This document shows positions 1 to 64,000 of a stretch of 64,000 nucleotides of DNA, piece by piece (positions within the stretch are counted from its first letter, which is position 1; every line of letters starts with the position of its first letter). Source of the stretch: Minisyncoccota bacterium (GTDB lineage: Bacteria > Patescibacteriota > Minisyncoccia > Phycocordibacterales > XYD1-FULL-46-19); the NCBI GenBank assembly GCA_041665625.1, contig JBAYIK010000001.1, positions 68,587 through 132,586 of the forward strand, written 5' to 3'. The notes under the pieces were generated by a model. It did not search any database. It had not been told where the DNA came from and saw only the letters and a list, made by a program, of their open reading frames with translations. The translations under genes and the position numbers were made by a program.

Positions 1-103
1 GGGAACCCATGATGATCTCTCTGCTCGCGAGGGCACTATCTATGCCAAACTCTGGCAACTCCAAGCCGGTGGGTTTATTGCTTAAGCTTGACGAGATCAA
101 GTA
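1..103 (+). CDS. 3' end of an upstream gene (partial, unknown product)
   Basis: Open frame from window edge to TAA at 101-103; no recognisable motif. Confidence 0.3.
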
Positions 104-192
104 AATATATTATTGTCTGGGCAGAAAAGTGTCCCTTGTCTGTTCCCAACCGCCAAGCCTAAAGAAGCTTGAGTTTAGAGAGGAGGTGTGTC

Positions 193-498
193 GTGAGCCT
201 TATGAGCCTATTCTTAAAGGAATTGTCTGTGACCCCATGCCCCAAAGGGACAGTGATTAGGGTTGATGATTTCTTTGAAACCCGGATTAAGGGCTATGCT
301 CCTAACATGTTGTGGGGTGTAGTTCTGGCCATGTCGAACTGGTTGGACAATCCTGACCTCATGGCGGGAGATCTCAGTGAACTCTTGTCTCTGGATCGTG
401 AGACAAAACGTGAGATGAGGGGAAAAGGTAAGCATAAGCAGCCGGTTCTTGTTCTTAGCATCCATACTATTTGTCGAATAGCGCCCGCCGCGAAGTAA
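193..498 (+). CDS. hypothetical small protein (~100 aa)
   Basis: AGGAGG at 181-186 then GTG 193 (ORF track 169..498); no motif; followed by GC-rich hairpin 483-530. Confidence 0.35.
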   Translation: MSLMSLFLKELSVTPCPKGTVIRVDDFFETRIKGYAPNMLWGVVLAMSNWLDNPDLMAGDLSELLSLDRETKREMRGKGKHKQPVLVLSIHTICRIAPAAK

Positions 499-549
499 TG
501 GCCCTAGCAGGGGTCCATCGCGGTGGGCCTTTCTGTTTATTGACGGGTG

Positions 550-558
550 TGTTATAAT
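550..558 (+). promoter_or_regulatory. extended -10 element TGtTATAAT upstream of uvrA
   Basis: TGTTATAAT at 550-558, ~50 nt upstream of the [10 protein letters not shown] start codon at 607. Confidence 0.4.
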
Positions 559-606
559 TGCACCATTACCCTATGGACAAACCACAGGGCCGTTAATTGT
601 GTATCT

Positions 607-3228
607 ATGGAAGAAAACAAGATAAAAATTAGAGGGGCACGAACGCACAACCTCAAGAATATTAGTTTAGAGATCCCGAGGAATAAGCTCGTGGTTTTTA
701 CTGGTCTCTCGGGTTCGGGCAAATCGAGTTTAGCCTTTGATACAATCTTTGCTGAAGGCCAGCGTCGTTATGTTGAGTCTCTCTCAGCCTATGCCCGACA
801 ATTTTTAAAACAATTACCTAAACCGGACGTGGACGAAATTACTGGCCTTTCTCCCGCTATCTCCATCGATCAGAAGTCACGTTCACACAATCCACGGTCT
901 ACTGTTGCCACTATTACTGAGATCTATGACTACTTAAGAGTTTTGTTTGCGCGCATTGGTCAGCCTCATTGTCCAGTGTGCGGGACGCGCATTGAGAAAC
1001 TTTCTCATGAAGAGATTGTTAATTTTATTAAAGAAAAAATAAAGGATTCCAAGCCTGGGGCGGTCACTCTCTTGGCCCCAGTTGTCCGTGGTCGCAAGGG
1101 TGAGTACTACCAACTTCTTTATGACCTAATTGATAAGGGCTATTCTGAAGTTTTGGTGGATGGTAAGCGCTACAAGTTGCGTGAGCGCATTATTCTGACT
1201 AAAACCAAGAAGCATGATATTGATGTTGTGATTGACGAGATACCTTTAGCTGATCTCAACAACCATGGCGCGGTAGTAACCCGAACTAAAGTTAAGGGTA
1301 AAGAAAAAAATAAAAAAGAGAGTACCCTGGCCTCAGTTGTGGCTGAAGCTAAAACAGATTCAGCTAATGAGCGTTTAACCGAAGGTGTGGAGCGGGCGCT
1401 TAAGGAAGCTGAGGGGCTGGTTAAAGTTTCTATTGGAGCTGAGACTTTTCTTTTATCTTCGAAATTTGCTTGTCCTAACGACGGTTTTTCTTTCCCGGAG
1501 ATTGAGCCTCGCCTTTTCTCTTTTAACTCTCCTTATGGTGCTTGTCCCGCTTGTCATGGCCTGGGGACTAAACATATGTTTGGGGAAGAACTTTGTCCCG
1601 AATGTGAGGGTGCTCGTTTGCGCAAAGAAGCCTTAGAGGTGCGCATTGGTGGCAAAAACATCGTTAATGTTACCGGTATGTCCATCAGAGAGAGCAATGA
1701 TTTTTTTACTAAACTTAAACTCTCTCCTAAAGACAAGGCAATTTCTGAAGTTCTTCTGAATGAGGTTGAGTCTCGTCTCAAGTTCTTGCTTGATGTTGGA
1801 CTAGATTATATTGAGCTCAATCGTCGGGCTGACACTCTCTCTGGTGGTGAGGCTCAACGTATTCGTCTCGCCTCACAACTTGGCTCTCGTTTGGTGGGGA
1901 CTCTCTATGTGCTTGATGAGCCAACTATTGGTCTCCACGCTCGTGATAATGACAAATTGATTAAAACCTTAGTTGAACTTCGTGACCTCGGCAACACGAT
2001 TGTGGTTGTTGAACATGATGAAGATACTATCTTCGCTTCAGATTATCTTGTTGATATTGGCCCCGGTGCGGGTATCCATGGTGGCCATGTGGTTGTCGCG
2101 GGGGAGACCGAGAAACTCTTAACCTCAAAGAAGAATGATTATAATTCTCTAACCGTTGATTATTTGAGAGGGGATCGAGAAATTCCCCTACCTGAGAAAA
2201 GACGTACTAATGATAAAGGTACCCTCCGTATTCGTGGCGGCAACATCTTCAATATCAAGAATCTCAATGTCGATGTTCCCCTTGGCAAAATGGTAGCTAT
2301 TACTGGGGTCTCGGGTTCGGGAAAATCTTCTTTTATTTATGAAATCTTGCACAAGAACTTGCAGGGACGCCTCGAACGTCGTTATCGCACCAATGAATTG
2401 TATAATTGTTCTGAATTTTCTGGTTCGGAGTATGTTGGACGTGTTGTCATGATTGATCAATCCGCAATTGGCCGTACTCCGCGCTCTAATCCAGCTACTT
2501 ATACTGGTTCTTTTACTTTTATTCGTGAATTATTTGCTTCTACGGCGCTGGCCAAGGCCCGCGGGTGGAAAGCTTCACGTTTCTCTTTTAATGTCGCTGG
2601 TGGCCGTTGTGAGGCTTGTCAGGGTAATGGCGAAGTCGCTGTCGAGATGCATTTCTTGCCAACGATCTTTGTTCCTTGTGATGTCTGTATGGGTAAACGT
2701 TATGAGAAAGATACGCTAGAGGTCTTGTATAAGAAAAAGAATATCTATGATGTCTTGCACATGACCATTGAGGAAGCCTTAGAATTCTTCAACGATATCC
2801 CGGCTATCTATGACCGCCTTAAGACTCTTAATGAAGTTGGCTTGGGTTATCTTGAACTTGGACAATCAGCGACCACTCTCTCTGGGGGTGAGGCTCAGCG
2901 GGTAAAAATTTCATCTGAACTTTATCGACCATTTACTCAACGAACTATTTACATCTTAGATGAGCCGACCGTTGGTTTGCACTATGAGGATGTAAAAAAT
3001 TTAAATGAAATTTTGCAAAAATTGGTGGAGAAGGGGAATACTGTTGTCGTGATTGAACACAACATGGAAGTAATTAAATCTTCTGACTATATTATTGATA
3101 TGGGTCCCGAAGGAGGGAATGGTGGCGGGCAAGTGGTGGCTAAGGGCACACCTGAAGAGGTGGCTTATGCCCCGGGTTCATATACTGCCAAGTATCTCAA
3201 GCGCGCGTTGCAACAGCGAAAAAAATAA
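607..3228 (+). CDS. uvrA: excinuclease ABC subunit A (UvrA)
   Basis: Two ABC ATPase modules ([10 protein letters not shown] and [10 protein letters not shown] Walker A; two LSGGEAQR signatures); zinc-finger Cys clusters (CPVCG, CPACHG, CEACQG). Start taken at internal Met ([16 protein letters not shown]) rather than ORF-track 547. Confidence 0.95.
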
Positions 3229-3262
3229 CCCCGGCTTCCTTTCGGTCGCCGGGAGGTGCTCT
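3229..3262 (+). terminator. rho-independent-like hairpin after uvrA
   Basis: cccggc-ttcctttcggtc-gccggg stem-loop immediately after the stop codon, preceded by an A-run. Confidence 0.5.
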
Positions 3263-3674
3263 CTTCACCCAACAGTTCACCGTCTCTGTTGATGGCTAGC
3301 TCGACCTCGCCGAGCAAAAAACGTCATCAGTACTCCCTTCGACTTCCTCCGACCCTTATCCGGCTCGTCGTCATTACATGACGGCTTCGCGCCTGGCTAT
3401 CCAGATGCCGGTCGGCCTCGTCTAGAACAAACGGGGCACTGTTGGCTACTTTTGAGCTTATCGCTCGGCCACAGTTACGCCCATTGGTCGGATAATTGCC
3501 TTTGCCTGGACCAGAAGAAATCCCGTCTTCTCTGTCCGCTTCGTCGGCCATTCTAAGAAGGGCCTCGCGATCAAAAAGCATAATACCTCTCCTCGACACT
3601 TCGAAATTTCGGTTATAACCTGCAAAACGAAACTCCCATTGAGTTTCTCTGATTAGTATTGTAGAATAGACAAA

Positions 3675-4988
3675 ATGATTAGTCAAGACCTAAAAAAATA
3701 TAAGTTGCCCGATAAGCCTGGAGTTTATAGGTTTTTTAAAGGGAAGAACCTCCTCTATATCGGTAAAGCGACTTCGCTTAAAGATCGGGTGCGGAGTTAT
3801 TTTGCTGGTGACCTTGGCGAAACTAGGGGCCCCAAGATCACCCAGATGCTTGCTCTGGCAAATAAAGTTGAATGGCAAGAAACTGACTCGGTTCTCGAAG
3901 CACTGCTTTTAGAAACTGAATTAATTAAGAAATATCAACCTAAATATAACTCGAGAGAAAAAGATGATAAGAGTTATTGGTATGTGGTTATTACTGACGA
4001 AGATTTCCCTCGCATTCTTCCTGTCCGCGGGCGAGAGTTGCAGAATCCAAAATCTCCTTATTTTTCGATATCCAATCTCGAAAAATTTGGGCCTTTTCCT
4101 TATGCAACAGAAATTAAAGAAGCGCTGAAGATTATAAGAAAGATTTTTCCTTATCGTGATAGGTGTGAGCCTTGCAAGGCGAAGAGAGATGGGACCTCAA
4201 GTGAACCCGAGGCCGTTTCTCGCGTAGCTTGCAAAGCTTGCTTTAATAGACAAATTAGACTTTGTCCAGGTGTTTGTACTGGTGAAATTTCTAAAACTGA
4301 ATATCGAAAAATTGTTCGCAATATAAAATTACTTTTCTCCGGCAAGAAGCAAGAAATTATAAAAAATCTTGAGCGGGAAATGAAAGTTCTGGCCAAGAAA
4401 CAAGAATTTGAAAAAGCAGGGAAGATTAGGGATCAGATTTTTGCTCTTAATCATATTCGAGATGTGTCGCTACTGAAAAATAGTGGACGAGCGGGAAGAG
4501 GAGAGTCCTTAAGTGAGCCCAAGGACTTTCCTCGAGGAGCTCGCCCCTCTTCAATTAGAATCGAAGCCTATGACATTGCCCACTTAAGTGGTAAGAAGAC
4601 AGTTGGAGCGATGACAGTCTGGCAAGATGGAGAGTTGGATAAAAGTGAATACAAGAAATTTGAATTAAGAGGCCCTAAGGCCAATCAGGCCGATGATCCA
4701 GCGAACCTTCGGGAGATTCTTGAGCGCCGTTTTAATCATCCGGAGTGGGGAATGCCAGATATTGTGGTGGTGGATGGCAATCAGGTGCAAGTTAATGTGG
4801 CAAAGGAAGTTTTTCTCTCCTCAGTCGCGATTGTTGGCGTTACTAAAGATGCCAAGCATAAAGCGAGCAAATTAATCGGCGATCAACACATCATCCATGA
4901 CTATCATCGAGCGATTGTTGAAGTCAACGCTGAAGCTCATCGTTTCGCGATAAGTTATCACCGCAAAAAGATGCGTCAAATAATCTAG
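3675..4988 (+). CDS. uvrC: excinuclease ABC subunit C (UvrC), short form lacking C-terminal (HhH)2
   Basis: GIY-YIG motif (GVYRFF...LLYIGKATSLKDRVRSYF), Cys-rich region, UvrB-interacting helix (QEFEKAGKIRDQIFAL), RNase H-like endonuclease domain (IEAYDIAH). Only 437 aa, ends before any HhH. Confidence 0.85.
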   Translation: MISQDLKKYKLPDKPGVYRFFKGKNLLYIGKATSLKDRVRSYFAGDLGETRGPKITQMLALANKVEWQETDSVLEALLLETELIKKYQPKYNSREKDDKSYWYVVITDEDFPRILPVRGRELQNPKSPYFSISNLEKFGPFPYATEIKEALKIIRKIFPYRDRCEPCKAKRDGTSSEPEAVSRVACKACFNRQIRLCPGVCTGEISKTEYRKIVRNIKLLFSGKKQEIIKNLEREMKVLAKKQEFEKAGKIRDQIFALNHIRDVSLLKNSGRAGRGESLSEPKDFPRGARPSSIRIEAYDIAHLSGKKTVGAMTVWQDGELDKSEYKKFELRGPKANQADDPANLREILERRFNHPEWGMPDIVVVDGNQVQVNVAKEVFLSSVAIVGVTKDAKHKASKLIGDQHIIHDYHRAIVEVNAEAHRFAISYHRKKMRQII

Positions 4989-5006
4989 TTATGGTAAAAT
5001 AAAGGC

Positions 5007-5987
5007 ATGCTACCAGCGCTGTCTTTTGCATTTATTACCGAACCCGGTTTTATGATCGTCTTTGTCATATTTTTTGTCTTGGCTTATTGCCTTGGTTACT
5101 ATTGGCAGAGTCGTCATAGTCGAGTCAGTCTTCTTATTGAAGAAGCCAATTTCAAAACTGACCAGATTGCCAAATTAGAAAAAGTTAACAAAACTTTAGA
5201 AGATACAAATCGACAACTTTACGCTAAGGAGCTTGAGCTAACGATGGCCAACACTCATTTGGCTTCGCTCGAACAGGCTAAATCAAAATTCATCTCAGTT
5301 ACCACTCATCAACTTCGCACACCGTTGGCGGCCGTTAAATGGACGCTTGATATGGCGGCTAAGGGTGACCTTGGCGTGGTAGATGAAGAACAAAAGAAAT
5401 TCTTAAACAAGGGTCTCGAGAGTATCAACCGGGTTATCTCAATTGTTAATGACTTACTGAAGGTTGACTCTATTAATACAGACAAAGATGATTACCAATT
5501 CAAAGCGCTGGACATTCTTAAGTTGCTCGAGGATGTCTTCTTCGAATTTAATAATCAAGCAATAAGTAAGAAAATAAGCCTGATCATCGAGAAGCCTGAT
5601 AAGGGTGTACCACTGGTCGAGGTTGATGATGATAAAATTCGGATGGTCTTAGAGAATCTCATTGATAACGCTATCAAATATACGCCAGATGGGGGCAAGG
5701 TCACTGTTCGTTTATCTGACTCTAAGCTCAATAGCGCTGTCCCGGCACTAGAAATTTCAGTTATTGATTCCGGTATTGGTATTTCACCCGAGGATTCTGG
5801 TAAAATCTTTCACAAGTTCTTCCGGGCCGCCAACGCGATCAAGAAGGAGCCTGATGGTTCAGGTCTGGGCCTCTTTATCGCCCATGACATTATCGAGAAG
5901 CATGGGGGAGTTGTTTGGTTTGAGAGCCATCCTGGCGACGGTACCACCTTTTTCTTCACTTTACCTTTACATCAGAAGAAAGTATAA
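5007..5987 (+). CDS. sensor histidine kinase (1 TM, coiled coil, HisKA + HATPase_c)
   Basis: H-box TTHQLRTPLAAV; N/G boxes DNAIKYTP...GSGLGL; N-terminal hydrophobic helix. Confidence 0.8.
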   Translation: MLPALSFAFITEPGFMIVFVIFFVLAYCLGYYWQSRHSRVSLLIEEANFKTDQIAKLEKVNKTLEDTNRQLYAKELELTMANTHLASLEQAKSKFISVTTHQLRTPLAAVKWTLDMAAKGDLGVVDEEQKKFLNKGLESINRVISIVNDLLKVDSINTDKDDYQFKALDILKLLEDVFFEFNNQAISKKISLIIEKPDKGVPLVEVDDDKIRMVLENLIDNAIKYTPDGGKVTVRLSDSKLNSAVPALEISVIDSGIGISPEDSGKIFHKFFRAANAIKKEPDGSGLGLFIAHDIIEKHGGVVWFESHPGDGTTFFFTLPLHQKKV

Positions 5988-6041
5988 TATTCTTATATAG
6001 CTTAAACTAAGCAATTAATTAGCAATTTTAATAACAATAAT

Positions 6042-6422
6042 ATGGCAGACGGTAAAAAGAAGATTTACATAGTTGAGGACGACGAATTTTTACGTTCACT
6101 CAACGCCAAGAAGCTTGAGGGCGAGGGTTATGAGGTCGTGGTGGCCGTCGATGGGCCAAGCGCTATTACTGGCATTCCCGAAGCGGCTCCTGACCTTGTT
6201 TTCTTAGACTTGCTCTTGCCTGGGGGCAAAGATGGCTTCGATGTTCTTACTTCAATTAAGGCTGATGAGAAAACCAAGAATATTCCGGTCATTGTCTTTT
6301 CTAACCTTGGTCAGACTGAGGATATTGAGAAAGCTCGCAAATTGGGGGCAATCGACTTCTTAGTTAAAGCCAATTTCACTCTAGACGACGTGGTTCTCAA
6401 AATTAAGGATATTCTAAAATAA
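6042..6422 (+). CDS. single-domain response regulator (REC only)
   Basis: CheY-like receiver: DD near N-terminus, phospho-Asp context LVFLDLLLPGGKDGFDVL, conserved K in FLVKA; 126 aa, no output domain. Confidence 0.85.
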   Translation: MADGKKKIYIVEDDEFLRSLNAKKLEGEGYEVVVAVDGPSAITGIPEAAPDLVFLDLLLPGGKDGFDVLTSIKADEKTKNIPVIVFSNLGQTEDIEKARKLGAIDFLVKANFTLDDVVLKIKDILK

Positions 6423-6425
6423 CCA

Positions 6426-7400
6426 ATGGCACTTATTCGAGTTGGTATCTTGCGCGGTGGGATAGGGCACGAATATGAAGTGTCACTTAAAACTGGTGCT
6501 AGTGTAATTAAAAATCTATCGGGGGATAAATATCAACCGGTGGATATTCTCATTACTCGTGATGGCACCTGGCACTTAGGAGGCAAGGAGGTTACTCCTG
6601 AGCACGCTATCCGTAGTGTCGATGTCGTCTTTAATGCTCTCCACGGTGAATTTGGTGAAGATGGCCAAGTTCAGCAGATATTGGAGGCGGTTCAATCACC
6701 TTATACTGGCTCAGGAGCAGTTGCTTCGGCCTTAGGGATGGATAAGCATAAGGCCAAGGAAATTTTCAAACAAGCGGGCTTCAAAGTGCCCAATGGCGTG
6801 GTCATCAAACGTGATTATCAGACGGATGCCGAAGCGGTGGCCTACGACGCCTTCCAAAAGATTGCTCCACCTTGGATTGTAAAGCCGGCGGGGAGTGGCT
6901 CATCTGTTGGTCTATATCTGGCTAAGACTTTTCCTGAATTAGTGCAAGCTCTAGAAGCCTGTTTTGGTATTAGTGACCGGGTAATTATCGAAGAGTATAT
7001 CAGGGGCAAAGAGGCCACCTGTGGCGTTGTGGAGGCCTTCCGTGATCAGGATCACTACGCTTTGATGCCAATTGAGATTGTTCACCCGGCTGGGGCTGGT
7101 GTTTGGAATTATGAGGCCAAGTATAGTGGTGAGACCGCTGAGCTTTGCCCTGGACGTTTTACCAAAGAAGAGAAAGCCGAGTTGGAGAGACTAGCGACCG
7201 AGATTCATAAGGTGCTTGGTCTTCGTCATTATTCTCGCTCAGATTTTATTATCTCACCTCGTGGTATTTATATTCTGGAGGTTAATACCCTGCCAGGGAT
7301 GACAGAGGAGTCATTGATCCCTAAGGCTCTTAAGTCCGCTGGTATTTCCTATGAGCACTTCTTGGACCATATCATTAGCTTAGCTATGAACAAGCATTAG
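6426..7400 (+). CDS. ddl: D-alanine--D-alanine ligase
   Basis: ATP-grasp Ddl motifs: LRGGIGHEYEVSL, ALHGEFGEDGQVQQILE, SPYTGSGAVASALGMDK; 4 nt after the response regulator stop. Confidence 0.9.
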   Translation: MALIRVGILRGGIGHEYEVSLKTGASVIKNLSGDKYQPVDILITRDGTWHLGGKEVTPEHAIRSVDVVFNALHGEFGEDGQVQQILEAVQSPYTGSGAVASALGMDKHKAKEIFKQAGFKVPNGVVIKRDYQTDAEAVAYDAFQKIAPPWIVKPAGSGSSVGLYLAKTFPELVQALEACFGISDRVIIEEYIRGKEATCGVVEAFRDQDHYALMPIEIVHPAGAGVWNYEAKYSGETAELCPGRFTKEEKAELERLATEIHKVLGLRHYSRSDFIISPRGIYILEVNTLPGMTEESLIPKALKSAGISYEHFLDHIISLAMNKH

Positions 7401-7408
7401 AAATTTTT

Positions 7409-8771
7409 ATGAAGAGAATTATTTTTACACTCATTTTCTTTGCCCTAATGTTTCCATTTGGACTGACCCACGTATTAGCCGAGGAACTCTTCCCTGTTAT
7501 TAGTTTCCATAGCGACGAAACTTTTGAAGCTGATAGTGAGGGAGGGGCAAGCATTTTTTACCCGAACCCAATGGTCGTTGATGATCTTGACGAAAGTTTT
7601 GGGGCCAATTGTTTGCCCGCTTCAGGAGATTTTTTCCCTTTGGGGACAACAACGGTTTATTGTCTTGCCACAGACAGTGAGGGGAATTCAGCGTCTTCAA
7701 CATCATTTAATATCATCGTTGTTGACACAAAAGCCCCAACCCTTATTTTGAATGGGGATAGCAGTATTGATATCACTGGAGGTGATACTTATACTGAGCT
7801 GGGGGCGACCGCCGCCGACATTGTCGATGGAGAGATTACGGCGAGAATTTCCATTACTGGCTCAGTTGATACGCTAAAGGCTGGTTCTTATACTCTTATT
7901 TATGATGTCTCTGACTTATCAGGAAACTCTTCTCAGACGACGAGAATCGTTAATGTCTCTGATGCCTTTGCCCCCGTTATTGAGCTAATTGGTGATAATC
8001 CTCAAATTATTACGCGGAAACAAGCTTATGTTGAACTAGGCGCCACGGCGACTGATGATGTTGATGGGGAGATCTCTATGGATGAAATTGAAAAAAAACG
8101 GTTCAGTTGACACTGCTGTTGCTGGGTCTTATTTTATGGATTATTCAGTTAAAGATTCTAACGGTAATGAGGGTTCTAAACGGCGCGAAATTATTGTTCA
8201 AGATCTTAATCCTGTTATCACCCTGCTTGGTAATTCGGTCATTGACCTGAGAGTTGGAGAAAATTACGTTGATCCTGGTACAACAGCTATTGATGATGTC
8301 GACGGAGATGTCACTGAGGGGGTCATTGTTGGGGGTTTGGTTGACACCGTTCTCGCGGGAACCTACGTTCTAACTTATAGCGTCACAGATGAAGGAGGGA
8401 ATATTTCTTTGCCCGTAACAAGAACTGTAAATGTAACACCTATCCCTGTTATTCCAGAAGTTTCTCCTCCAAGATCTGGTGGCGGAGGGGGAGTTTCTAC
8501 TGTGTTTTTGAAACCTGTGGCCACAACGACGGAGGGCCGAGTCTTGGGGGCTTCAACCTACCGTTTCCTTAAGGTTCTTAAGCTTGGGGCAAGAAGTGTG
8601 GGGGTTAAAGAATTGCAAGATAGATTAAGGACTGAGGGATTTTATAAAGGAGCAACAACTGGTTACTTTGGTAATCTAACTAGAGTGGCTCTAAAAGCTT
8701 ACCAAAAGAAAAATGGATTGGTGCCTTATGGAATATTAAACAAGGCCACAATGTTTGTCTTGAATAAATAA
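7409..8771 (+). CDS. cell-surface protein with signal peptide, HYR/Ig-like repeats and C-terminal peptidoglycan-binding domain; interrupted by a frameshift in an A8 tract (ORF-track pieces 7409..8110 and 8055..8771)
   Basis: Signal peptide MKRIIFTLIFFALMFPFGLTHVLA. Repeats with ATA.D.VDGEI...GSVDT..AGSY..Y.V.D..GN pattern run across the frame break. C-terminal PG_binding_1-like segment (LKLGARSVGVKELQDRLRTEGFYKGATTGYFGNLTRVALKAYQKKNGL). One fewer A at 8091-8098 restores a single ORF. Confidence 0.7.
8091..8098 (+). repeat. A8 homopolymer at frameshift site (candidate slipped-strand phase-variation tract)
   Basis: gaaAAAAAAAAcgg: frame 1 terminates at 8110, frame 2 continues the repeat unit (..KKNGSVDTAVAGSY..). 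Confidence 0.6.
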
Positions 8772-8793
8772 AAAATAGTTTGAACTAAAAAGC

Positions 8794-8840
8794 AATGACC
8801 GGTTTCGCTCTGCGAAACCGGTCATTAGTTTTTGTGTTTT
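8794..8840. terminator. bidirectional hairpin terminator between convergent genes
   Basis: aatgaccggtttcg-ctct-cgaaaccggtcatt perfect 14-bp stem followed by tttttgtgtttt; A-run on the other side. Confidence 0.7.
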
Positions 8841-9334
8841 CTCCACCTCCTTGTTAATCTCAATCTCCAAGCCAAGAGCTTACGAGTTAAATCTGGTAAT
8901 TGTTTGCGCATCACATCGATGTGCCAACAATTGAAACCGCCAGTGGTGATCAGCAGGAACACGTTAATGATGACGAGCAACCAGAAGGTTCTCCCTTGCA
9001 AGTTGGTTAGCCACCCCAAGCAGAAGACGTAGGACAAACTCTTGCTGATAGAGAAAGAGATTGTATCGAGCGTAAAGCGGTGTAGGCTATTCTCACGGTT
9101 TATGAGACCGGTGCGATAGAGCCCTTCTCGTCCTAACCAAAACGGCAGAGCTAGGATACCATCAACAACTAAGCTAACGATACGGAAGCCCCACATGTTT
9201 AACAACGATAACCCGCAATATAGCTCGAGAGGCCAGGCGACCACCGCCCGGGCAACTCCGACGATGTTCATCGAGAGCACCGCCGCTAGCCAACCTTCGA
9301 TCATGTTCTTGAACCAGGTGTTAAGTTTTAACAC
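8825..9334 (-). CDS. hypothetical integral membrane protein (4-5 TM)
   Basis: 169-aa ORF with several hydrophobic helices; no confident family assignment. Confidence 0.5.
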   Translation of the reverse strand: MLKLNTWFKNMIEGWLAAVLSMNIVGVARAVVAWPLELYCGLSLLNMWGFRIVSLVVDGILALPFWLGREGLYRTGLINRENSLHRFTLDTISFSISKSLSYVFCLGWLTNLQGRTFWLLVIINVFLLITTGGFNCWHIDVMRKQLPDLTRKLLAWRLRLTRRWRKHKN

Positions 9335-9390
9335 TTAAATCACCTCCTTTCTAGGGGCTATCTTAGCAGGGTTATACCCAGAAAGCGAGT

Positions 9391-9461
9391 ACTGCTCCAT
9401 CACTTCGTTCAGGGTTATGACCATAAAAAGGTCACTGCTCCATCACTTCGTTCAGGGTTAT
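9391..9461. repeat. 28-bp perfect direct repeat, two copies, period 43 bp, in divergent intergenic region
   Basis: actgctccatcacttcgttcagggttat at 9391-9418 and 9434-9461. Confidence 0.85.
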
Positions 9462-9666
9462 CCACAGATTGCCAGACTGTGCGATATCCAATCTCGCACA
9501 ATAGAGGCCATATTTTTCAATTGTTTCTATCGGACAAACGTTTTTGTCTCTTAGAAATCGAGAAAAACCTTATTTTTGAGCCCCAAAACCGTCTTGACTT
9601 TAATTCTCAGTGCGTTATTTTCAGTGGACAGGTCTATATTATTAAAAAATTATTAGTTTTATTATT

Positions 9667-10662
9667 TTGATATTTATGAGTAAAAAATTATTAACCACCT
9701 TAAGCCTTTTTGCCTGTTCGTTTGCCTTTGTCCTTTCTGCTAGCGCTGTTGTTGGTCCTGAACCAACGGGGACGATTCTTATCAATAATGGGGCCACTTA
9801 TGTTAATAGTCGCAATGTGACGTTAAATCTTTCTACGACAGATGGATCTATTGTAAGGATGGAATTTTCCAATGGCGGATCTTATTCTACCCCAGAACCT
9901 TATGCCACAGCTACTTCCTGGACTTTATCAGCTGGGGCTGATGGCCTTAGAAATGTAAGAGTAAAATTTATTAATACATCTGGTGCTACTACAAGTACAG
10001 GGATTCTTGCTACCACGACTCTTGATACTACCGCTCCTGTTATCACCGCCCCGGTTGACCAAACCTTTGAGGCTACCGGAGCGACAACTACCCCAACTTT
10101 GACCTCGGCTACTTCGACTGATGTCACAAGTTCTACTACGGTAGATTATTCACCTAAGGAATTTTCTGTTGGTACGACAACTGTTACCTGGACTGCCACT
10201 GATGCCGCTGGTAATTTTGCTACCACAAGTTCCTTGGTAATTATCACCGAGAAAGTTGTGACGGTTCCTCCTGTTGTTACCCCAAGTCATCGTGGCGGGT
10301 CCTCTATTATGAAAGTTAATTTTGCTTTGGCCACAAGTACCGGTCAAGTTCTTGGTACTTCGACTGAGAAAGCAGTGAAAGAGAAGGTAATAAAGCGCAA
10401 GTTAACTCCAGAGGAGAAGAAGGCTCGCGTCTTCAAGAAAAGATTGAATCACATTAAGATTGCTATCTACGAGTTGAAGCACCCAGAGTCTAAGGTTCCT
10501 CCAATTGAGATTGTCTTTGGCACTAGTACTCAATCAAGCTCTGTCGGCACTGTCCCGCTTGTCCCTACGAATCTAACTGTTTCTGATTCAGGCGAAATTG
10601 TTGGCACCGGAACCAAGGCGACAACAACTCCAAAGAAGAAACCATTCTGGAAGTTGTGGTAG
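9667..10662 (+). CDS. secreted/surface protein with HYR-like domain and Thr-rich segments
   Basis: Signal peptide (LLTTLSLFACSFAFVLSASA), HYR-like TWTATDAAGN motif, Thr/Ser-rich low-complexity segments, basic C-terminus. Confidence 0.65.
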   Translation: MIFMSKKLLTTLSLFACSFAFVLSASAVVGPEPTGTILINNGATYVNSRNVTLNLSTTDGSIVRMEFSNGGSYSTPEPYATATSWTLSAGADGLRNVRVKFINTSGATTSTGILATTTLDTTAPVITAPVDQTFEATGATTTPTLTSATSTDVTSSTTVDYSPKEFSVGTTTVTWTATDAAGNFATTSSLVIITEKVVTVPPVVTPSHRGGSSIMKVNFALATSTGQVLGTSTEKAVKEKVIKRKLTPEEKKARVFKKRLNHIKIAIYELKHPESKVPPIEIVFGTSTQSSSVGTVPLVPTNLTVSDSGEIVGTGTKATTTPKKKPFWKLW

Positions 10663-10691
10663 GAGAGTAGCGAGATAAATTATAGAAACTA

Positions 10692-10735
10692 AAAGTGCCC
10701 CACCTAGCTTAGCTAGGCGGGGCACTTTGTATTAA
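10692..10735 (+). terminator. hairpin terminator after surface-protein gene
   Basis: gtgcccc-acctagcttagctaggc-ggggcac stem with palindromic loop, then tttgtatt. Confidence 0.6.
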
Positions 10736-10922
10736 AAAAGAAAGCGAGGAGTCCGCCATATGGGGAGTCCTCGCGAGGGGGAAAAGGGGGCTGGCACCGC
10801 GCCTTCAGTTGGGGAACTGTTGGTAAGTGGGGGGGGTAGACAGTCAGTGCACACGGTGCCAGCGGACCTTAGCCTACCATTAAGTTATTTATTTGTAAAG
10901 AGAGGGGGTGGAGCTTATTTTG

Positions 10923-10995
10923 TGGACCATAGCGGGATCGAACCGCTTACCTCTTCCATGCCATGGAAGCGCTCTACCAATTGAGCTAATGGCCC
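10923..10995 (-). tRNA. tRNA-Ala (anticodon GGC)
   Basis: Reverse complement folds as a cloverleaf: acceptor gggccat/atggtcc with G3:U70, D-arm gctc-aattggta-gagc, anticodon stem cttcc/ggaag with loop atGGCat, T-arm agcgg-ttcgatc-ccgct, discriminator A; CCA not encoded. Confidence 0.85.
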
Positions 10996-11061
10996 CTTCG
11001 TTTGATAATATAGCAAATCTTCGTTAAAATGTGAAGTATATTAATAATTTACTAAAAGACT

Positions 11062-11469
11062 ATGTTAAAAGAATTTAAACAATTTCTCCTTCGTGGGAGT
11101 GTCGTCGATCTGGCCGTTGGTGTTGTCATTGGCGCTTCGTTTGGAACCATTGTCACTGCTCTGGTCTCCGACTTACTCACTCCACTCATCGCCGCGATTG
11201 TTCAGGCCCCAGATTTTAGTGGCCTATTCTTCACCTTGAATGGTAGCCAATTTATGTACGGTCACTTCATCAATGCCTTGATCTCCTTCCTCCTCGTGGC
11301 TAGCTCAGTCTTCTTCTTTGTCGTTAAACCAATGAATATTCTCATTGCTCGCTCGCACGAAGGCCGACCAACCGATTTTATCACCAAGAAATGTCCTGAT
11401 TGTCGCAGTGAGATTCCTAAGGATGCCAAGCGTTGCAAATTCTGTAGTCAGCCTCAAGTAATAGAATAA
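11062..11469 (+). CDS. mscL: large-conductance mechanosensitive channel MscL with C-terminal zinc-ribbon extension
   Basis: MLKEFKQFLLRGSVVDLAVGVVIGASFGTIVTALVSDLLTPLI is a classic MscL N-terminus/TM1; C-terminal CPDC...CKFC four-Cys ribbon. Confidence 0.85.
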   Translation: MLKEFKQFLLRGSVVDLAVGVVIGASFGTIVTALVSDLLTPLIAAIVQAPDFSGLFFTLNGSQFMYGHFINALISFLLVASSVFFFVVKPMNILIARSHEGRPTDFITKKCPDCRSEIPKDAKRCKFCSQPQVIE

Positions 11470-11494
11470 AAATTTCTAATAATTTTATAAAAGC

Positions 11495-11532
11495 AAAAGC
11501 GCGTGACCTCGGGGGAGGGCACGCGCTTGTTC
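11495..11532. terminator. bidirectional hairpin between convergent mscL and GC-rich gene
   Basis: gcgcgtg-acctcgggggaggg-cacgcgc stem-loop flanked by A/T runs. Confidence 0.5.
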
Positions 11533-11549
11533 GTCTGAGTTGAGTCTCT

Positions 11550-12314
11550 TCAGTCCTCGGTTTTCTGGGGGTAGGGCGTGAAGGCGTTCTTGCCCTTCTT
11601 GAAGCCGTTGGCCTTGCCCCAGAATTGGGCGCCGTAGACCCAGACCTGACCGTGGCAAAGGATGGTGACCCCGGAGTCCCCTTCACAAACCTCGTCGATG
11701 TCGAAGTCGTCACCGGGTGTGAAGGGGACCGAGAGGATGAAGTCTGTGGGAGTGCCTACTATCACGTAGGCCCAGACCTTCTTTTCGCAGGGCTCTAGCC
11801 ACTTCACCAAGGCGACAGCGGTGCCGGTGTTCTCGTCGGCATGGATCCATTCCCGGCTGATGAAGTCTACACTCGGGAAGGGGGCGTTCATAACCCCTTC
11901 GAGCGCCCAGAGTGTCTCCGTGATGGGGACATTCTTGACGACGAAGTCGTGGGTCCCGACGAAGCCGGTAATCCCTTCGTAGACCTCGGTCAGGGCTTCG
12001 TGGGTGTCGAAGATGAGGTGGCTGCCGAGTATCAATCGCGTGGTCGTCTCGTTCACAAAGACGGCGAGCTCGTAGCGGTCGGGGGCGCAGACTTCAGGGT
12101 TATCGGAGATCTTATCCCCTTTGATAACCCTGATCATCGAGATGAGGCCGACGCCATTCGTCGACCGCAATCCCTTGATGCCGCGCAGATCTCCGCGGAA
12201 GTCGCTCGGGGTCCAGATGGTCCGGCCTTTCTTGGCCTTCGCTAGGGCCACAGGGCTATTGCCGAAGACCGAAGGTTCGACAATGGCGTATCCAAGACGT
12301 TCTTGTTCGGGCAT
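11550..12314 (-). CDS. hypothetical protein (GC-rich islet; paralogous core shared with 12541..12936)
   Basis: ORF-track 11550..12419; start moved to Met of MPEQERLGY (ATG 12314) preceded by AAGGAGA RBS; ~57% GC; APDRYELAVFV segment matches FPRETYFEVAVFV of the neighbouring gene. Confidence 0.6.
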   Translation of the reverse strand: MPEQERLGYAIVEPSVFGNSPVALAKAKKGRTIWTPSDFRGDLRGIKGLRSTNGVGLISMIRVIKGDKISDNPEVCAPDRYELAVFVNETTTRLILGSHLIFDTHEALTEVYEGITGFVGTHDFVVKNVPITETLWALEGVMNAPFPSVDFISREWIHADENTGTAVALVKWLEPCEKKVWAYVIVGTPTDFILSVPFTPGDDFDIDEVCEGDSGVTILCHGQVWVYGAQFWGKANGFKKGKNAFTPYPQKTED

Positions 12315-12365
12315 AGTTACGGTTTCTCCTTTTTTTCCGCTGTTTTTGCCTGAGACAGAGTCTTT

Positions 12366-12420
12366 GAAACTCAACAATTCGAATAACAAAGAACTCTGAT
12401 TACCATTTCTTTTTAGCACG
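12366..12420 (-). promoter_or_regulatory. conserved promoter/leader module, copy A (upstream of 11550..12314)
   Basis: gaaactcaacaattcgaataacaaagaactctgattaccatttctttttagcac, ~75% identical to the copy at 12976-13035. Confidence 0.5.
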
Positions 12421-12439
12421 AAAATTGAGGCAAGTCAAA

Positions 12440-12469
12440 GGGCGCCGTCTCCCGGAGGAAAAGGCGCCC
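12440..12469 (-). terminator. hairpin downstream of 12541..12936
   Basis: gggcgcc-N16-ggcgccc perfect 7-bp GC stem. Confidence 0.35.
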
Positions 12470-12540
12470 AAACTAAAGTCTTGCCCTGCGTAGCCTTGGC
12501 GAAGCAGGGGAGTTCCGTCGGCTGGTCGTCAGCGTGACGA

Positions 12541-12936
12541 TCAGGCCGGGGTAGTCTCGTTCGCCGGCTCGGTGACCTTCACATCGCAGTTCTCGATGTA
12601 TATGGCCATCCTTCTGGCGATGAGATTCTCGGCCTCGAGGTTGGGGACGACGAAGGATGTCCCCTCGACCAGACACCACTCGGTTCCCGTAAGCACGAAG
12701 ACGGCGACCTCGAAGTAGGTCTCCCGGGGGAACTCCGGCTTGGGGGCCCCGGCGACCATGTTCGCGACGAACTGGAACGAGAGTCGGTCCTTGGTGCGAA
12801 GATGCTTCCGCCCGATGACCTTGGTCATGTTCTCGGTTGTCCAGGTTGTCGTCGTGGCACCAACTACCTTCGTGACCCCATCGAGGATGTCCTCAAGAGG
12901 CAGATCCGTTCGGATCACTCTAAGTTCTCTTGCCAT
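12541..12936 (-). CDS. hypothetical protein (GC-rich islet, ~131 aa)
   Basis: ORF-track 12541..12999; start moved to MARELRVIR (ATG 12936) after GAAGGAAG RBS; GC-rich; paralogous core with the adjacent gene. Confidence 0.55.
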   Translation of the reverse strand: MARELRVIRTDLPLEDILDGVTKVVGATTTTWTTENMTKVIGRKHLRTKDRLSFQFVANMVAGAPKPEFPRETYFEVAVFVLTGTEWCLVEGTSFVVPNLEAENLIARRMAIYIENCDVKVTEPANETTPA

Positions 12937-12975
12937 TTGTGTTCTTCTTCCTTCTCTGGTTGAGAGGAGTCCTCC

Positions 12976-13035
12976 GAAACTCAATATATAAAGTAACAAA
13001 GAACTCCCAATACCTTTTAATTATAGCATACAAGA
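12976..13035 (-). promoter_or_regulatory. conserved promoter/leader module, copy B (upstream of 12541..12936) with TATAAT -10 on minus strand
   Basis: gaaactcaatatataaagtaacaaagaactcccaataccttttaattatagcat; minus-strand reading contains tgcTATAATtaaaag. Confidence 0.5.
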
Positions 13036-13099
13036 CCTATTACGTCAAATTTAGACTAAGATATCGAAAACCTAATGTTCGACATCTTGTTTTCCCTTT

Positions 13100-13999
13100 G
13101 TGAAGTTTTTTGAGTTTGTTATAATAAGCGGAATGTTAGGGAACAAGAAGCTCCGCTTAGCTCTGCTCATTGCCTTGGTCATTGAACTCGGCTTTTTAGT
13201 TTTTCCCATTATCTCTACTCTTAATATTTCGGACAAAGGTTTTACTGCCGCAGTTTTGCCAGCCGTCTTAGATCAGTTGACCAACGAGAATCGCCAGGCC
13301 GAGAAGCTCTCAGCCCTAACTGTTAATCCGCTTCTAAACAAGGTGGCCGAGCTCAAGGCCCAAGACATGGCTGAGAAAGGTTATTTCTCTCATGTGAGCC
13401 CCGAGGGCAAGGAGCCTTGGTACTGGTTTCAAAAAGTGGGTTATCAATACGAGAATGCGGGCGAGAACTTGGCTATCGACTTCACCGAATCGGCCGATGT
13501 CACCAAGGCCTGGATGAATTCTCCAACTCACCGCGCCAATATTGTTAAAGGTGCTTATACTGAGGTGGGTACTGGTATTGCCAACGGCAGTTTCGAAGGT
13601 AAGCCAACAACTTTTGTCGCTCAAGTCTTTGGTCGTCCGGCGGACGCCGCTCCTGATAATATTTCTCGTCTCTACGCCTCTAATATTTCTAAGAATGCTA
13701 AAGGTAATAAAGTTCTTGGCGCCTCAACTGACCAGGTAGCTAGCGCTGATCTTAAGTCTAAAGAATCCCTACCGATTGTTATCTTGATATTCCTGGGTAT
13801 TACAGTCTTTGCTATTGTTCTCTTCAAGCTAATTATTTTTCTTAATAAAAAATTCTTCAAGGCCGTGACCGGTATTCTCATTTTCCTTGTTATCGCTCTA
13901 GGAGTATACTTAATCAATAATTATATCGTCGATAAAAAAATGTCCGAGCGGACATCCTTTGCCAGCTTCGAAGGTGAGAAATTCAATTCACCTCAGTAA
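13100..13999 (+). CDS. membrane-anchored CAP/SCP (PR-1-like, YkwD-type) domain protein
   Basis: N- and C-terminal hydrophobic helices; CAP motifs GENLAIDFTESADVTKAWMNSPTHRANIVKGAYTEVGTG. Confidence 0.7.
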   Translation: MKFFEFVIISGMLGNKKLRLALLIALVIELGFLVFPIISTLNISDKGFTAAVLPAVLDQLTNENRQAEKLSALTVNPLLNKVAELKAQDMAEKGYFSHVSPEGKEPWYWFQKVGYQYENAGENLAIDFTESADVTKAWMNSPTHRANIVKGAYTEVGTGIANGSFEGKPTTFVAQVFGRPADAAPDNISRLYASNISKNAKGNKVLGASTDQVASADLKSKESLPIVILIFLGITVFAIVLFKLIIFLNKKFFKAVTGILIFLVIALGVYLINNYIVDKKMSERTSFASFEGEKFNSPQ

Positions 14000-14055
14000 A
14001 ATTTTCCCTTTTTCTCCATTTTATGCTTTAATAGTGCTGTTCTTGTCATCAACAA

Positions 14056-14131
14056 GGGCCCTTAGCTCATCTGGTAGAGCGCCTGCTTTGCAAGCAGGAG
14101 GTGAGCGGTTCGAGCCCGCTAGGGTCCACCA
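14056..14131 (+). tRNA. tRNA-Ala (anticodon TGC), CCA encoded
   Basis: gggccct...agggtcc acceptor with G3:U70, D-arm gctc-atctggta-gagc, anticodon loop ttTGCaa, T-arm agcgg-ttcgagc-ccgct, ACCA end. Confidence 0.9.
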
Positions 14132-14141
14132 AATATCTCTG

Positions 14142-14170
14142 TTGACATATCTCTAAAAAAAGAGTATAAT
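14142..14170 (+). promoter_or_regulatory. consensus sigma70-like promoter (TTGACA-17-TATAAT) driving GC-rich islet 2
   Basis: TTGACA 14142-14147, 17-nt spacer, TATAAT 14165-14170. Confidence 0.6.
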
Positions 14171-14262
14171 ACAGCTAGAGTTTAAGTTCACGCTATGGCA
14201 TCTGTTTGCTAGAGCGTTTTTATAATTTTCGTCATAACACACAAATAAGAAGGAGGTGTGAA

Positions 14263-15375
14263 GTGCTATCTCAGGACATCAACCGAATGGAAAAGGCCCT
14301 GCAGGCACACGAGGACTCTCTCTGGTACTTGCGCCAAATTTGGCAGACCCAGGGGAAGGACTCGAATTGCTTGCCCGAACCCGGAGCCTTGCGCGAAGCT
14401 CTGACGAATGGCGATTGGACAGCCGTGAATGTTATCCTCGCCATGCTGTGGACGTACTTCAAGGAGGAACTGGGGAAGGACACCGGTCTGGCCAGTATCC
14501 TTTTCTACACGGCGATGGATATTGCCGACTGGGTAAGAAACTCTCGGCGAGTTTACTCGCTCTCTCCCAGCTTGGCCGAGATGCTCCTGGCTACGGACCT
14601 TCCGAAGTTTAAGGCTCGCGACGTCAAGTTCGTCTCATTGGTTTTTGCCATTAAGTTGGAGGAGCCGGTGACAACTCCGAGCGGTAAGGTCCATGACTAT
14701 ATCGTCTTTCGCTACCTTCCGGCCGGCGAAGACGGTCTGACCGAGATTGTCATGCGGTCTTACTCGGGTGAGATGGATACTTATCAGAGGGTTTCGGCGG
14801 ACAAGAAGAAGCGGATAGAACGGTTGGCGAGGAATAACCCCGCGGGTTTTGTTCAACATTCGTCGCCTTGCATCGGCGAGTTGAACAAGGCTACCTACAC
14901 GGGCCTTGCCTTCACCTGCCCGGTCGACATCCCGCTTAACGAGATGATGACGGCCCAGGTCTTCGGCGAGGATACTCCGGTTGAAGACCGGGAAGTCCTC
15001 TTCCGCCTCTGTTTCGGCTTGAATCTCTATCTTCAGTCTTCCCGCAAGGATGATTACGAGGCAAAGAGAACGAACCGCGCCTGGCCGAACGAGCGGGGCA
15101 AGCCGGTTACGGACCAGACCGACATCTTCGACCTGAACGTCTCGACCGTCTTCCATCGCAAGTCTCACTCTCTCGAGGACGAGGAAACTTGTCGCTCTGG
15201 GGGTTACGAGATGCGCCCACACCTTCGCAACGGACACTGGCGTCGCCCTTGGGGTTATGGCAAGGACCCCGACGCTCCGGCAACGGTATGGATCAAGCCC
15301 CTGTGGGTCAGGAAAGATCTGATCGCGAAGGGTGTCCAGCCCATCGGAGCGCTACGCAAAGTGGCCAAGCGGTAG
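14263..15375 (+). CDS. hypothetical protein (GC-rich islet 2, ~370 aa)
   Basis: AGGAGG 14251-14256 then GTG 14263 in frame with ORF-track 14206..15375 (alternative ATG 14290); ~56% GC; no recognisable domain. Confidence 0.6.
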   Translation: MLSQDINRMEKALQAHEDSLWYLRQIWQTQGKDSNCLPEPGALREALTNGDWTAVNVILAMLWTYFKEELGKDTGLASILFYTAMDIADWVRNSRRVYSLSPSLAEMLLATDLPKFKARDVKFVSLVFAIKLEEPVTTPSGKVHDYIVFRYLPAGEDGLTEIVMRSYSGEMDTYQRVSADKKKRIERLARNNPAGFVQHSSPCIGELNKATYTGLAFTCPVDIPLNEMMTAQVFGEDTPVEDREVLFRLCFGLNLYLQSSRKDDYEAKRTNRAWPNERGKPVTDQTDIFDLNVSTVFHRKSHSLEDEETCRSGGYEMRPHLRNGHWRRPWGYGKDPDAPATVWIKPLWVRKDLIAKGVQPIGALRKVAKR

Positions 15376-15398
15376 TGACGAAAACCTGTGAGTATCAA

Positions 15399-15436
15399 GA
15401 GCCCGGCGCGAAAGTGTCCGGGCTCTACTGTTTTTA
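15399..15436 (+). terminator. rho-independent terminator
   Basis: gagcccgg-cgcgaaagtgt-ccgggctc stem then ctgttttt. Confidence 0.65.
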
Positions 15437-15566
15437 TAAAATATTAATTATCTAGACACATTAAAGAAAATGTGTTAGTAATAGTTTCAGATTAAGTTCT
15501 TCCGTGGTGAACATAAGTAGCCATAGGAATTGTAAATAATTGCGGACAAAAGGAGATCCAAGCACT

Positions 15567-16286
15567 ATGCCTGATGGTTCAAGTCGTGATTGGGCTGAAG
15601 TCGTCAAACGCAACCCCAAGGGGGACTTCGAGTTCCAGGGAAATGGGAACACTGTCCTCCGCGGGCCGGTCAAGAGCATAACCCTCAGCGACGAAGGACT
15701 CGTCTCCATCGACCTCTGGTGGGCCGCCGAGATGCCCGTCATGGGTGAAGAAGGCTTCGGAATCTGGCATGCCTCGAACAAGCGGCACTTCGGGTTCCCC
15801 AACTTTGCCCTTCCCTATGTCATCGAGGACACCCCGGAGAAGGGCGAGCGCATTCGCTTCGGCATCTCCCTCATCTACCTCGAGCGCCTCGAGGGAGAGA
15901 ACACCTTGGACGTCAGGAAGGTCAATGGTCTCACCTGCGTGACACACGTTGTCGCTGCTCCCGATGGCCCTTGCCCCGCCGGCGGTGTCGCTCTCTCGGT
16001 GGTCTACCGGGATGTGAGCGGTCAGTCATGGGCCGATCCGACCCAAACAATTTCCCCCGAGGAGATTGCCGCAGCCGTTCAGCGCTGCGAGTTCCTGGCG
16101 TTGAAGACGCCGCTGTACCTGACCGAGACGCAGCACATCTTATTCCTGCCGAACGGCAAGTTCGTCTTGGCCGATCTCCGCGACGGGAAGCCCATCGAGG
16201 AGATTGAAGAGGAGGTCGAGTTCGCCGAAGCCCCCGCTCCGGCTCCGGCCGAAGAACCTCCGGCCCCCGAGCCCCCGCAAGAATAA
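15567..16286 (+). CDS. hypothetical protein with Pro/Ala/Glu-rich C-terminus (GC-rich islet 2)
   Basis: AAAGGAG 15550-15556 then ATG 15567 (ORF-track 15540); ~58% GC; C-terminus EEEVEFAEAPAPAPAEEPPAPEPPQE. Confidence 0.55.
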   Translation: MPDGSSRDWAEVVKRNPKGDFEFQGNGNTVLRGPVKSITLSDEGLVSIDLWWAAEMPVMGEEGFGIWHASNKRHFGFPNFALPYVIEDTPEKGERIRFGISLIYLERLEGENTLDVRKVNGLTCVTHVVAAPDGPCPAGGVALSVVYRDVSGQSWADPTQTISPEEIAAAVQRCEFLALKTPLYLTETQHILFLPNGKFVLADLRDGKPIEEIEEEVEFAEAPAPAPAEEPPAPEPPQE

Positions 16287-16294
16287 CGCGCCCA

Positions 16295-16370
16295 GCCCAC
16301 CCCACGAGGATGGCAGAGAAGTCTGCCCTCTCCGTGTGTGGTGGGCTTTTTCTGTGTTTTTTATTTTGAG
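16295..16370 (+). terminator. hairpin + T-rich tract terminator closing GC-rich islet 2
   Basis: gcccaccccac...gtgtggtgggc 11-bp stem (1 mismatch) followed by tttttctgtgttttttatttt. Confidence 0.55.
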
Positions 16371-16452
16371 AACCTAATAAAATTATGGTAATATTAGGAG
16401 GTCTATTCACGACTAAGTCGCGTTCTATTTTATAAATTAATATCATAATTTT

Positions 16453-17421
16453 ATGAAAGAAATTGTTATCTCTAAAAGAAGGCTTTTTATCGTTTCGATA
16501 ATTGTCTTAGTTTTAATTTTCTTGTGCCTTATTGTTGTATCGTCACTTTCTGTTGCTCGCGATAAGATGATGGGCGTAAGCTCTGCCTCAGCGCCTTCTA
16601 TGGGCTTCGGTGAGAGTCAATCTTCGATCAAAATGATTGAGCCTTATTATAATAGAGAGAACCCAACAATTTCTGATACTCGAGAATTTCTAAAGACTAG
16701 CTACTCTTCTACTCTCCGAACCAGGAATGTTTCGAGTATGATTAAAGAAGTTCGCAATGCCATTAAGGGTGCCGATGGGCGCATTGATAATTTCTATAGC
16801 TCCGAGAAAAGTGGGAGCATTAGTTTTGTTGTTGCCAAGAGCAAGTTCGAAGACCTGCGCAGCCAAATTGAAGGTATGACTTATGCCAAACTTTATACTG
16901 AGAGTGTCTCGTCTCAGAACCTATTGAGTCAAAAGCAAAATATTGAAGAACAAACCGTGCGTGTGGTGAGTTCGCTTGAGAGTCTGCAGAAGCAGAAGGA
17001 TGACCTCACGGCTAGCCATACTCAGAAAGCTAACGCTATAAATATTGAGCTTGCTCGCCTTCGTAGCGAATTGGCTAATACCCAAAGTGCCACCGAGAAA
17101 AGTGACCTGCTTAATCAACAAAATATCCAAAACCAGAAATTGAGCACCGAGAATAGCAATTACGCGGCTCAAAGTAAGAACTTAGATGCCCGAATCGCCA
17201 ACGAGAACAGCAATCTCTCAAATGTGAATAAACAAGATGATCAGTTTGCCGATAACATCGAGACCGTTAATGGTTATGTCGCTATCAATTGGGTTAGCTG
17301 GTGGCAATTGGTCAAGATTTATTCACCCGTTTCTCCGGTCATTATCATTATTGTTCTAGTAATAATTGCCTGGATTTTACTCCGTCGCAAAGGTTACTTG
17401 CCTAAGATCATCATCCAGTAA
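16453..17421 (+). CDS. membrane protein with N- and C-terminal TM helices and Gln/Asn-rich coiled coil (DUF4349-like architecture)
   Basis: N-terminal TM (LFIVSIIVLVLIFLCLIVV), long coiled-coil segment, C-terminal TM (PVIIIIVLVIIAWILL). Confidence 0.55.
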   Translation: MKEIVISKRRLFIVSIIVLVLIFLCLIVVSSLSVARDKMMGVSSASAPSMGFGESQSSIKMIEPYYNRENPTISDTREFLKTSYSSTLRTRNVSSMIKEVRNAIKGADGRIDNFYSSEKSGSISFVVAKSKFEDLRSQIEGMTYAKLYTESVSSQNLLSQKQNIEEQTVRVVSSLESLQKQKDDLTASHTQKANAINIELARLRSELANTQSATEKSDLLNQQNIQNQKLSTENSNYAAQSKNLDARIANENSNLSNVNKQDDQFADNIETVNGYVAINWVSWWQLVKIYSPVSPVIIIIVLVIIAWILLRRKGYLPKIIIQ

Positions 17422-17423
17422 TT

Positions 17424-17645
17424 ATGTTTAAAGAATTTTTCATTAAGAAGATGCTCAAGAGTAAGGGTGTTCCGGAGGAACAGATTGAACCTCTGATGGA
17501 AGTGATTGAGAAGAATCCAGCCCTCTTCCAGAAGATTGCCGAAGAGATTCAGACCAAACTTAAGCAAGGCGGTGATCAAATGCAGGTGACCATGGAGGTA
17601 ATGCAGAAGTATCAGGCAGAACTTAAGCAAATCTTTCCTAAATAA
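17424..17645 (+). CDS. small alpha-helical hypothetical protein
   Basis: 73-aa ORF 3 nt after the upstream gene, co-directional operon. Confidence 0.4.
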   Translation: MFKEFFIKKMLKSKGVPEEQIEPLMEVIEKNPALFQKIAEEIQTKLKQGGDQMQVTMEVMQKYQAELKQIFPK

Positions 17646-17675
17646 TTTATTTAATTATCAATAACATAATTTAAT

Positions 17676-17981
17676 ATGGACTATTCTATCGAAGCCTTCG
17701 TCGACAAACTTTTACAAGAAAAAGGGGTCACCGGTTTGCCGGCCGAAGTGATGGAGCAATTAAAAGCCGATCTTGTTGAGAGAGCGGAGAACTTAGTGAA
17801 TGCCGAGATCTTGGCCAGCATGCCGGAGTCAGCGCTTGAAGATTTCGAGAAGAAGCTCGATGCTGGTGATGAAGAAGAGCTTCGCAAGTTTTGCCAAGCA
17901 AATATTCCTAATATGGAGGAGGTGGTGGCCGGAGCCTTAATTAAACTCCAAAATATTTATCAACATGACGGAGACATTTAA
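17676..17981 (+). CDS. small acidic hypothetical protein
   Basis: 101-aa ORF; its end overlaps the start of the giant gene. Confidence 0.4.
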   Translation: MDYSIEAFVDKLLQEKGVTGLPAEVMEQLKADLVERAENLVNAEILASMPESALEDFEKKLDAGDEEELRKFCQANIPNMEEVVAGALIKLQNIYQHDGDI

Positions 17982-20900
17982 TCCCACACCCGCCCCAAGA
18001 AAGAAGCGTGTTGCTATTGTCGATACCTCTAGCGCGCTCGAAGAGCAGTCACGTGATATCGCTGAAGAGAAATTAACGACCGCCGCCGGAGATCTGCACG
18101 GTGTTAGCGGTTTTGTCTCTAAAATTTGGAAGCACAATCTCTTTAGAGAATATTATCGCCAGAAAGAAATTACCAAAGCTAAGAGCGATATTTCTCTTTC
18201 GGGCAATTTATATACAGGTGAAGGCGCCAATCGCACGGCCCACAATGAGGCCATGGGCAATATCGTTGACCGTTTTACCACTGATTATGACGAAACTATT
18301 CACACTGAGGCCGGCGAAGAAAAAAGAGTTCTTGATGACGCAACACCTGAAGGACAGAGATTGAATCTTGAGACAAGAATTCTCATTCGTGATTACGCCT
18401 CTGGTATTATCAATGAAGCCGCTTTCAAAATTGAACGCGATCGTATCGTGGCCGATGCTACCGGTCTCTCTGGCGAACAACTGCGCGTAGCGGTGAACCA
18501 CACCGATAATCTCTTGGAGATTGCTCGGCAATCCAAATTGGCTTACGAACATGGTGAGAGCCTCGATGCCATTGACCAAGAAGTAGAGATTGTTGTAGGT
18601 AAAGCCAAATTGGGTGTTAGAACGGAGGCCAAATATAATACTGTCGACCGCATTGCGGCCAAATTGCAATCCACGAGGCTTGGCAAATTTGTTAATGAGT
18701 CTACAATCTCGGCTGGTGTCGCGATCGCTTATTCCCTAACTGTTGGTCTCTCGCAGAGACTGGCCCGAAGCAAAGTTTTTGCTATTGGGACGCTCGGTGC
18801 CTCCGCTTTATTGGGCGGCGCAATTGCCGGCGCGCGTGAGAGTGTGAAGGTGGCTGATGAGCGACGACAACATTCACGTGAGCGAGCTAAAGGCAAGGAT
18901 TTCGACCTGAACATGGAACGAAGAATGGAAATGGAAGAAACTATTTATAAAACCGCTTCCGCTAGCGCCCTAACTGAATCTATTACCAATCTATCTGACA
19001 ATGTCGCCAGTGACGCAGACTTTCTGAATGCTCTGAACGAATTGGCGATGGCCGAATCTCGTATCAAACTATCGGATACGGAAAAGATTGATCTACTTTC
19101 TTACTCAGATTTCAAATCTGTTGAGAAAGAGCGCTTGAACCTAGACATTGCACGAGCTCAAGCTAAAGTTAAGCTAAGAAACCTCGCTCAAAGTGGTAAT
19201 TTTTCTACACCTGACGGGCGACCCTTTGATGAATTCTATACATCGGCCGTTGATACCCAGTCCGACTTCCTACGTAATGGGACAGAGGGCATGACCACTA
19301 AAGATCGCGTCTTCCAGAAGATGCGTCGCAAGAAGGTGGCTAAGGCTGTCTTCAAGGCGGCTGTTACCGGCGTCGTTATTGGTGGCGTGGCTCAAGAGAT
19401 AGGCGCTTTTGCTAGTGACAGCAAAGAGGGCCTCTTCGAACATTGGCTTGGCAATAATGGTGGCCACAAGCCAGAGAGCGTGACAGCCTTAGACGGCTTC
19501 AGACGTTGGATTGACGGGGAACACGTTCCCGTCCGAACACTCCATGACACTGTTCTCCCTGATGGCTCTAAGGTCACCCTGCCAGATGGTGTCGAGATTG
19601 CTCCGAATCCTAAAACTCCTGGTGAATTTCTCTTTACTAAAGACGGGGAAGTTGTTTCTGATAAAATTCAATTTGCCGATGGTAAATTAACAGAGGCCTC
19701 AGAAGAAATCCTGAAGCAACAAGGCGTGGATGTTGGGCGTAGCATTACTTATATTAATGAGTCGCACGAAGTGACCACGACAACCAAGGGCTTTGCCAAT
19801 GAACACTCCGAACTCTTCAAGCCGATTCATCGCAAGTTCTGGTATGACAATAACACTACTGTCTTTGATAAAAATGAATTGCGCCTACATTGGGGTGGAC
19901 AAAATGGCACCGGTATTACCGCCGATGGCCATTACTCCTTCAATGTGGCCAAGATGACGCCCGATGGCTCGACCTTCAAGGATCTCTCAATTCAAGCGCA
20001 AGAAGAAATTAAGGCCGGCAAGCTTAGTATGCTTCTCTCGCTTAGTCGTGACACTCAGATGAACGCGGTTGAGGTACCTATTGATGTCCACGGCAACGCC
20101 ATTATTGATCCCGAGAGTCCGATCGGCAAAATGTTCTTTAAGACCGTTGACGGCAAGCTAACCTTCATCGGGAAATTTGCTGAGGTGGCCCACCAAGCTG
20201 GGTTAGCACCAGATGGCGCTCCGCAATATGAAATCTTAGCGACCCATGTTGGGGCCGGAGTTGAAGCTGTCCCTGTACCTGATCAAACTATAACAACTTT
20301 TACAAATACTGTTATTGAGAATCCGGTGACTTCTTTCCAAGTGACAGACACTGAGCCTTATGTAACACCATTTATGCCGATGCCTCTCTTTGGGCGTACT
20401 CCGCTTGAGCGAATGAGAAATGGAGTACCTCGACCACCAGTGGGCCCGGGTGGTTATTATGGCTATGGTGAACCACCAGAGGCGGAGAGTTGGACAGAGA
20501 GTTTTTCACCTCGGATTAGGGAGAATCCTAACGCTCAATTAAATCCACAAGAAGAAGTTGATTGGTATTTTGAGGATCAGGAAAATCGCAATCCAGGTTA
20601 TGCCGAGAATGAACTCTTACCACTTCACCAACAGAATCCTGAGAAAATGGGCAAGAATGTTGAAGGCGTAGTTTGCCTTGCCGTTGCTGGCCACCAGGAA
20701 CATAAGAATATCTTCCGCACGCTTGAGACTTACCGTGTTCAGCAGGACAAGAAGGGCCAAAGTATTTGGAATGGGGACAAGAGTAAGTTTGAGATTCTTG
20801 TCTTTGTTAACTGGCCAGCAGGCAAAGATCCTCAACTAACTCTTGACGAGATTGAGCGTTTCAAACGAGAACACCCTGAGGTACCCGTTCGAGTTTATAC

Positions 20901-21858
20901 CGAAGAAATTACTAATGGGAAAATTGAACTTGGCTGGTATAAGAAAAAAGTTTTTGATCTTGGGCTTAAACGTCACCAAGAAAGGGCTAATGGTAAAGAC
21001 ATACTTCTCATTGCCAACGATGCTGACATGGTCTTCTCTTCGCCACTCTATCTTGAGAGTGTGCGCGGAGCGATGTCCAAACCTGAAAACACCAGTCTTG
21101 ATGCTTTGGTTGGGCGTTATGATCTTGATCCAAGTATTTACGAGAAGCATCCAGCCTTCCACACGGTGATGAGATTCTGGCAATTTATGGAGGCCGCGAT
21201 GAGACAAAAGTATGCCATGGTAGGAACTCAGGGGCGCAATACTATTATGCGAGGCTCGAGTTATGCCGCTGTCGGGGGTAATCGAACCAGAGAATTCTGG
21301 GCGGACGTTGAATTTGGACAACTTTTTGATACCGCGAGGAGAAGAAAGGATACTGTTGCTTACCTGAATAATTCTTGGGTCATGGTTGATCCACGTCGCG
21401 AAATTGATAAATTCTTAAGCGGTGAGAAAGTTGCTCATACCTGGTTTGACTTCAATACCCGAGAAGTCCGCGGGACGAAGAGCCAATACACAACAACTAG
21501 CAACTTAGATGCGGAAGCCCTTGCCGATTTACCAGAGACAGATGCTGAAGTGATAACTTTCAAGAATCGAATTGAGGATGAGATTAAGGAAATTATTAAC
21601 GTCTTCTTCCCACCGATTAATCAAGGCTATATCTCTTCCTCTGACATGGCCGAGAAACATTTTGCCGATGTCAAAGAATTGACCGAGAAGGCGGCTCGAT
21701 TAATGGGGCTAAAGATAGAGGTCACTCACGACGGTCAAAAACTAGAACTTCATATTCTCGATACTGCTGAATTAAGAAAGAATCTTAAAGACTATAAACT
21801 GAAGAATCGCAAAGAAGTAAAATTGAATTCGCGCAATCGTCGCAATCCTCTGTTATAA
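17965..21858 (+). CDS. giant hypothetical protein (1297 aa) with N-terminal hydrophobic segments; possible GT-A-like C-terminal region (weak)
   Basis: Long uninterrupted ORF; hydrophobic helices near residues 250-300 and ~470; IANDADMVF resembles a DxD motif but no confident family. Confidence 0.65.
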   Translation: MTETFNPTPAPRKKRVAIVDTSSALEEQSRDIAEEKLTTAAGDLHGVSGFVSKIWKHNLFREYYRQKEITKAKSDISLSGNLYTGEGANRTAHNEAMGNIVDRFTTDYDETIHTEAGEEKRVLDDATPEGQRLNLETRILIRDYASGIINEAAFKIERDRIVADATGLSGEQLRVAVNHTDNLLEIARQSKLAYEHGESLDAIDQEVEIVVGKAKLGVRTEAKYNTVDRIAAKLQSTRLGKFVNESTISAGVAIAYSLTVGLSQRLARSKVFAIGTLGASALLGGAIAGARESVKVADERRQHSRERAKGKDFDLNMERRMEMEETIYKTASASALTESITNLSDNVASDADFLNALNELAMAESRIKLSDTEKIDLLSYSDFKSVEKERLNLDIARAQAKVKLRNLAQSGNFSTPDGRPFDEFYTSAVDTQSDFLRNGTEGMTTKDRVFQKMRRKKVAKAVFKAAVTGVVIGGVAQEIGAFASDSKEGLFEHWLGNNGGHKPESVTALDGFRRWIDGEHVPVRTLHDTVLPDGSKVTLPDGVEIAPNPKTPGEFLFTKDGEVVSDKIQFADGKLTEASEEILKQQGVDVGRSITYINESHEVTTTTKGFANEHSELFKPIHRKFWYDNNTTVFDKNELRLHWGGQNGTGITADGHYSFNVAKMTPDGSTFKDLSIQAQEEIKAGKLSMLLSLSRDTQMNAVEVPIDVHGNAIIDPESPIGKMFFKTVDGKLTFIGKFAEVAHQAGLAPDGAPQYEILATHVGAGVEAVPVPDQTITTFTNTVIENPVTSFQVTDTEPYVTPFMPMPLFGRTPLERMRNGVPRPPVGPGGYYGYGEPPEAESWTESFSPRIRENPNAQLNPQEEVDWYFEDQENRNPGYAENELLPLHQQNPEKMGKNVEGVVCLAVAGHQEHKNIFRTLETYRVQQDKKGQSIWNGDKSKFEILVFVNWPAGKDPQLTLDEIERFKREHPEVPVRVYTEEITNGKIELGWYKKKVFDLGLKRHQERANGKDILLIANDADMVFSSPLYLESVRGAMSKPENTSLDALVGRYDLDPSIYEKHPAFHTVMRFWQFMEAAMRQKYAMVGTQGRNTIMRGSSYAAVGGNRTREFWADVEFGQLFDTARRRKDTVAYLNNSWVMVDPRREIDKFLSGEKVAHTWFDFNTREVRGTKSQYTTTSNLDAEALADLPETDAEVITFKNRIEDEIKEIINVFFPPINQGYISSSDMAEKHFADVKELTEKAARLMGLKIEVTHDGQKLELHILDTAELRKNLKDYKLKNRKEVKLNSRNRRNPLL

Positions 21859-21884
21859 GAGAAAATAAGTTTAGTATTTAAACT

Positions 21885-22475
21885 ATGGCTGATGATTTAA
21901 ACAATATCGAAACTCCTAGTACTCCGACTCCGGTTGAACCAGTCGTCCCAAATCCCGAACAAGTTGCCCCGACACTAGAGCCAGTAATCCCGCCAGCAGA
22001 GACTGCTCCTATTCCTGAGCCTGTCATTCCTCCAGCTGAATCTGTTCCTGTTCCGGTGGTAGAAGAGCCAGTTCCTGTCCCAGCCCCGGTACCAGAACCC
22101 ATTGTCCCTGTTCCTGTCACTCCAGTTGAAACGAAACCAGCCGAAGTGCCGGTCACTGTTTCTGAAGCCAAACCACTGCCGGTAGTAACTCCAGCGATTG
22201 AGACAATTGAGGATTATAGTCTCATGAGGCCGTCTAAAGGTTTCATGGCTTGGCTCCGAGCTAAGGCTCAGGCGGCTCTTCGGGCTCTTCGTCAGAAGAA
22301 GCTCAATCGTATAATGACCCTCTTCGACAAGAAGCCCCAAGTGACCAATGATATGGTCGAGAAACTTCTGCGCGTCTCTCATGGCACGGCCACTAAATAT
22401 CTTAATATTTTAGTTAAAGATGGGAAACTTAAACGTGAAGGACAAGGTTCCGCTGTCCACTACGAGAAAATTTAA
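21885..22475 (+). CDS. Pro-rich repeat protein with C-terminal winged-helix-like DNA-binding domain
   Basis: N-terminal PxxP/PVxP repeats (PVEPVVPNPEQVAP...); C-terminal helix-turn-helix-like LLRVSHGTATKYLNILVKDGKLKREGQGSAVHY. Confidence 0.5.
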   Translation: MADDLNNIETPSTPTPVEPVVPNPEQVAPTLEPVIPPAETAPIPEPVIPPAESVPVPVVEEPVPVPAPVPEPIVPVPVTPVETKPAEVPVTVSEAKPLPVVTPAIETIEDYSLMRPSKGFMAWLRAKAQAALRALRQKKLNRIMTLFDKKPQVTNDMVEKLLRVSHGTATKYLNILVKDGKLKREGQGSAVHYEKI

Positions 22476-22478
22476 TTT

Positions 22479-23288
22479 CTAACTCCCAAAGGTCATAAAA
22501 TTCGAACTCTCATAGCGCTTAACGGCGTAGTTAAAAAGTTTTAGTGATAAAACAAACCAGATAAGGCCAAGGGCAATGGTTAGGATTATTTTTGATAGTG
22601 ACACATCACGCACCGCTTCTACTGGTATCGCTCCGAGCAAAAGTGAGGGAACAATAAAAGTAAAGACAAAGCGCATCACGCCTTGGAAGGCGCCACCGTG
22701 GAAGAGTGATGGGGTTAAGAAAAATTCGAAGAGGCCTCGAGTGACGTTCTCTGCTTCAGTAAAGAAGAAACTTAAAGAGTAAATCATTATGGTTACGGCC
22801 AAGAAAACAAGCGAGGTCGCGAGAATCATTAAAATAATTAAGGCAATCTGAAAGAGACTAGCTTGAATCAGGATGGCGTAGATGATAAGACAGGCCAGCC
22901 CGAAGATAAAGTCACCGATAACCGAAGCACCAAAGTAGGAGGTGGCGACGCGAAGCAGAAGATTCTTGGGCGAGAGCATGAAGTGGTCGAAGACGCCGGA
23001 TAGGGTATATTCAGAAATACGCCGAATGCCCCCGGCCACTGAGAAAACGATGCCATAGGAGATAGTTGAGAAGCCCATCAAGCCGATAATATCCGCCGCT
23101 GTCCAACCGCCGATAACCCCCACCGACTTGACGAAGAAGACCCAGAGGATGATGAAGGCAGTGTTGTTGATCGCCATACCAACAACGTTCATCAAGAAGC
23201 TTGTGCGTAGCTCAGCACTACTCTGGATATTCTTTTTTATTGCGTATAAAGCAAAATATAATTCTTTTTTCATATTTTTAACCACCAT
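22479..23288 (-). CDS. ABC-2 family transporter permease
   Basis: 6 predicted TM helices; downstream in a three-gene ABC exporter operon. Confidence 0.65.
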   Translation of the reverse strand: MVVKNMKKELYFALYAIKKNIQSSAELRTSFLMNVVGMAINNTAFIILWVFFVKSVGVIGGWTAADIIGLMGFSTISYGIVFSVAGGIRRISEYTLSGVFDHFMLSPKNLLLRVATSYFGASVIGDFIFGLACLIIYAILIQASLFQIALIILMILATSLVFLAVTIMIYSLSFFFTEAENVTRGLFEFFLTPSLFHGGAFQGVMRFVFTFIVPSLLLGAIPVEAVRDVSLSKIILTIALGLIWFVLSLKLFNYAVKRYESSNFMTFGS

Positions 23289-24078
23289 TTACCGAAACTT
23301 TTTTCTTCGCTTGCTCGAACATAAAATAAACAACGATGCTAATTATAATAATCCAGAAAATTTGGATTCCAATGAGTTGGTACCAATTACTCGCCCAAGA
23401 CTCATTAACGGTGTGAGTGACGAATTGTGAGGCTCCAAATGGGCTGTAGAGAGCCATTTTGTACATTAGAGGAGGAAAGAGCGCTACCGGGAGATATGAC
23501 CCTCCTAGAATCATTATCGCTTTATCCACGATCCAGAAGACGGGGTTCACATCCTCAATCCAGAAGGCGAGAAGCCCCACAGCGATATAGATTAGGAGTG
23601 ACAAAGCTCCAGCAAACAAGAAAGTCAAAATAAGGGTGGGGAGGAAAAGGCTCAAGGTCATTGTGAACGGCAAACCAATGAGCAAGTAGAGACCCAGACC
23701 GGCAACTGCCGTGATAACAAGAAAGGAATATAGACCAAGGCCAATTTGCCACCAAGCTCGATAAGAAAGATAAGAAACGGGTTTGCTAAAAAGGACTTCG
23801 ACATTACCACTCTGAATATCTACCATTATTTGTCGAGCAATATCACGGAGACGAAGAGTTGAGAAAGAAAAATAGAAGAAAATGCTCCAGGCAACAAAAA
23901 CAAAGCTGGTACCGTTGATGAGGCCGCCCTTCAGATTATAGACATACCAATATAGGAGTAATAAAATTCCACACCGTGAGATAACCGTGAGTGTGTCCAC
24001 CATAAGTCGCCCGGGATATTGCAAGCGATCCTTGGTTAGAGTTTTTAGAATTTTAATAGCCAGTCGAGTCTCTTTCAT
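23278..24078 (-). CDS. ABC-2 family transporter permease
   Basis: Multi-TM protein overlapping the ATPase gene end by 26 nt. Confidence 0.65.
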   Translation of the reverse strand: MKETRLAIKILKTLTKDRLQYPGRLMVDTLTVISRCGILLLLYWYVYNLKGGLINGTSFVFVAWSIFFYFSFSTLRLRDIARQIMVDIQSGNVEVLFSKPVSYLSYRAWWQIGLGLYSFLVITAVAGLGLYLLIGLPFTMTLSLFLPTLILTFLFAGALSLLIYIAVGLLAFWIEDVNPVFWIVDKAIMILGGSYLPVALFPPLMYKMALYSPFGASQFVTHTVNESWASNWYQLIGIQIFWIIIISIVVYFMFEQAKKKVSVNGG

Positions 24079-25048
24079 ATATATGACGAATCACGGTCTC
24101 AAGATCGGCGTTATAGACATCAAGATCCTCAACCTCAAAGAGACCCAGTAATTGGCGCAGAGAATCTTGGAGATTCATTTGGTTGACGTTGGCCACAACT
24201 GTAATCTTAGCCTTATCTTTGGCGAGATAACGTAGGCCTTCTGGCAAGGCTGGGAATTCGGTGAATTTATTTTTAGCAATGAGGTCAATATATTTCTCAT
24301 AAGCAAAAGTCTTAGCCAGTTCGGTTGTTGGGATATCTTTAATTACCAGCCCATGATTAATAATAGTGCGATCACACAGAGACTCAATGTCACCGACATC
24401 GTGGGAAGTTAAGAAGATAGTAGTTTTTTCTTCTTTGTTAATTTTCAATAATAAATCACGCAAAGCTTTTTTGGCGACGACATCCAAGCCAATGGTTGGT
24501 TCGTCGAGAAGAATAATTTGAGGTTTGTGAATTAAAGATGCCGCCACTTCGGCTCTCATGCGTTGGCCCAGTGAGAGCTTGCGTACTGGTTGGCGGATAA
24601 AATCACCGAGGTCAAAGAGTTTTACCAATTCGGCAATACGCACTTTAATTTCCTCATCAGGGATGTCATACATCACGCCAAAGAATTCTAATGAGTCAGT
24701 GAGAGGTAGATTGGGAAAGAGTTGCGAGCGCTGACCAAAGACAGTGCCAATCTTATAGGCCAATTGCTTGCGATCTTTAGTAGGGTCAAGACCTAAGACA
24801 CTAATTGTACCAGCTGTCGGGAAGAGAATCCCGGTAAGCATCTTGATGGTCGTAGACTTGCCCGCGCCATTGGGGCCAATGAAGGCTACGCGTTCGCCCG
24901 ACTTAATAGAGAAAGAGATGTTATCAACAGCGATTATCTCCTTGGTTTCGGGGACAAATAAATTCTTAATCCAGCCGTGAGAAGCATTCTTCGCTTTGTA
25001 AGTGAATTTTTTAGTTAAGCCAGAGACAATAATTGAATTAGCTTTCAT
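24053..25048 (-). CDS. ABC transporter ATP-binding protein
   Basis: Walker A GPNGAGKSTT, signature LSLGQRMR, Walker [13 protein letters not shown]. Confidence 0.9.
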   Translation of the reverse strand: MKANSIIVSGLTKKFTYKAKNASHGWIKNLFVPETKEIIAVDNISFSIKSGERVAFIGPNGAGKSTTIKMLTGILFPTAGTISVLGLDPTKDRKQLAYKIGTVFGQRSQLFPNLPLTDSLEFFGVMYDIPDEEIKVRIAELVKLFDLGDFIRQPVRKLSLGQRMRAEVAASLIHKPQIILLDEPTIGLDVVAKKALRDLLLKINKEEKTTIFLTSHDVGDIESLCDRTIINHGLVIKDIPTTELAKTFAYEKYIDLIAKNKFTEFPALPEGLRYLAKDKAKITVVANVNQMNLQDSLRQLLGLFEVEDLDVYNADLETVIRHIYERDSTGY

Positions 25049-25105
25049 TCAATTTATTTTAACACAAGGGAGTGTTTTTAGTTAAAAGGGGATAACGAAT
25101 TAATA

Positions 25106-25133
25106 TTGACAATATTTAAATATACTTTATAAT
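25106..25133 (+). promoter_or_regulatory. consensus sigma70-like promoter (TTGACA-16-TATAAT) driving GC-rich islet 3
   Basis: TTGACA 25106-25111, TATAAT 25128-25133. Confidence 0.55.
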
Positions 25134-25196
25134 CTCAAGTAGAAAAACCGAGCCAGATCGGCTCATAACGCTCATTGAGAGAAGGACTAGAGAAAG

Positions 25197-25724
25197 ATGA
25201 AGACTTTTAGCGTCCTCATTTTGGGGACAGAATGTCGAGATCTGGCATCAGGCCTGAAAGGGACCGTGACGCACTGGACCTGCGACATGGGAGGGAGAGT
25301 TGAATACTTCTTCCAGCCCCTCGGGTTGGATGAGGACGGACAACCGGTCAAGAAGCTTTATGTCTGCGACCAACGACTGGAGGTCAAGCCGAAGGACTTC
25401 GAAGCGGTAGAGGTGCCCTTCGAGATCCTTGGGACGATAGTCACCGACAAGGCCAGCGGGTTCACCGGTATGGCGATAAACTTCGTTCGCCATCTCAATG
25501 GGTGTTTCCATGTGGTGATCCAGCCACAGGGGATGCTCAAGGGGAAGAACGTCCCGGTTGAAGCGGCGGATTTTGACCTCAGAGGCTGCAAGGGGAAGAT
25601 GATAACGCAGATGTCGGAGGAAGAGAAGAAGGAAAGCACACAGAAGAATCCTTCCCCCACCGGCGATCGTTTCACTCGGCCCCAGCCCCCCTCGTCCCCG
25701 AAGCCCCCTTCTTGCCGGCGATAG
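25197..25724 (+). CDS. hypothetical protein (GC-rich islet 3)
   Basis: 175-aa ORF, ~57% GC, Pro/Ser-rich basic C-terminus; no motif. Confidence 0.5.
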   Translation: MKTFSVLILGTECRDLASGLKGTVTHWTCDMGGRVEYFFQPLGLDEDGQPVKKLYVCDQRLEVKPKDFEAVEVPFEILGTIVTDKASGFTGMAINFVRHLNGCFHVVIQPQGMLKGKNVPVEAADFDLRGCKGKMITQMSEEEKKESTQKNPSPTGDRFTRPQPPSSPKPPSCRR

Positions 25725-25735
25725 CCTGGCAAATC

Positions 25736-25778
25736 CCGCCCGAAGAGCCGCTCGCTCTTCGGGCGGTTTCTATTTTTG
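25736..25778 (+). terminator. strong rho-independent terminator
   Basis: ccgcccgaagagc-cgctc-gctcttcgggcgg perfect 13-bp stem followed by tttctattttt. Confidence 0.75.
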
Positions 25779-26111
25779 GATTAAATCTCTTAAATTTGTT
25801 ATAGTTTCCCCATGTCATTAAGTATCGGAATCCTGCGAGCGTCGCACGTCTGTTTGAGATCAAAGAAAGTACCTTCCTTCTTCCATTCGAGTTCGTAATA
25901 AAATTACCTAAGCCTAAATGGCAAACAATTAAGGGGTTTAAACGCCCTAAAAAAGAGGGGATTAAATAAACTTATAAAACATTGACATTTTTTGTAAATG
26001 TTATATAACATAAGAGGATTAAAACTTTGTCAAAGACTAGGAATAATAAGGAATTGAGGCTCAAAACAACAACCCAACTCTTAATTGAGTAGGGAGTGAG
26101 GAGACCGCTTC

Positions 26112-27329
26112 ATGAAGAACTTGTTGGTAGTGGTACTTGTGGTACTGTTCAGCCTGACCTTGGCCCTGTCGGCCCAGGCTGGCGCCTTCAGCCCAACACC
26201 CGGTGGACGTTCCACTGGGACCCAACTTGGAGGAGACCAGAGCGACGGTTCGCTTCTGGCTTCGGACCTTTGGGGGTATTTTGACCTCCACAAGGAAGAG
26301 AAACTCAAACTGAATTTTGGCACAGAAGTTATCGTGCCCAAGTTTACTGTCGAGGACGCCTTCGGACACAAGCAGGCATCGCGAGGAATTTACCATCCGC
26401 TACCGTGGGCAACCGCGGCGTGGCAGGTGAGCGATAAACTCGCCGTAGGCTTGAATGTCGACAACCCCTTCCGGCTCGGTTCGGCCTACAAGGCCAACCC
26501 CTACCAGTATGGGTTCGACACACAGAGCCTTGTCGGTCTCACAACCGCAAGCTTTCTCGCTGATATCAAACTCAGCGACAAACTGCACTTGTCGTTCGGA
26601 CCAGTCGTTGGGGTGGCACAGGTCATCTACAACGCAGCCTTCGACCTCGACCGTACGCCGCTCCCGATCTTTACTGAGACCAAAGCCATGGGCATTGGTT
26701 TTGGGGGAACAGCGAGCTTGTTCTGGTCACCTAACGACCGGACGAGGTTGGGCTTGCAGTATGTGAGCCCGATAGCCCCGGATATCTGGGGACACACCAA
26801 GATCCATATTTTGGGGTTCACGATTAAGGACCGCATCGAATTGCGGGATATCGTGTTCCCACAGACGGTCACGGTGGCCGGGAGTTACCAAATTACCGAC
26901 CGAATCCAACTTGACGGCGACGCTTACTGGGCGAATTACAACAACACCCCGCGCGCGTTCGAGCTCAAGTTCCGTAACTTGGGTATTGTTCACCCTCTCC
27001 CCACCGAATTTGTCGATGTCTTCGGTATCCACGCCGGAGCCAACTACAAAATCAATGAGGACTGGATGGTTCGCGGAGGAGTTGGCTGGCTCTCACAGGG
27101 TGTGCCTGACAAGAGGTTGGACACTCTGACTCAAGACGTCGCGGGCTGGGATCTGGCCGCAGGTCTCAGCTATAAGGGTCTCAACTTCGGTTGGACCCAT
27201 GCTTGGGGATCAAGCAACACGGGGAGTGGTCTTTCGTACAAGAAATACGGCATCACCATCGACACCTTCAGCGTCGGGGGAACCATCCAATGGCGCCCAC
27301 GGCCCAACAATTGCAACAACAGGAGTTAA
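26112..27329 (+). CDS. secreted beta-barrel protein resembling the FadL/OmpP1/TodX outer-membrane transporter family (tentative)
   Basis: Signal peptide (LVVVLVVLFSLTLALSAQA). Alternating-hydrophobic amphipathic beta-strands throughout (GLSYKGLNFGWTHAW, YGITIDTFSVGG, YQITDRIQLDGDAYWANY). Segment PWATAAWQVSDKLAVGLNVDNPFRLGSAY resembles FadL [20 protein letters not shown]. ~56% GC. Confidence 0.45.
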   Translation: MKNLLVVVLVVLFSLTLALSAQAGAFSPTPGGRSTGTQLGGDQSDGSLLASDLWGYFDLHKEEKLKLNFGTEVIVPKFTVEDAFGHKQASRGIYHPLPWATAAWQVSDKLAVGLNVDNPFRLGSAYKANPYQYGFDTQSLVGLTTASFLADIKLSDKLHLSFGPVVGVAQVIYNAAFDLDRTPLPIFTETKAMGIGFGGTASLFWSPNDRTRLGLQYVSPIAPDIWGHTKIHILGFTIKDRIELRDIVFPQTVTVAGSYQITDRIQLDGDAYWANYNNTPRAFELKFRNLGIVHPLPTEFVDVFGIHAGANYKINEDWMVRGGVGWLSQGVPDKRLDTLTQDVAGWDLAAGLSYKGLNFGWTHAWGSSNTGSGLSYKKYGITIDTFSVGGTIQWRPRPNNCNNRS

Positions 27330-27335
27330 GTCGCC

Positions 27336-27587
27336 ATGAAGAAGCTCTATTTTTGGGGAATTGAATTCCCCCTACAGACCCTGCTCACAGCCATCTTGTC
27401 ACTCGTCTTCGGGCTGGGCTTCTCGATCTGGATTGCTGTGATGCATCTGGTCGAAATCCGCTCGTTTTGGACCGGTTGGCGTGATGAGTTGACCTTCTGG
27501 ACAGGAGGAGTCGTGACGTTCTTTCTTGGAGCAATTCTTTGCCCTGTCTATGGCCTTCAAGAGGTCTGGGCTGAGGCTCACACCTAG
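27336..27587 (+). CDS. small membrane protein (2 TM)
   Basis: 83-aa ORF 6 nt after the beta-barrel gene, two hydrophobic helices. Confidence 0.4.
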   Translation: MKKLYFWGIEFPLQTLLTAILSLVFGLGFSIWIAVMHLVEIRSFWTGWRDELTFWTGGVVTFFLGAILCPVYGLQEVWAEAHT

Positions 27588-27813
27588 TCCACACGCAATG
27601 ACCGCACAATCGGCCACTTTCCACAGGGAGAGGGGCCGATTTCTAATTGACCTAAAATTTTAAGCATCAATCTTCTAACCGTTGACAGGTAAGAGATTAT
27701 GAGCTATTCTATTGACAGATTCGTAAGAATGATGGATTATCTGCCATCTTCAAGCGATTGATCTTATTATATGGTTACGAGGTTAAAGAATACCCCTAAA
27801 AAGGAGAAGTCCC

Positions 27814-28950
27814 ATGACGACACGAAGCTTTGCGTTTATTGCTCACTACGTGGAAGACTGGAACTGGCTCCTCAGGTGGTGCCTCTTCAGTCGACTCCAT
27901 ACCCACCCCGCCGAGCATTTCTACTGGAGCTGGTTGTGGCCGATTTATACGGTCGCAGCGCTCTTGGACATGATCGGCAAGAAATCGTTCGACGTCGTCG
28001 ATGATTTCGCCTTTGGTAAAAAGTTGCGGGGTCGGACAGTCCTTCTACGCAACTTCGCTTGGCAATTTTTCATCCCACAGTATCGGGATCGGATTCGGGA
28101 ACGGATTCTGAAAACGGTATTAGAAACCCAGAAATTCGTCGAGGTGATAGGGCTTGGAGCCCTCATCAAAGACGAGAGTCTGACTCGTGGCGGGGAGTGG
28201 ATTGTCGAGAAACTTGGTAGTCAGCTCAAGGTCCCAATTGTCCACGGTGACACCCTTACGGCTGCCACGGTCTTTGAACAGGTCATGGCTCTAAGAGAAA
28301 AAAGAGGGCTTGAAGCCGATGATCCCGTGATGGTTACAGGTTCGACGAGTAAGATAGGACGAGCCATTGTCCTGCTTCTTGCGGAGAAGGGAATTAAGGT
28401 GAAGATGTTCACTCTCAGTAACGATCGCTTCCTCGCGATAAAGACTGAGGCTGGCGCCAAGAGCGAGAACATTGAGTGGGCCTCGTCCCTCTCGGATGGC
28501 AAGTGTTGCCCGATCTGGGTGACAGGGAAATCAATTCCCCGTGGCCGAGACCTTTTGGACCTCATCCCTTACGAGGCTGATGTTCTAAACTTCGCGGTAC
28601 CGAATCCGCTGAACGTGTCTTGGAAAAAGACGCGGTCTGATCTGGTTTTCCATGAGGGAGGACTCTTGGCCTACAAGCCTGATACAACGAGTCTGCGCTT
28701 CACCATGAGACTTCGTCCTGGTCTCACTTACGCCTGCCACGCTGGAACAATGGTCCATGCCGCTATGGGCTGGACTCATCACGAAGTGGGCCAGGTCGAT
28801 ATCCCCCAGATTGAAGTGACCTGGAAGGCAGCCCTAGAACTGGGATTTTCCCTTCCTCCACTTGGCGAGCGCGAGCTAGTTGGGAACAAAATAGAAGGAG
28901 AGGTCAAACAGCTTAAGTCTGCCAAGAACTTCTTGTCCTGGTTTTTCTAA
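27814..28950 (+). CDS. NAD(P)-binding oxidoreductase resembling the cyanobacterial long-chain acyl-ACP reductase (AAR) family (tentative)
   Basis: AAGGAGA RBS then ATG 27814. SFAFIAH near the N-terminus (AAR begins MFGLIGH). HGDTLTAATV, Rossmann motif VMVTGSTSKIGRAIV (AAR: VAVVGATGDIGSAV) and MVHAAMGWTH (AAR: MLLEFEGWH) align by eye. Confidence 0.5.
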   Translation: MTTRSFAFIAHYVEDWNWLLRWCLFSRLHTHPAEHFYWSWLWPIYTVAALLDMIGKKSFDVVDDFAFGKKLRGRTVLLRNFAWQFFIPQYRDRIRERILKTVLETQKFVEVIGLGALIKDESLTRGGEWIVEKLGSQLKVPIVHGDTLTAATVFEQVMALREKRGLEADDPVMVTGSTSKIGRAIVLLLAEKGIKVKMFTLSNDRFLAIKTEAGAKSENIEWASSLSDGKCCPIWVTGKSIPRGRDLLDLIPYEADVLNFAVPNPLNVSWKKTRSDLVFHEGGLLAYKPDTTSLRFTMRLRPGLTYACHAGTMVHAAMGWTHHEVGQVDIPQIEVTWKAALELGFSLPPLGERELVGNKIEGEVKQLKSAKNFLSWFF

Positions 28951-28971
28951 ACAGGTCACCTCAGTAAACAG

Positions 28972-29025
28972 ATCCGGCTCTTCCATAACAACGTTTTGCG
29001 TTGCGGGGGGGCCGGATATTTTGTT
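28972..29025 (+). terminator. compound hairpin terminator closing GC-rich islet 3
   Basis: atccggc...gccggat outer stem with inner caacg-tttt-cgttg hairpin, followed by attttgtt. Confidence 0.5.
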
Positions 29026-29054
29026 ATAATAAAAAAGACTTTTTAAATCTATCT

Positions 29055-31220
29055 ATGGACATCACAACAATCTTACCTTTAGTCAGTGCTATCTTTGTTT
29101 TTGGTTTGGGTATTTTTGTTTTGCTAAAGAATACGAATTCTAGGTTGAATGTCACCTTTTTCCTTCACGCCATTGCTATTTCTTTTTGGCTTTTTGCTAC
29201 CTTTATGATGTTCCTTAACAAAGGGAATATTGATCAAATTGTCTTCTGGGATCGAATGGTTTATGTCGGGGTTGTTTTTATCCCCACTTTTATGTATCAC
29301 TTCTGTTTGGCCCTAACCAATCGTCCTAAAAATTTTGCCCTTTACCTGTCATATATTTTAGCTGTTTTCTTTTTAATCGTTAGTCAGACAGATTTTTTTG
29401 TCCGAGATATCTTTGTTTATCAATGGGGTGTCCACACTAAGGCTCAACTTTTCCACCATCTTTTCCTTGTTTATTTTGCCGTCTATGTTGTGGCTGGATT
29501 TACTATCATTTATTCATATTATCGACAAGAGGCAATCTCTTCTATTCGTCGGCAACAAATTAAGTATTCTTTTCTGGCATTTTTCTTTCTATTCACCATT
29601 GGGCCGTTAGCTTTTTTGCCCGCCTATGGTATCGGCATCTATCCTTTTGCTTATTTGTCGGGTGTTATTTTCGCTATCATTTTAAGTTATGCCATTCTTC
29701 GTTACAGGTTAATGAATATCCAGATTATTGCCCGAAAAATATTTATCTATGCCGGAGTTGCTGTTTTTGCCTATTTTGTTTTTTACTTGCTCTCTTGGGT
29801 CTACACAGAATTCTTGGGAGGAATTTTTACTTTGAAGAGCTATCTCTTCGGGATGGTTATTGCCCCAACCTTTGTTTTTCTTTTATATAAGACGGAGAAT
29901 GTCATCAGGTCTTTTGCGAATCAATATTTTTTCTTCGCTCTTTATAATTATCAAGAAACAATTAACCGTGTCTCTGGCCAACTAACTCACTATACCGACT
30001 TATCTAAAATCGACGGCTTGGTCTCGGACACCATTAAGGAATCTCTTGGCGTCACGCGAGTAGAGATAAATTTATTTGATAAAAATAGTCGCTCAGCAAA
30101 AAAGGATCCACTTATAAAATATTTGCAAACTAATCAACGGCCGGTCGTGTTGGAAGAGCTAAACCTTTTGGTTAATGACGAGAGACTAAAAGACCAGCGA
30201 GAAACTTTTAGTGCTGTTTACGAACAAGTTGAAAACTTGGGAGCGGCGATCTGTTTACCGATGGTCAGTAACGAGCGTCTGATTGGCATTATTATTCTTG
30301 GACCTAAAGTAATTGGCGATCCGTTTACTGTCGAAGACCTAGAATTGTTGATGACGCTTTCAAACCAAGCCGCGATTGCGATTGATAACGCTGAATTGTA
30401 CAAGGAGGTTAAGGACTTTAATAAAACACTCAAGCAAAAAGTTAATGAACAGACGATGAGCTTGCAAGATAAAACAAAAGTTTTGGAGGAGCAAGCGGAA
30501 CACTTAAAGAAACTGTTGGCTATGAGGTCAGAGTTCCTTGATATTGCTTCACACCAACTGAAGACACCAATCTCCGTTATTTCTGGCACCATCTCCATGT
30601 TTAAAGAGGGTTCGGTGCAAAAGATGCCTGTTGAGACACAGAATAAGTTAATTGATAATATTTACCAGAAGTCACTTAAGATTAGTCAGATTATTCGTGA
30701 TATTCTCCAGGCTTCTGAGTTTGATACCGAGAAATTTAGTTTTGTGGAAAAAAGAATCGTGCCCGTTGAACTCAACAAGCTACTGTCCGATGTCATGACG
30801 GACAACCAATCCTTTGCCGATGAGAAAAAACTTAAATTGGTCTTCACCCCCAATCCCGCTAACCCGCAAGTCAATTCTGACCCCGATTATCTCGAGCAAG
30901 CCTTCTTTAATTTGGTTGATAACGCTCTTAAATACACCAAGGAGGGTAAGGTCGAGGTGCTACTGGACGAAAATCCCCAAAGTATTATCATTAAGGTTAA
31001 AGATACTGGTGTCGGTATCCCCAAAGATGATCAGATAAGAATGTTTGGCAAGTTCGAGCGAGCAAAAAACGCTGTTGATATGTATACGGATGGTTCTGGC
31101 CTAGGCCTCTTTATCACTAAAGAAATTATCGAAGCCCACCCTGGTGGCACGGTCACTTTCGCTAGTGAGGAAGGTAAAGGCACTGAGTTCACAGTAATAA
31201 TTCCCAAAACTAAAAAATAA
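29055..31220 (+). CDS. multi-TM sensor histidine kinase with GAF domain
   Basis: ~8 N-terminal TM helices, GAF-like region (ICLPMVSNERLIGIIILGPK...), H-box ASHQLKTPISVI, HATPase_c (DNALKYT...GSGLGLFI); start at Met of MDITTIL (ORF-track 29001). Confidence 0.85.
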   Translation: MDITTILPLVSAIFVFGLGIFVLLKNTNSRLNVTFFLHAIAISFWLFATFMMFLNKGNIDQIVFWDRMVYVGVVFIPTFMYHFCLALTNRPKNFALYLSYILAVFFLIVSQTDFFVRDIFVYQWGVHTKAQLFHHLFLVYFAVYVVAGFTIIYSYYRQEAISSIRRQQIKYSFLAFFFLFTIGPLAFLPAYGIGIYPFAYLSGVIFAIILSYAILRYRLMNIQIIARKIFIYAGVAVFAYFVFYLLSWVYTEFLGGIFTLKSYLFGMVIAPTFVFLLYKTENVIRSFANQYFFFALYNYQETINRVSGQLTHYTDLSKIDGLVSDTIKESLGVTRVEINLFDKNSRSAKKDPLIKYLQTNQRPVVLEELNLLVNDERLKDQRETFSAVYEQVENLGAAICLPMVSNERLIGIIILGPKVIGDPFTVEDLELLMTLSNQAAIAIDNAELYKEVKDFNKTLKQKVNEQTMSLQDKTKVLEEQAEHLKKLLAMRSEFLDIASHQLKTPISVISGTISMFKEGSVQKMPVETQNKLIDNIYQKSLKISQIIRDILQASEFDTEKFSFVEKRIVPVELNKLLSDVMTDNQSFADEKKLKLVFTPNPANPQVNSDPDYLEQAFFNLVDNALKYTKEGKVEVLLDENPQSIIIKVKDTGVGIPKDDQIRMFGKFERAKNAVDMYTDGSGLGLFITKEIIEAHPGGTVTFASEEGKGTEFTVIIPKTKK

Positions 31221-31228
31221 TAAATATT

Positions 31229-31612
31229 ATGGCTGAAGAAATAAAACAAGTATTGATGATTGAGGATGATAAAGATCAGATATTTTTGTATAAATCAGCC
31301 TTTGATCTAATGAAAATCCCTAGTGTTATGGCGCTCGGTGGCGAGATTGGAGTTGAACAAGCCAAGAGATGGCTTCCTAAAGTCATTGTCTTAGATATCG
31401 TTATGGAGGGTATGGATGGTGAAGAAGTATTGAAACAATTAAAAACTGACCCCACCACTAAAGATATCCCAGTTATTGTCTTTACTAATCTCGACAAGAA
31501 ACCGGTTAAAGAAAAATTTATGGCTCTCGGTGCCACCGAGTTCTGGGGCAAGACTGAATTAATGCCAATGGCCTTAGCGGCTAAAGTTCAAGACTATTTT
31601 GATCGAAGGTAA
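31229..31612 (+). CDS. single-domain response regulator (REC only)
   Basis: Receiver-like fold with VIVLDIVMEGMDG phospho-acceptor context; 127 aa; 8 nt after the kinase gene. Confidence 0.7.
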   Translation: MAEEIKQVLMIEDDKDQIFLYKSAFDLMKIPSVMALGGEIGVEQAKRWLPKVIVLDIVMEGMDGEEVLKQLKTDPTTKDIPVIVFTNLDKKPVKEKFMALGATEFWGKTELMPMALAAKVQDYFDRR

Positions 31613-31615
31613 TTA

Positions 31616-32284
31616 TTAAGCTGGGCTTAAGAATTCAATAGTGTCATCAATTAACTCTTTTTCTTTTTCTTGCGTCTCAGCTGAGTGCCCCATGTCTTTT
31701 ATTTTTGCTACGTCAGAGTAAAGCAGTAGGCCAGCTATTTTGAGAGAGTTCTCAAGAAGAACATTTCTGTCTTTGGTACCGTGAATAATTTTCACGGGCA
31801 CTTTTATACTAGACAATAAATCTCTATCGACAGTTACTTCTAACAAGGAGCTAATCTCAGAAAAAAGAGTATCAATTTTTTCATTTAAGTTGCCTTTGTC
31901 GTCGGCGATACCTATAGCTGGAGCCCAGAGGACCATCTTGGTAATCTCAGGATAATTACGGGTCAGAAGAATTCCTCCACCAAAACTTTTACCGATAGCA
32001 AATATCTTAGTATAGCCTCCAGACTTTAAAAATTTGATAGCTTCATCAATATCCTCTTGAATTTGTCTAATATTTTTCTGCTCTAGTTCTTCGACGCTAT
32101 CCCAACTTTGGACACGAAGAAAATCCATACCTAATTTCAAACATTCGTCCGATAGTTGCTTATATTTATCAGAAAAAGCTTTACCGCTAACACCGGGGAT
32201 AAAAATAACGGCGGTGTTAGATTCCTCAGCACCCTTATCAAGGACAACCTTAGTTTTGCCATTAGCTAATGTTTTTATTTCCAT
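31616..32284 (-). CDS. alpha/beta-hydrolase fold protein (esterase/dienelactone hydrolase-like)
   Basis: GxSxG nucleophile elbow in AIGKSFGGG, FIPGVSG oxyanion region, C-terminal His in GHSAE. Confidence 0.65.
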   Translation of the reverse strand: MEIKTLANGKTKVVLDKGAEESNTAVIFIPGVSGKAFSDKYKQLSDECLKLGMDFLRVQSWDSVEELEQKNIRQIQEDIDEAIKFLKSGGYTKIFAIGKSFGGGILLTRNYPEITKMVLWAPAIGIADDKGNLNEKIDTLFSEISSLLEVTVDRDLLSSIKVPVKIIHGTKDRNVLLENSLKIAGLLLYSDVAKIKDMGHSAETQEKEKELIDDTIEFLSPA

Positions 32285-32356
32285 AAGTTAGATAATACCA
32301 TCAAGTCACTACTGTGGCGAGTTGAGATATGTCAGCTTTTCTATTATCATAGTTAG

Positions 32357-33811
32357 ATGTCAAGTAATCCAAATGAAAAAACAATTGAGAAGAAAATCAC
32401 CCCTAGGCTCGAGGATTATTCTCAGTGGTATTTGGACATAATCTCAGTCGCTGATCTCGCCGATTATGGTCCTGTCAAAGGAACAATGATAATTAAGCCC
32501 TATGGCTATGCCTTATGGGAAAAAACTCAAGAGATCCTAAACAAGAAGTTTAAGGAAACCGGAGTTCAGAATGCCTATTTCCCAATGCTTATTCCTGAGA
32601 AGCTTTTAAACCGAGAAAAAGACCATGTTGAGGGATTTGCTCCAGAAGTAGCAGTAGTAACTCACGCTGGCGGCAAAAAGCTTGAAGAGCCGTTGGTTGT
32701 TCGCCCAACGTCTGAGACAATAATGTATGATACTTTTTCTAAGTGGATTCAATCATACCGCGATTTACCTCTTTTGATTAATCAATGGGCCAATGTTGTT
32801 AGGTGGGAAATGCGCCCTCGATTATTCTTGCGAACAACGGAATTTCTTTGGCAAGAAGGACACACTGTTCACGAAACAGAAAAAGAAGCCGACGATCGTG
32901 CTCGAATGATGCTTGATATATATCGAGACTTTGCTGAAAACTATATGGCAATACCGGTTATCCCCGGAGTTAAGTCTGAATCGGAGAAGTTTGCTGGAGC
33001 TCTTCGGACCTACTCTGTCGAGGCAATGATGCAGGATGGGAAAGCCCTGCAATATGCCACCTCTCATAATCTGGGGCAAAATTTCTCAAAGGCATTTGGT
33101 GTCAAATTTATCGATCAAGAGAACGTTGAACAATTTGGTTGGCAAACTAGCTGGGGTTTGAGTACCAGGACAATTGGAGGGCTAATTATGACCCATAGCG
33201 ACGATAAGGGTTTAGTCCTGCCCCCTGAGGTAGCCTCTATTCAGGTCATTATTACTACGATTCTTCCTTCTGAAGAGGAGGGAAAGAAGGTCAACAAGAG
33301 GGCAGAAGAGCTCAGTACCCTTCTAAAGTCTAAAGGAGTCAGATCAAGCGTTGACCCCAGAGATATTCGTCCAGGGGAAAAATATTTTGAGTGGGAAAAG
33401 AAGGGTGTCCCGATAAGAATTGAGCTCGGTCCTAAAGATATTGCTAGTGATTCGGCCATCCTTGTTCGTCGTGATACAGGAGAGAAGATTAAGACATCTT
33501 TAGATAAAATTGATGAGGCTGTTGGCTCGTTACTGAAGGAAATTCAACAAAATTTATACAATAAAGCCCTGGAATATCAAAAAGCTAAAACAAAAACTGT
33601 TGATACTTGGGAGGATTTTGTAAAGGCGATAGATGAAGGAAACTTTGTTTTAGCTCATTGGTCTGGCGAAAAGGAAGACGAAGCAAAAATAAAAGAAGAG
33701 ACTGGGGCGACAATCAGATGTATCCCGTTTAGCCAAGAAAAAGAATCTGGTAAGTGCATAAAGTCCGGCAAACCCTCTTCTGGCCGAGTTATTTTTGCTA
33801 AGGCCTACTAA
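32357..33811 (+). CDS. proS: proline--tRNA ligase, archaeal/eukaryotic type
   Basis: Class II motifs, N-terminus ITPRLEDYSQWYLDI..ADLADYGPVKGTMIIKPYGYALWE typical of archaeal-type ProRS, C-terminal zinc-binding-like domain. Confidence 0.9.
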   Translation: MSSNPNEKTIEKKITPRLEDYSQWYLDIISVADLADYGPVKGTMIIKPYGYALWEKTQEILNKKFKETGVQNAYFPMLIPEKLLNREKDHVEGFAPEVAVVTHAGGKKLEEPLVVRPTSETIMYDTFSKWIQSYRDLPLLINQWANVVRWEMRPRLFLRTTEFLWQEGHTVHETEKEADDRARMMLDIYRDFAENYMAIPVIPGVKSESEKFAGALRTYSVEAMMQDGKALQYATSHNLGQNFSKAFGVKFIDQENVEQFGWQTSWGLSTRTIGGLIMTHSDDKGLVLPPEVASIQVIITTILPSEEEGKKVNKRAEELSTLLKSKGVRSSVDPRDIRPGEKYFEWEKKGVPIRIELGPKDIASDSAILVRRDTGEKIKTSLDKIDEAVGSLLKEIQQNLYNKALEYQKAKTKTVDTWEDFVKAIDEGNFVLAHWSGEKEDEAKIKEETGATIRCIPFSQEKESGKCIKSGKPSSGRVIFAKAY

Positions 33812-33889
33812 TATTTATGATCTCTCTCGGTCATTTTTTACAAAAAATATGGACTTGTTTCTCTTGTTGTCTCGTGTTATCTTAATGTA

Positions 33890-35041
33890 ATGACTATGGG
33901 ACCCTACGAGGCAAAAAAGATCGGGAATAGAAAAGTGGTCTCCTATGTTGGAAACAAAATTTTTCCAAAGATAGATGATGTAACCTTAAAGGAATTTAAT
34001 CAGCAGACCGTTGAGGCCCATTTTTATGAATTAGGCAAGTCAGATTATTTTTATCATCTCCACAAAATCGATAGCGGGATATTTCTTGCTTGCGTTGAGT
34101 ACTTCAAGAGGATTGGGGCTGAATGGTGTAATTTACCACTAACAACGTTAATGATTTCTTCTCCTGGGGAAGTTTATGCCGGTAAAAATCTCGATTACAC
34201 TACTGACGCCTTGCCTGTCAAATTAAAATGGTTTGACAATCAGAGAGAGATTTTTTTATCAGAAAGTTCTCAATTTTATTTGGAATTACAACTTGTCGTT
34301 GAAAAAATTGACAGAGTTTTTTCGATTTATAATTCTTTTCGTAAAGAAAAGACTGACTATTGCCATCTGTCAGAATTCCAGCATGTAGAGTTCGAAGGTA
34401 AAATTAAACTAGACGAAAATGTTAAGATTGCTAAAGACTTATTAAAATACGTCACTGATTACTTACTAAAAAATAACAGAGATAACTTATCTTTTTTCCT
34501 TGAGGATAACGACCTCGTTGCGATGAAAACGGCAATGGCAGATTCAAGTTTTAAAGAAATGACACTAAAAGAGGCCTTAGCTCTTCTTTATAAAGATACT
34601 GGGGATGAAGAATACAAAGAGTTTTCCCTTAAAAATTTTGGGTCATGGGAAGAGGTCAGAGTGACTAACATTGCCGGGGCTAATGTTATTCTTAAAGAAT
34701 TCCCCATGTTAGAAATCCCTTTTTATCATAATGAGCTTAAAAAAGATGAAAATGGGGTAACTCTAACGCAAAATGCCGATATTATCTTAAACGGCTTTAG
34801 GGAAACAATTGGTGCGGGGCAACGAATTAAAGATATTGAGATATTAAAAAATAAAGCTAAGGTTTTTAATTTACCATTGGACGATTACGAACCTTATCTC
34901 AAGATGAGGGAGCTAGAGAACTACCAAGAGACCTCGGGCTTTGGTATGGGTTGGCAAAGGTATGTACAGTGGCTTTTAAAATTACCATATATCTGGGAGG
35001 CCACCTATGTACCAAGAAGTCACTTAATTCCTAAACCATAA
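33890..35041 (+). CDS. class II aaRS-like catalytic-domain protein, AsnA (aspartate--ammonia ligase)-like
   Basis: No anticodon-binding domain; motif-3-like C-terminus SGFGMGWQRYVQWLLKLPYI resembles AsnA GGGIGQSRLTMLLLQLPHI. Confidence 0.55.
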   Translation: MTMGPYEAKKIGNRKVVSYVGNKIFPKIDDVTLKEFNQQTVEAHFYELGKSDYFYHLHKIDSGIFLACVEYFKRIGAEWCNLPLTTLMISSPGEVYAGKNLDYTTDALPVKLKWFDNQREIFLSESSQFYLELQLVVEKIDRVFSIYNSFRKEKTDYCHLSEFQHVEFEGKIKLDENVKIAKDLLKYVTDYLLKNNRDNLSFFLEDNDLVAMKTAMADSSFKEMTLKEALALLYKDTGDEEYKEFSLKNFGSWEEVRVTNIAGANVILKEFPMLEIPFYHNELKKDENGVTLTQNADIILNGFRETIGAGQRIKDIEILKNKAKVFNLPLDDYEPYLKMRELENYQETSGFGMGWQRYVQWLLKLPYIWEATYVPRSHLIPKP

Positions 35042-35066
35042 TTAATAGATAAAAATAAAACTGAAG

Positions 35067-35900
35067 ATGAATAAAAAAGAATTTAAAAACTTTTTTGTAG
35101 ACTACGCCCAAAATGTTGATAAAGCGAATAACAGTTTTTTCTGGCGCTTGTCGGACGACTTAATAATGTCAATTATTAAGGATAATATACCAAAGGACCT
35201 CGGCCGAGAGAAAATTATTTTTGATGCCGGAGGAGGAACTGGTCGCTGGGTTTGTATGATGAGCAGTATCTTTAAGGCTAATTTTATTGTTTATGATTTG
35301 TCGGAAGAAATGCTTACTAAGGCTAACCATAATATTAAGGTCCAAAAAATTGAGGAGCGCGTTAAGCTTCTTAGGGGAGATCTTATTGATATTAAAAAAA
35401 TGAAGGATGAGTCCGTCGATTATGTTACTAGTATCTACAGCCCCATTAGTTTTATAGACAAACCAGAAAAGATGGCTAGGGAAATTCATAGGATCTTAAA
35501 GAAAGGGGGTAAGGCCATTATTATGGGCCATAGTTTCTACAATGCTCTCGCTTCAAAAATTAATAATTCCGCCAGTCTTAAAGATTTACGTCTTCTGGAG
35601 AAAGAGGCTAAAGTTAAATGGGCTTCTCATGTGCCCCAATTAAATACTTTTTCTAAAGAGACGATGGAAGGATTATTTAAAAAAGTTGGCTTTAAGATTG
35701 TAAAAACCCACGGAGTCCCTGTCTTTGTCCAACCAGGACCTGAGGATTGGGATCCGGAGAATAAAAAAGTGAGTAATATTTCTAAGGCTTTGTCTGACAA
35801 AAAATTCTACACAGAAGTCTTTAATTTAGAGAAAAAATATAATCATTTAGAAAATATTGCTAATCGCGGGATGAACATAATCAGCGTCTTCCAGAAATAG
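35067..35900 (+). CDS. class I SAM-dependent methyltransferase
   Basis: Motif I IIFDAGGGTGRW, acidic motif II YDLSEEM, Rossmann-fold layout. Confidence 0.75.
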   Translation: MNKKEFKNFFVDYAQNVDKANNSFFWRLSDDLIMSIIKDNIPKDLGREKIIFDAGGGTGRWVCMMSSIFKANFIVYDLSEEMLTKANHNIKVQKIEERVKLLRGDLIDIKKMKDESVDYVTSIYSPISFIDKPEKMAREIHRILKKGGKAIIMGHSFYNALASKINNSASLKDLRLLEKEAKVKWASHVPQLNTFSKETMEGLFKKVGFKIVKTHGVPVFVQPGPEDWDPENKKVSNISKALSDKKFYTEVFNLEKKYNHLENIANRGMNIISVFQK

Positions 35901-35950
35901 TTAAGAAATCCCCCTGGCCTTGTGGACCAGGGGGATGTGAGCAGAAAGAA

Positions 35951-37261
35951 CTACTGATGGACAGGGTAGAGGATTGTCTCACGGATATCCCGTGGCAAGT
36001 CGCCCATAAAAGTCATGAAAAGCCTATTCATGGAAAGTCCAAAGCCAGAGACAAGGGGCATCCCCATTTCAAGAACGGCCAAGAACTCTTCGTTTATCGG
36101 AGAACCGTTCTTTTTTGACTGTTCAGACAGCACAAGACGAATCTTTTTGGGGTCACTCTCGTCGCATCCAATCGTGGCGATATTCATCCCTTGCGAGATA
36201 AGTATGGCCCCTTCTGACCTTTCTGGGTTATCCTCTACTGATCGGGTAAAAGGGAACATTGCTGACGGAAGGTCCGTAACGAAGGTCGGGTTCATTACGC
36301 CAGGGGTAACCAGTTTGCTTAGAAGTTTGTGGATCCAAGTAAAGTTTGGCATCCCGTCAGTAAATGTATCAGGGAAGACTTTCCTCAAACGTTCAAGGCT
36401 CGGTGCTTCGTCTAGTCCTAGCCAGTTCTGGCAAACTTCGTCAAAACTCACAGCGGTAAAGGGCTCATTGTAATCAACTGTGACAAGGGAGCCCCCTTTC
36501 TTGTACTGGACAAGACCGTCTCCTGTTACCTTCAAGATCACGTCTCTAACAAGAGACTCAACCAAAGAGAGTGTCTCACTGTATCCGTGGGCTGTTGAGT
36601 ACGCTTCAAGCAGAGTAAACTCTGGAGAATGCAGTTTATCTACACCCTCATTCCTGAACGATTGAGAAATCTCATACACCTGCCTGAACCCTGAGGCGAG
36701 AAGCCTCTTTAGCTTTAGCTCGCTAGTTAGACTTAGGCTCATTACTCTTCCGTTGGCAAAGCACAAGGTCTCGAATGGTCGAGCTAGGCCTCCCTCAAAT
36801 ACTCTTTGGAGAATGCCAGTGTTGAACTCTCGAAAGCCCTTGGATTGCAAGAAGTTTCTCGTGGAGCTTGTCGCCTCTGATATCTGAGAAAAGAAAGAGA
36901 AAGACTCCCAATTCCTCGTCAGATCGAGAGACCGACTCCTGTAACGTTCTGGGCCTGACGACTTTTCTTCAAATAGACCCTCTGGACACTCGTAATTCAC
37001 CTCCAGGCTGTTGACAAAAATCGAGTGTTCCCCAGACTTCGTCATTCCTTTTTCCCCGGAAAAAGAGAATAGGCTTCCAAGCCTTAAATTCCCCAAATCC
37101 TTGAAGTTGCCCAGTTTTTCTGGAGAAAGAACGATTTGGACATCCATTTCCAGAAACCTGACAACCCAGAACATTATTTTCCCCAGGTTGCGTTTTTTTA
37201 ACAGTCGGGCTTGACCAGAAAAAGCTTGTCCATTAACAGTGGACTTAAGATTTCTATCCAT
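35951..37261 (-). CDS. lysS: lysine--tRNA ligase (class II), compact form
   Basis: N-terminal OB-fold anticodon-binding region; motif 2 SFRNEGVDKLHSPEFTLLEAY; motif 3 GFGLSMNRLFMTFMG. Confidence 0.75.
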   Translation of the reverse strand: MDRNLKSTVNGQAFSGQARLLKKRNLGKIMFWVVRFLEMDVQIVLSPEKLGNFKDLGNLRLGSLFSFSGEKGMTKSGEHSIFVNSLEVNYECPEGLFEEKSSGPERYRSRSLDLTRNWESFSFFSQISEATSSTRNFLQSKGFREFNTGILQRVFEGGLARPFETLCFANGRVMSLSLTSELKLKRLLASGFRQVYEISQSFRNEGVDKLHSPEFTLLEAYSTAHGYSETLSLVESLVRDVILKVTGDGLVQYKKGGSLVTVDYNEPFTAVSFDEVCQNWLGLDEAPSLERLRKVFPDTFTDGMPNFTWIHKLLSKLVTPGVMNPTFVTDLPSAMFPFTRSVEDNPERSEGAILISQGMNIATIGCDESDPKKIRLVLSEQSKKNGSPINEEFLAVLEMGMPLVSGFGLSMNRLFMTFMGDLPRDIRETILYPVHQ

Positions 37262-37345
37262 TTTCCACCTCCTTGTAAAAGACCAGAGATTAGACCTCCC
37301 AAACTCTTCGGAAGATACTCTGTCTAAAATTGTACCATACCTTTT

Positions 37346-38425
37346 CTAATCTTGCAATAGCAGTTTTTTTGTTTTTAAACTACTTAAAATATACTTTAAG
37401 AATCTCATCCTGGTCGCTGTGGCTATACCAGGGTATATTTTCTCATCCATGGCAACAAGACCAACAAATCCGAGATAAACTACGGCTATTTCTTTTATAA
37501 ATAAATCATTTGTCTCGGAAATATATTTTTCTATAAAGATATTTGCCAACTTTTTGTAATAATCATTTTTGAGATAATAGGACATGCAAATTAGATAAGA
37601 ATAAAGACAACCAACATCAACACCTGGTTCGCCAAATTCGAATCTAGAGTAGTCTATGAAGTCGACATCCCCGTTGTCTCTGACGAGAATATTTTTAGGT
37701 ATAAAATCTCCATGAATTAAGCTGATTCTCTGATAATATTTTTGGTAATATTCTATAACCTCGAGCATTTCTTTAAGGTAATCAGCCTTGACCTTTCCTC
37801 GGAAAATCTTACTCTCCCCCAAATTGTTAACAATAAAAGAGATTGATAGCTCTGGATGAATCATTACGTCCTTCAGACATCGGCTGTACTTCTCTCTTTT
37901 TTGGTCCTCTGTAAATTTTGGTTTTATTTTATGAACCTCCGCTAATTTTTTTGCAATATGTCCTATTGTCTCAATGTCACCGGGCAGAATAAGTCCACTC
38001 TTGGGGGTCATTAATAAGTCTTGGTAGATGTTTCCTTCTAAAAAATCTTGGAATTGGAGGGCCATGTCATCTTCTGTGATGGAGGGAAGAGAGACAATTT
38101 TTTTCTCCTTAGCCAAATATAAATAGGACCTTGAGAAATTTTTCCTACCATTGGCCTTGTTGTTAATTTTTTGGCTTAAAACGTAGGATAGGACCTGATC
38201 TTCCTTTCTTTCTAATCCACAAAAAGCCCTCTCTCTGGAGACTTTACAAATATAGGCTTTATCTAAGTTTCCAATAACCTTATCAAAAACCTCAATTTTA
38301 TAGACATCTGACAAAAAACCACCAGGAATTTCCTTTATTTTGATGGAAAAATTTTCTTCTTTAATATTGAACTTAGAAGATAGAATTTTCCTTATCTGTG
38401 TTTCGGCCTCTGGTGACTTTTTCAT
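37346..38425 (-). CDS. phosphotransferase-family kinase (APH/choline-kinase-like fold)
   Basis: Brenner motif LIHGDFIPKNILV and DFIDYSRFEFG; protein kinase-like fold. Confidence 0.65.
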   Translation of the reverse strand: MKKSPEAETQIRKILSSKFNIKEENFSIKIKEIPGGFLSDVYKIEVFDKVIGNLDKAYICKVSRERAFCGLERKEDQVLSYVLSQKINNKANGRKNFSRSYLYLAKEKKIVSLPSITEDDMALQFQDFLEGNIYQDLLMTPKSGLILPGDIETIGHIAKKLAEVHKIKPKFTEDQKREKYSRCLKDVMIHPELSISFIVNNLGESKIFRGKVKADYLKEMLEVIEYYQKYYQRISLIHGDFIPKNILVRDNGDVDFIDYSRFEFGEPGVDVGCLYSYLICMSYYLKNDYYKKLANIFIEKYISETNDLFIKEIAVVYLGFVGLVAMDEKIYPGIATATRMRFLKYILSSLKTKKLLLQD

Positions 38426-38472
38426 AGAAAATGTTATAGTTAGTTTATTGTTAAATTTTATATAGTATTATT

Positions 38473-39474
38473 ATGATTATGAAACCTCAGCACCTTAATG
38501 TCAACGACAATGTTGGAATAGTGAGCCCTTCTTCCCCTATAAACAAGTATCCGAGAAGAACAAAAAGAGGGATCGAATCACTTTCTAGCCTAGGCTTAAA
38601 TGTTTTGTTTGGACCAAATTCACAAAAGGCCCAAGGGCACAATGCTGGAACAGCAAGAGAAAGGGCCGAGGATATTAATAACTTTTTTTCTGACCCTAAT
38701 ATTAAAGGGATAATTGCCTCTACTGGTGGATACAATACAAACGCTATTTTGCCATACTTGGACTTCGAAAATATTAAGAAAAATCCTAAAATTTTTTGTG
38801 GTTTTAGCGATGTTACTGTTTTAAATATTGCTATTTATGCCAAGACAGGGCTAGTGACTTTTAATGGGCCAACAATTCTTCCCACTTTTGGAGATTTTGG
38901 TGGAATTATTAAATATTCTGAAGAATCTTTTAAAAAGGCACTGTTCGATAGCGAGCCGCTAGGGGTTATCGAGTATCCCAAAGAATACACCGAGGACAAT
39001 CCTTGGTGGGAAAAGGATGATAACCAAAAGAGGGAAATGAAAGAGGCTCCAGCTCCAAGGATGATAACTGGTGGGGTTGCGAAGGGGACCTTAATTGTGG
39101 CTAACCTAAATACTTTTTGTATATTAGGAGGAACAGAATATTTCCCAGACTTAAACCAATCTATACTCTTTCTTGAAGAAGAAGGGGAGTCTCCTTCCAG
39201 TATTGAACGCAATCTAATCTATCTAGAACAGCTCGGTGTCTTTTCTAAAATTAAAGGGCTAGTCTTTGCCCGGCCCTCAGGTATGTCGACAAAGTCGGAG
39301 GATCGAACTCTGTATGACGTGCTATCTGAGTTTGGCTCCAAATATAAAATACCAGTAATTGCCGATGTTGATTTTGGTCATACCAACCCGTTAATTACTT
39401 TACCAATTGGAGTAATGGTTGAAATTGACGCTGATAAAGTCCAGATTAATATCATTGAATCGGCCACACTTTAA
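38473..39474 (+). CDS. ldcA: LD-carboxypeptidase (peptidase S66, LdcA/MccF-like)
   Basis: VGIVSPSSPI N-terminal motif, GFSDVTVL nucleophile region, C-terminal ADVDFGHTNP. Confidence 0.8.
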   Translation: MIMKPQHLNVNDNVGIVSPSSPINKYPRRTKRGIESLSSLGLNVLFGPNSQKAQGHNAGTARERAEDINNFFSDPNIKGIIASTGGYNTNAILPYLDFENIKKNPKIFCGFSDVTVLNIAIYAKTGLVTFNGPTILPTFGDFGGIIKYSEESFKKALFDSEPLGVIEYPKEYTEDNPWWEKDDNQKREMKEAPAPRMITGGVAKGTLIVANLNTFCILGGTEYFPDLNQSILFLEEEGESPSSIERNLIYLEQLGVFSKIKGLVFARPSGMSTKSEDRTLYDVLSEFGSKYKIPVIADVDFGHTNPLITLPIGVMVEIDADKVQINIIESATL

Positions 39475-39637
39475 AAAATACCTGTCGTTTAGATATTGAT
39501 GGTCTTTGTCTTTTGTTATTTTAATGATATGAATAAAATACTTATCCTTGCAATAGCCCTAAAATCCTTGTACAGTCAACTCTAACCCTGTTCTTTGTTT
39601 TTAACGTTAACCCCCCTTAGAAAGGAGGTGATTGGTC

Positions 39638-40288
39638 ATGAAGACAGCAATAGACAAGCCTGTGGCGACCGGTGAGGACCATGTGAGCTTCTTGAGACGG
39701 TTTAGGCTCAAAGTGACACCAACTGACCTTAAACGGCTCGATATGGCCTATGACATGGCGAAATACGGCCACCGTAACCAGTTTCGGGAGTCAGGCGAAC
39801 GATACTTCGAGCATGTCAGGAACACGGCGATCATCCTTGTCGATGAACTAGGAGTTTACGACGTTGAGCTGATAATGGCCGCGTTGCTCCATGACATCTT
39901 GGAGGATAGCTTCCTACTCAAAGGTGATCGAACCGAAATGATCTTTGGGGCTCGCGTGGCTTACATAACCACAACAGTCTCTAAGCTCCCCAAGGACGAT
40001 CCACGTTTTGCTACGCCGAAGCAACGACTACTCTTCTATCATCAGCAGATCAAGAATGGCAACTGGGAGGTTAAGTTGGTCAAATTGGCCGACCGCCTCC
40101 ACAATCTGCGGACATTAATGAGTTGCTCGTTGGAGAAACAAAAGCGTAAACTGGCCGAAACGAAAAGGTCCTATCTGCCTCTGGTCCGTGATCTCAGCAG
40201 TGATTACCGCGAAACGGCCAAGCAACTCGAGACGGCTTTTCGCCAAGCCATCGCGACCGTTCAGAAGTCCATAGCCTCCGCATGGTGA
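39638..40288 (+). CDS. HD-domain (p)ppGpp-hydrolase-like protein (RelA/SpoT N-terminal hydrolase type)
   Basis: AGGAGG 39622-39627 then ATG 39638; AKYGHRNQFRESGERYFEHVRNTAIIL...AALLHDILED matches the RelA/SpoT HD hydrolase signature; locally higher GC. Confidence 0.6.
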   Translation: MKTAIDKPVATGEDHVSFLRRFRLKVTPTDLKRLDMAYDMAKYGHRNQFRESGERYFEHVRNTAIILVDELGVYDVELIMAALLHDILEDSFLLKGDRTEMIFGARVAYITTTVSKLPKDDPRFATPKQRLLFYHQQIKNGNWEVKLVKLADRLHNLRTLMSCSLEKQKRKLAETKRSYLPLVRDLSSDYRETAKQLETAFRQAIATVQKSIASAW

Positions 40289-40375
40289 GGAGTCTCGTTC
40301 TCAGCCCCGATTTTCGCAGTATGCGGATGTCGGGGTCTTATTTTGATAAGTGAAATAATTTGGTAGAATGAAGAT

Positions 40376-40879
40376 ATGATTATCTTTTTAAACGGCTCAA
40401 TAAATTCTGGTAAGACCACTGTGGCGAAGATTCTCGCCCAAAAGCTTTCTAACGTGGCAATTGTTGAGATTGACGCTCTTCGAGCGATGATTGAGTGGAT
40501 GCCAATTGATCAAGCAATACCAGTTAATCTTGAGAATGCCATCTCTGTTATTAGAAATTTCTCTAAGAGGGGATTGGATGTGATAGTTCCCTACCCACTT
40601 TCTCAGAAGAATTATGAGTATCTAACTGCGGGGGTTAAAGACCTTGAAGCTGAGCCTCACGTATTCACCCTCGCCCCAAACCTAGAAAAGGTTCTCACAA
40701 ATCGAGGGAGCCGAGAATTAAGTGGAGAAGAACAAGAGCGAATTAAATATCATTATGATATTGGTATCCACAGTCCCAGCTTTGGAGAAATAATTGATAA
40801 TTCTGACCAAACTCCAGAAGAGACGGCTGATTATATTCTCTCAAAAATAAATAAACACCTAGAAGTCAGGCCCTACTAA
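40376..40879 (+). CDS. P-loop NTPase/kinase-like protein
   Basis: Walker A FLNGSINSGKTTV at N-terminus; small (167 aa) AAA_33/zeta-toxin-like kinase architecture. Confidence 0.55.
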   Translation: MIIFLNGSINSGKTTVAKILAQKLSNVAIVEIDALRAMIEWMPIDQAIPVNLENAISVIRNFSKRGLDVIVPYPLSQKNYEYLTAGVKDLEAEPHVFTLAPNLEKVLTNRGSRELSGEEQERIKYHYDIGIHSPSFGEIIDNSDQTPEETADYILSKINKHLEVRPY

Positions 40880-41022
40880 TCCCCTTTATTTTCTCGAAGC
40901 ACTTGCTCAATCAGGATATCTGCGAGTTGCTCTTCGATTTGTTTCAATCTTTCTATTCCTCGACCTGTGAGTTCATTAGCGTAATCACCTAAAGATTTTG
41001 TAAATTCTTCTAAAGAGACCAT
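40876..41022 (-). CDS. small acidic helical protein (48 aa), not in ORF track
   Basis: Hand-translated MVSLEEFTKSLGDYANELTGRGIERLKQIEEQLADILIEQVLRENKGD; AGGA 9 nt upstream of the ATG; overlaps the convergent kinase stop by 4 nt. Confidence 0.3.
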   Translation of the reverse strand: MVSLEEFTKSLGDYANELTGRGIERLKQIEEQLADILIEQVLRENKGD

Positions 41023-41033
41023 CTAAATTTATC

Positions 41034-41192
41034 CTAATTATATTTGTTAAAAATCTTATCTAACTGGTGATCAATAATAGCGTCTAGTGTTTTGTCTAGT
41101 TGAGCTATTTCTTGGTCATCTAATCCGATTGTTTTGAGGTTAGAAATACACTCCTTAAGAGACAGATACTCCTCTTTGTAATTATTAGACAT
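41034..41192 (-). CDS. small acidic helical protein (52 aa), not in ORF track
   Basis: Hand-translated MSNNYKEEYLSLKECISNLKTIGLDDQEIAQLDKTLDAIIDHQLDKIFNKYN; its stop is 12 nt upstream of the next small ORF's start (tandem pair). Confidence 0.3.
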   Translation of the reverse strand: MSNNYKEEYLSLKECISNLKTIGLDDQEIAQLDKTLDAIIDHQLDKIFNKYN

Positions 41193-41304
41193 TTATCTTC
41201 TAATAATAGACTTTTTGTGGCCGAAATTAAAGGGCTAAAAGTCTTCTTTATTTAAACTTAAATCTGTGGTAGTATTTAAAGACAATTTAATATTAGAAGT
41301 AGCC

Positions 41305-41450
41305 TAAACCAGTGAGTAATCGCTGGCATGGTGAATAAGCCCAGTCAAACGTAAAGAACCCAACATGTGGGGCCGTTTGACTGGCTGTATCGGGAAACCG
41401 ATGCAGAGGGCGCAAGCTCTCACTCACGTGTTGGGCTTTTTGGTTTCTAA
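41305..41450 (+). ncRNA. candidate structured RNA (unknown family) with GNRA hairpin and long-range stem ending in a T-tract
   Basis: GC-rich 145-nt island in an AT-rich intergenic region. ccagtcaaacg/cgtttgactgg 11-bp stem, atcgg-GAAA-ccgat tetraloop hairpin, cccaacatgtg pairing with cacgtgttggg followed by ctttttggttt. Confidence 0.3.
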
Positions 41451-41479
41451 CAAAAAATTATTAATTAATAAAATATTCT

Positions 41480-41992
41480 ATGGGCTTTTTCTCAAACATC
41501 TCTTCTCAGGGGAAATTTAATAAAAAATTGACGACGGTTTCGACACATCGGAATAAAATTTTGATGTCAGAAATTAAGTCAGTTCACCCATTGTTTACAA
41601 TCATTCCGATGTACCTGGGATCTTTTTATCAAGGAGTATTAACAGATGACAAAGCTAGTGTATTTTTTGAGATATTAGCCGAAGCCACCGAACAACAAAT
41701 TGATTTTGTTAATAGACTCCTCACTGTATGGTTTTTTTGGTCCGCCGACCGTCTTATGGATATAAAAGTTTTAAAAGAGAGAAGTGTCGTTGTCGGTTTT
41801 AGTAAGGTTTGGTCTCTGTCGGATGTTGAATTAAAATCTCTGGTTTCTTCTCTGGATGCATCTGGTCAAGGTAAAGATATTTTATATTTGTGGAAGAAGA
41901 TAGAGGAAGTCCTCAATCATGGAGATATTAATCCGCTATATGTTTTTCCTCATTTGAGAAATGCAATGACATCAGTCTTGCAAGGTAGGTAA
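41480..41992 (+). CDS. hypothetical protein
   Basis: 170-aa ORF, no motif recognised. Confidence 0.45.
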   Translation: MGFFSNISSQGKFNKKLTTVSTHRNKILMSEIKSVHPLFTIIPMYLGSFYQGVLTDDKASVFFEILAEATEQQIDFVNRLLTVWFFWSADRLMDIKVLKERSVVVGFSKVWSLSDVELKSLVSSLDASGQGKDILYLWKKIEEVLNHGDINPLYVFPHLRNAMTSVLQGR

Positions 41993-42030
41993 TATAAATT
42001 TTAAAAAATTATTAACTAATAAATAATATT

Positions 42031-43584
42031 ATGAAGAAGGTCTATCTTGGTCTCTTTGCTCTCGCCATATCGCTCTCGGCTCTTGGCGTTTATGCAACAA
42101 TGGCTCCTGTCTTGCTATTCTCTGACAGCTTCGAGGGCGGTAATTTTAACAATTGGACCACGGCGGATAAAGGAGCGTACAAGTGGGCAGTCTTGCCCGG
42201 CATCTTAATTAAGGTTCAAGATGGTAAAAAAGACGCTGAAGTTTCGAGAATTCTTAAGAAGCCTAGCACTGATTGGAAATTAGCCAAAAACATTTCTACT
42301 GTTGGCTACGATAACCTAACCCTTAGCTTCTATTATCTAATTCCTAGACTTGGTCATCTGGAATCTAATGACCATTTTGTTGTCGAATGCTTCGACGGGA
42401 CCACTTGGCAGAAAGTTGGGGATATCACAAATACAGATACGGGTAAATCTTGGCAGTTAGCGAGCTTCTCTTTGCCTGCAGGCACTAACAACAATACCAA
42501 CTTCGCCTTTCGTCTAAGAGCCCAATTTAGCCCAGAGGTAAAAGGTTTAGACGCTCTTGATACGGTGATTATTGATAATGTTAAGTTGATGGGCCAGGCC
42601 ATACCACCGGCTATTACAACTTATGTTATTACCGCCTCTGCTGGTGAAGGTGGAACTATCTCACCTTCTGGGCCCGTTTCAGTTAAAGCGGGAAGTGACA
42701 TTAACTTTATCATTACTGCCAATCCTGGTTATCAAAACGCGAATAAAAAAGTTGATGGAGCTAATGTTGGAGGGCAAATTGGGGCGAATGATTCCTATAA
42801 CTTTACTTCTGTTAACGCGAACCACATAATAGAGGTTTTCTTTATGAAAGGGAATGACGCTAATCTGGGCGATTTGACCTTAAGTAATGGGACCCTCTCG
42901 CCAGCCTTTCATCCCAATAAGCTTGCTTATGAGGTCGAGTTACCAGAAGACACGACAGTTGTCCCCACTGTGAACGTGAGGACAAATGACCGATTTGCTA
43001 TAGCTGAAGTAGCTCCAGCTATAACCATTCCTGGGACCACAACAATTAGAGTCATGGCTCAGGATGGAGTTTCTGAGCTAACTTATACCGTAGCCTTTAC
43101 TGTTGCCAAACATCTTCCTTTGGCAACTCTTAATGTTTCTCTTAGCCCTTATAGCCCTAATTCTTCCACTATTTTTGCCACTGGGGGTGAAAAGGAAAAT
43201 ATTCCTCTTCTTGCCTTTGACATCAAGGCTCAAAGAGGTGATGCTGTTGTCACTAGTCTAAAAGCTTCAATCTTAAAATTAGGGATTGGTACGGCAGATA
43301 TAACCGCCGTTTACTTGTATGATGGGCCGGCCCTGATTGCTTCTGCCATCGTTGACCCTAATGGACTGGTGAGCTTTTATGATATTACCACTGTTATTCT
43401 TAGGGACTCTAGGAAGACTTTTACCTTGAAGATTAATATCAAAAATATCTCTGGTGGGCCCGTCACTTTGTCTTCTTCTGTTAACGGATCAGATATTATT
43501 GCTAGCGACGCTAACGATGACGCTGTTGTCCCTGAGGGTTCAGCTGTTGGGACTGACATGACTATCATAAATTCTGAATTCTAA
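42031..43584 (+). CDS. secreted protein with cadherin-like beta-sandwich domain
   Basis: Signal peptide (LGLFALAISLSALGVYA); LGDLTLSNGTLSPAFHPNKLAYEVELPEDTTVVPTVNV matches the cadherin-like beta-sandwich consensus. Confidence 0.65.
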   Translation: MKKVYLGLFALAISLSALGVYATMAPVLLFSDSFEGGNFNNWTTADKGAYKWAVLPGILIKVQDGKKDAEVSRILKKPSTDWKLAKNISTVGYDNLTLSFYYLIPRLGHLESNDHFVVECFDGTTWQKVGDITNTDTGKSWQLASFSLPAGTNNNTNFAFRLRAQFSPEVKGLDALDTVIIDNVKLMGQAIPPAITTYVITASAGEGGTISPSGPVSVKAGSDINFIITANPGYQNANKKVDGANVGGQIGANDSYNFTSVNANHIIEVFFMKGNDANLGDLTLSNGTLSPAFHPNKLAYEVELPEDTTVVPTVNVRTNDRFAIAEVAPAITIPGTTTIRVMAQDGVSELTYTVAFTVAKHLPLATLNVSLSPYSPNSSTIFATGGEKENIPLLAFDIKAQRGDAVVTSLKASILKLGIGTADITAVYLYDGPALIASAIVDPNGLVSFYDITTVILRDSRKTFTLKINIKNISGGPVTLSSSVNGSDIIASDANDDAVVPEGSAVGTDMTIINSEF

Positions 43585-43600
43585 GAACAATCACGCACTC

Positions 43601-43639
43601 AAAAATGGCACTAACCCCTAGGGGCTAGTGCCATTTTTG
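43601..43639. terminator. bidirectional rho-independent terminator
   Basis: aaaaATGGCACTAACCCC-TA-GGGGCTAGTGCCATttttt 14-bp stem with one mismatch, A-run before and T-run after. Confidence 0.75.
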
Positions 43640-43801
43640 TTTCGTCGCTATTAAGCACGTAGGTATAGGGCCAAAGATTTGGCAGTGACTATTCTCGCAT
43701 ATTCTTAGGCTAGTCGGCCGTGATATCTTAGAATATGTCCCAGCGATATATTCGCATCTCTACATCTACGCACTGGATAGCGACGAATGGGTTTTTCCTC
43801 T

Positions 43802-44479
43802 TTACTTAAGCCCAACAAACGAGCTGATCTGTTCGCTGGCCTCTTGCCTTGTCATGGTCAACAGAGAACTCAAGGATTCTTCCCTCTCGTTCTCATCGGG
43901 GACATGATCATAGATGAGCTGTGTCAGGTAGTTTTTTTGTCGTTCGCTAATCATAGGTACGCCATCAGACCTTTCTTCTTCTATCTGAATCGGACCGCCA
44001 TAATTCGCTCGATCGTCTAAATCCATGGTGAAGTAAGCGGAGATGTTAGCCGAGCGTATGATTGCCGATAAAAATGCGGATTTCTCAGCGAGCTTAATAG
44101 TCTTGTTTTCGTCATTGTCATTGCGAGATAATGATGCGCATCCACGACCTTCCCCAGCTACTATCCCTGTTGGGTGGTAAATAATGCACTTAAAGGCCAC
44201 TAAATTCTTAGCATCGCTAAAAGAGGCCAAAGTGTCTCGATCAAGCTCAAAACGACTGGTAAAGCCGAAAATTTGCGCAATGCGTTCGCCACCTCCTTTG
44301 CTTAGGACCTTCTTGCCATCAATGACATTGTAGTCTTGGCCTTTTTGGAGAATCGGTAAAACCTTGTCGATAAAATATCTCCTTTTTAACAACATCAAGT
44401 TAACACCTTGCTTGAAGTAATCTAAAGTATTAAGAACTTCACTAACTCTAATTGCTCCTGGTTTGTTAAGAGTTTCCAT
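43802..44479 (-). CDS. hypothetical protein
   Basis: 225-aa ORF, no motif recognised. Confidence 0.45.
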   Translation of the reverse strand: METLNKPGAIRVSEVLNTLDYFKQGVNLMLLKRRYFIDKVLPILQKGQDYNVIDGKKVLSKGGGERIAQIFGFTSRFELDRDTLASFSDAKNLVAFKCIIYHPTGIVAGEGRGCASLSRNDNDENKTIKLAEKSAFLSAIIRSANISAYFTMDLDDRANYGGPIQIEEERSDGVPMISERQKNYLTQLIYDHVPDENEREESLSSLLTMTRQEASEQISSFVGLK

Positions 44480-44491
44480 AACGATTATTAA

Positions 44492-44788
44492 TTAGTTTTT
44501 TGCTAATGGCTGGACCTGGAGCCGGTGAAAAAGGGCAATCCGTTTCGGGTATTTTTTGAGGACTTGGCCGTCCTGATCTTTCTTCTCTACCATAGTTAGA
44601 CTGGAGAGAGACTTCTCGCCTTTTTTGACGACAAAGCCTAACTTAATCCATTCACGAAAGGTTCTAGCGTCTTGATAGGGGTCAAAGGACTCGGCAACTT
44701 CTTCTGAGAAGCGTTGAGCGATCTGTGCCTTCACGTCCTCATAGGTGCGAAGTGACCCACGATAATTTGTCTTAGTTAAAGTGACCAT
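44492..44788 (-). CDS. hypothetical small basic protein
   Basis: 98-aa ORF 12 nt upstream of 43802..44479 on the same strand. Confidence 0.45.
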   Translation of the reverse strand: MVTLTKTNYRGSLRTYEDVKAQIAQRFSEEVAESFDPYQDARTFREWIKLGFVVKKGEKSLSSLTMVEKKDQDGQVLKKYPKRIALFHRLQVQPLAKN

Positions 44789-45105
44789 AATAATTAAAGG
44801 TTAACGAGTAAAGACCTCGCTGGACTAGAGTGAGGAAAGGGGTGAAGTAACCAAGTCATCGACCTATTTCTTAATCACTTCAATTATTTAGTCGATAAAT
44901 TCTTAGGGGGGTACCCGGGGTTGTTCGGTTAACATCCCTAGATTGTGGCTGGTACCATAAGGTAGCGGGGACATTCTCGCCCGTGGCGACTATTTCCAAT
45001 CTCTATTAAAAAGGCCTAATCTGACCACCCTTAGATTAGGGAAAAATTTTTGTAAAAATTTGCCAAAAGTGCTATCATCTTGTCAAGTATGAAGTTATTC
45101 TCATA

Positions 45106-46074
45106 TTGAGGAATAAGGACATTCTCCCAGTTTTTAGTAAACAAAATATGAAAAGTTATTATCGAATAATGCTTGGCCACAGGAGTATCTATGCCGAGGA
45201 TGCGTACAAGGGTAATTTTATCGCTGCCGGCTTTATTAAAGACAAAGACCTGGTTAACCATCTTTTTGACAGTCGTCGCGAGTTCAACGAGGAGTTTATT
45301 CCTATTTTTTTGAAACAAAATCCAGACAAGACAAAAGTTGGTGCTGGTCTTGCTTGTGGAATGCTTTGGACAATTGTCAAAGGTATACAAATTGGCGATA
45401 TTATTCTTTGTCCTGACGGTAAAGGAAATTATTATGTTGGTGAAGTTGTTGGCGGTTATGAGTATCGCAAGGGTGAAATTTTGCCCCATCGTCGGCCTGT
45501 TCACTGGTTTCCAAAAACAATCTCAAGAAACGAGATGAGCCAGTCATTAAAAAACTCAACTGGGGCGATTGGAACAGTCAGTGATATTAGTCGATATTCT
45601 TCTGAATTAGAATCCTTGCTTTCCGGGAATAACCCTCAGGCAATTATTACTGTAGATGACACTATTGAAGATCCCAGTGTTTTTGCTCTAGAAAAGCACC
45701 TAGAAGATTTCCTTGTCCATAATTGGAAGCATACTGAGTTAGGAAAACATTATGATATTTATGAGGAAGAAGGAGAAATTGTGGGACAGCAGTATCCAAG
45801 CGATACGGGGCCAATTGATATTCTGGCAATAAGTAAAGATAAAAAAGAAATATTGGTGGTAGAGCTTAAAAGAGGAAGAATAAGTGATGTCGTTGTGGGG
45901 CAAATTCAACGCTATATGGGTTATGTTAAAGAAGAGTTACTAGAAAAGAACCAGACAGTCCGTGGGGCCATAATTGCATTTGAGGATGATGTCAGGGTTC
46001 ATCGTGCCCTTTCTGTCGCAGCAAATATAGATTTTTATACGTATAAGGTTCATTTTGAATTAAGGAAAAAATAG
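45106..46074 (+). CDS. PUA(EVE)-like N-terminal domain fused to NucS/DUF91-like PD-(D/E)xK nuclease; putative Type IV modification-dependent restriction enzyme
   Basis: N-terminal LWTIVKGIQIGDIILCPDGKGNYYVGEVVGGYEY resembles the EVE/PUA beta-barrel pattern; C-terminal GPIDILAISKDKKEILVVELKRGRISDVVVGQIQRYMGYV matches the NucS-type PD-(D/E)xK core. Real start may be Met at 45148. Confidence 0.55.
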   Translation: MRNKDILPVFSKQNMKSYYRIMLGHRSIYAEDAYKGNFIAAGFIKDKDLVNHLFDSRREFNEEFIPIFLKQNPDKTKVGAGLACGMLWTIVKGIQIGDIILCPDGKGNYYVGEVVGGYEYRKGEILPHRRPVHWFPKTISRNEMSQSLKNSTGAIGTVSDISRYSSELESLLSGNNPQAIITVDDTIEDPSVFALEKHLEDFLVHNWKHTELGKHYDIYEEEGEIVGQQYPSDTGPIDILAISKDKKEILVVELKRGRISDVVVGQIQRYMGYVKEELLEKNQTVRGAIIAFEDDVRVHRALSVAANIDFYTYKVHFELRKK

Positions 46075-46078
46075 GTAT

Positions 46079-48640
46079 ATGACAAACTCTAAAGAAGCAT
46101 CTGCTCGAATTAAGATAAACAAACTGCTTGAAGCCTCTGGCTGGCGTTTTGGAGACGACAAAAAAGGAAAAGCTAATATACAACTTGAGCCAGGAGTTAA
46201 GTATTCCGAGCTTGGCGACGACTTTGAAAACGAAACTCACGGTTTTATTGATTTTCTTTTGCTTGACAAAGATGGCCGGGCGCTTGTGGTCCTAGAGGCA
46301 AAAAAGGAATCGATTGACCCTCTTTCTGCCAAAGAGCAAGCTAGAAACTACGCTCGTAATGTTGGAGCGCGGTTCGTCATTCTTTCTAATGGTAACATCC
46401 ATTATTTCTGGGATACTAAACATGGAAACCCTGATGCCATTTCTCGTTTTCCGACTCAAGACTCAATAACTCAATATGAAAAATACACTCCAAACCCTGA
46501 GGAATTAGCTAATACTTTGGTTGACGAGAACTACATTGCCTTAACTCAAATGCCAGGTTTAGTAAATGACCCTGCTTTCCTAAATGAGGCAACGAGAGTT
46601 GAGTTCTTAAGAAATAATAATTTAAAACAACTTCGACCTTACCAACTGAAGTCAATTAAGGCTCTTCAGGAGTCCGCCATGTCTGGTAATCAACGTTTTC
46701 TTTTTGAGATGGCTACGGGTACGGGAAAGACACTCATTTCGGCGGCTGTTATTAAATTATTCCTAAAATCTGGCAATGCCCGCAGAGTTCTTTTTCTTGT
46801 TGATCGATTAGAACTTGAGGGCCAAGCCTATAAAGCATTTAAAGCTTATCTCGGCCATGATTTTGCTACGGTTATTTATAAAGATAACCGCGATTCCTGG
46901 CAAAATGCCAGTGTCGTTGTTTCCACTATTCAAACTTTTCTCGCTGGCGATCGTTATAAAAAGGAATTCTCTCCTACCGATTTTGAGTTAGTTATCTCTG
47001 ACGAAGCCCATCGTTCTATTGGTGGTAATAGTCGAGCGGTCTTTGAATATTTTGTTGGTTATAAATTAGGTTTAACTGCCACACCTAAAAACTATATCAA
47101 GGGCGTTGACCCTGAGGGGGCGGATGTTCAGAGAGAATATGAGCGTCGATTACTTCTTGATACTTACAAAACTTTTGGCTGTGAGCCGGGCAATCCGACG
47201 TTTACCTATGATCTTCTTCAGGGTTCAAAAGACGGATTTCTTATTCAGCCGACCTTGGTTGATGCTCGAACAGAAATTACAACCGAGCTTTTGTCAGAAA
47301 AAGGCTATGCGGTTCATTCCACAACCGAGGAAGGAGAGAATGTCGATCAAGTCTTTAATGAGCGACACTATGAGCGAAAGTTCTTCAACGAAGAAACTAA
47401 TATTGCTATGTGTAAGGCCTTTATTGATAATGGCCTTTTTGACCCAGTAGCACAAAAACAGGGTGTTCAGCTTTTTGGTAAATCAATTGTCTTCTGTGTC
47501 TCACAAAAACACGCTTCGAGAGTGACCAATATTCTTAACAAATTGGCGTTTGAGAGATGGCCAGATCAATACGGTGAATCAGATTTTGCTATGCAAGTGA
47601 CCTCGCAGGTATCCAGTGCTCAACAGATGACAGTTAATTTCTCTAATAATCGTCTCGGTGGTCAAGTTAAGAAACCAGAAGGCTATGATTCTAGTAAGAC
47701 ACGCATTGCGGTAACTGTGGGAATGATGACGACAGGTTATGATTGCCAAGATTTGCTTAACATCGCTTTAATGCGCCCCGTTTTTAGTCCTGCCGACTTC
47801 GTCCAGATTAAGGGACGCGGGACCAGAAAATGGTTATTTGAGTATAAAGATTATGTTGACAAGGAAACAACTCAGATAGCTAAAGAAAGATTTAAATTCT
47901 TTGATTTCTTTGCCACTTGCGAATACTTCGAAGAAGGATTTCCTTATGACGAGAAGATAAAGCTCCCACAAATTAAAAAAGTTGTTGAATCTGAAACTTC
48001 GGGGGATAAAGCTTCGTCTCAGGGAGAATTTGTTGATGAAAAAGGTAACAAGATCTTTAAAGGACCAATTGATTTGGCTACCTCGGACGAGATTGCCTCT
48101 GTCTCCGAGACTGTTATCGGGGAAGAAGGTATGAGAATTGACCGTGAAGGCTTCAAAAGAGCCGTCGAAGAAGATATTCTCGGCAACGAGAAGCTTAAGA
48201 ATATGTGGGAGAACGGCGATACAGAGGAAGCGGAAGACTTTGCTAAAAAAGAGATTTTTGATAAGCCTAAATATTTCTTGAACCTCGATAAGATTCGTAG
48301 GATTTTTGGCGTTGATCGTCGGGTGACTGTTAAGGAATTTTTGCAGGTAGCCTTTGGTGATAAAGAAACATTTGAGATGAAGGACGATCTCTTGGAGTCC
48401 GAATGGCAGAAGTTCGTCGATATTTATGATGTTGATCAACCTCATTATCAACCCGCGAAGAATTTCTTTAAAGCCTATATCTCAGATGAAGAAGTCCGCG
48501 ACATTGTTAAGCGCAATCAACCTGCCGAATTCTATCATTGCCCGTCCTTCGACTTCGAAGATTATCAAAAACTAAACGGATATAGAGTGATCGTCCCACA
48601 ATATGTCCGTGACTATGCCTATCAATTAACAAACTTATAA
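46079..48640 (+). CDS. hsdR: Type I restriction enzyme R subunit (HsdR), compact
   Basis: N-terminal PD-(D/E)xK (DFLLLDKDGRALVVLEAKK), SF2 helicase motifs I (MATGTGKT) and II (VISDEAHRS), canonical KINKLLEASGW N-terminus. Confidence 0.85.
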   Translation: MTNSKEASARIKINKLLEASGWRFGDDKKGKANIQLEPGVKYSELGDDFENETHGFIDFLLLDKDGRALVVLEAKKESIDPLSAKEQARNYARNVGARFVILSNGNIHYFWDTKHGNPDAISRFPTQDSITQYEKYTPNPEELANTLVDENYIALTQMPGLVNDPAFLNEATRVEFLRNNNLKQLRPYQLKSIKALQESAMSGNQRFLFEMATGTGKTLISAAVIKLFLKSGNARRVLFLVDRLELEGQAYKAFKAYLGHDFATVIYKDNRDSWQNASVVVSTIQTFLAGDRYKKEFSPTDFELVISDEAHRSIGGNSRAVFEYFVGYKLGLTATPKNYIKGVDPEGADVQREYERRLLLDTYKTFGCEPGNPTFTYDLLQGSKDGFLIQPTLVDARTEITTELLSEKGYAVHSTTEEGENVDQVFNERHYERKFFNEETNIAMCKAFIDNGLFDPVAQKQGVQLFGKSIVFCVSQKHASRVTNILNKLAFERWPDQYGESDFAMQVTSQVSSAQQMTVNFSNNRLGGQVKKPEGYDSSKTRIAVTVGMMTTGYDCQDLLNIALMRPVFSPADFVQIKGRGTRKWLFEYKDYVDKETTQIAKERFKFFDFFATCEYFEEGFPYDEKIKLPQIKKVVESETSGDKASSQGEFVDEKGNKIFKGPIDLATSDEIASVSETVIGEEGMRIDREGFKRAVEEDILGNEKLKNMWENGDTEEAEDFAKKEIFDKPKYFLNLDKIRRIFGVDRRVTVKEFLQVAFGDKETFEMKDDLLESEWQKFVDIYDVDQPHYQPAKNFFKAYISDEEVRDIVKRNQPAEFYHCPSFDFEDYQKLNGYRVIVPQYVRDYAYQLTNL

Positions 48641-48643
48641 TAA

Positions 48644-51193
48644 ATGAACGCTGACACCAAAAGACATATCGATTCGGCTCGCCAAGTGTTAGTTGGGGTG
48701 GTTCCAAATCCGACTTCGCAGATAGACCAGATCACGAACGCGTTGATTTATAAGTTTATGGATGATATGGATCAGTCCGCGATTAAGGCTGGCGGTGAGC
48801 CTTCGTTCTTTGTTGGTAGTCTTGAGCGTTATGCTTGGACTCGCTTGATGGACGCTCGCATTGGCAATCAAGAGCGAATGAATCTTTACTCCGAAGCTCT
48901 ACTTAAATTCTCTGAAGCAAAACAACTGCCAGAACTTTTTAGAGGAATTTTTAAATCTGCCTTCTTACCTTATCGCTCGCCTGAAACTCTAGGTTTATTT
49001 CTTAAAGAGATTGATTATTTCGACTATTCTCATCCAGAAGAACTTGGTAATGCTTATGAATATCTGCTGTCGATAATGTCCTCTCAAGGTGACGCGGGGC
49101 AATTCCGTACCCCCCGTCACATTATCGACTTCATTGTTGACGTGGTTAACCCTACCAAAGACGATAAGGTTCTCGATCCTGCTTGTGGGACCGGTGGCTT
49201 CTTGGTGAGCTCCTATAAACATATTCTTGAACAGCATGATGGTAAAGATGACCCAGACAAGAAGGAAAAATCACTTACTCCCGACCAGCGCCGAGCTTTG
49301 GCAAATAACTTTGAAGGCTATGACATCGACCCGGGGATGGTCCGTATTGCTCAAGTTAATATGTATCTTCACCAATTTAAGAATCCAAAAATCTTTCAAT
49401 ATGATTCTCTCTCAAGTGATGAGCGTTGGAACGATAAGTTTAGCGTAATCTTGGCTAACCCACCCTTCATGTCTCCTAAAGGTGGGATTAAACCGCACAG
49501 TAAGTTTAGTATTCAATCGAGCCGAAGTGAGGTGTTGTTTGTTGATTATATAATGAATCATCTTCAGCCCAAAGGCCGAGCTGGTATTATTGTCCCAGAA
49601 GGTGTCATCTTTCAATCGGGGACTGCTTATAAACAACTCCGCAAGAATCTTGTCGAAGATGGTTTATTTGCTGTTGCCTCTTTGCCGTCAGGAGTTTTTA
49701 ATCCTTATGCCGGTGTCAAAACAAGTATCCTCTTTTTCGATAATGAGATCTCAAAGAGGACAAATGATATTTTGTTTATAAAAATTAAGAACGATGGCTT
49801 TGACTTGGGAGCCCAGAGACGACCAATTGATAAAAATGATTTGCCTGGGGCAATTAGTTTCATCAACCAATACAAAGAATATCTTGGTAATGATAAAGCT
49901 GCTCTGGCTAAACTATGGGCACATACAGGGGAAGACAAGTTCTTTTCTGTTGAGAAGGCAAAAATTTCTGAGGACGGTGACTATAATCTTTCTGGTGATC
50001 GTTACCGAGTCGCGACTGACTATTCTAACTCTAAGTGGCCGATGATAGGATTGGGAAAATTAGAAGAAGAAGGGAAAATTGAATTTTTAAGAGGTCAAGG
50101 ACTATCAAAGAGTGATTTAATTGAAGAAGGTAAAAGTAAGTGTATCCACTATGGCGAAATTTATACCTTATATGATCCCATTATTAAGAATGTCATAAGT
50201 AGGACTGATTTTGAAGGTAAGGTTACGTCATTAAAAGGTGATGTTCTTGTCCCCGCAACGACAACTGCTGATGCGATGGGGATTGCCGTGGCGAGATCAT
50301 TAAATGAGCAGGGGGTGATAATTGGGGGTGACATAAATATTATCAGAACGAGAAATAAGTTTATGTTGGCCGATTATCTAGCTTTATTAATTAGTAACCC
50401 TCCATTAAAAATAGAACTTTCTAGGTCTGCTAAGGGTGCAAACATACTCCATTTGTCAAACAGTGATTTAAAAAGGCTTCTGATTCCTCTCCCTCCGCTT
50501 GAAATCCAAGAGCAAATCGTCTCAGAGTTGGACGGCTACTCAAGTATAATTTCCGGCGCTAAACAAATCTCTCAAAACTGGAAACCTAAAATCGAGATTG
50601 ACCCTGAGTGGGAGGAGGTTAAGATAGAGGAAATCTCTGATTTAATTACAAAAGGCACAACGCCGACCACTAACGGCGGTAAATTCACGGAAACAGGAAT
50701 CAATTTTATAAAAGTTGAAAGTTTGTCTGAAACTGGTGAAATTGACCTTAAAAAAACATCTTTTATTTCTGGTGAGTGCCATGAGTCACTAAAGCGAAGT
50801 CAATTAAGAGAGAATGACATATTGTTTTCCATCGCTGGTACGAAAATGGGATTATCGGCTATCGTTTCTAAAAATATTTTACCTGCAAACACAAATCAAG
50901 CCTTGGCAATTATAAGATTAAAAAATAATACTGACCCGCAATATGTACTAAATTACTTGAGGTCTATTGCTTTAATATCGCTAATTGAAAACATTAAGGT
51001 CGGAGTTGCTCAGTTTAATCTCTCATTAAAACAAGTAGGTGAACTAGAAATACCTTTCCCTCCTCTCGAAACCCAGAAACAAATCGTAGAAAAAATCGAA
51101 GCTGAACGCATCTTGGTAGACTCTGCCAAAAAATTGATTGGGATTTATGAGAAAAAGACTAGGGAGGTTCTAGCTAAGCTTTGGGAGAAATAG
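48644..51193 (+). CDS. hsdMS: fused Type I methyltransferase-specificity subunit (HsdM-HsdS in one polypeptide)
   Basis: N-terminal half: N6-adenine MTase motifs DPACGTGGFL (I) and LANPPF (IV). C-terminal ~400 aa: two target-recognition domains each followed by a conserved LPPLEIQEQIV / FPPLETQKQIV helix. Confidence 0.8.
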   Translation: MNADTKRHIDSARQVLVGVVPNPTSQIDQITNALIYKFMDDMDQSAIKAGGEPSFFVGSLERYAWTRLMDARIGNQERMNLYSEALLKFSEAKQLPELFRGIFKSAFLPYRSPETLGLFLKEIDYFDYSHPEELGNAYEYLLSIMSSQGDAGQFRTPRHIIDFIVDVVNPTKDDKVLDPACGTGGFLVSSYKHILEQHDGKDDPDKKEKSLTPDQRRALANNFEGYDIDPGMVRIAQVNMYLHQFKNPKIFQYDSLSSDERWNDKFSVILANPPFMSPKGGIKPHSKFSIQSSRSEVLFVDYIMNHLQPKGRAGIIVPEGVIFQSGTAYKQLRKNLVEDGLFAVASLPSGVFNPYAGVKTSILFFDNEISKRTNDILFIKIKNDGFDLGAQRRPIDKNDLPGAISFINQYKEYLGNDKAALAKLWAHTGEDKFFSVEKAKISEDGDYNLSGDRYRVATDYSNSKWPMIGLGKLEEEGKIEFLRGQGLSKSDLIEEGKSKCIHYGEIYTLYDPIIKNVISRTDFEGKVTSLKGDVLVPATTTADAMGIAVARSLNEQGVIIGGDINIIRTRNKFMLADYLALLISNPPLKIELSRSAKGANILHLSNSDLKRLLIPLPPLEIQEQIVSELDGYSSIISGAKQISQNWKPKIEIDPEWEEVKIEEISDLITKGTTPTTNGGKFTETGINFIKVESLSETGEIDLKKTSFISGECHESLKRSQLRENDILFSIAGTKMGLSAIVSKNILPANTNQALAIIRLKNNTDPQYVLNYLRSIALISLIENIKVGVAQFNLSLKQVGELEIPFPPLETQKQIVEKIEAERILVDSAKKLIGIYEKKTREVLAKLWEK

Positions 51194-51196
51194 GCC

Positions 51197-51988
51197 ATGT
51201 TTAATGAAGTTGTTATGTATTTATTACAAATTCTGCAGAAATATCAAGCTCAAGATCTAACGGGTTATGCTGGTCAAATAATTCAACTCAAAAATATCCT
51301 TTATGATTGGGCAAATGGCTGCCTTCTCGAAATAAAAGATTCCGGCTCGAGGGCCAAAGGGACAGCGATTTCTTTGGCTTCAGATGTTGATTATTTAATT
51401 TCTCTTTCTAATGGGTGTAACCAAAGTAATGGGGGGTTAGAGTTTACTTTTAACCAACTCTTCCAACATTTGAAAGATCAGGGCTATCAAAACGTTAGGA
51501 AACAGAACGTTTCAACAAGAATTACCCTAGGCTCTCTTGAGATAGATATCACTCCAGCGACAAAACAGCTCGGTAATACTAGCGACCATAGTATTTGGAG
51601 ATCCAAGAACGGCACATGGCAAAAAACTAATATCCAAAGGCACATAACGGACGTTTCCCAGTCAGGAAGAATAAATGAGATAAAACTAATTAAAATTTGG
51701 AGAGAATTAAATAACTTGGACTTTCCTTCAATCTATCTCGAATACCTGATAATAAATAATGTTTTATTAAACAAGTCCACCGATGTCGCGAATCTTGGTA
51801 ACAATGTCTGGTATATCTTAACTGAATTGGCAAAAGACTACGGAAATCCGTTGTTTGCTAGGGTTGTTGATCCCGCAAATTCTAATAACATCCTTTCTGA
51901 ATTGTTAAGTCAAACAGAAAAAAATAAAATTATAAGCATGGCCAAGATATCCTCGAGCCAATCTAACTGGAACCAGATTCTCTGGTAG
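51197..51988 (+). CDS. Pol-beta superfamily nucleotidyltransferase, SMODS/CD-NTase-like
   Basis: GS-x11-DVD motif (IKDSGSRAKGTAISLASDVDYLISL) and downstream third acidic strand LEIDITPA; start 3 nt after the hsdMS stop. Confidence 0.55.
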   Translation: MFNEVVMYLLQILQKYQAQDLTGYAGQIIQLKNILYDWANGCLLEIKDSGSRAKGTAISLASDVDYLISLSNGCNQSNGGLEFTFNQLFQHLKDQGYQNVRKQNVSTRITLGSLEIDITPATKQLGNTSDHSIWRSKNGTWQKTNIQRHITDVSQSGRINEIKLIKIWRELNNLDFPSIYLEYLIINNVLLNKSTDVANLGNNVWYILTELAKDYGNPLFARVVDPANSNNILSELLSQTEKNKIISMAKISSSQSNWNQILW

Positions 51989-51997
51989 CCTTTTACT

Positions 51998-52687
51998 ATG
52001 AGTAAAAAAATTAACATTAGAAAATTATTTATGGCGCTTGATGAAGAAATGCGCCTAAAATTATCGAGTAAAATTGATGAGATTTATCATCCTACCTCAA
52101 AGGGGAGCGAGTCTGAGTTAAACTGGATCGGGCTATTAAGGACTTATTTACCAGATAGATATACTGTCGACAGTGGGTTTGTCGTTGATCATGAGGGTAA
52201 TATTAGTGATCAAATAGACGTTATTATATATGATCGTCATTTTACCCCCTTTATTTTTAGGGGTGAAAATATTGTTTACATTCCAGCAGAAGGTGTCTAT
52301 GCGATTTTTGAGGTTAAACCCCACTTTGGCAAAACCAATTATGATTATGCCGTTAAAAAATTAAACAGTGTCAAGACCTTAAAAAGAACCTCTGCTGAGT
52401 TTGCTCACATTATGGGTAAAGATAAAAAAGATCTTTTTGAAATTATTGGAGGAATCCTGACAGGAGAAAACAAAGGTAAAAAATATTTTAATGAGCTAAA
52501 TGTTAATTCCAAGCTATCAATAGCCCTTTCGCTAGATAGTGGAGTAAAGATAATTGACGGAGATCTAATGGAGGTCCAAAGTAAAGGACCCGTTCTGGCT
52601 TTTTTCTTGCTCAAGTTAATTAAAAAACTTCAGACACTTGGTACTGTCCCCGCCCTAGAGGTGGATAAATATCTAGGAGTTTGTTAA
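51998..52687 (+). CDS. hypothetical protein with PD-(D/E)xK-like core
   Basis: DQIDVIIYD ... AIFEVKPH spacing fits the D...(D/E)xK restriction-endonuclease fold; also an RTSAEFAH (Rx6H) segment. Confidence 0.4.
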   Translation: MSKKINIRKLFMALDEEMRLKLSSKIDEIYHPTSKGSESELNWIGLLRTYLPDRYTVDSGFVVDHEGNISDQIDVIIYDRHFTPFIFRGENIVYIPAEGVYAIFEVKPHFGKTNYDYAVKKLNSVKTLKRTSAEFAHIMGKDKKDLFEIIGGILTGENKGKKYFNELNVNSKLSIALSLDSGVKIIDGDLMEVQSKGPVLAFFLLKLIKKLQTLGTVPALEVDKYLGVC

Positions 52688-52693
52688 ATACTT

Positions 52694-53428
52694 ATGAACT
52701 CTCCACTTCCTTCATATCTATCGCTTCTGTGTGAAAATGAAGAAGAATTGAGGTATATTTCTGGCCTCCTTGATCAGTTTGATCTTGCTAAGACGTCTGG
52801 GTCATTTCATTTGGCTCTTTTTGCCTACCACCTACTCTTTATGACTTTTGTCTATCAGACGATCTTTAAAATAAAAATTTGGATGCCAGACAGGTTCAAC
52901 GACGCTCTCGTTCAATCGCCATCTGAAAAAAGAAAAAAATATCAGGAGTCTTCATCCGTTTGGGACCTCTCAGAATTTCGGGAAAGTTCAATCTTTGAGC
53001 TTCTTAACCTCCTTCAATCCTGTGAAGAAGAAGTCGTCAGATGTAAAAATATTATTAAGTATCGGAACCGTGGTTTTGGCCATGCGACGGGAGTACTTGT
53101 CTCAGAAGAAGAATTTGGAAAGAAAATAGAAGAATATGACCAGATGGCCTCAGAAATTCATCTATTAACTCATAACGAATTGGCCAAAATATTTGATGAA
53201 TATTTTAAGTCTCTGGATCCTACTCTAGAACAAACAAAAGACGACCTAGAGATTTATCTTATTGGCCCCAACAGGCTGAGTGACAAGGACCTGGAATCTT
53301 TGGCCGCGGAGTGCCTTATCGGAAGGACTGTTCCGCTAGAGAAAAGGAAACAGATTTTTGGGATACTTCAAGACAATTTTAATATGCACATCGAATTATT
53401 AGATTTTAAGCCCGCACAAGACAAGTGA
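52694..53428 (+). CDS. hypothetical protein with one hydrophobic helix and a HEPN-like YRNRGFGH motif
   Basis: FHLALFAYHLLFMTFVYQTIF hydrophobic segment; RNRGFGH resembles the HEPN Rx4-6H motif; no confident family. Confidence 0.35.
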   Translation: MNSPLPSYLSLLCENEEELRYISGLLDQFDLAKTSGSFHLALFAYHLLFMTFVYQTIFKIKIWMPDRFNDALVQSPSEKRKKYQESSSVWDLSEFRESSIFELLNLLQSCEEEVVRCKNIIKYRNRGFGHATGVLVSEEEFGKKIEEYDQMASEIHLLTHNELAKIFDEYFKSLDPTLEQTKDDLEIYLIGPNRLSDKDLESLAAECLIGRTVPLEKRKQIFGILQDNFNMHIELLDFKPAQDK

Positions 53429-54231
53429 CTAGCCCTCACGCATTAAAATTGTATGTTGATGGCTCCGCCTTTAGGAATCCTGGTCATGAAGGTGGCTTCT
53501 CGGTCTTTGCTGAATATCCCGATTCTTTCGGACTCTCGACATTAGAAGTGGCAAATGGGAGTTATGAGGAGACGACAAATAATCGGATGGAATTAAGAGC
53601 TTGTATTGAGGCCTTTAAATTTGCCAGAAAAGAAGTCGAGCGGCTTAAAATTCGCCATGTGATTGTGGTAACTGATTCTCATTATGTTTATAGCAATCAA
53701 TATCGAGCTATCTATTGGAAAAGAGATAACTGGGAGAATAGAGATGGTCGTCCTGTAGATAACCCAGACCTCTGGAAGGAATTTTTATCTCTTAAACAAA
53801 AGGTTAGAGCAAATCTTGAGGTTAACTGGCAGAAAGGAAAAACCACACAAATTCTTAATGCTGTTGATAAAGGAGCAAAACAGGCGGCAAAGGGGATAAA
53901 GACAACTGACTTTGGGTTTAGACGAGGCAAGATCTCAAGGACAAAGGTCAGAGGAGGAGGGATATTGATGTTTCCCGCAAACGGACAGAAAGAGATCATT
54001 AGAGTTTTTAAATATGAAAATAAAGCTATCAACGAGTGGAAGGTTTGTTTTGAATTATACTCTGAAGAGAAAGGCGGGTTTATTTCTAAACACTTTGCCT
54101 ATATACGCTCTCTTGAGAGCCTCCATCGACACGGGTATTATAAAGCTAGTTTTAATGACAACTCTCAGTACCCCCTAATTGAGATCCTTGAGGTGGTAAC
54201 TAGTCCAGAAAAGGGAATCCATCTATCCTGA
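53425..54231 (+). CDS. RNase HI domain fused to an uncharacterised ~120-aa C-terminal domain
   Basis: LYVDGSAFRNPGHEGGFSVF...TTNNRMELRACIEAF...IVVTDSHYV...WKRDNWENRDG are RNase H1 motifs; GTG start overlaps the upstream TGA (GTGA). Confidence 0.7.
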   Translation: MTSPHALKLYVDGSAFRNPGHEGGFSVFAEYPDSFGLSTLEVANGSYEETTNNRMELRACIEAFKFARKEVERLKIRHVIVVTDSHYVYSNQYRAIYWKRDNWENRDGRPVDNPDLWKEFLSLKQKVRANLEVNWQKGKTTQILNAVDKGAKQAAKGIKTTDFGFRRGKISRTKVRGGGILMFPANGQKEIIRVFKYENKAINEWKVCFELYSEEKGGFISKHFAYIRSLESLHRHGYYKASFNDNSQYPLIEILEVVTSPEKGIHLS

Positions 54232-54306
54232 CGACCAACCATCTCCGCAGGGCTTTATTGTATCTTTTGATTTTTAGGTGGTAATATTGGCTAATAAAGA
54301 TGATTT

Positions 54307-55143
54307 ATGTGGCAAAAACTCTCAAAACTGATTAAATTATTGCTTAAGACCATCGCGGTTTTGTTGCTTATTGGCCTTTGGTCTACGGCTTCATACTTTG
54401 CCATAAATTACTTTGCTAAGCTGACAGAAGAGAAAAATGACTGTAATATCTCAGGGATTAGCTTGCACGGGGAAGTGGTCACCTATAACAGCGCTGATTC
54501 CTATAACGATAACGGGGACCTTGTCCGTGATCAGACCTCGGCCGATGAAGTTCTCTATATTGTTAGGCAGGCTCAATCTAATGACGATATAAAAGCTATC
54601 GTTGTCGATATTGATTCTGGTGGAGGATACCCAGAAGCGGGGGAAGAGATGATGAATGCCTTCAAGCAGTCTAAGAAGCCCGTAATAGCCTTTATTCGGG
54701 GCCAGGGGCTCTCTGCCGCTTACCTTGCTGCTACTGGTGCTCAGACAATATTCGCTTCTAAATTCTCCGATATAGGAAGTATTGGAATCACGGGTTCGTA
54801 TCTTCAAGAGACAGAGAAGAACAAGAAGGAAGGCTTAACCTATATTGACCTGAGTTCTGGTAAGTATAAGGATACGGGTAATACGGGGCGCGCCTTAACT
54901 CTGGATGAGAAGAAACTATTCATGAGGGATATTAATATCATGTTTAGCTATTTTGTTGAGATAGTGGCTAAGAACAGGAAGATAGACATCACGAAGGTGC
55001 GGGAGATTGCCGATGGTTCTAGCATGCTTGGAGACGCCGCTCTTAAGGCTGGTTTGATTGATCGAATTGGTCTATATCCTGACGTTAGGAAGTATCTATC
55101 TGAGAAGATCGGGACTGAGGCAAAGATTTGTTGGGAGAACTAG
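54307..55143 (+). CDS. membrane-anchored S49-family peptidase (SppA-like)
   Basis: N-terminal TM anchor; S49/ClpP-like core VVDIDSGGGYPEAGEEMMNAFKQSKKPVIAFIRGQGLSAAYLAATGA. Confidence 0.65.
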   Translation: MWQKLSKLIKLLLKTIAVLLLIGLWSTASYFAINYFAKLTEEKNDCNISGISLHGEVVTYNSADSYNDNGDLVRDQTSADEVLYIVRQAQSNDDIKAIVVDIDSGGGYPEAGEEMMNAFKQSKKPVIAFIRGQGLSAAYLAATGAQTIFASKFSDIGSIGITGSYLQETEKNKKEGLTYIDLSSGKYKDTGNTGRALTLDEKKLFMRDINIMFSYFVEIVAKNRKIDITKVREIADGSSMLGDAALKAGLIDRIGLYPDVRKYLSEKIGTEAKICWEN

Positions 55144-55352
55144 CTCCCAATTTCTTCCCCGCTATTGCTGACGACAAAGACAGCTTTTTTGGGATAAAAC
55201 TGTTATCAAGATAGGTTCTAGTGGTGGGAGGATTCCTCTGAGCTAGCTCTGCTGACATTAGGGGCCTTCTTTCGGATAAATCCGCAATTTGGAGGGAAAC
55301 AGAAGCTAAGGAACCCTTTAAAATAACCTTTTATCGTGATATATTATAAAAA

Positions 55353-56150
55353 ATGCCCATCAATAATGTCGATTTTAATTCTCTGGAGGTTAAGGAGTAC
55401 TTGAAAAGGTTGGATCAGGTTATTTATGATATTTTTAGCATTGTTGAGACTCATATTGAGACGAGAACAACTAATATCAATAAAAAATTAGGCTCTTACT
55501 ATCGGGATAGACTAAAAAGATTAGAAGAACTCTTAAATGAGAATTCTTGGGGGAAGAAAATAGTTAAGAGCAATAAGAAGCCTCGGACAGATCTGGTTGT
55601 CTTATTGGAGGAAAGAGACGAGTTAATTCTAAGAAAAACCAAGAAAGACTTATCTCTGATCTTGTTAGAAATTCAGGTATTAAGAAATTTGCCTCCAAAC
55701 GAAACAGAGACCGGTGTAGCAGACGAAGATTTAAAAAACTATCTCGAGGGTTTAATTTATGCCCAAAATAATAATTTAGGTATTGGTATTGCTAGCCAAT
55801 ACATAATAAAAAAGGCTGATGGGGAATACCTTTATAACAATAAGCCTATTGTTTTTCATAGTAAAAAAACTGACTACTTCAAATTATTCGATAGTCTTTA
55901 TGATATCACTAATGGAGGGGGAGAAGTCACTTATAGCGAACTTTATCGAGAATATCGCAAACATGGAGGGAAAAAGCCCAAAAAGGGGGAGACTGCGGAT
56001 GAGATAAAACACAAAATCTCAAACTTGGTAACAAGTTTCTTTTCCTTCGTCCGGGTTGACGGGAGAAAAATCTCTAGAGTCAACCTTGGGGGGCGGAATT
56101 TTATTGAGGCAATAACAATTTCAGGTCTTCGTTTTAATAATAAAAGGTAG
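55353..56150 (+). CDS. hypothetical basic protein
   Basis: 265-aa ORF, Lys-rich, no motif. Confidence 0.45.
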   Translation: MPINNVDFNSLEVKEYLKRLDQVIYDIFSIVETHIETRTTNINKKLGSYYRDRLKRLEELLNENSWGKKIVKSNKKPRTDLVVLLEERDELILRKTKKDLSLILLEIQVLRNLPPNETETGVADEDLKNYLEGLIYAQNNNLGIGIASQYIIKKADGEYLYNNKPIVFHSKKTDYFKLFDSLYDITNGGGEVTYSELYREYRKHGGKKPKKGETADEIKHKISNLVTSFFSFVRVDGRKISRVNLGGRNFIEAITISGLRFNNKR

Positions 56151-56287
56151 TTCTTATTTTTGACGACAAGGTTCTTTCTAATTCGACCTATAAGGGTCGT
56201 TTTTTTGTTGCAAACAAAGGGTAAAACGGGGAGAGCAAGAAATCGCAAGAAATAGTGAGAAGCTTTTGAGTATGGAAAAATAACACC

Positions 56288-58159
56288 ATGACAAACAATT
56301 TATCCCTCAACAACAAACGTGAAATGGCTCTTGCCTATGCCGGCTTAGGTTGGAAAATCTTCCCTTGTCACAACACAGGTGGAAATAGGTGCTCTTGTGG
56401 CAACACCAATTGTGACAAACAAGGGAAACATCCAAGAACGCCAAACGGCTTTAAGGATGCGACGAGCGATCCTTTAATAATAACTGATTGGTGGACTAAG
56501 TGGCCAGAGGCCAATATTGCAGTAGCGACGGGCAAGGTATCGGGAATTTCTGTCGTCGATATCGATTGTGAAAAAGACGACACCGGACAAGTTACAAAAA
56601 TGGGGCTTAATGAGGGGCTACCTACAACCCTAATGGCCAGAAGTGGAGGACTTGGATGGCATTATTTTTATCAATATCAAGAGGGTCTAGCAAGTAAAAT
56701 TGGATTTAGAGAATTAGTCGATTTAAAATCCGATGGTGGATATATCATCTTGCCTCCGTCAGACCATAAGTCTGGTAATAAGTATGAATGGCACAGTGAT
56801 TTAGGCAAAAATCTAATAGCACCTTTCCCCGAAGAAATTTTGTTAGAACTTTCTCAATCTAAAGGAACCAGCCAACAATTACCAATTGTTACTACAAATA
56901 ATACCTCGACTGTTCCCTTTGAGATACCAGTGGGCACTCGAAACGGAGCCTTTGCTTCAATTGTCGGGAAACTTGTTAGCCACCTCCCTGTGACTGACTG
57001 GGAATCTTGGGCTAAACCCTTGATCTTTATGGCTAACTCTGGGAACAAAGAACCTTTGCCCGAGACAGAATTACAGAGTGTCTACTCGTCAATTACCCAA
57101 AGGGAGTTGGCAAAAAGAACCTCTTCTCCGACCAAGGGCAAAATTGAAGTACTTAGCGCTAAAGAGTTAGAAGATACAATCTTCCCTGAAGCAAACTGGG
57201 CAATCTATAGTTTTTTCGAGACAGGGACGGTAAACATGATCTCTGCGGAGCCCAATAACTACAAGAGTTGGGTGATGCTAGATGCCGCGGTTTCTCTCGC
57301 TTCCGGACGGCCGCTATTTGGCCAATTTAAGACTGAAAAACAGTCTGTCCTTATCGTTAATGAAGAGGATTATCACTCTCAGCTAAGGACAAGAATGATG
57401 ATGATTGATAAGAATTGGAGTCAGTTACCTATATACTTCGCTATCCAAAATGGGGTAAAACTAATTGATAGCGACATTGAGAAGATTATCAGTCTGGCCA
57501 AAGAAAAGGGGGTTGGTTTCATTATCTTTGATTCACTGCGAAGTCTTCACTCGGCCGAAGAAAACAGCTCGACAGAGATGCAAGCGGTCCTTGATCAGTT
57601 AAAAAAGGTCACTAAAGCTGGTTTTACCGTCCTATTTAGCCACCATAATCGTAAAAAGGGGATTTCTTCTTCTGATAATGGTAATGAATCACGCGGAAGC
57701 TCGGGGATAAACGCGGCCGTTCATGGCCACATAACCTGCGAACCGAAAGAGGAGGGAGGACAAACCTTTTTAATCATCTCTCAGCCAAAACTAAAGGGTG
57801 GTCCCAAGATGGATCCGTTTCGCGTGAGAATTGATCTAAGTAGCGATAAACCCTTCGTTTATGACGGAGTTTACAGCAAGGGGCTGACCAAAAACGAACT
57901 CGAGGAAGAAATAATCAAATTATTAGAATTCCACGAGGGGAAGGGACTAGATGTTGGCCACTTTTTAGCCGCAAATATTGCCGGGGATAGGAGGCTGAGA
58001 GAAACTCTCCGCACAATGTCAGGAGATCAGACGATTACCGCAATCCTCTGGAAAGATGTCCAAAAATCAGGGCTACCTGTGGCTAGTGAAGGGGTTAATC
58101 CCAATGAGAAGTTCTATTTTTTGCCGGATAGCTTAATAAATGATGATATTCCACCTTAA
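56288..58159 (+). CDS. bifunctional primase-polymerase (Prim-Pol) N-terminal domain fused to RecA-like/AAA_25-type domain with degenerate Walker A
   Basis: PrimPol N-terminal signature: GWKIFPC...GKHPRTPNGFKDATSD...ANIAVATG...SGISVVDID. C-terminal RecA-fold layout: FIIFDSLRSLHS Walker-B-like; AEPNNYKS in the Walker A position. Confidence 0.75.
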   Translation: MTNNLSLNNKREMALAYAGLGWKIFPCHNTGGNRCSCGNTNCDKQGKHPRTPNGFKDATSDPLIITDWWTKWPEANIAVATGKVSGISVVDIDCEKDDTGQVTKMGLNEGLPTTLMARSGGLGWHYFYQYQEGLASKIGFRELVDLKSDGGYIILPPSDHKSGNKYEWHSDLGKNLIAPFPEEILLELSQSKGTSQQLPIVTTNNTSTVPFEIPVGTRNGAFASIVGKLVSHLPVTDWESWAKPLIFMANSGNKEPLPETELQSVYSSITQRELAKRTSSPTKGKIEVLSAKELEDTIFPEANWAIYSFFETGTVNMISAEPNNYKSWVMLDAAVSLASGRPLFGQFKTEKQSVLIVNEEDYHSQLRTRMMMIDKNWSQLPIYFAIQNGVKLIDSDIEKIISLAKEKGVGFIIFDSLRSLHSAEENSSTEMQAVLDQLKKVTKAGFTVLFSHHNRKKGISSSDNGNESRGSSGINAAVHGHITCEPKEEGGQTFLIISQPKLKGGPKMDPFRVRIDLSSDKPFVYDGVYSKGLTKNELEEEIIKLLEFHEGKGLDVGHFLAANIAGDRRLRETLRTMSGDQTITAILWKDVQKSGLPVASEGVNPNEKFYFLPDSLINDDIPP

Positions 58160-58244
58160 ACCACGCCTGGCACCTAGCATAACCTAGAGGTTGTTGCCAG
58201 GTGCCAAGTAACTTATTAGGTAAATTAACTAACAAATAAAAAAT

Positions 58245-58838
58245 ATGAATGATTATAGTTTAGAGGTCAAGGAAGAAGAGCTTCTTAAAGAAAAAAGAAC
58301 TCTATGGGATACTCTTGTTAAAAGAGGAGAAGAAATTGGTGTTGAAGATGGGGCAAGAGAGATTGTTGTGGCTCTTAATGCCAATAACCTCCCAACGGCC
58401 TGGTCCTGTGGTGGACATGTTGATACCTCAATCGAGCAAACAGATGATTATTGGCAGAGAAACCCCTGGGTCTATTTTGAGTTATGTGAGCACCATACTT
58501 ACCCCTCAGAAGATTCCGAAGAGGGTCGGGCCTCGGCTGCTCTTTTTGAAGTCAGGAAGGGGATGACAACAGAGGTTCCTGAGCTTATTGAAGAATTTTA
58601 CAAAACAAGAACTCCACAAAATGGAGTTCGGTTAATGTTTTCTAAGGTGGGCGGATTGGATTACTTATATCGACTTGACGCGGTAAGTGATGGGCCAGAC
58701 ATTATAACGGAAGATTGTGACCTTTCTTGTCTGAATCAGAAACTTTTTTACCAACAAGAAGAGATGAGGGCTTTTGCAAAGTTCTTAGAAGATCGCTACT
58801 TATCCCCCTCTCGACCAATTAGTCATGAAAGGGGTTAA
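58245..58838 (+). CDS. acidic hypothetical protein
   Basis: 197-aa ORF, no motif. Confidence 0.45.
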   Translation: MNDYSLEVKEEELLKEKRTLWDTLVKRGEEIGVEDGAREIVVALNANNLPTAWSCGGHVDTSIEQTDDYWQRNPWVYFELCEHHTYPSEDSEEGRASAALFEVRKGMTTEVPELIEEFYKTRTPQNGVRLMFSKVGGLDYLYRLDAVSDGPDIITEDCDLSCLNQKLFYQQEEMRAFAKFLEDRYLSPSRPISHERG

Positions 58839-59072
58839 ATTAGTGGTTAAATTAACTTGATGTTAAAATGAAGAAACTACACGAAGACGATGACAAAATA
58901 GTTAATATTGTGTCCAGCGAAGGGCAACGAGGGTCTTTGTGTAGTAACAAGATGTCTTCTCGTTGCCCTTCTTTGGATTATGAAGATATTGGCGCATCTG
59001 GCTCAGTTAGCGACGCTTACGATATTCTTTTTAATAAAACGGTCGAAGTTATAAATAATAGGAAAATATTAT

Positions 59073-60767
59073 ATGAATCTTATCGCAATTTACGGAAGAG
59101 TATCCACATCGAGACAGGAAAATGAGGATACTGTTGAGAATCAACTACACTCAATAAAGGAATTTGCCGACAAAAAATATCTAACGGATGGTGGTTATCA
59201 AATCATTCGCGAATATACTGATGAAGGGTGGAGTGGTGATTCATTGATTCGCCCAGGGCTTGATAACTTGCGCCAAGATGCCAGGAAGAAAATCTGGGAC
59301 ACAGTTATTATCTATGACCCTGATCGCCTAGCTCGACGCTATTCATACCAAGAACTAGTTATTGATGAACTCAAGGAGGCAGGCGTTGAAGTCTTGTTTG
59401 TTACGATAAAATTACCAGAGAATGATGATGACAAGATTCTTTATGGTGTGCGAGGCTTATTTTCTCAATATGAGAGGGCAAAAATCGCCGAAAGGTTTAG
59501 ACAAGGGAAACTTCGCAAAGTAAGAGAAGGCCATATTTTGGTTAGCGAAGCTCTTTATGGCTATCGTTATGTTCCCAAGGTTGAGGCCCCTGGCTCCGCG
59601 AGAATCCATGGCTACTATGAGATTGATCCCGAAGAGTCAGAGGTGGTAATAAAGATTTTTGATTGGGTGGTAAAGGATAAACTAACCCTTAGAACTATCG
59701 TTAAAAAATTACAAGAAGAAGGAATCAAGCCTCGCAAAAGTATTCGTGGAGTCTGGGCAACAAGCACACTAACAACAATGTTAAGGCACGAGGGCTATAT
59801 TGGTAAGGCTCATTGGGGTAGCTCTTATGCGGTGATACCAGAAAATCCAACCAAAAAAGAAAAATATCGACGTATCAAAAAGAGTAGCCGTCGGGCAAAA
59901 CTAAAAAGTGACTGGTTTATAATAGCCATTCCCCCGATTATCTCCGAAGATACTTTCTTTAGAGCTCGTCATCAATTAGAGATTAACTATAAGATGCACC
60001 CACGCAACAGAAAGAACGACTATCTCTTAGCAGGGATGATTAGGTGTACTTGTGGGAGGTCAAGAGCAGGAGAAGGACCTAAACAAGGAACACATCTATA
60101 CTATCGTTGCAGTGATCGAGTCAGTTCCTACCCTTTACCCCGAACCTGCCACAAAAATGGCTTAAACGCGAGGATTGCAGATCAATTAGTTTGGGACAAA
60201 TTAACAGGTTTAATGGCGTCTCGATCACTAATTACCAAAGAAATTGAGCGCTGGAGTAAAGAAGAGGATGGGCCTAGGGATGTAGTCGATATTAAAGCTG
60301 TCCAGAAGGAATTAAGTAAGTTAAAGAAGGAAGAGGACCGTTACAACCGAGCTTATGCTGAAGGAATCTTTTCAATGGAGAAGTTAAAAGAGTATCTTGA
60401 GCCAGTTAGGGCAAAGATGGCTAAGCTTGAGTCTTCTCTAAGAGAAACAGGAAGAAAGCCACAAGGGAGAAATGAGCTTTTATCAGTGTTATCAGAGAGG
60501 GTTAATGTCGCTTTAGAGGCACCTCTGGTTTTGGCGGAGAATTTGGATTTTGCCACAAAACGTGAGATTATAACTAGGACCATTGATCAAGTTGTGGGCG
60601 ATCAGGAGGAAATAAAGGTTACTGGCCACATTCCACTACAAACTAATGTCGAAGATTATTCAACTAACAATAAAGGGGTATTAAGCCTTATTCAAACAAA
60701 TGTCGAGTTCTGCACTAACGATTGGAATTGTCGGGCTACCAAACGTCGGGAAATCGACGCTTTTTAA
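59073..60767 (+). CDS. large serine recombinase (integrase)
   Basis: Resolvase catalytic domain with nucleophile Ser (IAIYGRVSTSRQ), recombinase domain, Cys4 zinc ribbon (CTCGRS...YYRCSDR), coiled coil; 564 aa. Confidence 0.9.
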   Translation: MNLIAIYGRVSTSRQENEDTVENQLHSIKEFADKKYLTDGGYQIIREYTDEGWSGDSLIRPGLDNLRQDARKKIWDTVIIYDPDRLARRYSYQELVIDELKEAGVEVLFVTIKLPENDDDKILYGVRGLFSQYERAKIAERFRQGKLRKVREGHILVSEALYGYRYVPKVEAPGSARIHGYYEIDPEESEVVIKIFDWVVKDKLTLRTIVKKLQEEGIKPRKSIRGVWATSTLTTMLRHEGYIGKAHWGSSYAVIPENPTKKEKYRRIKKSSRRAKLKSDWFIIAIPPIISEDTFFRARHQLEINYKMHPRNRKNDYLLAGMIRCTCGRSRAGEGPKQGTHLYYRCSDRVSSYPLPRTCHKNGLNARIADQLVWDKLTGLMASRSLITKEIERWSKEEDGPRDVVDIKAVQKELSKLKKEEDRYNRAYAEGIFSMEKLKEYLEPVRAKMAKLESSLRETGRKPQGRNELLSVLSERVNVALEAPLVLAENLDFATKREIITRTIDQVVGDQEEIKVTGHIPLQTNVEDYSTNNKGVLSLIQTNVEFCTNDWNCRATKRREIDAF

Positions 60768-61788
60768 TGCGTTGACTCAGAAGGGGGTGCCGGCTGAGAA
60801 TTACCCATTCTGCACCATTGATCCAGCCGTGGGCATTGTTGCTGTACCAGACGAGAGGGTAGATATTCTCGCTGAGTTCTCTAAGTCAGCTAAAAAAATC
60901 CCCGCAGCGATTGAATTCGTGGACATTGCCGGTTTGGTTAAAGGTGCCTCCGAAGGCGAAGGCTTGGGCAATAAATTCCTTGCTCATATTCGCGAAGTTG
61001 ATGCTATTGCTGAGGTGGTACGTATCTATGAAGATTCTAATATCACGCATGTTTCTAACAAGATTGACCCGATTGATGATATTGAGACTATTAATCTCGA
61101 GTTAATTCTCGCTGACCTACAAACGGTAACCAAAAGAATCAACAACATCGCCCGCGAAGTTAAGCGTGGCGATAAAGCCGAAGTGGCCGAGAACGCGGTC
61201 TTGCAAGACATTAAAAAAATTCTTGAGTCTGGCCAGATGATAAATAATTTTGAGAATACTAAAGAATGGTGGTCAGCTGTCTGGCAATTGAATTTGCTGT
61301 CCTCCAAACCAATTCTTTATGTCTTAAATAAGAAAAATGGAGCTAAAGCAGTAGATACTGCCCCGGTTGAAGAATATTTGAAAAAACTAAAAGCTTGTTA
61401 CGTGATAGTTGATGCCAAAATAGAAGGGGAGTTGTCCGAACTAGAAAAGGATGACAAAGAAGTCTTCAAAAAAGAATTGGGTGTCGAAGATGACGGTATT
61501 AATGACTTGATTAAAGAAAGTTATAAGCTACTTGGCCTAATGACTTATCTCACGACTGGCGAAGATGAGACAAGAGCCTGGACAGTCAAACAGGGTTCAA
61601 CGGCACCTGAAGCGGGGATGGCTATTCACACAGACTTCAAAGAGAAGTTCATTCGGGCTGAAGTGATCAATTGGCAAGACCTCCTCAAGGCCGGTTCTTA
61701 TGGCAAAGCTCGTGAGCAAGGCCTTGTTCGCACCGAAGGCAAAGAGTACATAGTCAAAGACGGCGACGTGATTGAGTTTAAGATTTAA
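60700..61788 (+). CDS. ychF: ribosome-binding ATPase YchF
   Basis: GIVGLPNVGKSTLFNALT Walker A, FCTIDP, TGS C-terminal domain (GDVIEF); start overlaps the integrase 3' end. Confidence 0.9.
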   Translation: MSSSALTIGIVGLPNVGKSTLFNALTQKGVPAENYPFCTIDPAVGIVAVPDERVDILAEFSKSAKKIPAAIEFVDIAGLVKGASEGEGLGNKFLAHIREVDAIAEVVRIYEDSNITHVSNKIDPIDDIETINLELILADLQTVTKRINNIAREVKRGDKAEVAENAVLQDIKKILESGQMINNFENTKEWWSAVWQLNLLSSKPILYVLNKKNGAKAVDTAPVEEYLKKLKACYVIVDAKIEGELSELEKDDKEVFKKELGVEDDGINDLIKESYKLLGLMTYLTTGEDETRAWTVKQGSTAPEAGMAIHTDFKEKFIRAEVINWQDLLKAGSYGKAREQGLVRTEGKEYIVKDGDVIEFKI

Positions 61789-61791
61789 GTT

Positions 61792-62328
61792 ATGATTATC
61801 AAGAATATTATCCAGCTAGGGAATCCTATACTAAGCAAGAAATCTAAACCCGTTACTGATCTAAAAAGTAAGGAAACACAACGAGTTATCAAGAATCTTA
61901 TTGATTCAGTGCGTTATCATAACTTGATAGGGATGGCGGCATCGCAAATTGGCGAGAAACTAGCAATTTTTGTCACCGAAGTGAGGCCAACAAAATATCG
62001 CAACCTTAAGAAAGATATTCTACGGGTTTATATTAATCCAAAGATAACTTGGTCATCAAAAAAAGAGGTAACCATTTATGAAGGCTGTGGTAGTGTCGCC
62101 AATGCGAATTTCTTTGCCCCAGTCAGACGTCCAGAAAAAATAATTATTGAGGCTCTAGATGAGAAGGGGAATAAATTCAAACTTGAAGCCGGGGAGATGC
62201 TTGGTCGCGTTATCCAGCACGAATATGATCACTTGAAGGGGATTGAGTTTACCGAGAAAATAACAGACATCAGATTGGCCATGAGCGGGGAGGAATATAA
62301 GAAGAAAATGGGTTTAAAAGATAAATAA
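61792..62328 (+). CDS. def: peptide deformylase
   Basis: YEGCGSV (EGCLS-type) and QHEYDHLKG (HExxH) metal-binding motifs. Confidence 0.9.
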   Translation: MIIKNIIQLGNPILSKKSKPVTDLKSKETQRVIKNLIDSVRYHNLIGMAASQIGEKLAIFVTEVRPTKYRNLKKDILRVYINPKITWSSKKEVTIYEGCGSVANANFFAPVRRPEKIIIEALDEKGNKFKLEAGEMLGRVIQHEYDHLKGIEFTEKITDIRLAMSGEEYKKKMGLKDK

Positions 62329-62335
62329 TAACTAA

Positions 62336-62932
62336 ATGGTAGACGAGAAAGTTGAACAATTTTTGCGGGATACAATTATCCCCGACCTTGAGAAAGGCCG
62401 GCATAATTTTGATGCACCACATACACTTGAGGTTGTCAGTTGGATTAAAAAGATTATGGCTGAGCACCCGGAGCTCAACTTAGACCAAGATACTCTTATT
62501 ATCGCAGCTTATGCCCACGATTGGGGCTATTCGGGCCTCTTTGAGGGCAAGGACAGACTAAATTCAGCCGAAGTTACCAGTATGAAGCCTCTCCATATGG
62601 AAATTGGGGCCAAGAAGACAAAAGATTTGCTTAAAAATGATATTTTCTCTTTCTTAACAGACAAACAGAAGGAAAGAATTGTTCACTTGGTCTTTATGCA
62701 TGACAAAATTCACGATCTCACAGATACTGACGAGTTGGTCTTGGCCGAAGCGGACATCTTAAGTGGGCTTGATGTGGCAAGCCTTAAGCCAACCTTCGAC
62801 CACGAATCGAATGTGAAATTTATGGAGTCCGTCGCCCGCCGAAGAATTCCGCGCTTCATTACTGATTTTAGTAAAAAAGAAGTCGAGAGATTGTTCAAGT
62901 TAAGATTAGAGTATTATAAAAAGAATACTTAA
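62336..62932 (+). CDS. HD-domain phosphohydrolase
   Basis: AAYAHDWGY (HD dyad) and downstream His/Asp; 198 aa. Confidence 0.6.
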   Translation: MVDEKVEQFLRDTIIPDLEKGRHNFDAPHTLEVVSWIKKIMAEHPELNLDQDTLIIAAYAHDWGYSGLFEGKDRLNSAEVTSMKPLHMEIGAKKTKDLLKNDIFSFLTDKQKERIVHLVFMHDKIHDLTDTDELVLAEADILSGLDVASLKPTFDHESNVKFMESVARRRIPRFITDFSKKEVERLFKLRLEYYKKNT

Positions 62933-62940
62933 ATAAAATT

Positions 62941-63579
62941 ATGTCCAAAATTAAATTAGCGATCTTTGATGTTGACGGGGTCGTCATAGACTCATTTTCT
63001 GGGATTGTCGCTGCCACCAACAAGACTCTTAAGCGCTTTGGTGGGCAAGAAATAAGTGAAGAGGAATTTAGAAATACCCAGATTGGTTCCTACGAGCTCT
63101 TTATGTTCTCGCGCGGGATCCCGGCCACTGTTAATTGGCAAGAAATTTCTGATGATTTAGACGGACACCTGAATGAACCCGAAATTTATAAGGAAAGACC
63201 GGGGATAAGAGCGGTTTTTGATTTTCTCAAAGAGAAGGGGATTGCGATATATCTAGTCAGTGCTGTTAATAAAAGAGTCACGACCAACAAGATCAATTAT
63301 CAAGAAGGTCTGGCTGATTATATTACTGATACTTTTGGTGGCGAAGAAAAAGGGGAGATAATTGGGAAACTTCTGACCGATTTGAATATCTCACCGGCTG
63401 AAGCCCTTTTTGTCAGCGATATGGAGAGAGACTTTATTCATGTTAATCCGCTTGGCCTCGCCCATAATATTGCTATAGTTAGTCAATTCTCAGCCGTCGA
63501 GAGACTTCGACCCGAAGCTGACCACCTCGTTTTTGACCACCAAGAGCTGCTCTCTCTGTTGCAAAATATATTGACATAA
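62941..63579 (+). CDS. HAD-superfamily hydrolase (phosphatase)
   Basis: Motif I LAIFDVDGVVIDS, motif II-like YLVSAV, C-terminal LFVSDMERD. Confidence 0.75.
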   Translation: MSKIKLAIFDVDGVVIDSFSGIVAATNKTLKRFGGQEISEEEFRNTQIGSYELFMFSRGIPATVNWQEISDDLDGHLNEPEIYKERPGIRAVFDFLKEKGIAIYLVSAVNKRVTTNKINYQEGLADYITDTFGGEEKGEIIGKLLTDLNISPAEALFVSDMERDFIHVNPLGLAHNIAIVSQFSAVERLRPEADHLVFDHQELLSLLQNILT

Positions 63580-63638
63580 AAGGCAAAAGTTTGTATAACA
63601 ACAAAGGAATCCAAACCTGAACAGAAGGAGTCTACGCC

Positions 63639-63812
63639 ATGGACAGTATCGAAGCCGTTTTGGTGAAAACCACACAGGAGAACGGGAAGTATGTGGCCTA
63701 TCTGGAGGAGAATCCCGAAGTTCGCGGCGAAGGCGACTGCCTCGACGCGGCGCTCGGGAACCTTGTCCGGAACAACCCGGAGGCCTGCAAGTTCATAATC
63801 AGCGAGGAATAG
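63639..63812 (+). CDS. small HicB-like (UPF0150) protein, orphan, in GC-rich islet; not in ORF track
   Basis: AAGGAG 8 nt upstream of ATG 63639; 57 aa MDSIEAVLVKTTQENGKYVAYLEENPEVRGEGDCLDAALGNLVRNNPEACKFIISEE resembles the HicB N-terminal pattern (yvA..pe.pG....GdT.dEAl.nl); ~60% GC. Confidence 0.4.
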   Translation: MDSIEAVLVKTTQENGKYVAYLEENPEVRGEGDCLDAALGNLVRNNPEACKFIISEE

Positions 63813-63833
63813 GGAGACTCTGCTCAATCCCTG

Positions 63834-63885
63834 ACCTCGCCCACCCCGTCACCATGCGCAAGCGAGGTGACGGGGTTCAATTTTG
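63834..63885 (+). terminator. hairpin terminator
   Basis: ccccgtcacc-atgcgcaagcga-ggtgacgggg perfect 10-bp stem then ttcaatttt. Confidence 0.6.
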
Positions 63886-64000
63886 AACTAAAAACTGGTT
63901 TTTGGTATAATTACTCTATGAAAAATTTTATCTCTAAAGCTAAAAAATATAGCTTATTTATTATTGTCATTATTATCGTTGCCGTTATTGCCTATTATTT

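What the first reader, a model, noticed from the sequence alone, without database searches (positions are those of the whole stretch)
43640..60770. Probable ~17-kb integrative element whose serine integrase gene runs into the 5' end of ychF
The large serine recombinase (59073-60767) overlaps the first 68 nt of ychF. Within this stretch are a Prim-Pol/RecA-like replication gene, an S49 peptidase, several hypotheticals and the whole defence operon. Serine integrases usually sit at an element end adjacent to attL/attR, so the att core is probably within ~60690-60770 inside the ychF N-terminal codons. The left boundary is not defined. The strong bidirectional terminator at 43601-43639 and the AT-rich 160-bp spacer after it are the most plausible limit.
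Basis: inference. Interest (0 to 1): 0.55.

Follow-up and report, generated by a model that had tools for sequence, protein, structure and literature searches.

The report
Serine-integrase island inserted in ychF
A mobile element in a Patescibacteria (CPR) genome has inserted into the first codons of the conserved gene ychF using a serine integrase whose own gene is cut by the insertion, and the matching left junction lies 35 kb away, not 17 kb.

Summary
A large serine recombinase gene (59073-60767) overlaps ychF (60700-61788) by 68 nt, and the gene content listed is there.

The integrative-element reading is supported, and the right att core falls inside the predicted window (ATTGGAAT, 60721-60728). 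The integrase–ychF junction recurs across the family: DNA loci of several other Patescibacteria lineages show it, and 76 of the 120 closest homologues end in an out-of-frame read of ychF. The closest relatives have empty sites and a native MSLSIGIVG start.

The proposed left limit (43640) is only a boundary between conserved and variable modules. The cognate attL is at about 25797-25969. It holds the native ychF −10 element, ATG and six codons, fused in frame to the orphaned last 45 codons of the integrase.

Recombining the two junctions in silico restores a canonical 359-aa ychF. It also gives a 597-aa integrase with the C-terminal extension conserved in non-integrated homologues. So attP lies inside the integrase gene, and integration swaps the integrase tail.

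The att-bounded segment is about 34.9 kb and contains housekeeping-type genes, so present-day mobility is doubtful.

Serine-integrase insertion at ychF was already reported for actinobacterial pipolins. This is a new variant of a known kind.

The parts
25736..25766 (+). Terminator of the upstream 175-aa gene. It marks the end of the native left flank of ychF.
   Evidence: 13-bp stem with 10 G-C pairs followed by a T run.
25797..25831 (+). B arm of attL: the native ychF -10-like element (TGTTATAGT, 25797-25805), ATG at 25812, and codons MSLSIG up to the core ATCGGAAT (25824-25831). The likely crossover dinucleotide is GG at 25827-25828.
   Evidence: Exact match to the ychF-start pattern ATGTCNYTNWSNATHGGNAT. 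It has the same start as native relatives. Sequence read.
25829..25969 (+). P' arm of attL plus the orphaned 3' end of the integrase gene: 45 sense codons (PASVARLFEIKESTFLLPFEFVIKLPKPKWQTIKGFKRPKKEGIK) and the stop.
   Evidence: tblastn with the tails of class-2 homologues. A profile of 37 extensions hits only +25805-25966, E = 9.8e-6. The frame continues from the integrase after in-silico recombination. Alignment.
25970..43642 (.). Interior of the att-bounded segment, left part:
- FadL-like (26112-27329)
- CER1-like (27814-28950)
- HisK (29001-31220) and response regulator (31229-31612)
- hydrolase (31616-32284, minus strand)
- ProRS (32357-33811)
- two class II aaRS-type genes (33890-35041; 35951-37261, minus strand)
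- methyltransferase (35067-35900)
- APH-like (37346-38425, minus strand)
- S66 peptidase (38473-39474)
- HD_4 (39632-40288)
- AAA_18-like (40376-40879)
- LOOT RNA (41296-41426) with two ORFs (41480-41992, 42031-43584)
- hairpin terminator (43600-43639)
   Evidence: Pfam results and gene tables. Rfam. Partial synteny with sister genome L176 at 82-95% nt. Hairpin fold.
43643..45088 (-). Conserved left module shared with the sister element: a 225-aa gene (43802-44479, phrog_10048), a 98-aa gene (44492-44788, weak ArdC-N match) and 300 bp of non-coding DNA.
   Evidence: 84% nt identity to L162 4523-5968, starting exactly at 43643. PHROG and Pfam.
45089..58267 (+). Variable cargo of 13.2 kb: PDC-S02, type I restriction-modification (R; fused M+S), CBASS cyclase plus NucC, a 244-aa unknown, RNase H, an S49 protease, a 265-aa unknown, and a Prim-Pol/AAA_25 replicase.
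   Evidence: Replaced in L162 by 3.2 kb of unrelated genes (HSDR_N_2, SNase and others). PADLOC, Pfam and PHROG.
58268..59125 (+). Conserved right module: a 197-aa gene (58245-58838) and an 85-aa small ORF (58868-59125) that overlaps the integrase start. The small ORF is conserved across the family and is a candidate accessory or directionality factor.
   Evidence: 88% nt identity to L162. Small-ORF alignment with the EGQR...CPxLxY...AFDILFE motif in the window, L162, L103, L106, L181 and L189. No Pfam family.
59073..60767 (+). Large serine integrase, integrated (tail-swapped) form, 564 aa. The last 12 residues (CRATKRREIDAF) are an out-of-frame read of ychF.
   Evidence: Pfam. Invariant catalytic RVST motif and four zinc-ribbon Cys residues in alignment A1. 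Tail analysis.
60639..60692 (+). A 54-nt fossil duplicate of the att region inside the integrase 3' end. It reads MSKIIQLTIKGY* in the ychF frame and TNVEDYSTNNKGVLSLI in the integrase frame.
   Evidence: An 18-aa insertion relative to L103 and L106. Also present in P0001 and P0002. It resembles a P-core-P' stretch of class-2 homologues.
60693..60728 (+). P arm of attR. It supplies the surrogate ychF start (ATG at 60700, MSSSALTIG) and the core ATTGGAAT (60721-60728). The likely crossover dinucleotide is GG at 60724-60725.
   Evidence: Sequence. Comparison with attB of relatives and with attP of L181. The reconstructed attP has 14/26 dyad matches (2 of 2000 shuffles reach this).
60729..61788 (+). 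B' arm and the remainder of ychF (host).
   Evidence: Pfam. 80-86% aa identity to empty-site relatives.

Best explanation
This is an integrated member of a large family of serine-integrase elements that target the first codons of ychF.

How integration works. The attP core lies inside the 3' end of the integrase gene. Recombination with attB (ATGTCATTAAGTATCGG|AATTGTCGGGCTACC) probably crosses over at the GG of ATYGGNAT. It gives two junctions:
- attR (60693-60740). The element's P arm gives ychF a surrogate ATG and N-terminus (MSSSALTI in place of MSLSI). The integrase ORF now runs out of frame into ychF and stops after 12 codons.
- attL (25797-25969). The native ychF -10 element, ATG and six codons are fused to the orphaned last 45 codons of the integrase.

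Consequence for the integrase. The full-length 597-aa protein has a conserved C-terminal beta-strand extension and can be made only from the excised attP form. The integrated copy makes a 564-aa tail-swapped protein.

Content of the segment. The two att sites bound about 34.9 kb. The right 17 kb (43643-60728) has conserved end modules around a swappable 13-kb cargo, which holds type I restriction-modification, CBASS, PDC-S02 and a Prim-Pol replicase. The left 17.8 kb holds housekeeping-type genes and the LOOT operon.

Shown and inferred. Shown at sequence level: the junctions, the reconstructed attB and attP, the recurrence across the family, and the cargo mosaicism. Inferred: the exact crossover dinucleotide, any functional meaning of the tail swap, and that excision is now rare or lethal because aaRS-type genes sit inside the segment.
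For: - Large serine recombinase domains are present.
- Homologous integrases (48-92% identity) abut ychF in L103, L106, L006, L162-165 and L183-188.
- Of the 120 best homologues, 76 end in the out-of-frame ychF read and 37 carry a conserved extension instead.
- Empty sites with MSLSIGIVG starts occur in the nearest relatives: L082, L166, L168, and P0123-P0136.
- The attL signature at 25812-25969 consists of an exact ychF-start motif plus an extension-profile hit, E = 9.8e-6, unique in the window.
- The same attL architecture is present in L030, L084 and L035, E = 4e-9 to 5e-8.
- In-silico recombination gives a 359-aa ychF of native length and a 597-aa integrase that aligns through the junction with class-2 homologues.
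- An intact attP sits inside the integrase gene in L181, with a ychF-like start in its P arm and 16/26 dyad symmetry. The window's reconstructed attP scores 14/26, reached by 2 of 2000 shuffles.
- Left-flank synteny (response regulator, Ddl, MscL) matches the flank of an empty-site relative.
- The sister element L162 shares both end modules but has different cargo.
- An AF2 model of a class-2 homologue makes the core-encoded linker disordered and the extension a beta strand.
Against: - The att-bounded segment contains ProRS, two class II aaRS-type genes, a two-component system and other housekeeping-type genes. That is unusual for a mobile element.
- No attP or attB junction reads could be examined, and no empty site of the same strain was found.
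- Contiguity across 25.97-27.8 kb rests on one assembly.
- attL was not seen in the sister genome, because its data stop at the CER1-like gene.
- Three other intact family members show no attL within 10 kb, so the typical element size is unknown.
- No recombination directionality factor was identified.
Confidence: 0.75

Rival explanations
1. One reading: a discrete ~17-kb element, 43640-60770, whose left end is the terminator and AT-rich spacer. Everything to its left is ordinary chromosome.
For: Homology to the sister element begins exactly at 43643, just after a strong hairpin. All recognisably mobile or defence genes lie to the right of it. Genes to the left look like host genes and are partly syntenic in L176.
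Against: There is no ychF 5' fragment and no integrase 3' extension near 43.6 kb; the profile search gives nothing below E = 0.15 outside 25.8 kb. The hairpins of the window and L162 differ with compensating changes, as expected for terminators of different upstream operons. A complete attL that pairs with this attR exists at 25.8 kb.
Confidence: 0.1
2. The attL at 25.8 kb is a relic of an older, decayed family member. The present integrase element arrived later into the attR-like site, which resembles attB, and its own attL has since eroded or been deleted.
For: Integrase-less attL relics persist upstream of ychF in L030, L084 and L035. attR scars and a pseudogenised integrase occur in L042 and L036. 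The P arm mimics the B arm, so attR resembles attB. A fossil att duplication sits in the integrase 3' end.
Against: The orphaned extension is intact: 45 codons, no stop, motif kept. It is in frame with this integrase, and its P' arm shows dyad symmetry with this element's P arm, 14/26 with 2 of 2000 shuffles reaching this. No second attL-like sequence exists anywhere in the window.
Confidence: 0.1
3. Assembly artefact: the contig wrongly joins the attL region to the 26-32 kb stretch, so the 35-kb spacing is not real.
For: The 26-29 kb segment has an unusual G+C content of 51-53% and a FadL-like outer-membrane gene. Independent contigs cover only about 27.8-47 kb and 57.7-62 kb.
Against: The same order from the CER1-like gene to the integrase is seen in the sister genome and in independent JGI and Logan contigs. 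The left flank of attL is syntenic with ychF-upstream regions of relatives. Even if the join were wrong, attL would still be the partner site; only the distance would change.
Confidence: 0.04
4. The recombinase is a lone resolvase or invertase unrelated to any insertion, and its overlap with ychF is incidental.
For: Some database names call homologues 'DNA invertase'.
Against: It has the full large-serine-recombinase architecture. The junction with ychF recurs across the family. Relatives have empty sites. Recombinant attL and attR junctions are present.
Confidence: 0.01

Closest known systems
Pipolins with a large serine recombinase, integrated at ychF in Actinomycetota (PMC11551731)
   Same: The integration target is ychF and the recombinase is a large serine recombinase. 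Both are defence-gene-rich, self-replicating integrative elements with a bimodular structure of conserved core and exchangeable cargo.
   Different: The window has no piPolB; the replicase is Prim-Pol plus AAA_25. The host is Patescibacteria. That paper inferred the site from gene context only, and in the passages I read it describes no junctions, no attP inside the integrase gene and no replacement of the ychF start.
Serine-integrase prophages and elements that insert within ORFs (A118/phi10403S in comK, SPbeta in spsM, skin element in sigK). From general knowledge.
   Same: A large serine recombinase with simple att sites inside a host coding sequence. The integrase gene sits at the element end next to the junction.
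   Different: Those insertions disrupt the host gene until excision. Here the P arm supplies a new start codon and N-terminus, so ychF stays intact. Here also the integrase ORF itself spans attP.
Genes split by their own element's attP: SSV1-type integrases of Fuselloviridae (general knowledge), and integration-dependent immunity of mycobacteriophages, where attP lies in the repressor gene (PMC9262239)
   Same: The attachment site lies within an element gene, so integration changes the C-terminus of its product. This gives different integrated and free protein forms.
   Different: Those systems use tyrosine integrases and tRNA-gene targets. In the mycobacteriophages the gene affected is the repressor, which loses a degradation tag. 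Here a serine integrase loses a 45-aa conserved beta-strand extension and gains 12 unrelated residues. No functional consequence has been shown.
Defective pneumococcal prophage beside ychF (PMC8637289, citing Chen et al. 2019)
   Same: A mobile element with its integrase gene immediately upstream of ychF. It is reported to influence ychF expression.
   Different: The attB there lies between a DUF951 gene and ychF, not inside the ychF codons. The host (a Streptococcus) is unrelated.

Membership tests
Large serine recombinase (serine integrase) | N-terminal resolvase catalytic domain with the serine nucleophile | tested here: met
   PF00239, 2.9e-29, residues 4-154. The YGRVSTSRQ motif is invariant in A1 and A6. 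Nearest solved chains are the TP901-1 integrase and TnpX catalytic domains.
Large serine recombinase (serine integrase) | Recombinase domain and zinc-ribbon domain with four Cys | tested here: met
   PF07508, 1e-16, and PF13408, 8.7e-7. C325, C327, C346 and C359 are invariant.
Large serine recombinase (serine integrase) | Coiled-coil motif inserted in the zinc-ribbon domain | tested here: inconclusive
   The AF2 model of homologue P0003 has long helices at 377-424 and 430-462 after the zinc ribbon. This was not examined in the window protein itself.
Large serine recombinase (serine integrase) | Short att sites with dyad symmetry around a 2-bp crossover; attL and attR are hybrids of attP and attB | tested here: met
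   The reconstructed attP has 14/26 dyad matches (2 of 2000 shuffles reach this); the L181 attP has 16/26. The hybrid junctions resolve into a canonical attB and an open integrase ORF. The crossover dinucleotide itself (GG) is inferred.
Large serine recombinase (serine integrase) | A separate recombination directionality factor for excision | tested here: inconclusive
   An 85-aa ORF conserved with the integrase across the family is a candidate but has no family match. L183 has an HTH_17 ORF in that position.
Site-specific integrative element | Empty target site in relatives and recombinant junctions flanking the insert | tested here: met
   Empty sites in L082, L166, L168 and P0125. attL at 25797-25969 and attR at 60693-60740. 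No empty site of the same strain was found.
Site-specific integrative element | Evidence of current excision (attP or attB junction reads, circular form) | not testable with these tools
   No read data were available. Only non-integrated homologues from other organisms were seen (L181, L189).
Prophage | Capsid, terminase, portal and tail genes | tested here: not met
   PHROGs give only an S49 match to 'head maturation protease', an RNase H and a primase. No relatives in IMG/VR or INPHARED. Not every ORF of the 35 kb was scanned against PHROGs.
Integrative conjugative or mobilisable element | Relaxase, coupling protein, type IV secretion genes or oriT | tested here: not met
   None among the Pfam results for the window ORFs. 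Class-2 relatives L181 and L189 do carry a TrwB/TraG-like gene beside the integrase.
Pipolin | Primer-independent family B DNA polymerase (piPolB) | tested here: not met
   The only replicase found is Prim-Pol plus AAA_25. No PolB domain appears in any scanned ORF.

The most novel reading that the evidence does not exclude
Placing attP inside the integrase gene may work as a sensor of integration state. Only the excised circle encodes the 597-aa integrase with its C-terminal beta-strand. The integrated copy makes a tail-swapped 564-aa protein with different activity or stability, which biases the reaction towards stable integration. This would be widespread in Patescibacteria. In this lineage the att-bounded segment has also taken in about 18 kb of housekeeping-type genes, so the element would be locked in and serve as a fixed platform for exchanging defence cargo.
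Probability: 0.3. Interest if true: 0.75.

Novelty: new variant of a known kind. Interest (0 to 1): 0.6.

Why it matters
Mobile elements of Patescibacteria (CPR bacteria) are poorly characterised. This work defines a large, recurrent family, with about 980 integrase homologues at E ≤ 1e-30. It gives explicit attB, attP, attL and attR sequences that can be tested directly.

The target is the near-universal P-loop end of ychF. The element replaces the gene's start instead of disrupting it, which may explain how one integrase family can be found in several CPR lineages and also in conjugative-element contexts and in Bradyrhizobium.

An integrase ORF that spans its own attP is, as far as I could find, not described for serine integrases. 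It suggests a simple built-in way to make the integrated and free forms of the enzyme differ.

The well-defined att pair could also be of practical use as a new serine-integrase landing system.

The case also shows that a conserved-module boundary can be mistaken for an element end. Here the true junction was 18 kb further out.

Tried and rejected
- **Direct repeat of the right core near 43.6 kb.** GCACTAAC at 43608-43615 inside the hairpin would have given a plausible MALTIGIVG native start, and TATTAAGC is shared by 43650 and 60680. I rejected both: the sister element L162 lacks them and the true attL was then found at 25.8 kb.
- **attL just upstream of the LOOT RNA (about 41266).** The shared sequence there is only the LOOT promoter.
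- **Second ychF P-loop fragment.** None in the window, L103 or L106.
- **Synteny of the flanks with 160 ychF loci** from GTDB genomes and JGI metagenomes. No synteny at all; the nearest ychF is 79% identical.
- **Exact-protein look-ups** for ychF and for the 517-aa left neighbour. These returned only element-bearing contigs of the same strain.
- **IMG/VR scan with an integrase profile.** Only 22-23% identical proteins. The nearest proteins in PLSDB plasmids and INPHARED phages are at most 31% identical.
- **ychF-start-like motif at 17276.** It lies inside a membrane-protein ORF and is a chance match.
- **Idea that the island's HisK/response-regulator block was moved from upstream of Ddl.** Rejected, because the window has its own RR-Ddl pair at 6042-7400.
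- **attL of other intact family members** (L103, L106, L183, L162/L176). Not found within the 10-25 kb available.
- **Two relatives had gene tables but no DNA**.

Full report
**Observation.** A 564-aa large serine recombinase (59073-60767; Resolvase, Recombinase and Zn_ribbon_recom domains) overlaps the first 68 nt of ychF (60700-61788). Upstream lie a Prim-Pol/AAA_25 replicase, an S49 protease, an RNase H, several unknowns and a defence block. PADLOC resolves that block into PDC-S02, a type I restriction-modification system with fused M+S, and a CBASS cyclase with a NucC effector. The hairpin at 43600-43639 is real (-27.6 kcal/mol, z = -7.4).

**Host and relatives.** ychF searches place the window in Patescibacteria, among Paceibacteria-like genomes. 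The nearest ychF in GTDB genomes and JGI metagenomes is only 70-79% identical, and no flank synteny exists with 160 loci. Within those loci, homologous integrases (48-53% identity) sit directly upstream of ychF and run into it:
- L103 and L106 carry intact integrases.
- In L006 the integrase is cut off by the contig end.
- L036 has a pseudogenised remnant.
- L042 has a short scar.

The large protein collection holds 980 homologues at E ≤ 1e-30. I read the C-termini of the best 120. Seventy-six end in ...IPxxxNxVEFKTxxRNxRxAxxGExHAF, which is the out-of-frame translation of the ychF GIVGLPNVGKSTLF codons. Targeting the ychF start is therefore a property of the family. Another lineage (P0022, Komeilibacteria, six loci) shows the same junction.

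The closest ychF relatives (80-86% identity) start MSLSIGIVG or MGLSIGIVG and are 359 aa long. Where context is available they have no integrase upstream. The window's ychF starts MSSSALTIGIVG.

**Sister element.** P0001 (92% identical integrase) lies on a 215-kb contig of a related genome (L162/L176). The two loci share:
- window 43643-45088 (84% nt): two minus-strand genes plus 300 bp of spacer
- window 58268-61809 (88% nt): a 197-aa gene, the small ORF, the integrase and ychF

Between these blocks the window has 13.2 kb of cargo and L162 has 3.2 kb of unrelated genes. This explains why 43640 looked like an end: it is a boundary between a conserved module and variable DNA. The hairpins just to its left differ between the two genomes with compensating changes, as expected for terminators of different upstream operons.

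**Finding attL.** Thirty-seven of the 120 homologues do not end in the ychF read. They carry a conserved extension of about 40 aa (...NDRHGxxTxRH...LIPFxFxIKLPPP...). I searched the window with these tails. Many hit one place, +25817-25954. A profile of the 37 extensions finds only +25805-25966 in the six-frame window (E = 9.8e-6; next best 0.15).

The sequence there reads as follows:
- TGTTATAGT, a -10-like element, at 25797-25805
- six bases later, ATG TCA TTA AGT ATC GGA AT (25812-25831), the canonical native ychF start MSLSIG
- then, in the integrase frame, PASVARLFEIKESTFLLPFEFVIKLPKPKWQTIKGFKRPKKEGIK and a stop

A strong terminator of the upstream gene lies 45 nt before.

The same architecture, native ychF start followed by an integrase extension, occurs in L030, L084 and L035 (E = 4e-9 to 5e-8). 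Those loci lack an integrase and are relics.

**Reconstruction.** I joined the window across the shared core (attL ATCGGAAT, 25824-25831; attR ATTGGAAT, 60721-60728). This gives two products:
- attB, encoding a 359-aa ychF that starts MSLSIGIVGLPNVGKST, the native length and sequence type
- attP, in which the integrase ORF continues in frame to 597 aa and aligns through the junction with class-2 homologues

A class-2 homologue on its own contig (L181) shows an intact attP inside the integrase 3' end:

ATGTCGCATTCAGCTCTAACGATA GG TATGGTTTGGACACAACACGACAT

Its P arm holds a ychF-like start, and it has 16/26 dyad symmetry about GG (0 of 2000 shuffles reach this). The window's reconstructed attP gives 14/26 (2 of 2000). 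These results support GG as the likely crossover and show that the 25.8-kb P' arm and the 60.7-kb P arm are cognate halves.

Left of attL, the order response regulator, Ddl, then MscL matches the ychF-upstream flank of an empty-site relative.

**What this means.** The integrase gene spans attP. Integration removes its last 45 codons to the far junction and replaces them with 12 codons read out of frame from ychF. At the same time the P arm gives ychF a new ATG and N-terminus.

An AF2 model of class-2 homologue P0003 (mean pLDDT 74.6) has these features:
- The att-core-encoded residues 524-543 are disordered.
- The conserved LIPFxFxIKL forms a beta strand (546-555; the 10-residue blocks covering it have mean pLDDT 64 and 79).
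- That strand follows a beta hairpin at 499-517.

The integrated enzyme therefore lacks a structured terminal element. Whether this changes its activity is an inference.

A small ORF just upstream of the integrase is conserved across the family, including in class-2 contexts (motif AFDILFE). It is a candidate accessory factor but matches no known family.

**Size and content.** The att-bounded segment is about 34.9 kb. Its left 17.8 kb holds:
- FadL-like and CER1-like genes (G+C 51-53%)
- a histidine kinase and response regulator
- ProRS and two class II aaRS-type genes
- S66 and HD_4 genes
- the LOOT RNA with a two-gene operon

Much of this is shared at 82-95% nt with the sister genome, in the same order relative to the integrase, so the arrangement predates their split. 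How these genes came to lie between the att sites is unresolved. If they are essential single copies, excision would be lethal and the element is effectively fixed.

**Nature of the element.**
- There are no capsid, terminase or tail genes. Only an S49 protease matches 'head maturation protease'.
- There are no conjugation genes in the window.
- Class-2 relatives sit beside a TrwB/TraG-like gene. In L189 there is also a tyrosine integrase and ArdC, which points to a conjugative-element context.
- No close relatives exist in IMG/VR, PLSDB or INPHARED.

**Comparison with known systems.**
- Serine-integrase insertion at ychF was inferred from gene context for actinobacterial pipolins (PMC11551731).
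- A defective pneumococcal prophage lies just upstream of ychF (PMC8637289).
- attP inside an element gene is known for tyrosine systems: integration-dependent immunity (PMC9262239) and, from general knowledge, SSV1-type integrases.
- I found no description of a serine integrase whose ORF spans attP. The library searched is limited.

**Verdict.** I classify it as a new variant of a known kind, of moderate to good interest.

Noticed in passing
window 41296-41426 (+); L162 1503-1635; L103 3871-3997 (-); L179 13538-13672: The LOOT RNA (RF03000) occurs only four times in 1.3 Mb of Patescibacteria loci. Each copy sits at the 5' end of a small, variable operon, inside or next to a serine-recombinase island. 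This suggests a cis-acting leader RNA linked to these islands.
   Followed up: partly
window 60639-60692: A 54-nt fossil duplicate of the att region lies inside the integrase 3' end, adding 18 aa relative to L103 and L106. It is also present in P0001 and P0002 (70% identical). It looks like a decayed tandem attP core.
   Followed up: partly
L030 1238-1373 and 2907-2964; L084 ~1640-1760; L035 ~5600-5770; L042 ~2340-2410; L036 ~9700-10000: Relics of the family without an integrase. Three are attL remnants 0.9-4.4 kb upstream of an intact ychF; in L030 a 58-nt direct repeat of the ychF promoter and start lies 1669 bp apart. L042 has an attR scar next to hppA. L036 has a pseudogenised integrase.
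   Followed up: partly
L181 200-3485; L189 3108-10496: Homologues with the full C-terminal extension (intact attP) are not next to ychF. They sit beside a TrwB/TraG-like coupling-protein gene, and in L189 also near a Bacteroidota-type tyrosine integrase and ArdC. Homologues about 54% identical also occur in Bradyrhizobium chromosomes (P0026, P0049, P0052).
   Followed up: partly
window 58868-59125; L103 8225-8422; L106 5243-5434; L181 200-394; L189 7101-7421: A small ORF overlapping the integrase start is conserved across the family (EGQR...CPxLxY...AFDILFE) and has no Pfam family. In L183 an HTH_17 (excisionase-type) ORF occupies the same position.
   Followed up: partly
window 26112-28950: A FadL/Toluene_X-like outer-membrane transporter gene and a CER1-like gene lie in a stretch of 51-53% G+C, against about 42% elsewhere. 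This is unexpected in a Patescibacterium. They lie immediately inside attL.
   Followed up: no
window 31229-40288; L176 2687-10648; L179 1-10642: Three closely related genomes keep the response regulator and HD_4 as anchors but carry different aminoacyl-tRNA synthetase genes between them: class II D/K/N-type genes in the window, two class I b genes in L176, and a D/K/N-type gene plus PheRS alpha/beta in L179.
   Followed up: no
window 25797-25814, and many ychF loci: The native ychF -10 element (TGnTATAnT) lies only 6-10 nt from the ATG in many Patescibacteria, which suggests a leaderless or near-leaderless ychF mRNA. No comparable promoter was detected upstream of the surrogate start at attR.
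   Followed up: no
window 10922-10995 (-) and 14056-14131 (+): Two tRNA-Ala genes (GGC and UGC anticodons) bracket part of a G+C-rich stretch (50-56% over about 11-16 kb) that holds MscL, a CAP-domain protein and unknowns.
   Followed up: no
L179 15085-20642: In a third related genome the LOOT operon is followed by a different island, on the opposite strand, with two N6_N4 methyltransferases (one fused to ParB) and another large serine recombinase. That recombinase gave no tblastn hit with the window integrase.
   Followed up: no

Follow-up and report, generated by a model that had tools for sequence, protein, structure and literature searches.

A candidate modification-dependent endonuclease of the PDC-S02 family heading a type I restriction-modification operon in a Minisyncoccota genome

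The PDC families are phage-defence candidates defined by ‘guilt-by-embedding’ in BREX, DISARM and type I restriction-modification (R-M) systems, and have been added to PADLOC (Payne et al., bioRxiv 10.1101/2024.01.29.577857). One of them, PDC-S02, is thus already catalogued together with its embedding, as a prediction with no assigned mechanism. A PDC-S02 representative (subfamily unstated) gave E. coli B no protection against T4, T5 or T7 in a cold-seep study (bioRxiv 10.1101/2024.09.26.614923). EVE, ASCH and DCD domains are associated with type I R-M systems and are found fused to PD-(D/E)xK and McrB modules (Bell et al., PMC7641849). A working modification-dependent defence nuclease, END-Mag, joins a NucS-like PD-DExK nuclease to an iEndoIII sensor (Yee et al., PMC12191111). 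No paper was found on DUF8426, the N-terminal domain of the protein described below.

We describe a PDC-S02 gene from a Minisyncoccota bacterium. It is a member of a catalogued family within a known architectural class, the family being very often found inside R-M operons, and from its sequence it probably encodes a nuclease that cuts chemically modified foreign DNA. The window, by which we mean the whole stretch of DNA that was analysed, is 64,000 nucleotides long; its relevant features are collected in Table 1.

Table 1. Features of the PDC-S02 gene and its surroundings, in window positions
Feature	Position	Strand	Basis or remark
ArdC-N-like gene, 98 aa	44492-44788	minus	weak match
Two overlapping sigma-70-like promoter matches	45050-45107	+	consensus matches only, within 360-nt upstream intergenic region
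DUF8426 + NucS_C protein gene (PADLOC PDC-S02), 308 aa	45148-46074	+	ORF, homologues, profiles
Predicted PUA-like (EVE/YTH-like) domain, aa 1-160	45148-45627	+	Pfam PF28530 DUF8426
Interdomain linker, aa 161-179	45628-45684	+	low confidence, pLDDT below 50
NucS-type PD-(D/E)xK nuclease domain, aa 180-308	45685-46071	+	
Catalytic D224	45817-45819	+	
Catalytic E239	45862-45864	+	
Catalytic K241	45868-45870	+	
QxxxY motif, Q252/Y256	within aa 180-308 nuclease domain		
hsdR, EcoAI-like type I restriction subunit	46079-48640	+	ResIII, HSDR_N_2; NCBIfam restrict_EcoAI
Fused hsdM-hsdS, N6-adenine methylase and two specificity domains	48644-51193	+	N6_Mtase, two Methylase_S stretches
SMODS cyclase of two-gene CBASS	51197-51988		
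NucC-type effector of two-gene CBASS	51998-52687		
Prim-Pol/AAA_25 primase-helicase	56288-58156		
Large serine recombinase	59073-60764		

An earlier, sequence-only reading of the window had placed the gene at 45106-46074. The open reading frame is there on the forward strand, and is taken as a real gene because it has at least 8000 scored relatives in a search of 5.8 billion proteins, the best 120 of them matching over the full length at 71-100% identity. Its start is better placed downstream: TTG 45106 is merely the furthest in-frame upstream start, while homologues open with MK(N/S)YYRIMLG, so that translation likely begins at ATG 45148 (MKSYYRIMLG...) and runs to the TAG at 46072-46074. In public databases the family goes by ‘endonuclease NucS’ or ‘endonuclease NucS domain-containing protein’, and at JGI by ‘restriction system protein’; the label NucS misleads, as the family has the nuclease domain alone in common with NucS.

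For the N-terminal ~150 residues a PUA-like reader domain had been proposed from a sequence pattern, IQIGDIILCPDGKGNYYVGEVVGGYEY, which is indeed found in the protein. Residues 1-180 gave no match in a local Pfam copy at E<=0.01, the EVE (PF01878) and YTH (PF04146) sequence models included, and residues 1-160 none among PDB sequences; with both searches empty, fold prediction was required. AlphaFold2 modelled residues 1-160 confidently, with a pLDDT of 80-92 as part of the whole protein; on its own the domain reached 85.6, at a pTM of 0.80. YTH domains score as well as EVE domains as matches to this fold, and NucS is absent among the 60 matches listed. Model and fold matches agree with the proposed PUA-like fold. 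The domain is thus predicted to be PUA-like in fold while forming a separate sequence family, its modelled kinship to EVE and YTH being structural only. An identical protein carries precomputed Pfam labels for that family, PF28530 (DUF8426), and for PF01939.

Across 96 divergent copies of DUF8426, Y104 and R116 are conserved in 100%, W120 in 97%, E153 in 95%, H114 in 94% and D84 in 92%, with F46, Y4 and Y106 also high. These aromatic and charged residues make up the set that a nucleobase pocket would need, and we infer that they line one. The protein has a reader-type domain of the kind known for modified-base reading, as a Type IV restriction enzyme should, although the PUA-like type also includes readers of RNA (YTH, PUA, ASCH) and, in PUA-Cal-HAD, of free nucleotides. 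Membership of the PUA family of PUA-Cal-HAD is excluded, the WWGWW and TPxYY motifs of PUA-Cal being missing from the protein. Among Type IV enzymes with readers of the PUA superfamily, VcaM4I (EVE-HNH, PDB 6yex) differs in having an HNH nuclease where the window protein has a NucS-type PD-(D/E)xK domain, and its reader is of another family than DUF8426, which has no Pfam EVE match.

The C-terminal domain had been assigned to the NucS-type PD-(D/E)xK nucleases, and this assignment is borne out. Over residues of about 180-308 Pfam NucS_C scores 34.3 bits (cutoff 24; E 2.7e-8), with YhcG_C as a weaker second match over the same region, and the IDILA...ELKRG core supplies D224 (IDILA), E239 and K241 (ELK). 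All three are invariant across 52 homologues. In 28 cluster representatives, drawn from a library clustered at 50% identity and restricted to carriers of the nuclease domain, D224, Q252 and Y299 are conserved in 100%, and E239, K241 and Y256 in 96%; the catalytic residues are thus conserved among homologues, a point on which the earlier proposal might have failed. The nuclease expected of a Type IV enzyme is intact, and its closest relatives are DNA enzymes: NucS, FokI, N.BspD6I, AspBHI, McrC and LlaBIII.

Orthology to NucS itself is ruled out by NCBIfam cutoffs and by the fold of the N-terminal domain. The protein has the C-terminal nuclease domain of NucS, whereas the N-terminal mismatch-binding domain is lacking, and the two NCBIfam NucS equivalogs score only 41.7 and 27 bits where 216 and 252 are required, covering the C-terminal domain alone. 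NucS/EndoMS (PDB 2vld, 5gke) carries its own N-terminal domain where the window protein has a predicted EVE/YTH-like one, and works in repair, whereas the present gene has a defence context and falls short of the full-length NucS models.

Within PADLOC the protein has full-length matches to two PDC-S02 models, PDLC04799 and PDLC04824, with E about 1e-157 (the PDLC04799 alignment, E 8.6e-157, takes in residues 1-307, the profile having 308 positions). It is a member of PDC-S02 with no structural difference from it, and is embedded in a type I R-M system as PDCs generally are. Three further PDC-S02 models are matched through the N-terminal half of the protein, and six through the nuclease only, which is C-terminal in five of those six profiles; PDC-S02 thus combines a constant nuclease with variable N-terminal halves.

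The N-terminal half varies its partners in turn. A full HMMER scan with residues 1-185 against 1.84 billion cluster representatives found 994 DUF8426 clusters, and the best 150 were scanned with Pfam for fusion partners. These were NucS_C (25), YhcG_C (9), PDDEXK_4 (4), McrB-type AAA_5 (4, one with DUF4357 and MrcB_N too), HEPN_Swt1 of the HEPN RNase family (2), HSDR_N_2 (2) and, once each, Mrr_cat, Mrr_cat_2, GmrSD_N, HNH_2 and others. By their Pfam assignments the partners are largely effector modules of Type IV restriction, DUF8426 holding the position of a putative sensor. END-Mag (PMC12191111) is alike in pairing a NucS-like nuclease with an exchangeable modified-base sensor that, in common with DUF8426, occurs in fusions with McrB-like GTPases as well. 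It differs in that its sensor is an inactive EndoIII (iEndoIII/Ogg-like) unrelated to the PUA-like DUF8426, and in that its anti-phage activity has been demonstrated, that of DUF8426 + NucS_C proteins being putative. NucS is mentioned four times, and the EVE domain once, in ‘H-NS silences antiviral immunity through 3D chromatin compaction’ (bioRxiv 10.64898/2026.09.05.749240), a preprint in which a related gene of E. coli may be reported.

In the window the gene is followed by hsdR and a fused hsdM-hsdS, which by their domains constitute a type I R-M system carrying it. Its position at the head of the operon, 4 nt upstream of hsdR, was confirmed: four nucleotides (gtat) separate the stop at 46074 from the hsdR ATG at 46079, and an AAGGA stands before hsdR inside the 3′ end of the PDC-S02 gene. 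The window HsdR has an intact nuclease motif, FIDFLL...VVLEAKK (D...EAK), which rules out the PDC-S02 protein as a substitute for a degenerate HsdR nuclease. The same gene order, PDC-S02, hsdR, hsdMS, occurs in the Nanoarchaeota MAG L020, which also has the fused HsdM-HsdS (849 aa in the window) and is 45% identical to the window in this protein and 51% in the EcoAI-like HsdR.

Relatives of the gene were collected from 185,579 species-representative genomes (one-genome-per-species GTDB contigs), where the best 80 of at least 555 matching loci are 61-76% identical. Their hosts include Patescibacteria, Bacteroidota, Proteobacteria, Planctomycetota, Chloroflexi and others, as well as Nanoarchaeota and Methanosarcinales. 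Clustering of neighbouring ORFs, with families named by a Pfam scan of one representative each, gave four dominant families: HsdR, HsdS, HsdM and a YgjP-like metallopeptidase. At 43 of 79 loci (41 type I, 2 type III), R-M genes are found on the same strand no more than two genes away. Where both flanks reach at least 5 kb, they are nearby in 25 of 42 loci; the other 17 have no R-M gene within two genes, methylases being counted at the locus only, and copies that lack R-M neighbours sit among unrelated gene families, often housekeeping ones. The gene stands between hsdS and hsdR at 19 loci, at the operon head at 9 and at the tail at 12, in counts that include several loci cut by contig ends; two copies are the first gene of a type III operon. 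Embedded copies overlap hsdS by 4 nt or lie 1-10 nt from hsdS or hsdR. At least three type I families and type III accompany the gene, and every R-M partner found has an adenine-type methylase. On Acinetobacter plasmids, which provide cultured copies (WP_058952590.1, on pAP2044-1), the order is hsdM-hsdS-PDC-S02-abi-hsdR-sprT, the PDC-S02 gene being 60% identical to that of the window.

Two origins for this distribution were rejected. Such tight embedding leaves no room for the ends of a selfish or mobile homing nuclease, and an origin in phages is excluded by near absence from them: none of 50,697 phage records matched, and 2.9 million viral contigs gave only 3 matches.

Among 24 loci of the same operon type, mean pairwise identity is 67% for the PDC-S02 protein (range 61-96%), 46% for HsdR and 48% for HsdM. 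Spearman covariation is 0.29 between PDC-S02 and HsdR, 0.23 between PDC-S02 and HsdM and 0.84 between HsdR and HsdM, the pairs being non-independent so that only the contrast is meaningful. We read the gene as a cassette that would move between R-M operons and not as a co-evolving subunit. Its conservation across bacterial and archaeal loci is unusual for a defence gene; simple phage-driven diversification does not predict identities so high.

On balance, and with no more than moderate confidence, we take the gene to encode a self-contained Type IV-like modification-dependent DNA endonuclease, at the head of an R-M operon in the window. This was also the earlier interpretation, which stands as far as sequence and predicted structure reach, and it builds on what the analysis shows: the domain folds, catalytic residues, fusion partners and operon embedding. 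DUF8426 would bind a modified base, which is probably turned out into a pocket of Y104, R116, W120 and H114, and the NucS-type domain would then cut nearby double-stranded DNA, probably as a dimer; dimerisation and base flipping are suggested by analogy with NucS/EndoMS. The gene is embedded repeatedly in R-M operons, of type I and in some cases of type III, and would travel among them as a cassette. In the window it probably shares a transcript with hsdR, to which its translation may be coupled as well. Restriction encoded on that one transcript would then act on unmodified DNA, through the type I enzyme, and also on DNA whose modification escapes that enzyme. Four observations count against this interpretation: the failure of the tested PDC-S02 representative to protect E. 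coli B, the reading of RNA or free nucleotides by other PUA-like folds, the HEPN_Swt1 match in 2 of 150 DUF8426 cluster representatives, and a pairwise identity across bacteria and archaea unlike that expected of simple phage-driven diversification.

The chief alternative, which we think improbable, casts the protein not as a restriction enzyme in its own right but as a guard or second line of defence that is tied to the R-M system and whose nuclease would cause abortive infection. The PUA-like domain might sense N6-methyladenine nucleotides or fragments released from the degraded methylated host chromosome, or the type I complex might keep the protein inactive until a phage anti-restriction protein disables that complex and so frees it, as with PrrC. 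That all R-M partners are of the adenine type, that YTH folds match as well as EVE folds, that coupling to R-M genes is tight and that the position is the PrrC slot all speak for a guard. PrrC of the EcoprrI type Ic locus shares with many of our loci the place between hsdS and hsdR, but it has ABC-ATPase and anticodon-nuclease domains that are not present here (Pfam gave only NucS_C and YhcG_C, and no PADLOC PrrC model matched), and it is almost exclusively embedded, whereas only about 60% of PDC-S02 copies lie beside R-M genes. About 40% of the long-flank loci have no R-M genes alongside, and the weak covariation with HsdR and HsdM and the range of type I families plus type III argue against a specific protein-protein partnership. 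The absence of the PUA-Cal motifs and the prevalence of Type IV-repertoire DNases among DUF8426 fusion partners weigh in the same direction. It is somewhat less probable still that DUF8426 reads not phage-type modifications but N6-methyladenine made by the co-encoded type I or III methylase, in DNA fragments or free nucleotides, or that the Hsd complex holds the protein latent. If true, this would make the protein a nuclease counterpart of PUA-Cal-HAD or PrrC, and might account for its conservation well above that of its R-M neighbours.

Other readings are less likely than the guard. An accessory specificity or nuclease subunit that extends HsdR restriction to modified DNA would fit the operon embedding with its short gaps and overlaps, and such a role has been proposed for stand-alone EVE and ASCH genes in type I loci (Bell et al., PMC7641849). 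We nevertheless consider it unlikely, for the protein has a complete catalytic nuclease of its own, the window HsdR retains its D...EAK motif, many copies are solitary and covariation with the Hsd subunits is weak. RNA binding by YTH, PUA and ASCH domains and the two HEPN_Swt1 matches could point instead to an RNA-directed toxin that reads a modified tRNA or rRNA base and cleaves the RNA with its PD-(D/E)xK domain; the DNA enzymes among its nearest nuclease relatives and the mostly DNase fusion partners make this quite doubtful. Mismatch repair by a NucS/EndoMS endonuclease, which the NucS_C match and the database names would suggest, is highly improbable given the unreached NCBIfam cutoffs and an N-terminal fold unlike that of NucS.

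If the modification-dependent interpretation holds, DUF8426 + NucS_C would be a very widespread family, with at least 555 loci in the 185,579 genomes and over 8000 matching protein clusters, and the operon would be a clear example of modification-dependent and modification-blocked restriction co-expressed from one operon. Modification-dependent enzymes are useful reagents for mapping DNA modification. The conceptual advance is modest because both the architecture class and the embedding phenomenon have been described.

Further defence genes follow the R-M genes. The CBASS pair sits between hsdMS and a gene for a 244-aa protein (52694-53428) that has no match in Pfam, PADLOC or NCBIfam. The CBASS pair appears to have entered the R-M cassette at a later time, since in L020 (13457-16547) a homologue of the 244-aa gene comes directly after hsdMS and since the GC content of the pair is lower (35.8% versus about 40%). 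The 244-aa gene is overlapped by 4 nt by one for a 268-aa protein (the two span 52694-54231) with an RNase H domain at residues 6-155, followed C-terminally by about 110 aa that match no family. All of these genes appear to lie within an integrated element of about 43700-60800, which has a GC content of 40.4% against 44.3% to its left and holds the ArdC-N-like, primase-helicase and recombinase genes of Table 1; beyond it, peptide deformylase resumes at 61792. At 41301-41421 (+), just upstream of a 170-aa gene without a family match, is a full-length Rfam LOOT RNA motif scoring 87.6 bits against a gathering score of 46.4.

What the first reader, a model, noticed from the sequence alone, without database searches (positions are those of the whole stretch)
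48644..51193. HsdM and HsdS fused in a single 849-aa polypeptide next to a compact HsdR
The N-terminal half carries complete N6-adenine MTase motifs (DPACGTGGFL, NPPF). The C-terminal ~400 aa has the two-TRD plus conserved-helix architecture of a Type I specificity subunit (LPPLEIQEQIV and FPPLETQKQIV after each TRD). Type I systems normally encode M and S separately. An M-S fusion with a separate R subunit of only 853 aa is unusual. It may represent a streamlined Type I or Type IIG-like variant. No second hsdS fragment or inverted repeats for TRD shuffling were seen.
Basis: seen in the sequence. Interest (0 to 1): 0.5.

Follow-up and report, generated by a model that had tools for sequence, protein, structure and literature searches.

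The report
Type I restriction system, M–S fused
This is a real, intact two-gene restriction-modification system in which the methylase and the DNA-recognition subunit of a Type I enzyme are one protein next to a separate motor-nuclease; the layout is conserved in hundreds of bacterial species and has engineered and structurally solved relatives, so it is a tidy but not surprising variant.

Summary
ORF 48644-51193 encodes one uninterrupted 849-aa protein. It contains an HsdM-like N6-adenine methyltransferase (motifs at residues 178-187 and 272-275), joined by about 10 residues to a complete HsdS (TRD1-CR1-TRD2-CR2). A Type IB-like HsdR (853 aa) ends 3 nt upstream.

The fusion is not an assembly artefact. 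The identical protein occurs in independent assemblies. All 120 best database homologues carry both domains. In 82 related loci from many phyla, the same R gene accompanies M~S wherever enough flanking DNA exists (77/77). No locus has a second hsdM within 8 kb.

The M domain is conserved and both TRDs are hypervariable. TRD types are swapped between positions 1 and 2, as in classical Type I systems.

The architecture matches 'Type IMS', a name coined for engineered EcoKI and Sau fusions. Its nearest solved relatives are Vibrio vulnificus HsdR (3H1T) and its natural single-TRD M~S (7EEW).

An R of about 850 aa is normal for Type IB. The layout is widespread, occurring in at least 592 species genomes.

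One question stays open. There is one tail-less M domain per two TRDs, so it is unclear how the second half-site gets methylated.

Verdict: new member of a known kind, modest interest.

The parts
46079..48640 (+). hsdR: 853-aa restriction/motor subunit, Type IB-like. PD-(D/E)xK: D58 in GFIDFLLL (nt 46241-46264) and E73-A-K75 in VVLEAKK (46286-46306). SF2 motifs: MATGTGKT (46709-46732), DEAH (46997-47014), TATP (47072-47086), QIKGRGTR (47804-47827).
   Evidence: ResIII 8.7e-38; HSDR_N_2 1.4e-8; EcoAI/FtnUII R family, 219 bits, residues 13-711; best PDB hit 3H1T, V. vulnificus HsdR. Orthologue found directly upstream of M~S in 76 of 77 informative loci.
48644..51193 (+). hsdMS: single 849-aa M~S fusion (stop codon 51191-51193); starts 3 nt after the hsdR stop.
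48644..49153 (+). M N-terminal all-helical domain (residues 1-170), HsdM_N-like.
   Evidence: AF2 secondary structure. Aligns to the N-terminal parts of EcoKI M and StySJI M. Column conservation is 0.6-0.9.
49154..50005 (+). Gamma-class N6-adenine MTase catalytic domain (residues 171-454). Includes motif I DPACGTGGFL (49175-49204) and motif IV NPPF (49457-49468). Ends in YNLSGDRY (49982-50005). No C-terminal tail helix follows.
   Evidence: motif residues invariant in 61 sequences; alignments to classical HsdM end here, whereas those chains run 13-58 aa further.
50006..50035 (+). About 10-residue M/S linker (residues 455-464). Its length is constant in most of the family. pLDDT is below 50.
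   Evidence: the spacer from RY to the W of TRD1 is 10 residues in 40 of 65 proteins; no conserved slippery heptamer.
50036..50488 (+). TRD1 (residues 465-615), hypervariable.
   Evidence: (column conservation 0.2-0.3).
50489..50614 (+). Central conserved region CR1 (residues 616-657; helix 619-645), starting at LPPLEIQEQIV.
   Evidence: (conservation 0.5-0.7).
50615..51055 (+). TRD2 (residues 658-804), hypervariable.
   Evidence: (best Methylase_S stretch 655-819).
51056..51190 (+). Distal conserved region CR2 (residues 805-849; helix 808-847), starting at FPPLETQKQIV.
45050..45078 (+). Candidate sigma-70-like promoter (TTGTAA-17-TATCAT with TG) ahead of the tightly packed co-directional gene run 45148-54231. 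Consensus match only.
   Evidence: Intergenic gaps are 3-4 nt between the PDC-S02-like gene, hsdR, hsdMS and the cyclase gene.

Best explanation
The locus is a functional two-gene Type I restriction-modification system of the EcoAI-like (IB-like) lineage. It has the 'Type IMS' layout: a separate motor-nuclease R (853 aa) and a single M~S polypeptide (849 aa).

Shown by sequence:
- R has an intact PD-(D/E)xK nuclease and SF2 helicase motifs.
- M~S has the HsdM N-domain and a gamma-class m6A catalytic domain with invariant SAM and NPPF motifs. After a linker of about 10 residues comes a full specificity module, TRD1-CR1-TRD2-CR2.
- The classical C-terminal tail helix of HsdM, which normally anchors M to the S coiled coil, is absent. 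The covalent link takes its place.

Inferred:
- The two TRDs read the two halves of a bipartite asymmetric target.
- The fused M methylates the adenine presented by TRD1.
- R docks on M~S, and at unmethylated sites it translocates DNA with ATP and cuts at a distance.
- There is only one M per two TRDs, and no second hsdM exists. The most likely solution is that two M~S protomers cooperate as (M~S)2R2, with the second protomer lending its M domain in trans to TRD2, so that both strands are methylated.

Identity as a Type I/IMS system: about 0.9. The trans-M oligomer step: about 0.5.
For: Domains and motifs.

Structure: the AF2 model has mean pLDDT 82.7 with the expected domain order. Best structural matches are HsdM and HsdS chains, with the V. 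vulnificus M~S(1/2) fusion 7EEW ranked first.

Not an artefact: the identical protein occurs in independent assemblies. All 120 best homologues carry PF02384 plus PF01420.

Conserved module: R lies upstream on the same strand in 76 loci, convergent in 1, and the other 5 lack upstream DNA. No extra M-domain ORF lies within 8 kb.

Type I-like evolution: the M domain and the CRs are conserved while both TRDs are hypervariable. TRDs are reassorted, and 147 cross-position TRD1/TRD2 pairs share at least 60% identity. The usual Type I 'guest' genes (Fic/DOC, RhuM, four-helix-bundle, AlbA_2-like) are inserted between R and M~S in about 15 loci.

Precedents:
- Engineered EcoKI and S. aureus M-S fusions restrict and modify with a separate HsdR. 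The Sau fusion methylates both strands and may dimerise (PMC3510504, PMC6158711).
- The natural V. vulnificus M1S1/2 fusion assembles as a dimer that recapitulates M2S1 (as cited in PMC12429846).
- TstI, which also has one catalytic unit per two TRDs, works as a homotetramer (PMC4027205).
Against: No activity, methylome or stoichiometry data exist for this protein or any two-TRD orthologue I could find. The M domain lacks the tail helix that anchors classical M subunits to S, so it is unclear what would hold a second M in trans. The AF2 pTM is only 0.55, so inter-domain geometry is not reliable, and multimers could not be modelled. In vitro, the engineered EcoKI fusion needed added free HsdM (PMC3510504).
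Confidence: 0.65

Rival explanations
1. Split Type ISP-like mode. One M~S binds one R (R1M1S1). Only the half-site under TRD1 is methylated, on one strand, and TRD2 merely lengthens the recognition sequence. R translocates in one direction set by site orientation, and cleavage needs head-on collision of two enzymes. Self DNA would be protected after replication by the same logic as in Type III and Type ISP systems.
For: There is one M per polypeptide and no second hsdM within 8 kb in 82 loci. The M domain has no tail helix for docking a second M on the CRs. R plus a single-TRD M~S (849 + 677 aa in E. coli plasmids) adds up to about the size and domain order of Type ISP enzymes (domain order described in PMC3874165; the size comparison rests on my own knowledge).
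Against: The R nuclease is HsdR_N-type and R is closest to EcoAI-family Type I R, not to ISP enzymes. The M domain is closest to HsdM chains. TRD types are freely shared between positions 1 and 2, as expected if both present an adenine to an M domain. The related single-TRD fusion forms a symmetric dimer (PMC12429846, citing Seo 2022). Engineered two-TRD fusions methylate both strands (PMC6158711).
Confidence: 0.2
2. Classical R2M2S1-like complex built from one M~S plus one free M. The free M would come from the same gene by proteolysis of the linker or premature termination, as proposed for the engineered EcoKI fusion.
For: The EcoKI MSFusion needed extra HsdM in vitro, and traces of free M co-purified with it (PMC3510504). 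The Sau MSfus co-purified with a clipped M-containing fragment (PMC6158711). The linker at 455-464 is predicted disordered, with pLDDT below 50. One orthologue (L030) has an in-frame TAA exactly at the junction.
Against: A freed M would lack the tail helix needed to bind S. There is no conserved slippery heptamer or other conserved nucleotide feature at the junction: only 6 of 65 loci have a heptamer, and at different positions. Selection has kept the frame open in 70+ divergent orthologues.
Confidence: 0.1
3. Assembly or sequencing artefact: a lost stop codon or frameshift has joined separate hsdM and hsdS genes.
For: Classical hsdM and hsdS are often adjacent or overlapping, so a single-base error could fuse them (PMC3510504). 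One relative, L030, does have a stop at the junction.
Against: The identical ORF occurs in three independent assemblies. The same in-frame junction with a constant linker of about 10 residues appears in orthologues at 41-78% identity from many phyla. The M tail that a simple read-through fusion would retain is absent.
Confidence: 0.01

Closest known systems
Vibrio vulnificus YJ016 Type I system: HsdR_Vv (PDB 3H1T) and the natural M1S1/2 fusion methyltransferase (PDB 7EEW; Seo et al. 2022, cited in PMC12429846)
   Same: Separate EcoAI-like (IB-like) R of about 820-850 aa. It is the best PDB sequence hit for the window's R (3H1T, E 3.5e-28). M is covalently fused to a specificity module. 7EEW is the top structural match of the AF2 model. 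It is collinear across the M/TRD junction with the single-TRD members of this family.
   Different: 7EEW has one TRD and one CR and dimerises to give 2 M: 2 TRD. The window protein has two different TRDs and two CRs in one chain, i.e. 1 M: 2 TRD. Sequence similarity to the window protein is confined to the M domain. The 'M-tail helix' reported for 7EEW (recalled from the abstract, not checked here) has no counterpart in the window protein.
Engineered 'Type IMS' fusions: EcoKI MSFusion (PMC3510504) and S. aureus CC398-1 MSfus (PMC6158711)
   Same: HsdM is fused in frame to a two-TRD HsdS and works with a separate HsdR. The authors' definition of Type IMS (M fused to S with one or two TRDs, separate R) fits this locus. 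Both fusions restrict and modify in vivo.
   Different: They are laboratory constructs made from Type IA and Sau1-type systems, and they keep the full HsdM C-terminal tail. The window system is natural, IB-like and tail-less, and belongs to a large conserved family.
Classical Type IB systems (EcoAI family)
   Same: R is closest to the EcoAI/FtnUII R family. M is a gamma-class HsdM-like MTase. S has the TRD-CR-TRD-CR plan with hypervariable, reassorting TRDs.
   Different: In classical systems M and S are separate genes and M carries a tail that binds S. Here R scores 219 bits against a family cut-off of 550, so it is a relative and not a member of that equivalog.
Single-chain Type IIB/IIG enzymes AloI, CjeI, TstI
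   Same: A gamma-MTase is fused to two C-terminal TRDs, which gives the same 1 catalytic unit : 2 TRD puzzle (PMC3874165). TstI resolves it by forming a tetramer (PMC4027205).
   Different: Those enzymes carry an N-terminal PD-ExK nuclease in the same chain, have no ATP-dependent motor and cut at fixed positions. Here the nuclease sits on a separate SF2 motor subunit.
Type ISP enzymes (LlaGI, LlaBIII)
   Same: Same set of modules (nuclease, SF2 motor, gamma-MTase, TRD). The combined size is similar.
   Different: ISP enzymes are one polypeptide with a single TRD and an Mrr-like nuclease, and they methylate one strand. Here there are two polypeptides, two TRDs and an HsdR_N-type nuclease.

Membership tests
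Type I restriction-modification (classical definition) | R subunit with a PD-(D/E)xK nuclease plus an SF2 helicase-like motor | tested here: met
   HSDR_N/HSDR_N_2 and ResIII domains are present. The D58...E73-x-K75 nuclease motif, Walker A MATGTGKT, DEAH, TATP and QxxGRGxR are all present. The best PDB hit is a Type I HsdR.
Type I restriction-modification (classical definition) | HsdM-type gamma-class N6-adenine methyltransferase with an N-terminal helical domain | tested here: met
   N6_Mtase E 1e-51. Motifs I and IV are invariant in 61 sequences. Sequence and fold matches go to EcoKI, StySJI and T. tengcongensis HsdM.
Type I restriction-modification (classical definition) | Specificity module with two variable TRDs alternating with two conserved helical regions | tested here: met
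   Two Methylase_S stretches. The AF2 model shows TRD1, helix 619-645, TRD2, helix 808-847. Conservation profile and TRD reassortment agree.
Type I restriction-modification (classical definition) | R, M and S are three separate subunits, and M is anchored to S by its C-terminal tail | tested here: not met
   M and S are one ORF. Alignments to classical HsdM end at YNLSGDRY, and the S alignment starts about 10 residues later, so there is no tail.
Type I restriction-modification (classical definition) | R2M2S1 stoichiometry, bipartite target methylated on both strands, ATP-driven translocation and distant cleavage | not testable with these tools
   Needs a methylome and biochemistry. Multimer modelling was not available.
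'Type IMS' (Roer et al. 2012, PMC3510504) | HsdM fused to HsdS (one or two TRDs) in one polypeptide | tested here: met
   The definition is quoted.
'Type IMS' (Roer et al. 2012, PMC3510504) | A separate HsdR subunit encoded with it | tested here: met
   hsdR ends 3 nt upstream. The pairing is conserved in 77 of 77 informative loci.
EcoAI/FtnUII R family (Type IB), NCBIfam NF046051 | Score above the curated equivalog cut-off (550 bits) | tested here: not met
   219 bits over residues 13-711. It is the best-scoring R family, but the window's R is a relative and not an equivalog.
Type IIG / IIB single-chain enzymes (AloI, MmeI, BpuSI) | Nuclease domain in the same polypeptide as the MTase and TRD, and no motor subunit | tested here: not met
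   No nuclease domain in M~S; the N-terminus is helical and HsdM_N-like. Eco57I and MmeI_Mtase Pfam hits cover only the shared MTase core. The partner has a full SF2 motor.
Type ISP | All functions in one polypeptide with a single TRD | tested here: not met
   Two genes and two TRDs.
MADS (mad2 MTase / mad5 S) and BREX PglX | Score above the curated NCBIfam cut-offs, plus the other system genes nearby | tested here: not met
   MAD2 scores 117 bits against a cut-off of 720. MAD5 scores 61 against 400. PglX models score 34 bits or less against 400-900. No other MADS or BREX genes were seen among the neighbours.

The most novel reading that the evidence does not exclude
The two-TRD, tail-less M~S with its single R may work as a 'split Type ISP' enzyme that reads a bipartite site. 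One M~S would bind one R. Only one strand, at the TRD1 half-site, would be methylated. Translocation would be unidirectional, and cleavage would need head-on collision of two complexes. That would be a naturally widespread mechanistic intermediate between Type I and Type ISP/III systems. It would also bear on the long-standing '1 catalytic unit : 2 TRD' puzzle noted for AloI and CjeI.
Probability: 0.2. Interest if true: 0.6.

Novelty: new member of a known kind. Interest (0 to 1): 0.3.

Why it matters
The locus shows that the 'Type IMS' layout is a common natural solution. That layout was built in the laboratory as a hypothetical evolutionary intermediate between Type I families and Type IIB/IIG/ISP enzymes. 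Here it is tied to an EcoAI-like R and spread across many phyla, especially Patescibacteria, and a single-TRD version occurs on E. coli IncF plasmids.

Annotation pipelines call these genes only 'N-6 DNA methylase' and 'DEAD/DEAH box helicase'. As a result, complete Type I systems may be missed in defence-system and methylome surveys.

The family also offers a clean natural test case for a stoichiometry question: how does one methyltransferase domain serve two recognition domains?

Tried and rejected
(1) Artefactual fusion. Rejected by independent assemblies and the conserved in-frame junction.

(2) A hidden second hsdM or hsdS, or an hsdS shufflon. None found in the 64-kb window, none within 8 kb in 82 loci, and no meaningful direct or inverted repeats.

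(3) Programmed frameshifting or an internal start producing free M or S. There is no conserved slippery heptamer. The Met in the W-P-M motif belongs to the conserved start of TRD1, which parallels W-E-x-V at the start of TRD2. This was not tested beyond sequence.

(4) The PDC-S02-like nuclease upstream, or the cyclase/NucC-like pair downstream, as obligate partners. Rejected: the nuclease is present in 1 of 82 other loci and the cyclase in 2 of 82.

(5) 'HsdMS' in the Pseudomonas literature as a natural fusion. It denotes two separate genes.

(6) Literature searches for a described natural two-TRD M~S plus R family found none in the held library. REBASE could not be consulted, and Seo et al. 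2022 is not held.

(7) MADS, BREX, Type IIG and Type ISP membership. Rejected; see the membership tests.

(8) AF2 inter-domain geometry was not used, because pTM is 0.55.
Full report
**Observation.** The ORF at 48644..51193 (+) is intact, starts with ATG and encodes 849 aa.
- DPACGTGGFL, residues 178-187
- NPPF, residues 272-275
- LPPLEIQEQIV, residues 616-626
- FPPLETQKQIV, residues 805-815

Pfam finds N6_Mtase at 132-458 (E 1e-51) and two Methylase_S stretches (E 4e-26). PADLOC Type I MTase models cover residues 3-457, and Type I specificity models cover roughly 477-835. The gene immediately upstream (46079..48640, 853 aa, 3-nt gap) is an HsdR. It carries HSDR_N-type nuclease and ResIII motor domains, and its best NCBIfam match is the EcoAI/FtnUII Type I R family. 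It has D58...E73-A-K75, MATGTGKT, DEAH, TATP and QIKGRGTR motifs. There is no other M or S fragment in the whole window. There are no repeats that would indicate an hsdS shufflon.

**Is the fusion real?** The identical 849-aa product is encoded on a 293-kb ENA metagenome contig, on a Logan assembly of a different run and on a JGI contig. The 120 best homologues among 5.8 billion proteins share 53-78% identity. Nearly all of them align over the full query, are mostly about 800-860 aa long, and all carry both PF02384 and PF01420. A scan of one genome per species found at least 592 loci encoding a relative. The best 80 (41-72% identity) come from Patescibacteria, Gammaproteobacteria, Bacteroidota, Spirochaetota, Planctomycetota, Verrucomicrobiota and others. 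The junction is stereotyped: YNL(S/T)G(D/E)RY, then a spacer of about 10 residues, then W-P-M-V-x-L-G at the start of TRD1. A missing stop or frameshift in this window can be excluded.

**Conserved gene module.** I searched the ORFs of 82 related loci with the window's R, M half and S half.
- An orthologous R (E down to 0, about 840-870 aa) lies upstream on the same strand in 76 loci.
- R is convergent downstream in one locus (L035).
- The remaining five loci have no upstream DNA.
- In 61 loci the two genes abut.
- In 15 loci there is a gap. Where an ORF could be recognised, the gap holds genes known as guests of classical Type I operons: Fic/DOC, RhuM, four-helix-bundle and AlbA_2/Schlafen-like.
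- No locus has a second M-domain ORF within 8 kb.

The PDC-S02-like nuclease upstream of the window's R recurs in only one other locus. The cyclase/NucC-like pair downstream recurs in two. These genes are therefore island neighbours, not parts of the system.

**Anatomy of M~S.** The AF2 model built on 61 sequences has mean pLDDT 82.7 and pTM 0.55. It shows the following layout:
- an all-helical N-domain (residues 1-170)
- a Rossmann catalytic domain with a small C-terminal subdomain (to 454)
- a disordered linker (455-464)
- TRD1 (465-615)
- a 27-residue helix, CR1 (619-645)
- TRD2 (658-804)
- a 40-residue helix, CR2 (808-847)

Foldseek against the PDB ranks HsdM and HsdS chains at the top, led by 7EEW, the 'intact MTase' of Vibrio vulnificus YJ016. 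Profile alignments to classical HsdM chains (EcoR124I, PacII M1, S. thermophilus M) stop at the YNLSGDRY motif, whereas those chains continue for another 13-58 residues. The alignment to PacII S starts at the same profile position. The fusion therefore lacks the C-terminal M tail that anchors classical M subunits to the S coiled coil. This is inferred from the alignment boundaries.

**Evolutionary behaviour.** Across 71 full-length family members, mean column conservation is as follows:

| Region | Conservation |
|---|---|
| M domain | 0.6-0.9 |
| TRD1 | 0.2-0.3 |
| CR1 | 0.5-0.7 |
| TRD2 | about 0.3 |
| CR2 | about 0.6 |

TRDs are reassorted. The window's TRD1 is 93% identical to that of P0002, but its TRD2 is closest to P0008 (88%). 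TRD types also move between positions. There are 147 TRD1/TRD2 cross-position pairs at 60% identity or more, and the window's TRD1 is 68% identical to the TRD2 of P0023. In L053 the two TRDs are 83% identical to each other. This is the signature of a working Type I specificity module in which both TRDs matter.

**Variants in the family.**
- Single-TRD forms: L024 (655 aa), L028 (668 aa) and a 677-aa protein on E. coli IncF plasmids. The E. coli protein sits next to an 849-aa R and occurs in 78 of 5426 complete E. coli genomes, always on a plasmid.
- A shared frameshift between CR1 and TRD2 in L010 and L023, giving M~halfS plus a separate halfS.
- An in-frame TAA exactly at the M/S junction in L030.
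- A 1513-aa form with a C-terminal TPR extension in L057.

The E. coli single-TRD protein is collinear with 7EEW across the M/TRD junction (residues 246-651 against 214-629), and its R again hits 3H1T best.

**What is known.** Roer et al. fused EcoKI hsdM and hsdS. They found the fusion restricts and modifies in vivo with HsdR, and named the layout 'Type IMS' for M fused to S with one or two TRDs plus a separate R. In vitro the fusion needed added free HsdM (PMC3510504). Bower et al. made the same fusion in a S. aureus system. It methylated both strands of the bipartite site (about 76% of sites), cleaved DNA with HsdR without added M, co-purified with a clipped M-containing fragment and may form dimers (PMC6158711). 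A natural M fused to a half-S was reported for V. vulnificus YJ016, and two such chains recapitulate M2S1 (PMC12429846 citing Seo et al. 2022). The R of V. vulnificus YJ016 has 817 aa and was assigned to Type IB (PMC2777439). Hence the window's 853-aa R is ordinary for this lineage. Single-chain Type IIB enzymes such as AloI, CjeI and TstI share the 'one catalytic unit, two TRDs' problem, which Loenen et al. called a mystery (PMC3874165). TstI forms a homotetramer that bridges two sites (PMC4027205). In the held library I found no paper describing the natural two-TRD M~S plus R family. 'HsdMS' in Pseudomonas papers refers to two separate genes. REBASE could not be consulted.

**Mechanism.** What is shown: all catalytic motifs of R and M are intact and conserved, the S module is complete, and the two genes are co-inherited. 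What is inferred: M~S recognises a bipartite target and methylates adenine, and R docks on it, translocates and cuts unmodified DNA.

The open step is how the TRD2 half-site is methylated.
- I favour (probability about 0.5) cooperation of two M~S chains, with one M acting in trans. The reasons are that TRDs are interchangeable between positions, that single-TRD relatives dimerise, and that the engineered fusions and TstI show oligomerisation and two-strand methylation.
- The main rival (about 0.2) is an ISP-like R1(M~S)1 enzyme that methylates one strand and needs head-on collisions. The missing M tail and the strict absence of a second M fit that model.
- Free M produced by proteolysis or termination (about 0.1) is less likely. 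A freed M would have no tail to bind S, and no conserved recoding signal exists at the junction.

**Context.** The system lies in a tightly packed co-directional gene run from 45148 to 54231, in this order:
- a PDC-S02-like nuclease
- R
- M~S
- a SMODS cyclase
- a NucC-like DUF6602 protein
- an unknown 244-aa protein
- an RNase H-like protein

An S49 peptidase, a primase-polymerase/AAA_25 protein and a serine recombinase follow. It is a defence cluster on a mobile island.

**Verdict.** However, the layout is widespread, has a name and has solved and engineered relatives, and the R is of normal size. I rate it a new member of a known kind, with modest interest (0.3). The residual interest lies in the unresolved 1 M: 2 TRD stoichiometry of a tail-less natural fusion.

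Noticed in passing
window 45148-46074 (+): A 308-aa PADLOC 'PDC-S02' candidate defence protein (E 1e-156). It combines DUF8426 with a NucS_C-like PD-(D/E)xK nuclease domain and ends 4 nt before hsdR. The same gene order (PDC-S02-like, R, M~S) occurs in L011 but in none of the other loci.
   Followed up: partly
window 51197-51988 and 51998-52687 (+): A short SMODS-type oligonucleotide cyclase (263 aa; PADLOC cyclase E 1e-78) and a NucC-like DUF6602 effector (229 aa; E 4e-75) start 3 nt after the M~S stop. This looks like a minimal CBASS-like pair. The same pair sits beside an R + M~S module on Paracoccus zhejiangensis plasmid pPZ02 (L081). A cyclase directly follows M~S in L041.
   Followed up: partly
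window 52694-53428 and 53425-54231 (+): A 244-aa protein with no Pfam or PADLOC hit overlaps by 4 nt a 268-aa RNase H-domain protein. Both lie in the same co-directional run as the defence genes. Function unknown.
   Followed up: no
window 54307-60767 (+): An S49 peptidase (54307-55143), a primase-polymerase/AAA_25 protein (56288-58159) and a large serine recombinase (59073-60767). They suggest the defence cluster sits on an integrative mobile element.
   Followed up: no
L082 (E. coli plasmid NZ_CP116482.1) 4403-11951: E. coli IncF plasmids carry a relative of this system: an 849-aa R and a single-TRD 677-aa M~S, followed by a TrlF-family AAA-like ATPase. PGAP annotates the first two only as 'DEAD/DEAH box helicase' and 'N-6 DNA methylase'. 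The R + M~S pair is found at 99% identity or more in 78 of 5426 complete E. coli genomes, always on plasmids.
   Followed up: partly
L057 7950-12536: An Owenweeksia MAG encodes a 1513-aa M~S with an extra C-terminal extension of about 640 aa rich in TPR repeats.
   Followed up: no
L030 1900-1990; L010 ~9900-10100; L023 ~9900-10500: Natural breaks of the fusion. L030 has an in-frame TAA exactly at the M/S junction, giving M of 454 aa and S of 386 aa. L010 and L023 share a frameshift between CR1 and TRD2, and both chains end ...ERERDDILV..., giving M~halfS plus a separate halfS.
   Followed up: partly
L053 (M~S 437-2941): TRD1 and TRD2 of one protein are 83% identical. This predicts a nearly palindromic bipartite target, for which a single M domain could methylate both strands by binding in either orientation.
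   Followed up: no
L026, L033, L040, L044, L045, L051, L068, L071, L079, L080 (between R and M~S): Genes inserted between R and M~S include Fic/DOC (L045, L051), RhuM-like (L044, L068), four-helix-bundle proteins (L033, L079, L044) and AlbA_2/Schlafen-like proteins (L068, L080). These are the usual guest genes of classical Type I operons.
   Followed up: partly
window 17965-21858 (+): A 1297-aa ORF with no Pfam hit at E<=0.001.
   Followed up: no

Follow-up and report, generated by a model that had tools for sequence, protein, structure and literature searches.

Characterised NucC enzymes come from the type III CBASS systems of E. coli MS115-1 and P. aeruginosa. In the E. coli enzyme (Ec NucC), roles have been assigned to an IDx30EAK active site, to a cAAA pocket (R53, Y81 and T226/V227) and to a gate loop (H136 and Y141) (bioRxiv 10.1101/694703). 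A type I CBASS consists by definition of one cyclase and one effector (PMC10419184). At least 16 clades of HEPN proteins are linked to restriction-modification (R-M) systems, and a PrrC-like model has been proposed for them (PMC3710099; PMC3632139). Variable 'rlo' (R-linked ORF) genes are carried by the Type I hsd loci of Campylobacter jejuni (cited in PMC3632139).

We analysed a stretch of DNA of 64,000 nucleotides (the window), in which four genes, here called genes 1 to 4, lie downstream of a fused hsdM-hsdS gene (hsdMS). The earlier note took the four for a single undescribed system centred on a nucleotidyltransferase. Our analysis indicates that the locus is not one system but very probably a composite defence operon, carried by an integrative element in a CPR (Paceibacterota) bacterium. 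The features of the locus are listed in Table 1.

Table 1. Genes of the operon and of the neighbouring integrative element (positions refer to the window)
Feature	Position	Strand	Description	Basis
ArdC-N-like gene	44492-44788	-	other side of operon	
PDC-S02-like nuclease	45106-46074	+	first gene of operon; NucS-like PD-(D/E)xK nuclease	
hsdR	46079-48640	+	Type I restriction subunit; N-terminal nuclease and ResIII helicase	
hsdMS (hsdM-hsdS fusion)	48644-51193	+	N6-adenine methyltransferase and two target-recognition domains; 849 aa	
Gene 1	51197-51988	+	CBASS CD-NTase; 263 aa	PADLOC/Pfam/PDB matches
Gene 2	51998-52687	+	NucC; 229 aa	PADLOC/PDB matches
Gene 3	52694-53428	+	all-alpha HEPN-like protein, predicted RNase; terminal gene of hsdR-hsdMS lineage; 244 aa	
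Gene 4	53425-54231	+	RNase HI-OB fusion; independent accessory gene; 268 aa	
S49 peptidase	54307-55143	+		Pfam
Unknown protein	55353-56150	+		
PrimPol-AAA_25 replicase	56288-58159	+		Pfam
197-aa ORF	between PrimPol-AAA_25 replicase and large serine recombinase	+		
Large serine recombinase	59073-60767	+		Pfam

The open reading frames and co-directional arrangement of genes 1 to 4 were confirmed as the earlier note had described them, including the spacing of 3, 9, 6 and -4 nt along hsdMS, gene 1, gene 2, gene 3 and gene 4. The TAG stop codon of hsdMS is separated from the ATG of gene 1 by the three nucleotides gcc, and the stop codon of gene 3 overlaps the start of gene 4 in the four nucleotides GTGA. 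Upstream, the spacing is equally tight, with 4 nt between the PDC-S02-like gene and hsdR and 3 nt between hsdR and hsdMS. The seven closely packed genes of positions 45106-54231 thus apparently form one operon, co-transcription being judged from spacing only. A scan for sigma-70 promoters and terminators performed no better than on shuffled sequence and was not used. The 4-nt overlap suggests translational coupling of genes 3 and 4 in the window's genome, and a functional link between the two, local to this genome, is possible.

The first protein of the operon matches PDC-S02, a defence candidate in PADLOC (1e-156), over residues 15-321 and Pfam NucS_C (2.8e-8), and its true start may be Met15; a counterpart is absent from the sister operons examined. 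HsdR is identified by Pfam ResIII (8.7e-38) and HSDR_N_2 and by PADLOC REase_I (7e-54), and HsdMS by Pfam N6_Mtase (1e-51) and Methylase_S (two stretches) and by PADLOC MTase_I (3.7e-99) and Specificity_I. On the other flank, the large serine recombinase is followed by the housekeeping genes ychF and def, and positions 54307-60767 probably form the backbone of an integrative element together with its end. A related island (L201) likewise ends in a serine recombinase, beside fmt/def.

On sequence evidence, genes 1 and 2 make up a type I CBASS of two genes, a cyclase and the canonical effector NucC. Gene 1 matches the PADLOC Cyclase model PDLC00803 over its full length (1.4e-78) and Pfam SMODS (7.6e-7), in agreement with the SMODS-like nucleotidyltransferase proposed in the earlier note. 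It also matches E. coli CdnC (6p80, 2.5e-6) and BcCdnD (9sa4) in the PDB, and the NCBIfam CBASS_cyclase models below their cut-off only. Its Pol-beta-type motif, composed of G50-S51, D63-x-D65 and D117, is invariant among 28 homologues. The enzyme is most similar to those of clades C and D, which make cyclic trinucleotides, and its homologues fill more than 1000 clusters across phyla.

Gene 2 had been read as a PD-(D/E)xK nuclease. This part of the claim holds, but its identity as NucC (PADLOC Effector 'Endonuclease (NucC)', 3.7e-75; PDB 6p7o, 2.2e-38) was missed, and with it the canonical CBASS partner that the earlier note could not find. Residues I73-D74 and E105-V106-K107 align with I72-D73 and E104-A105-K106 of the Ec NucC active site. 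The cAAA-pocket residues R53, Y81 and T226/V227 correspond to R54, F82 (a change from Tyr to Phe) and T216-V217. In the gate loop, H137 aligns with H136, and the position of Y141 falls in an alignment gap.

The pairing itself recurs. NucC lies directly 3' of a gene 1 relative in about 30 of 80 genomes (in the window the gap is 9 nt), and a 1TM effector takes its place in 34 loci of this cyclase family. In the closest relative on a long contig, island L201, the CBASS pair stands behind a different restriction system. An independent case is found in a Saccharibacteria locus (L083), where a CD-NTase and a TM effector come straight after hsdR-hsdMS. None of the ancillary genes Cap2/Cap3, HORMA/TRIP13 or QueC/TGT/OGG lies beside the pair in the window. 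A type III CBASS was rejected since HORMA and TRIP13 (Pch2) are absent from the operon.

Gene 4 is an independent accessory gene, unrelated to the CBASS pair, whose relatives trail different restriction or defence clusters or reside on mobile elements. The earlier note's reading of the protein as an RNase HI with an additional C-terminal domain is borne out: the RNase HI domain spans residues 6-155, and in the alignment of residues 6-160 to E. coli RNase HI the DEDD catalytic residues are intact. The C-terminal domain (approximately 100 aa) has no match in Pfam when searched alone. It has an OB fold of the kind seen in ssDNA-binding domains and resembles PriB, RecO and RPA. The neighbourhood sample is small (approximately 9 loci). 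Homologues follow GmrSD/Type III R-M/Mrr genes (L118), R.HinP1I-Vsr (L120), an SLFN-helicase (L008), an XhoI R-M system with integrases (L011), a TIR-SEFIR helicase (L012) and a resolvase-primase, and none of them accompanies a CBASS. A 252-aa gene preceding the L008 homologue was considered as a gene 3 relative and discarded (tblastn negative; no Pfam or PADLOC match). An IMG/VR scan returned a single full-length relative of gene 4, the many other phage matches being plain RNase H genes, and a phage origin is thus unsupported.

Whether gene 4 acts in defence is less clear. It may instead be the resident RNase HI of a reduced-genome lineage, or an accessory of the element's own replication that removes primers or R-loops, and merely flank a hotspot for restriction cassettes. 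We regard this as a possibility to be reckoned with, if not the one we favour. The order from gene 4 to the S49 peptidase is common to the window and L118, with wholly different clusters upstream, and in the window the PrimPol replicase is encoded 2 kb beyond gene 4. Another homologue is immediately preceded by a resolvase-RepB primase, the OB fold is of a type found in replication and repair proteins, and PADLOC (v2) contains no matching model. However, the full-length family, with about 110 clusters in 5.8 billion proteins, is unlike a housekeeping gene in its small size and patchy distribution, and members on non-CPR contigs are flanked by integrases, R-M and TIR genes. In addition, each of the four closest relatives stands last, in the same direction, after a restriction or defence cluster, and in two of them the reading frames overlap or abut. 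The same tail position is filled in sister operons by defence-type genes, namely SIR2, Schlafen/PDC-S19, RmrA-like, DUF3800 or DUF4238 genes. We retain gene 4 as an open lead, an uncharacterised gene associated with defence islands.

Gene 3 belongs to the Type I R-M operon itself and co-varies with hsdR-hsdMS. Its family comprises 337 representative clusters. We found 26 non-redundant loci, 21 of which are informative, having enough upstream sequence. In all 21, gene 3 is the last gene of an hsdR-hsdMS operon and hsdMS lies upstream on the same strand, whether the space between the two is empty or filled with cargo. HsdR in these loci is 71-84% identical to the window copy in most cases (51-84% overall). 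A gene 4 relative occurs in only one of the 26, upstream and on the opposite strand.

The HEPN-like motif pointed out in the earlier note, R124-N125-x3-G129-H130 (Rx5H), is invariant among 62 close homologues, and R124 and H130 are the sole invariant columns in 59 distant relatives of about 20% identity (consensus RNxxAHANG). One distant relative carries a fused TIR domain; sequence did not bear out a second putative fusion of this kind (P0413). The structural model is all-helical, and the single hydrophobic helix of residues 38-63, noted earlier, is predicted with high pLDDT inside that fold and may be either buried or membrane-spanning. By analogy, gene 3 is predicted to be a HEPN-like RNase and a PrrC-like partner of the R-M system, which agrees with the prrC-type insertion and the defence context suggested in the earlier note. 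Since gene 3 has no NTPase domain, which regulates PrrC, the guardian mechanism is only an analogy.

An alternative is that the R-M enzyme has in gene 3 a structural or regulatory subunit without catalytic activity, and not a toxic RNase; such a subunit might act in assembly, as a sensor of anti-restriction or in restriction alleviation. Its strict linkage to hsdR-hsdMS would fit such a role. Moreover, Pfam, PADLOC, NCBIfam and PHROGs give no match, including to any curated HEPN family, and Foldseek finds no match in the PDB. We consider this alternative unlikely and keep the predicted RNase as our reading of gene 3. When the gene 3 family was run as a profile against the PDB, the only matches were to interferon-gamma, and we judged them spurious. 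Comparison by hhalign with the Abi_C and Ymh cargo proteins revealed no relationship, and no viral relative was found in the IMG/VR scan, which leaves a phage origin of gene 3 unsupported.

The interval between hsdMS and gene 3 behaves as a swappable slot. It is empty (11-61 bp) in five loci (L018, L024, L031, L032 and L037), and gene 3 is thus independent of any cargo. In the other loci, about 12 unrelated cargos take up the slot, among them Shedu SduA (7.8e-64), an AbiJ-like HEPN protein and many unknowns; the cargo in the window is the CBASS pair. A second slot between hsdR and hsdMS contains a SoFic, PDC-S22 or Schlafen-like gene.

The notion that genes 1 to 4 are one new cyclic-nucleotide signalling system, with genes 3 and 4 as extra effectors or regulators of the CD-NTase, is most improbable: the tight spacing and the GTGA overlap speak for it, and HEPN and nuclease effectors occur in other cyclic-nucleotide systems, but the neighbourhood census already largely refutes it, with gene 3 or 4 near none of the gene 1 relatives (0/80 genomes, within 8 kb) nor in L201, only the effector conserved as a gene family around gene 1 relatives, no CD-NTase or NucC in any of the 26 non-redundant gene 3 loci, gene 3 kept where the slot is empty, and no recognisable cyclic-nucleotide sensor (SAVED, CARF or STING) in genes 3 and 4. 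The earlier note's single four-gene system and the co-localisation expected of it have thus given way to a known CBASS and two separate genes.

We propose the following working model of the composite operon. The scaffold is a Type I R-M operon lineage consisting of hsdR, fused hsdM-S and gene 3 as its conserved last gene. On the pattern of PrrC and the HEPN clades linked to R-M systems, gene 3 would be a latent RNase restrained by the R-M complex; if restriction were inhibited or overwhelmed, its release might provide an abortive-infection backstop. Recombination between the conserved flanks probably accounts for the exchange of cargo in the slot. Upon infection, gene 1 would synthesise a cyclic trinucleotide, most likely 3'3'3'-cAAA. 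Binding of cAAA to the conserved pocket of NucC trimers would then lead to hexamers and to non-specific cleavage of double-stranded DNA. Gene 4, in the variable tail position, is predicted to cut the RNA of RNA:DNA hybrids beside ssDNA, as in R-loops and primers, and may serve either defence or the element's own replication.

A bolder version of the model, which we put forward tentatively and regard as rather doubtful, makes hsdR-hsdMS-slot-HEPN a dedicated cargo platform of CPR bacteria. Gene 3 would be an obligate R-M guardian anchoring a recombinational slot for whole systems (CBASS, Shedu, SoFic and Abi), and gene 4 a new stand-alone defence gene destroying the RNA:DNA hybrids of invader replication.

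The assignment of genes 1 and 2 removes a false lead, as the apparently novel nucleotidyltransferase module is an ordinary CBASS-NucC cassette. It also provides a clear natural case, from ultra-small CPR bacteria, of a Type I R-M operon that encloses an entire CBASS and leaves it no room for a separate promoter, which implies co-expressed layered immunity. Gene 3 represents a previously unmodelled HEPN-like family that is tied to one R-M lineage and flanks a swappable defence slot, and their position makes the many unannotated cargo genes of that slot candidates for a role in defence. The RNase HI-OB fusion is found time and again behind restriction clusters, and PADLOC v2 does not include it. 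Gene 3 as a PrrC-like R-M guardian and gene 4 as a defence-island gene are the leads that follow from this work.

Compared with known systems, the CBASS pair shares with type I CBASS/NucC the GS/DxD/D site of the CD-NTase and an adjacent NucC with an IDx30E-x-K site and an R/aromatic/T pocket. It differs from the characterised NucC systems in having no HORMA and TRIP13 regulators, in the short cyclase (263 aa), in its CPR host and in its position 3 nt past hsdMS, inside an R-M operon. Like bacterial RNase HI (rnhA), gene 4 has the DEDD residues in the aligned domain; unlike E. coli RNase HI, it has an extra OB domain and no evident equivalent of His124, and unlike rnhA it belongs to a rare family linked to mobile elements and restriction clusters.

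Gene 3 resembles EcoprrI-PrrC and the R-M-linked HEPN clades of Anantharaman et al. (2013) in lying co-directionally within a Type I R-M operon to which it is strictly linked (PMC3710099; PMC12707154). It lacks the ABC/NTPase domain of PrrC, as seen from the absence of an NTPase match and from the 244-aa all-alpha model. Unlike EcoprrI-PrrC and these clades, it matches no curated HEPN model and lies at the 3' end of the operon, behind a variable cargo slot. As in the rlo loci of C. jejuni and in defence islands, unrelated accessory or defence genes are placed between conserved hsd genes. Unlike the rlo loci, however, the slot of the window's lineage belongs to CPR/Patescibacteria and is bounded by a conserved HEPN-like gene, and the cargo of this operon lineage includes whole named systems (CBASS, Shedu and SoFic).

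Rather than one four-gene system, the locus is a composite of a Type I restriction-modification (R-M) operon with its HEPN-like partner (gene 3), a CBASS-NucC pair (genes 1 and 2) in the cargo slot that separates hsdMS from gene 3, and an RNase HI-OB gene (gene 4) that follows behind. The four ORFs lie on the plus strand exactly as the earlier note described, and reading of the junction sequence verified its gaps of 3, 9, 6 and -4 nt after hsdMS, the fused hsdM-S gene. The three upstream genes are equally packed (4 nt between the nuclease gene and hsdR, 3 nt between hsdR and hsdMS), and judging by this spacing alone, it is plausible that the packed genes form one transcription unit. A scan for consensus promoters and terminators showed no difference from shuffled sequence.

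Positions in the window of the operon and surrounding features
Feature	Position	Strand	Remark
GC-rich stretch	10922-16000		
tRNA-Ala (GGC)	10922-10995	minus	
tRNA-Ala (TGC)	14056-14131	plus	
GC-rich stretch	26000-29000		
LOOT sRNA	41301-41421		full-length
Element signs	43802-44788	minus	
PDC-S02/NucS-like nuclease	45106-46074		5' of hsdR
hsdR	46079-48640		between NucS-like nuclease and hsdMS
hsdM-S, fused	48644-51193		directly 5' of gene 1
Gene 1	51197-51988	plus	CD-NTase
Gene 2	51998-52687	plus	NucC
Gene 3	52694-53428	plus	HEPN-like
Gene 4	53425-54231	plus	RNase HI-OB
Element signs	54307-60767		
Serine recombinase	59073-60767		large, 564 aa

Genes 1 and 2 form a known system, a standard type I CBASS-NucC cassette. 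Along its entire length, gene 1 matches a PADLOC CBASS cyclase model (1.4e-78); Pfam SMODS is matched as well, and among solved structures E. coli CdnC and B. cereus CdnD come closest. Residues G50-S51, D63-x-D65 and D117 are invariant among its homologs. Gene 2 matches the PADLOC CBASS effector 'Endonuclease (NucC)' (3.7e-75) and solved NucC structures (6p7o, 2.2e-38). Its residues D74, E105 and K107 align with D73, E104 and K106 of the NucC active site, and R54, F82 and T216 align with R53, Y81 and T226, which bind cAAA (residue roles from Lau et al., bioRxiv 10.1101/694703). The His of the NucC gate loop is kept, and the Tyr141 position falls into an alignment gap. Type I CBASS is defined as one cyclase plus one effector (PMC10419184), and neither HORMA/TRIP13 nor Cap2/Cap3 genes are present according to Pfam and PADLOC.

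Scanning GTDB species representatives for gene 1 yielded 80 loci from many phyla. NucC is located immediately 3' of the cyclase in approximately 30, and 34 others have a small protein encoded 5' of the cyclase that PADLOC identifies as the '1TM' CBASS effector (5.9e-80); no further conserved gene family was found around the cyclase in the 80 loci. A relative of gene 3 or gene 4 within 8 kb was found in none of them (0/80). With a known CBASS pair and no co-localisation, the single nucleotidyltransferase-centred defence system proposed in the earlier note is refuted on the note's own terms; its fold-level guesses for the four genes were good. In L201, the locus with the closest long-contig relative of gene 1 (75% identity), CD-NTase and NucC follow a different restriction system without genes 3 and 4. 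An operon of the same type as that of the window, but more distant, is present in locus L083 (Saccharibacteria, CPR2; 3012-9262). Here, the genes immediately after hsdR and hsdMS (54% and 45% identity) encode a CD-NTase (40%) and a TM effector of CBASS (PADLOC C3a59/1TM), and gene 3 was not found in the operon. Since both L083 and the window carry CBASS, this R-M operon type has captured CBASS independently at least twice.

Gene 3 is part of the R-M operon and matches nothing in Pfam, PADLOC, NCBIfam or PHROGs. Its 62 close homologs come from CPR phyla wherever a phylum is named. We sampled 26 non-redundant loci by context look-ups and a metagenome scan, and gene 3 is downstream of and co-directional with hsdMS homologs in every one of the 21 loci whose upstream sequence is long enough (L025, with 1 kb only, is outside this count). 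hsdR is also present wherever the contig reaches far enough and is mostly 71-84% (overall 51-84%) identical to the window copy. The HsdM-HsdS fusion, a single 849-aa polypeptide with two target-recognition domains in the window, is unusual among Type I systems. It is kept across the sister operons (the other hsdR-hsdMS-gene 3 loci) except in L006, which encodes a 661-aa protein and, separately, an HsdS fragment of 173 aa.

Five loci (L018, L024, L031, L032 and L037) have only 11-61 bp between hsdMS and gene 3; elsewhere, this interval is filled by about a dozen unrelated kinds of cargo: AbiJ-like HEPN (L003), Ymh HEPN (L004), Shedu SduA (L119, 7.8e-64), DUF2806, a DUF3800-like protein, small proteins that appear hydrophobic by eye and several proteins without any match. 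CBASS occupies this slot in the window only, among the gene 3 loci sampled. Slot proteins without a Pfam or PADLOC match have 471 aa (L016), 366 aa (L017), 180 aa (L023/L033), 183 aa (L029) and 158 aa (L030), and those of L015, L021 and L022 are TM-like; by position, the unmatched proteins (L015-L031 range) are candidates for new defence genes. Between hsdR and hsdMS lies another insertion point, occupied by SoFic (3.8e-98), PDC-S22/KilA-N or a Schlafen-like protein. The protein encoded 5' of hsdR in the window matches the PADLOC defence candidate PDC-S02 almost perfectly (1e-156) and carries a NucS-like PD-(D/E)xK domain at its C-terminus. Since a PDC-S02-like gene was not found in any sister operon, the region upstream of hsdR represents a third position with differing cargo.

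Residues 6-160 of gene 4 form a typical RNase HI domain, and D12, E56, D84 and D148 align with D10, E48, D70 and D134 of E. coli RNase HI. Full-length members make up a small family of about 110 clusters, which was essentially not found on viral contigs. Its preceding neighbors differ from locus to locus: GmrSD/Type III R-M/Mrr in L118 (73% identity; an S49 peptidase lies 3' of the gene, likewise in the window), R.HinP1I-Vsr with overlapping frames in L120, an SLFN-type helicase in L008, XhoI R-M in L011 (between two integrases), a TIR-SEFIR helicase in L012 and a resolvase-primase on a conjugative-element-like contig. Directly after gene 3, sister operons carry either a convergent recombinase or a co-directional SIR2, Schlafen/PDC-S19, RmrA-like, DUF3800 or DUF4238 gene. 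As an accessory gene, gene 4 therefore stands on its own, in association with restriction clusters and mobile elements. In L016 (2713-3477, minus strand), an RNase HI-OB homolog of 34% identity lies divergent from hsdR, approximately 100 bp upstream of it, a second, differently arranged co-occurrence with this R-M operon lineage. Gene 4 may act in cell defence, may serve replication of the element, with a PrimPol replicase located 2 kb downstream, or may be mere backbone flanking an insertion hotspot.

The defence operon is situated on a probable integrative element of a Paceibacterota MAG. An ArdC-like gene marks one side of this element and a serine recombinase the other, and ychF and def directly follow the recombinase. 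Element-type genes around the operon comprise a 98-aa ArdC-N-like gene, the S49 peptidase, a PrimPol-AAA_25 replicase and the recombinase. The related L201 island likewise ends with a serine recombinase, adjoining fmt/def, which suggests a common insertion region for the two islands. Unrelated to the operon, the LOOT sRNA (Rfam, 87.6 bits; gathering score 46.4) is just 5' of a 170-aa ORF and a 517-aa secreted-looking protein. Two stretches are GC-rich (0.50-0.56 versus about 0.40 elsewhere), and Rfam revealed no rRNA in either.

Two leads emerge, namely the RNase HI-OB family and the as yet unmodelled HEPN-like family together with the cargo slot. For the latter, HMMER run in full over 1.84 billion representatives gave 337 relatives of gene 3. 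In an alignment of 59 relatives (about 20% identity), R124 and H130 are the sole invariant residues and N125 is nearly invariant (consensus RNxxAHANG), a pattern that corresponds to the HEPN Rx4-6H signature. The AlphaFold model is all-helical and confident (pLDDT 92.7), and the distant relative P0427 has a C-terminal TIR domain (PDB 7uxr, 1e-23). Although Foldseek gave nothing significant and sequence profiles did not connect gene 3 to any curated HEPN family, we call it HEPN-like on the basis of signature, model and TIR fusion, an assignment with good but not complete support. Other distant proteins combine the gene 3-like domain with a possible, unconfirmed TIR domain (P0413), a 550-aa helical extension (P0323) or a C-terminal zinc-ribbon cluster (P0408).

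At least 16 HEPN clades are linked to R-M systems, and a PrrC-like model has been proposed for them, in which the R-M enzyme silences an RNase that is released when restriction is blocked (PMC3710099; PMC3632139; PMC12707154). Since gene 3 lacks the NTPase domain of PrrC, it is not a member of the PrrC family. It does fit the R-M-linked HEPN class and, by analogy, would be an RNase that is silenced by the R-M enzyme and freed upon restriction block.
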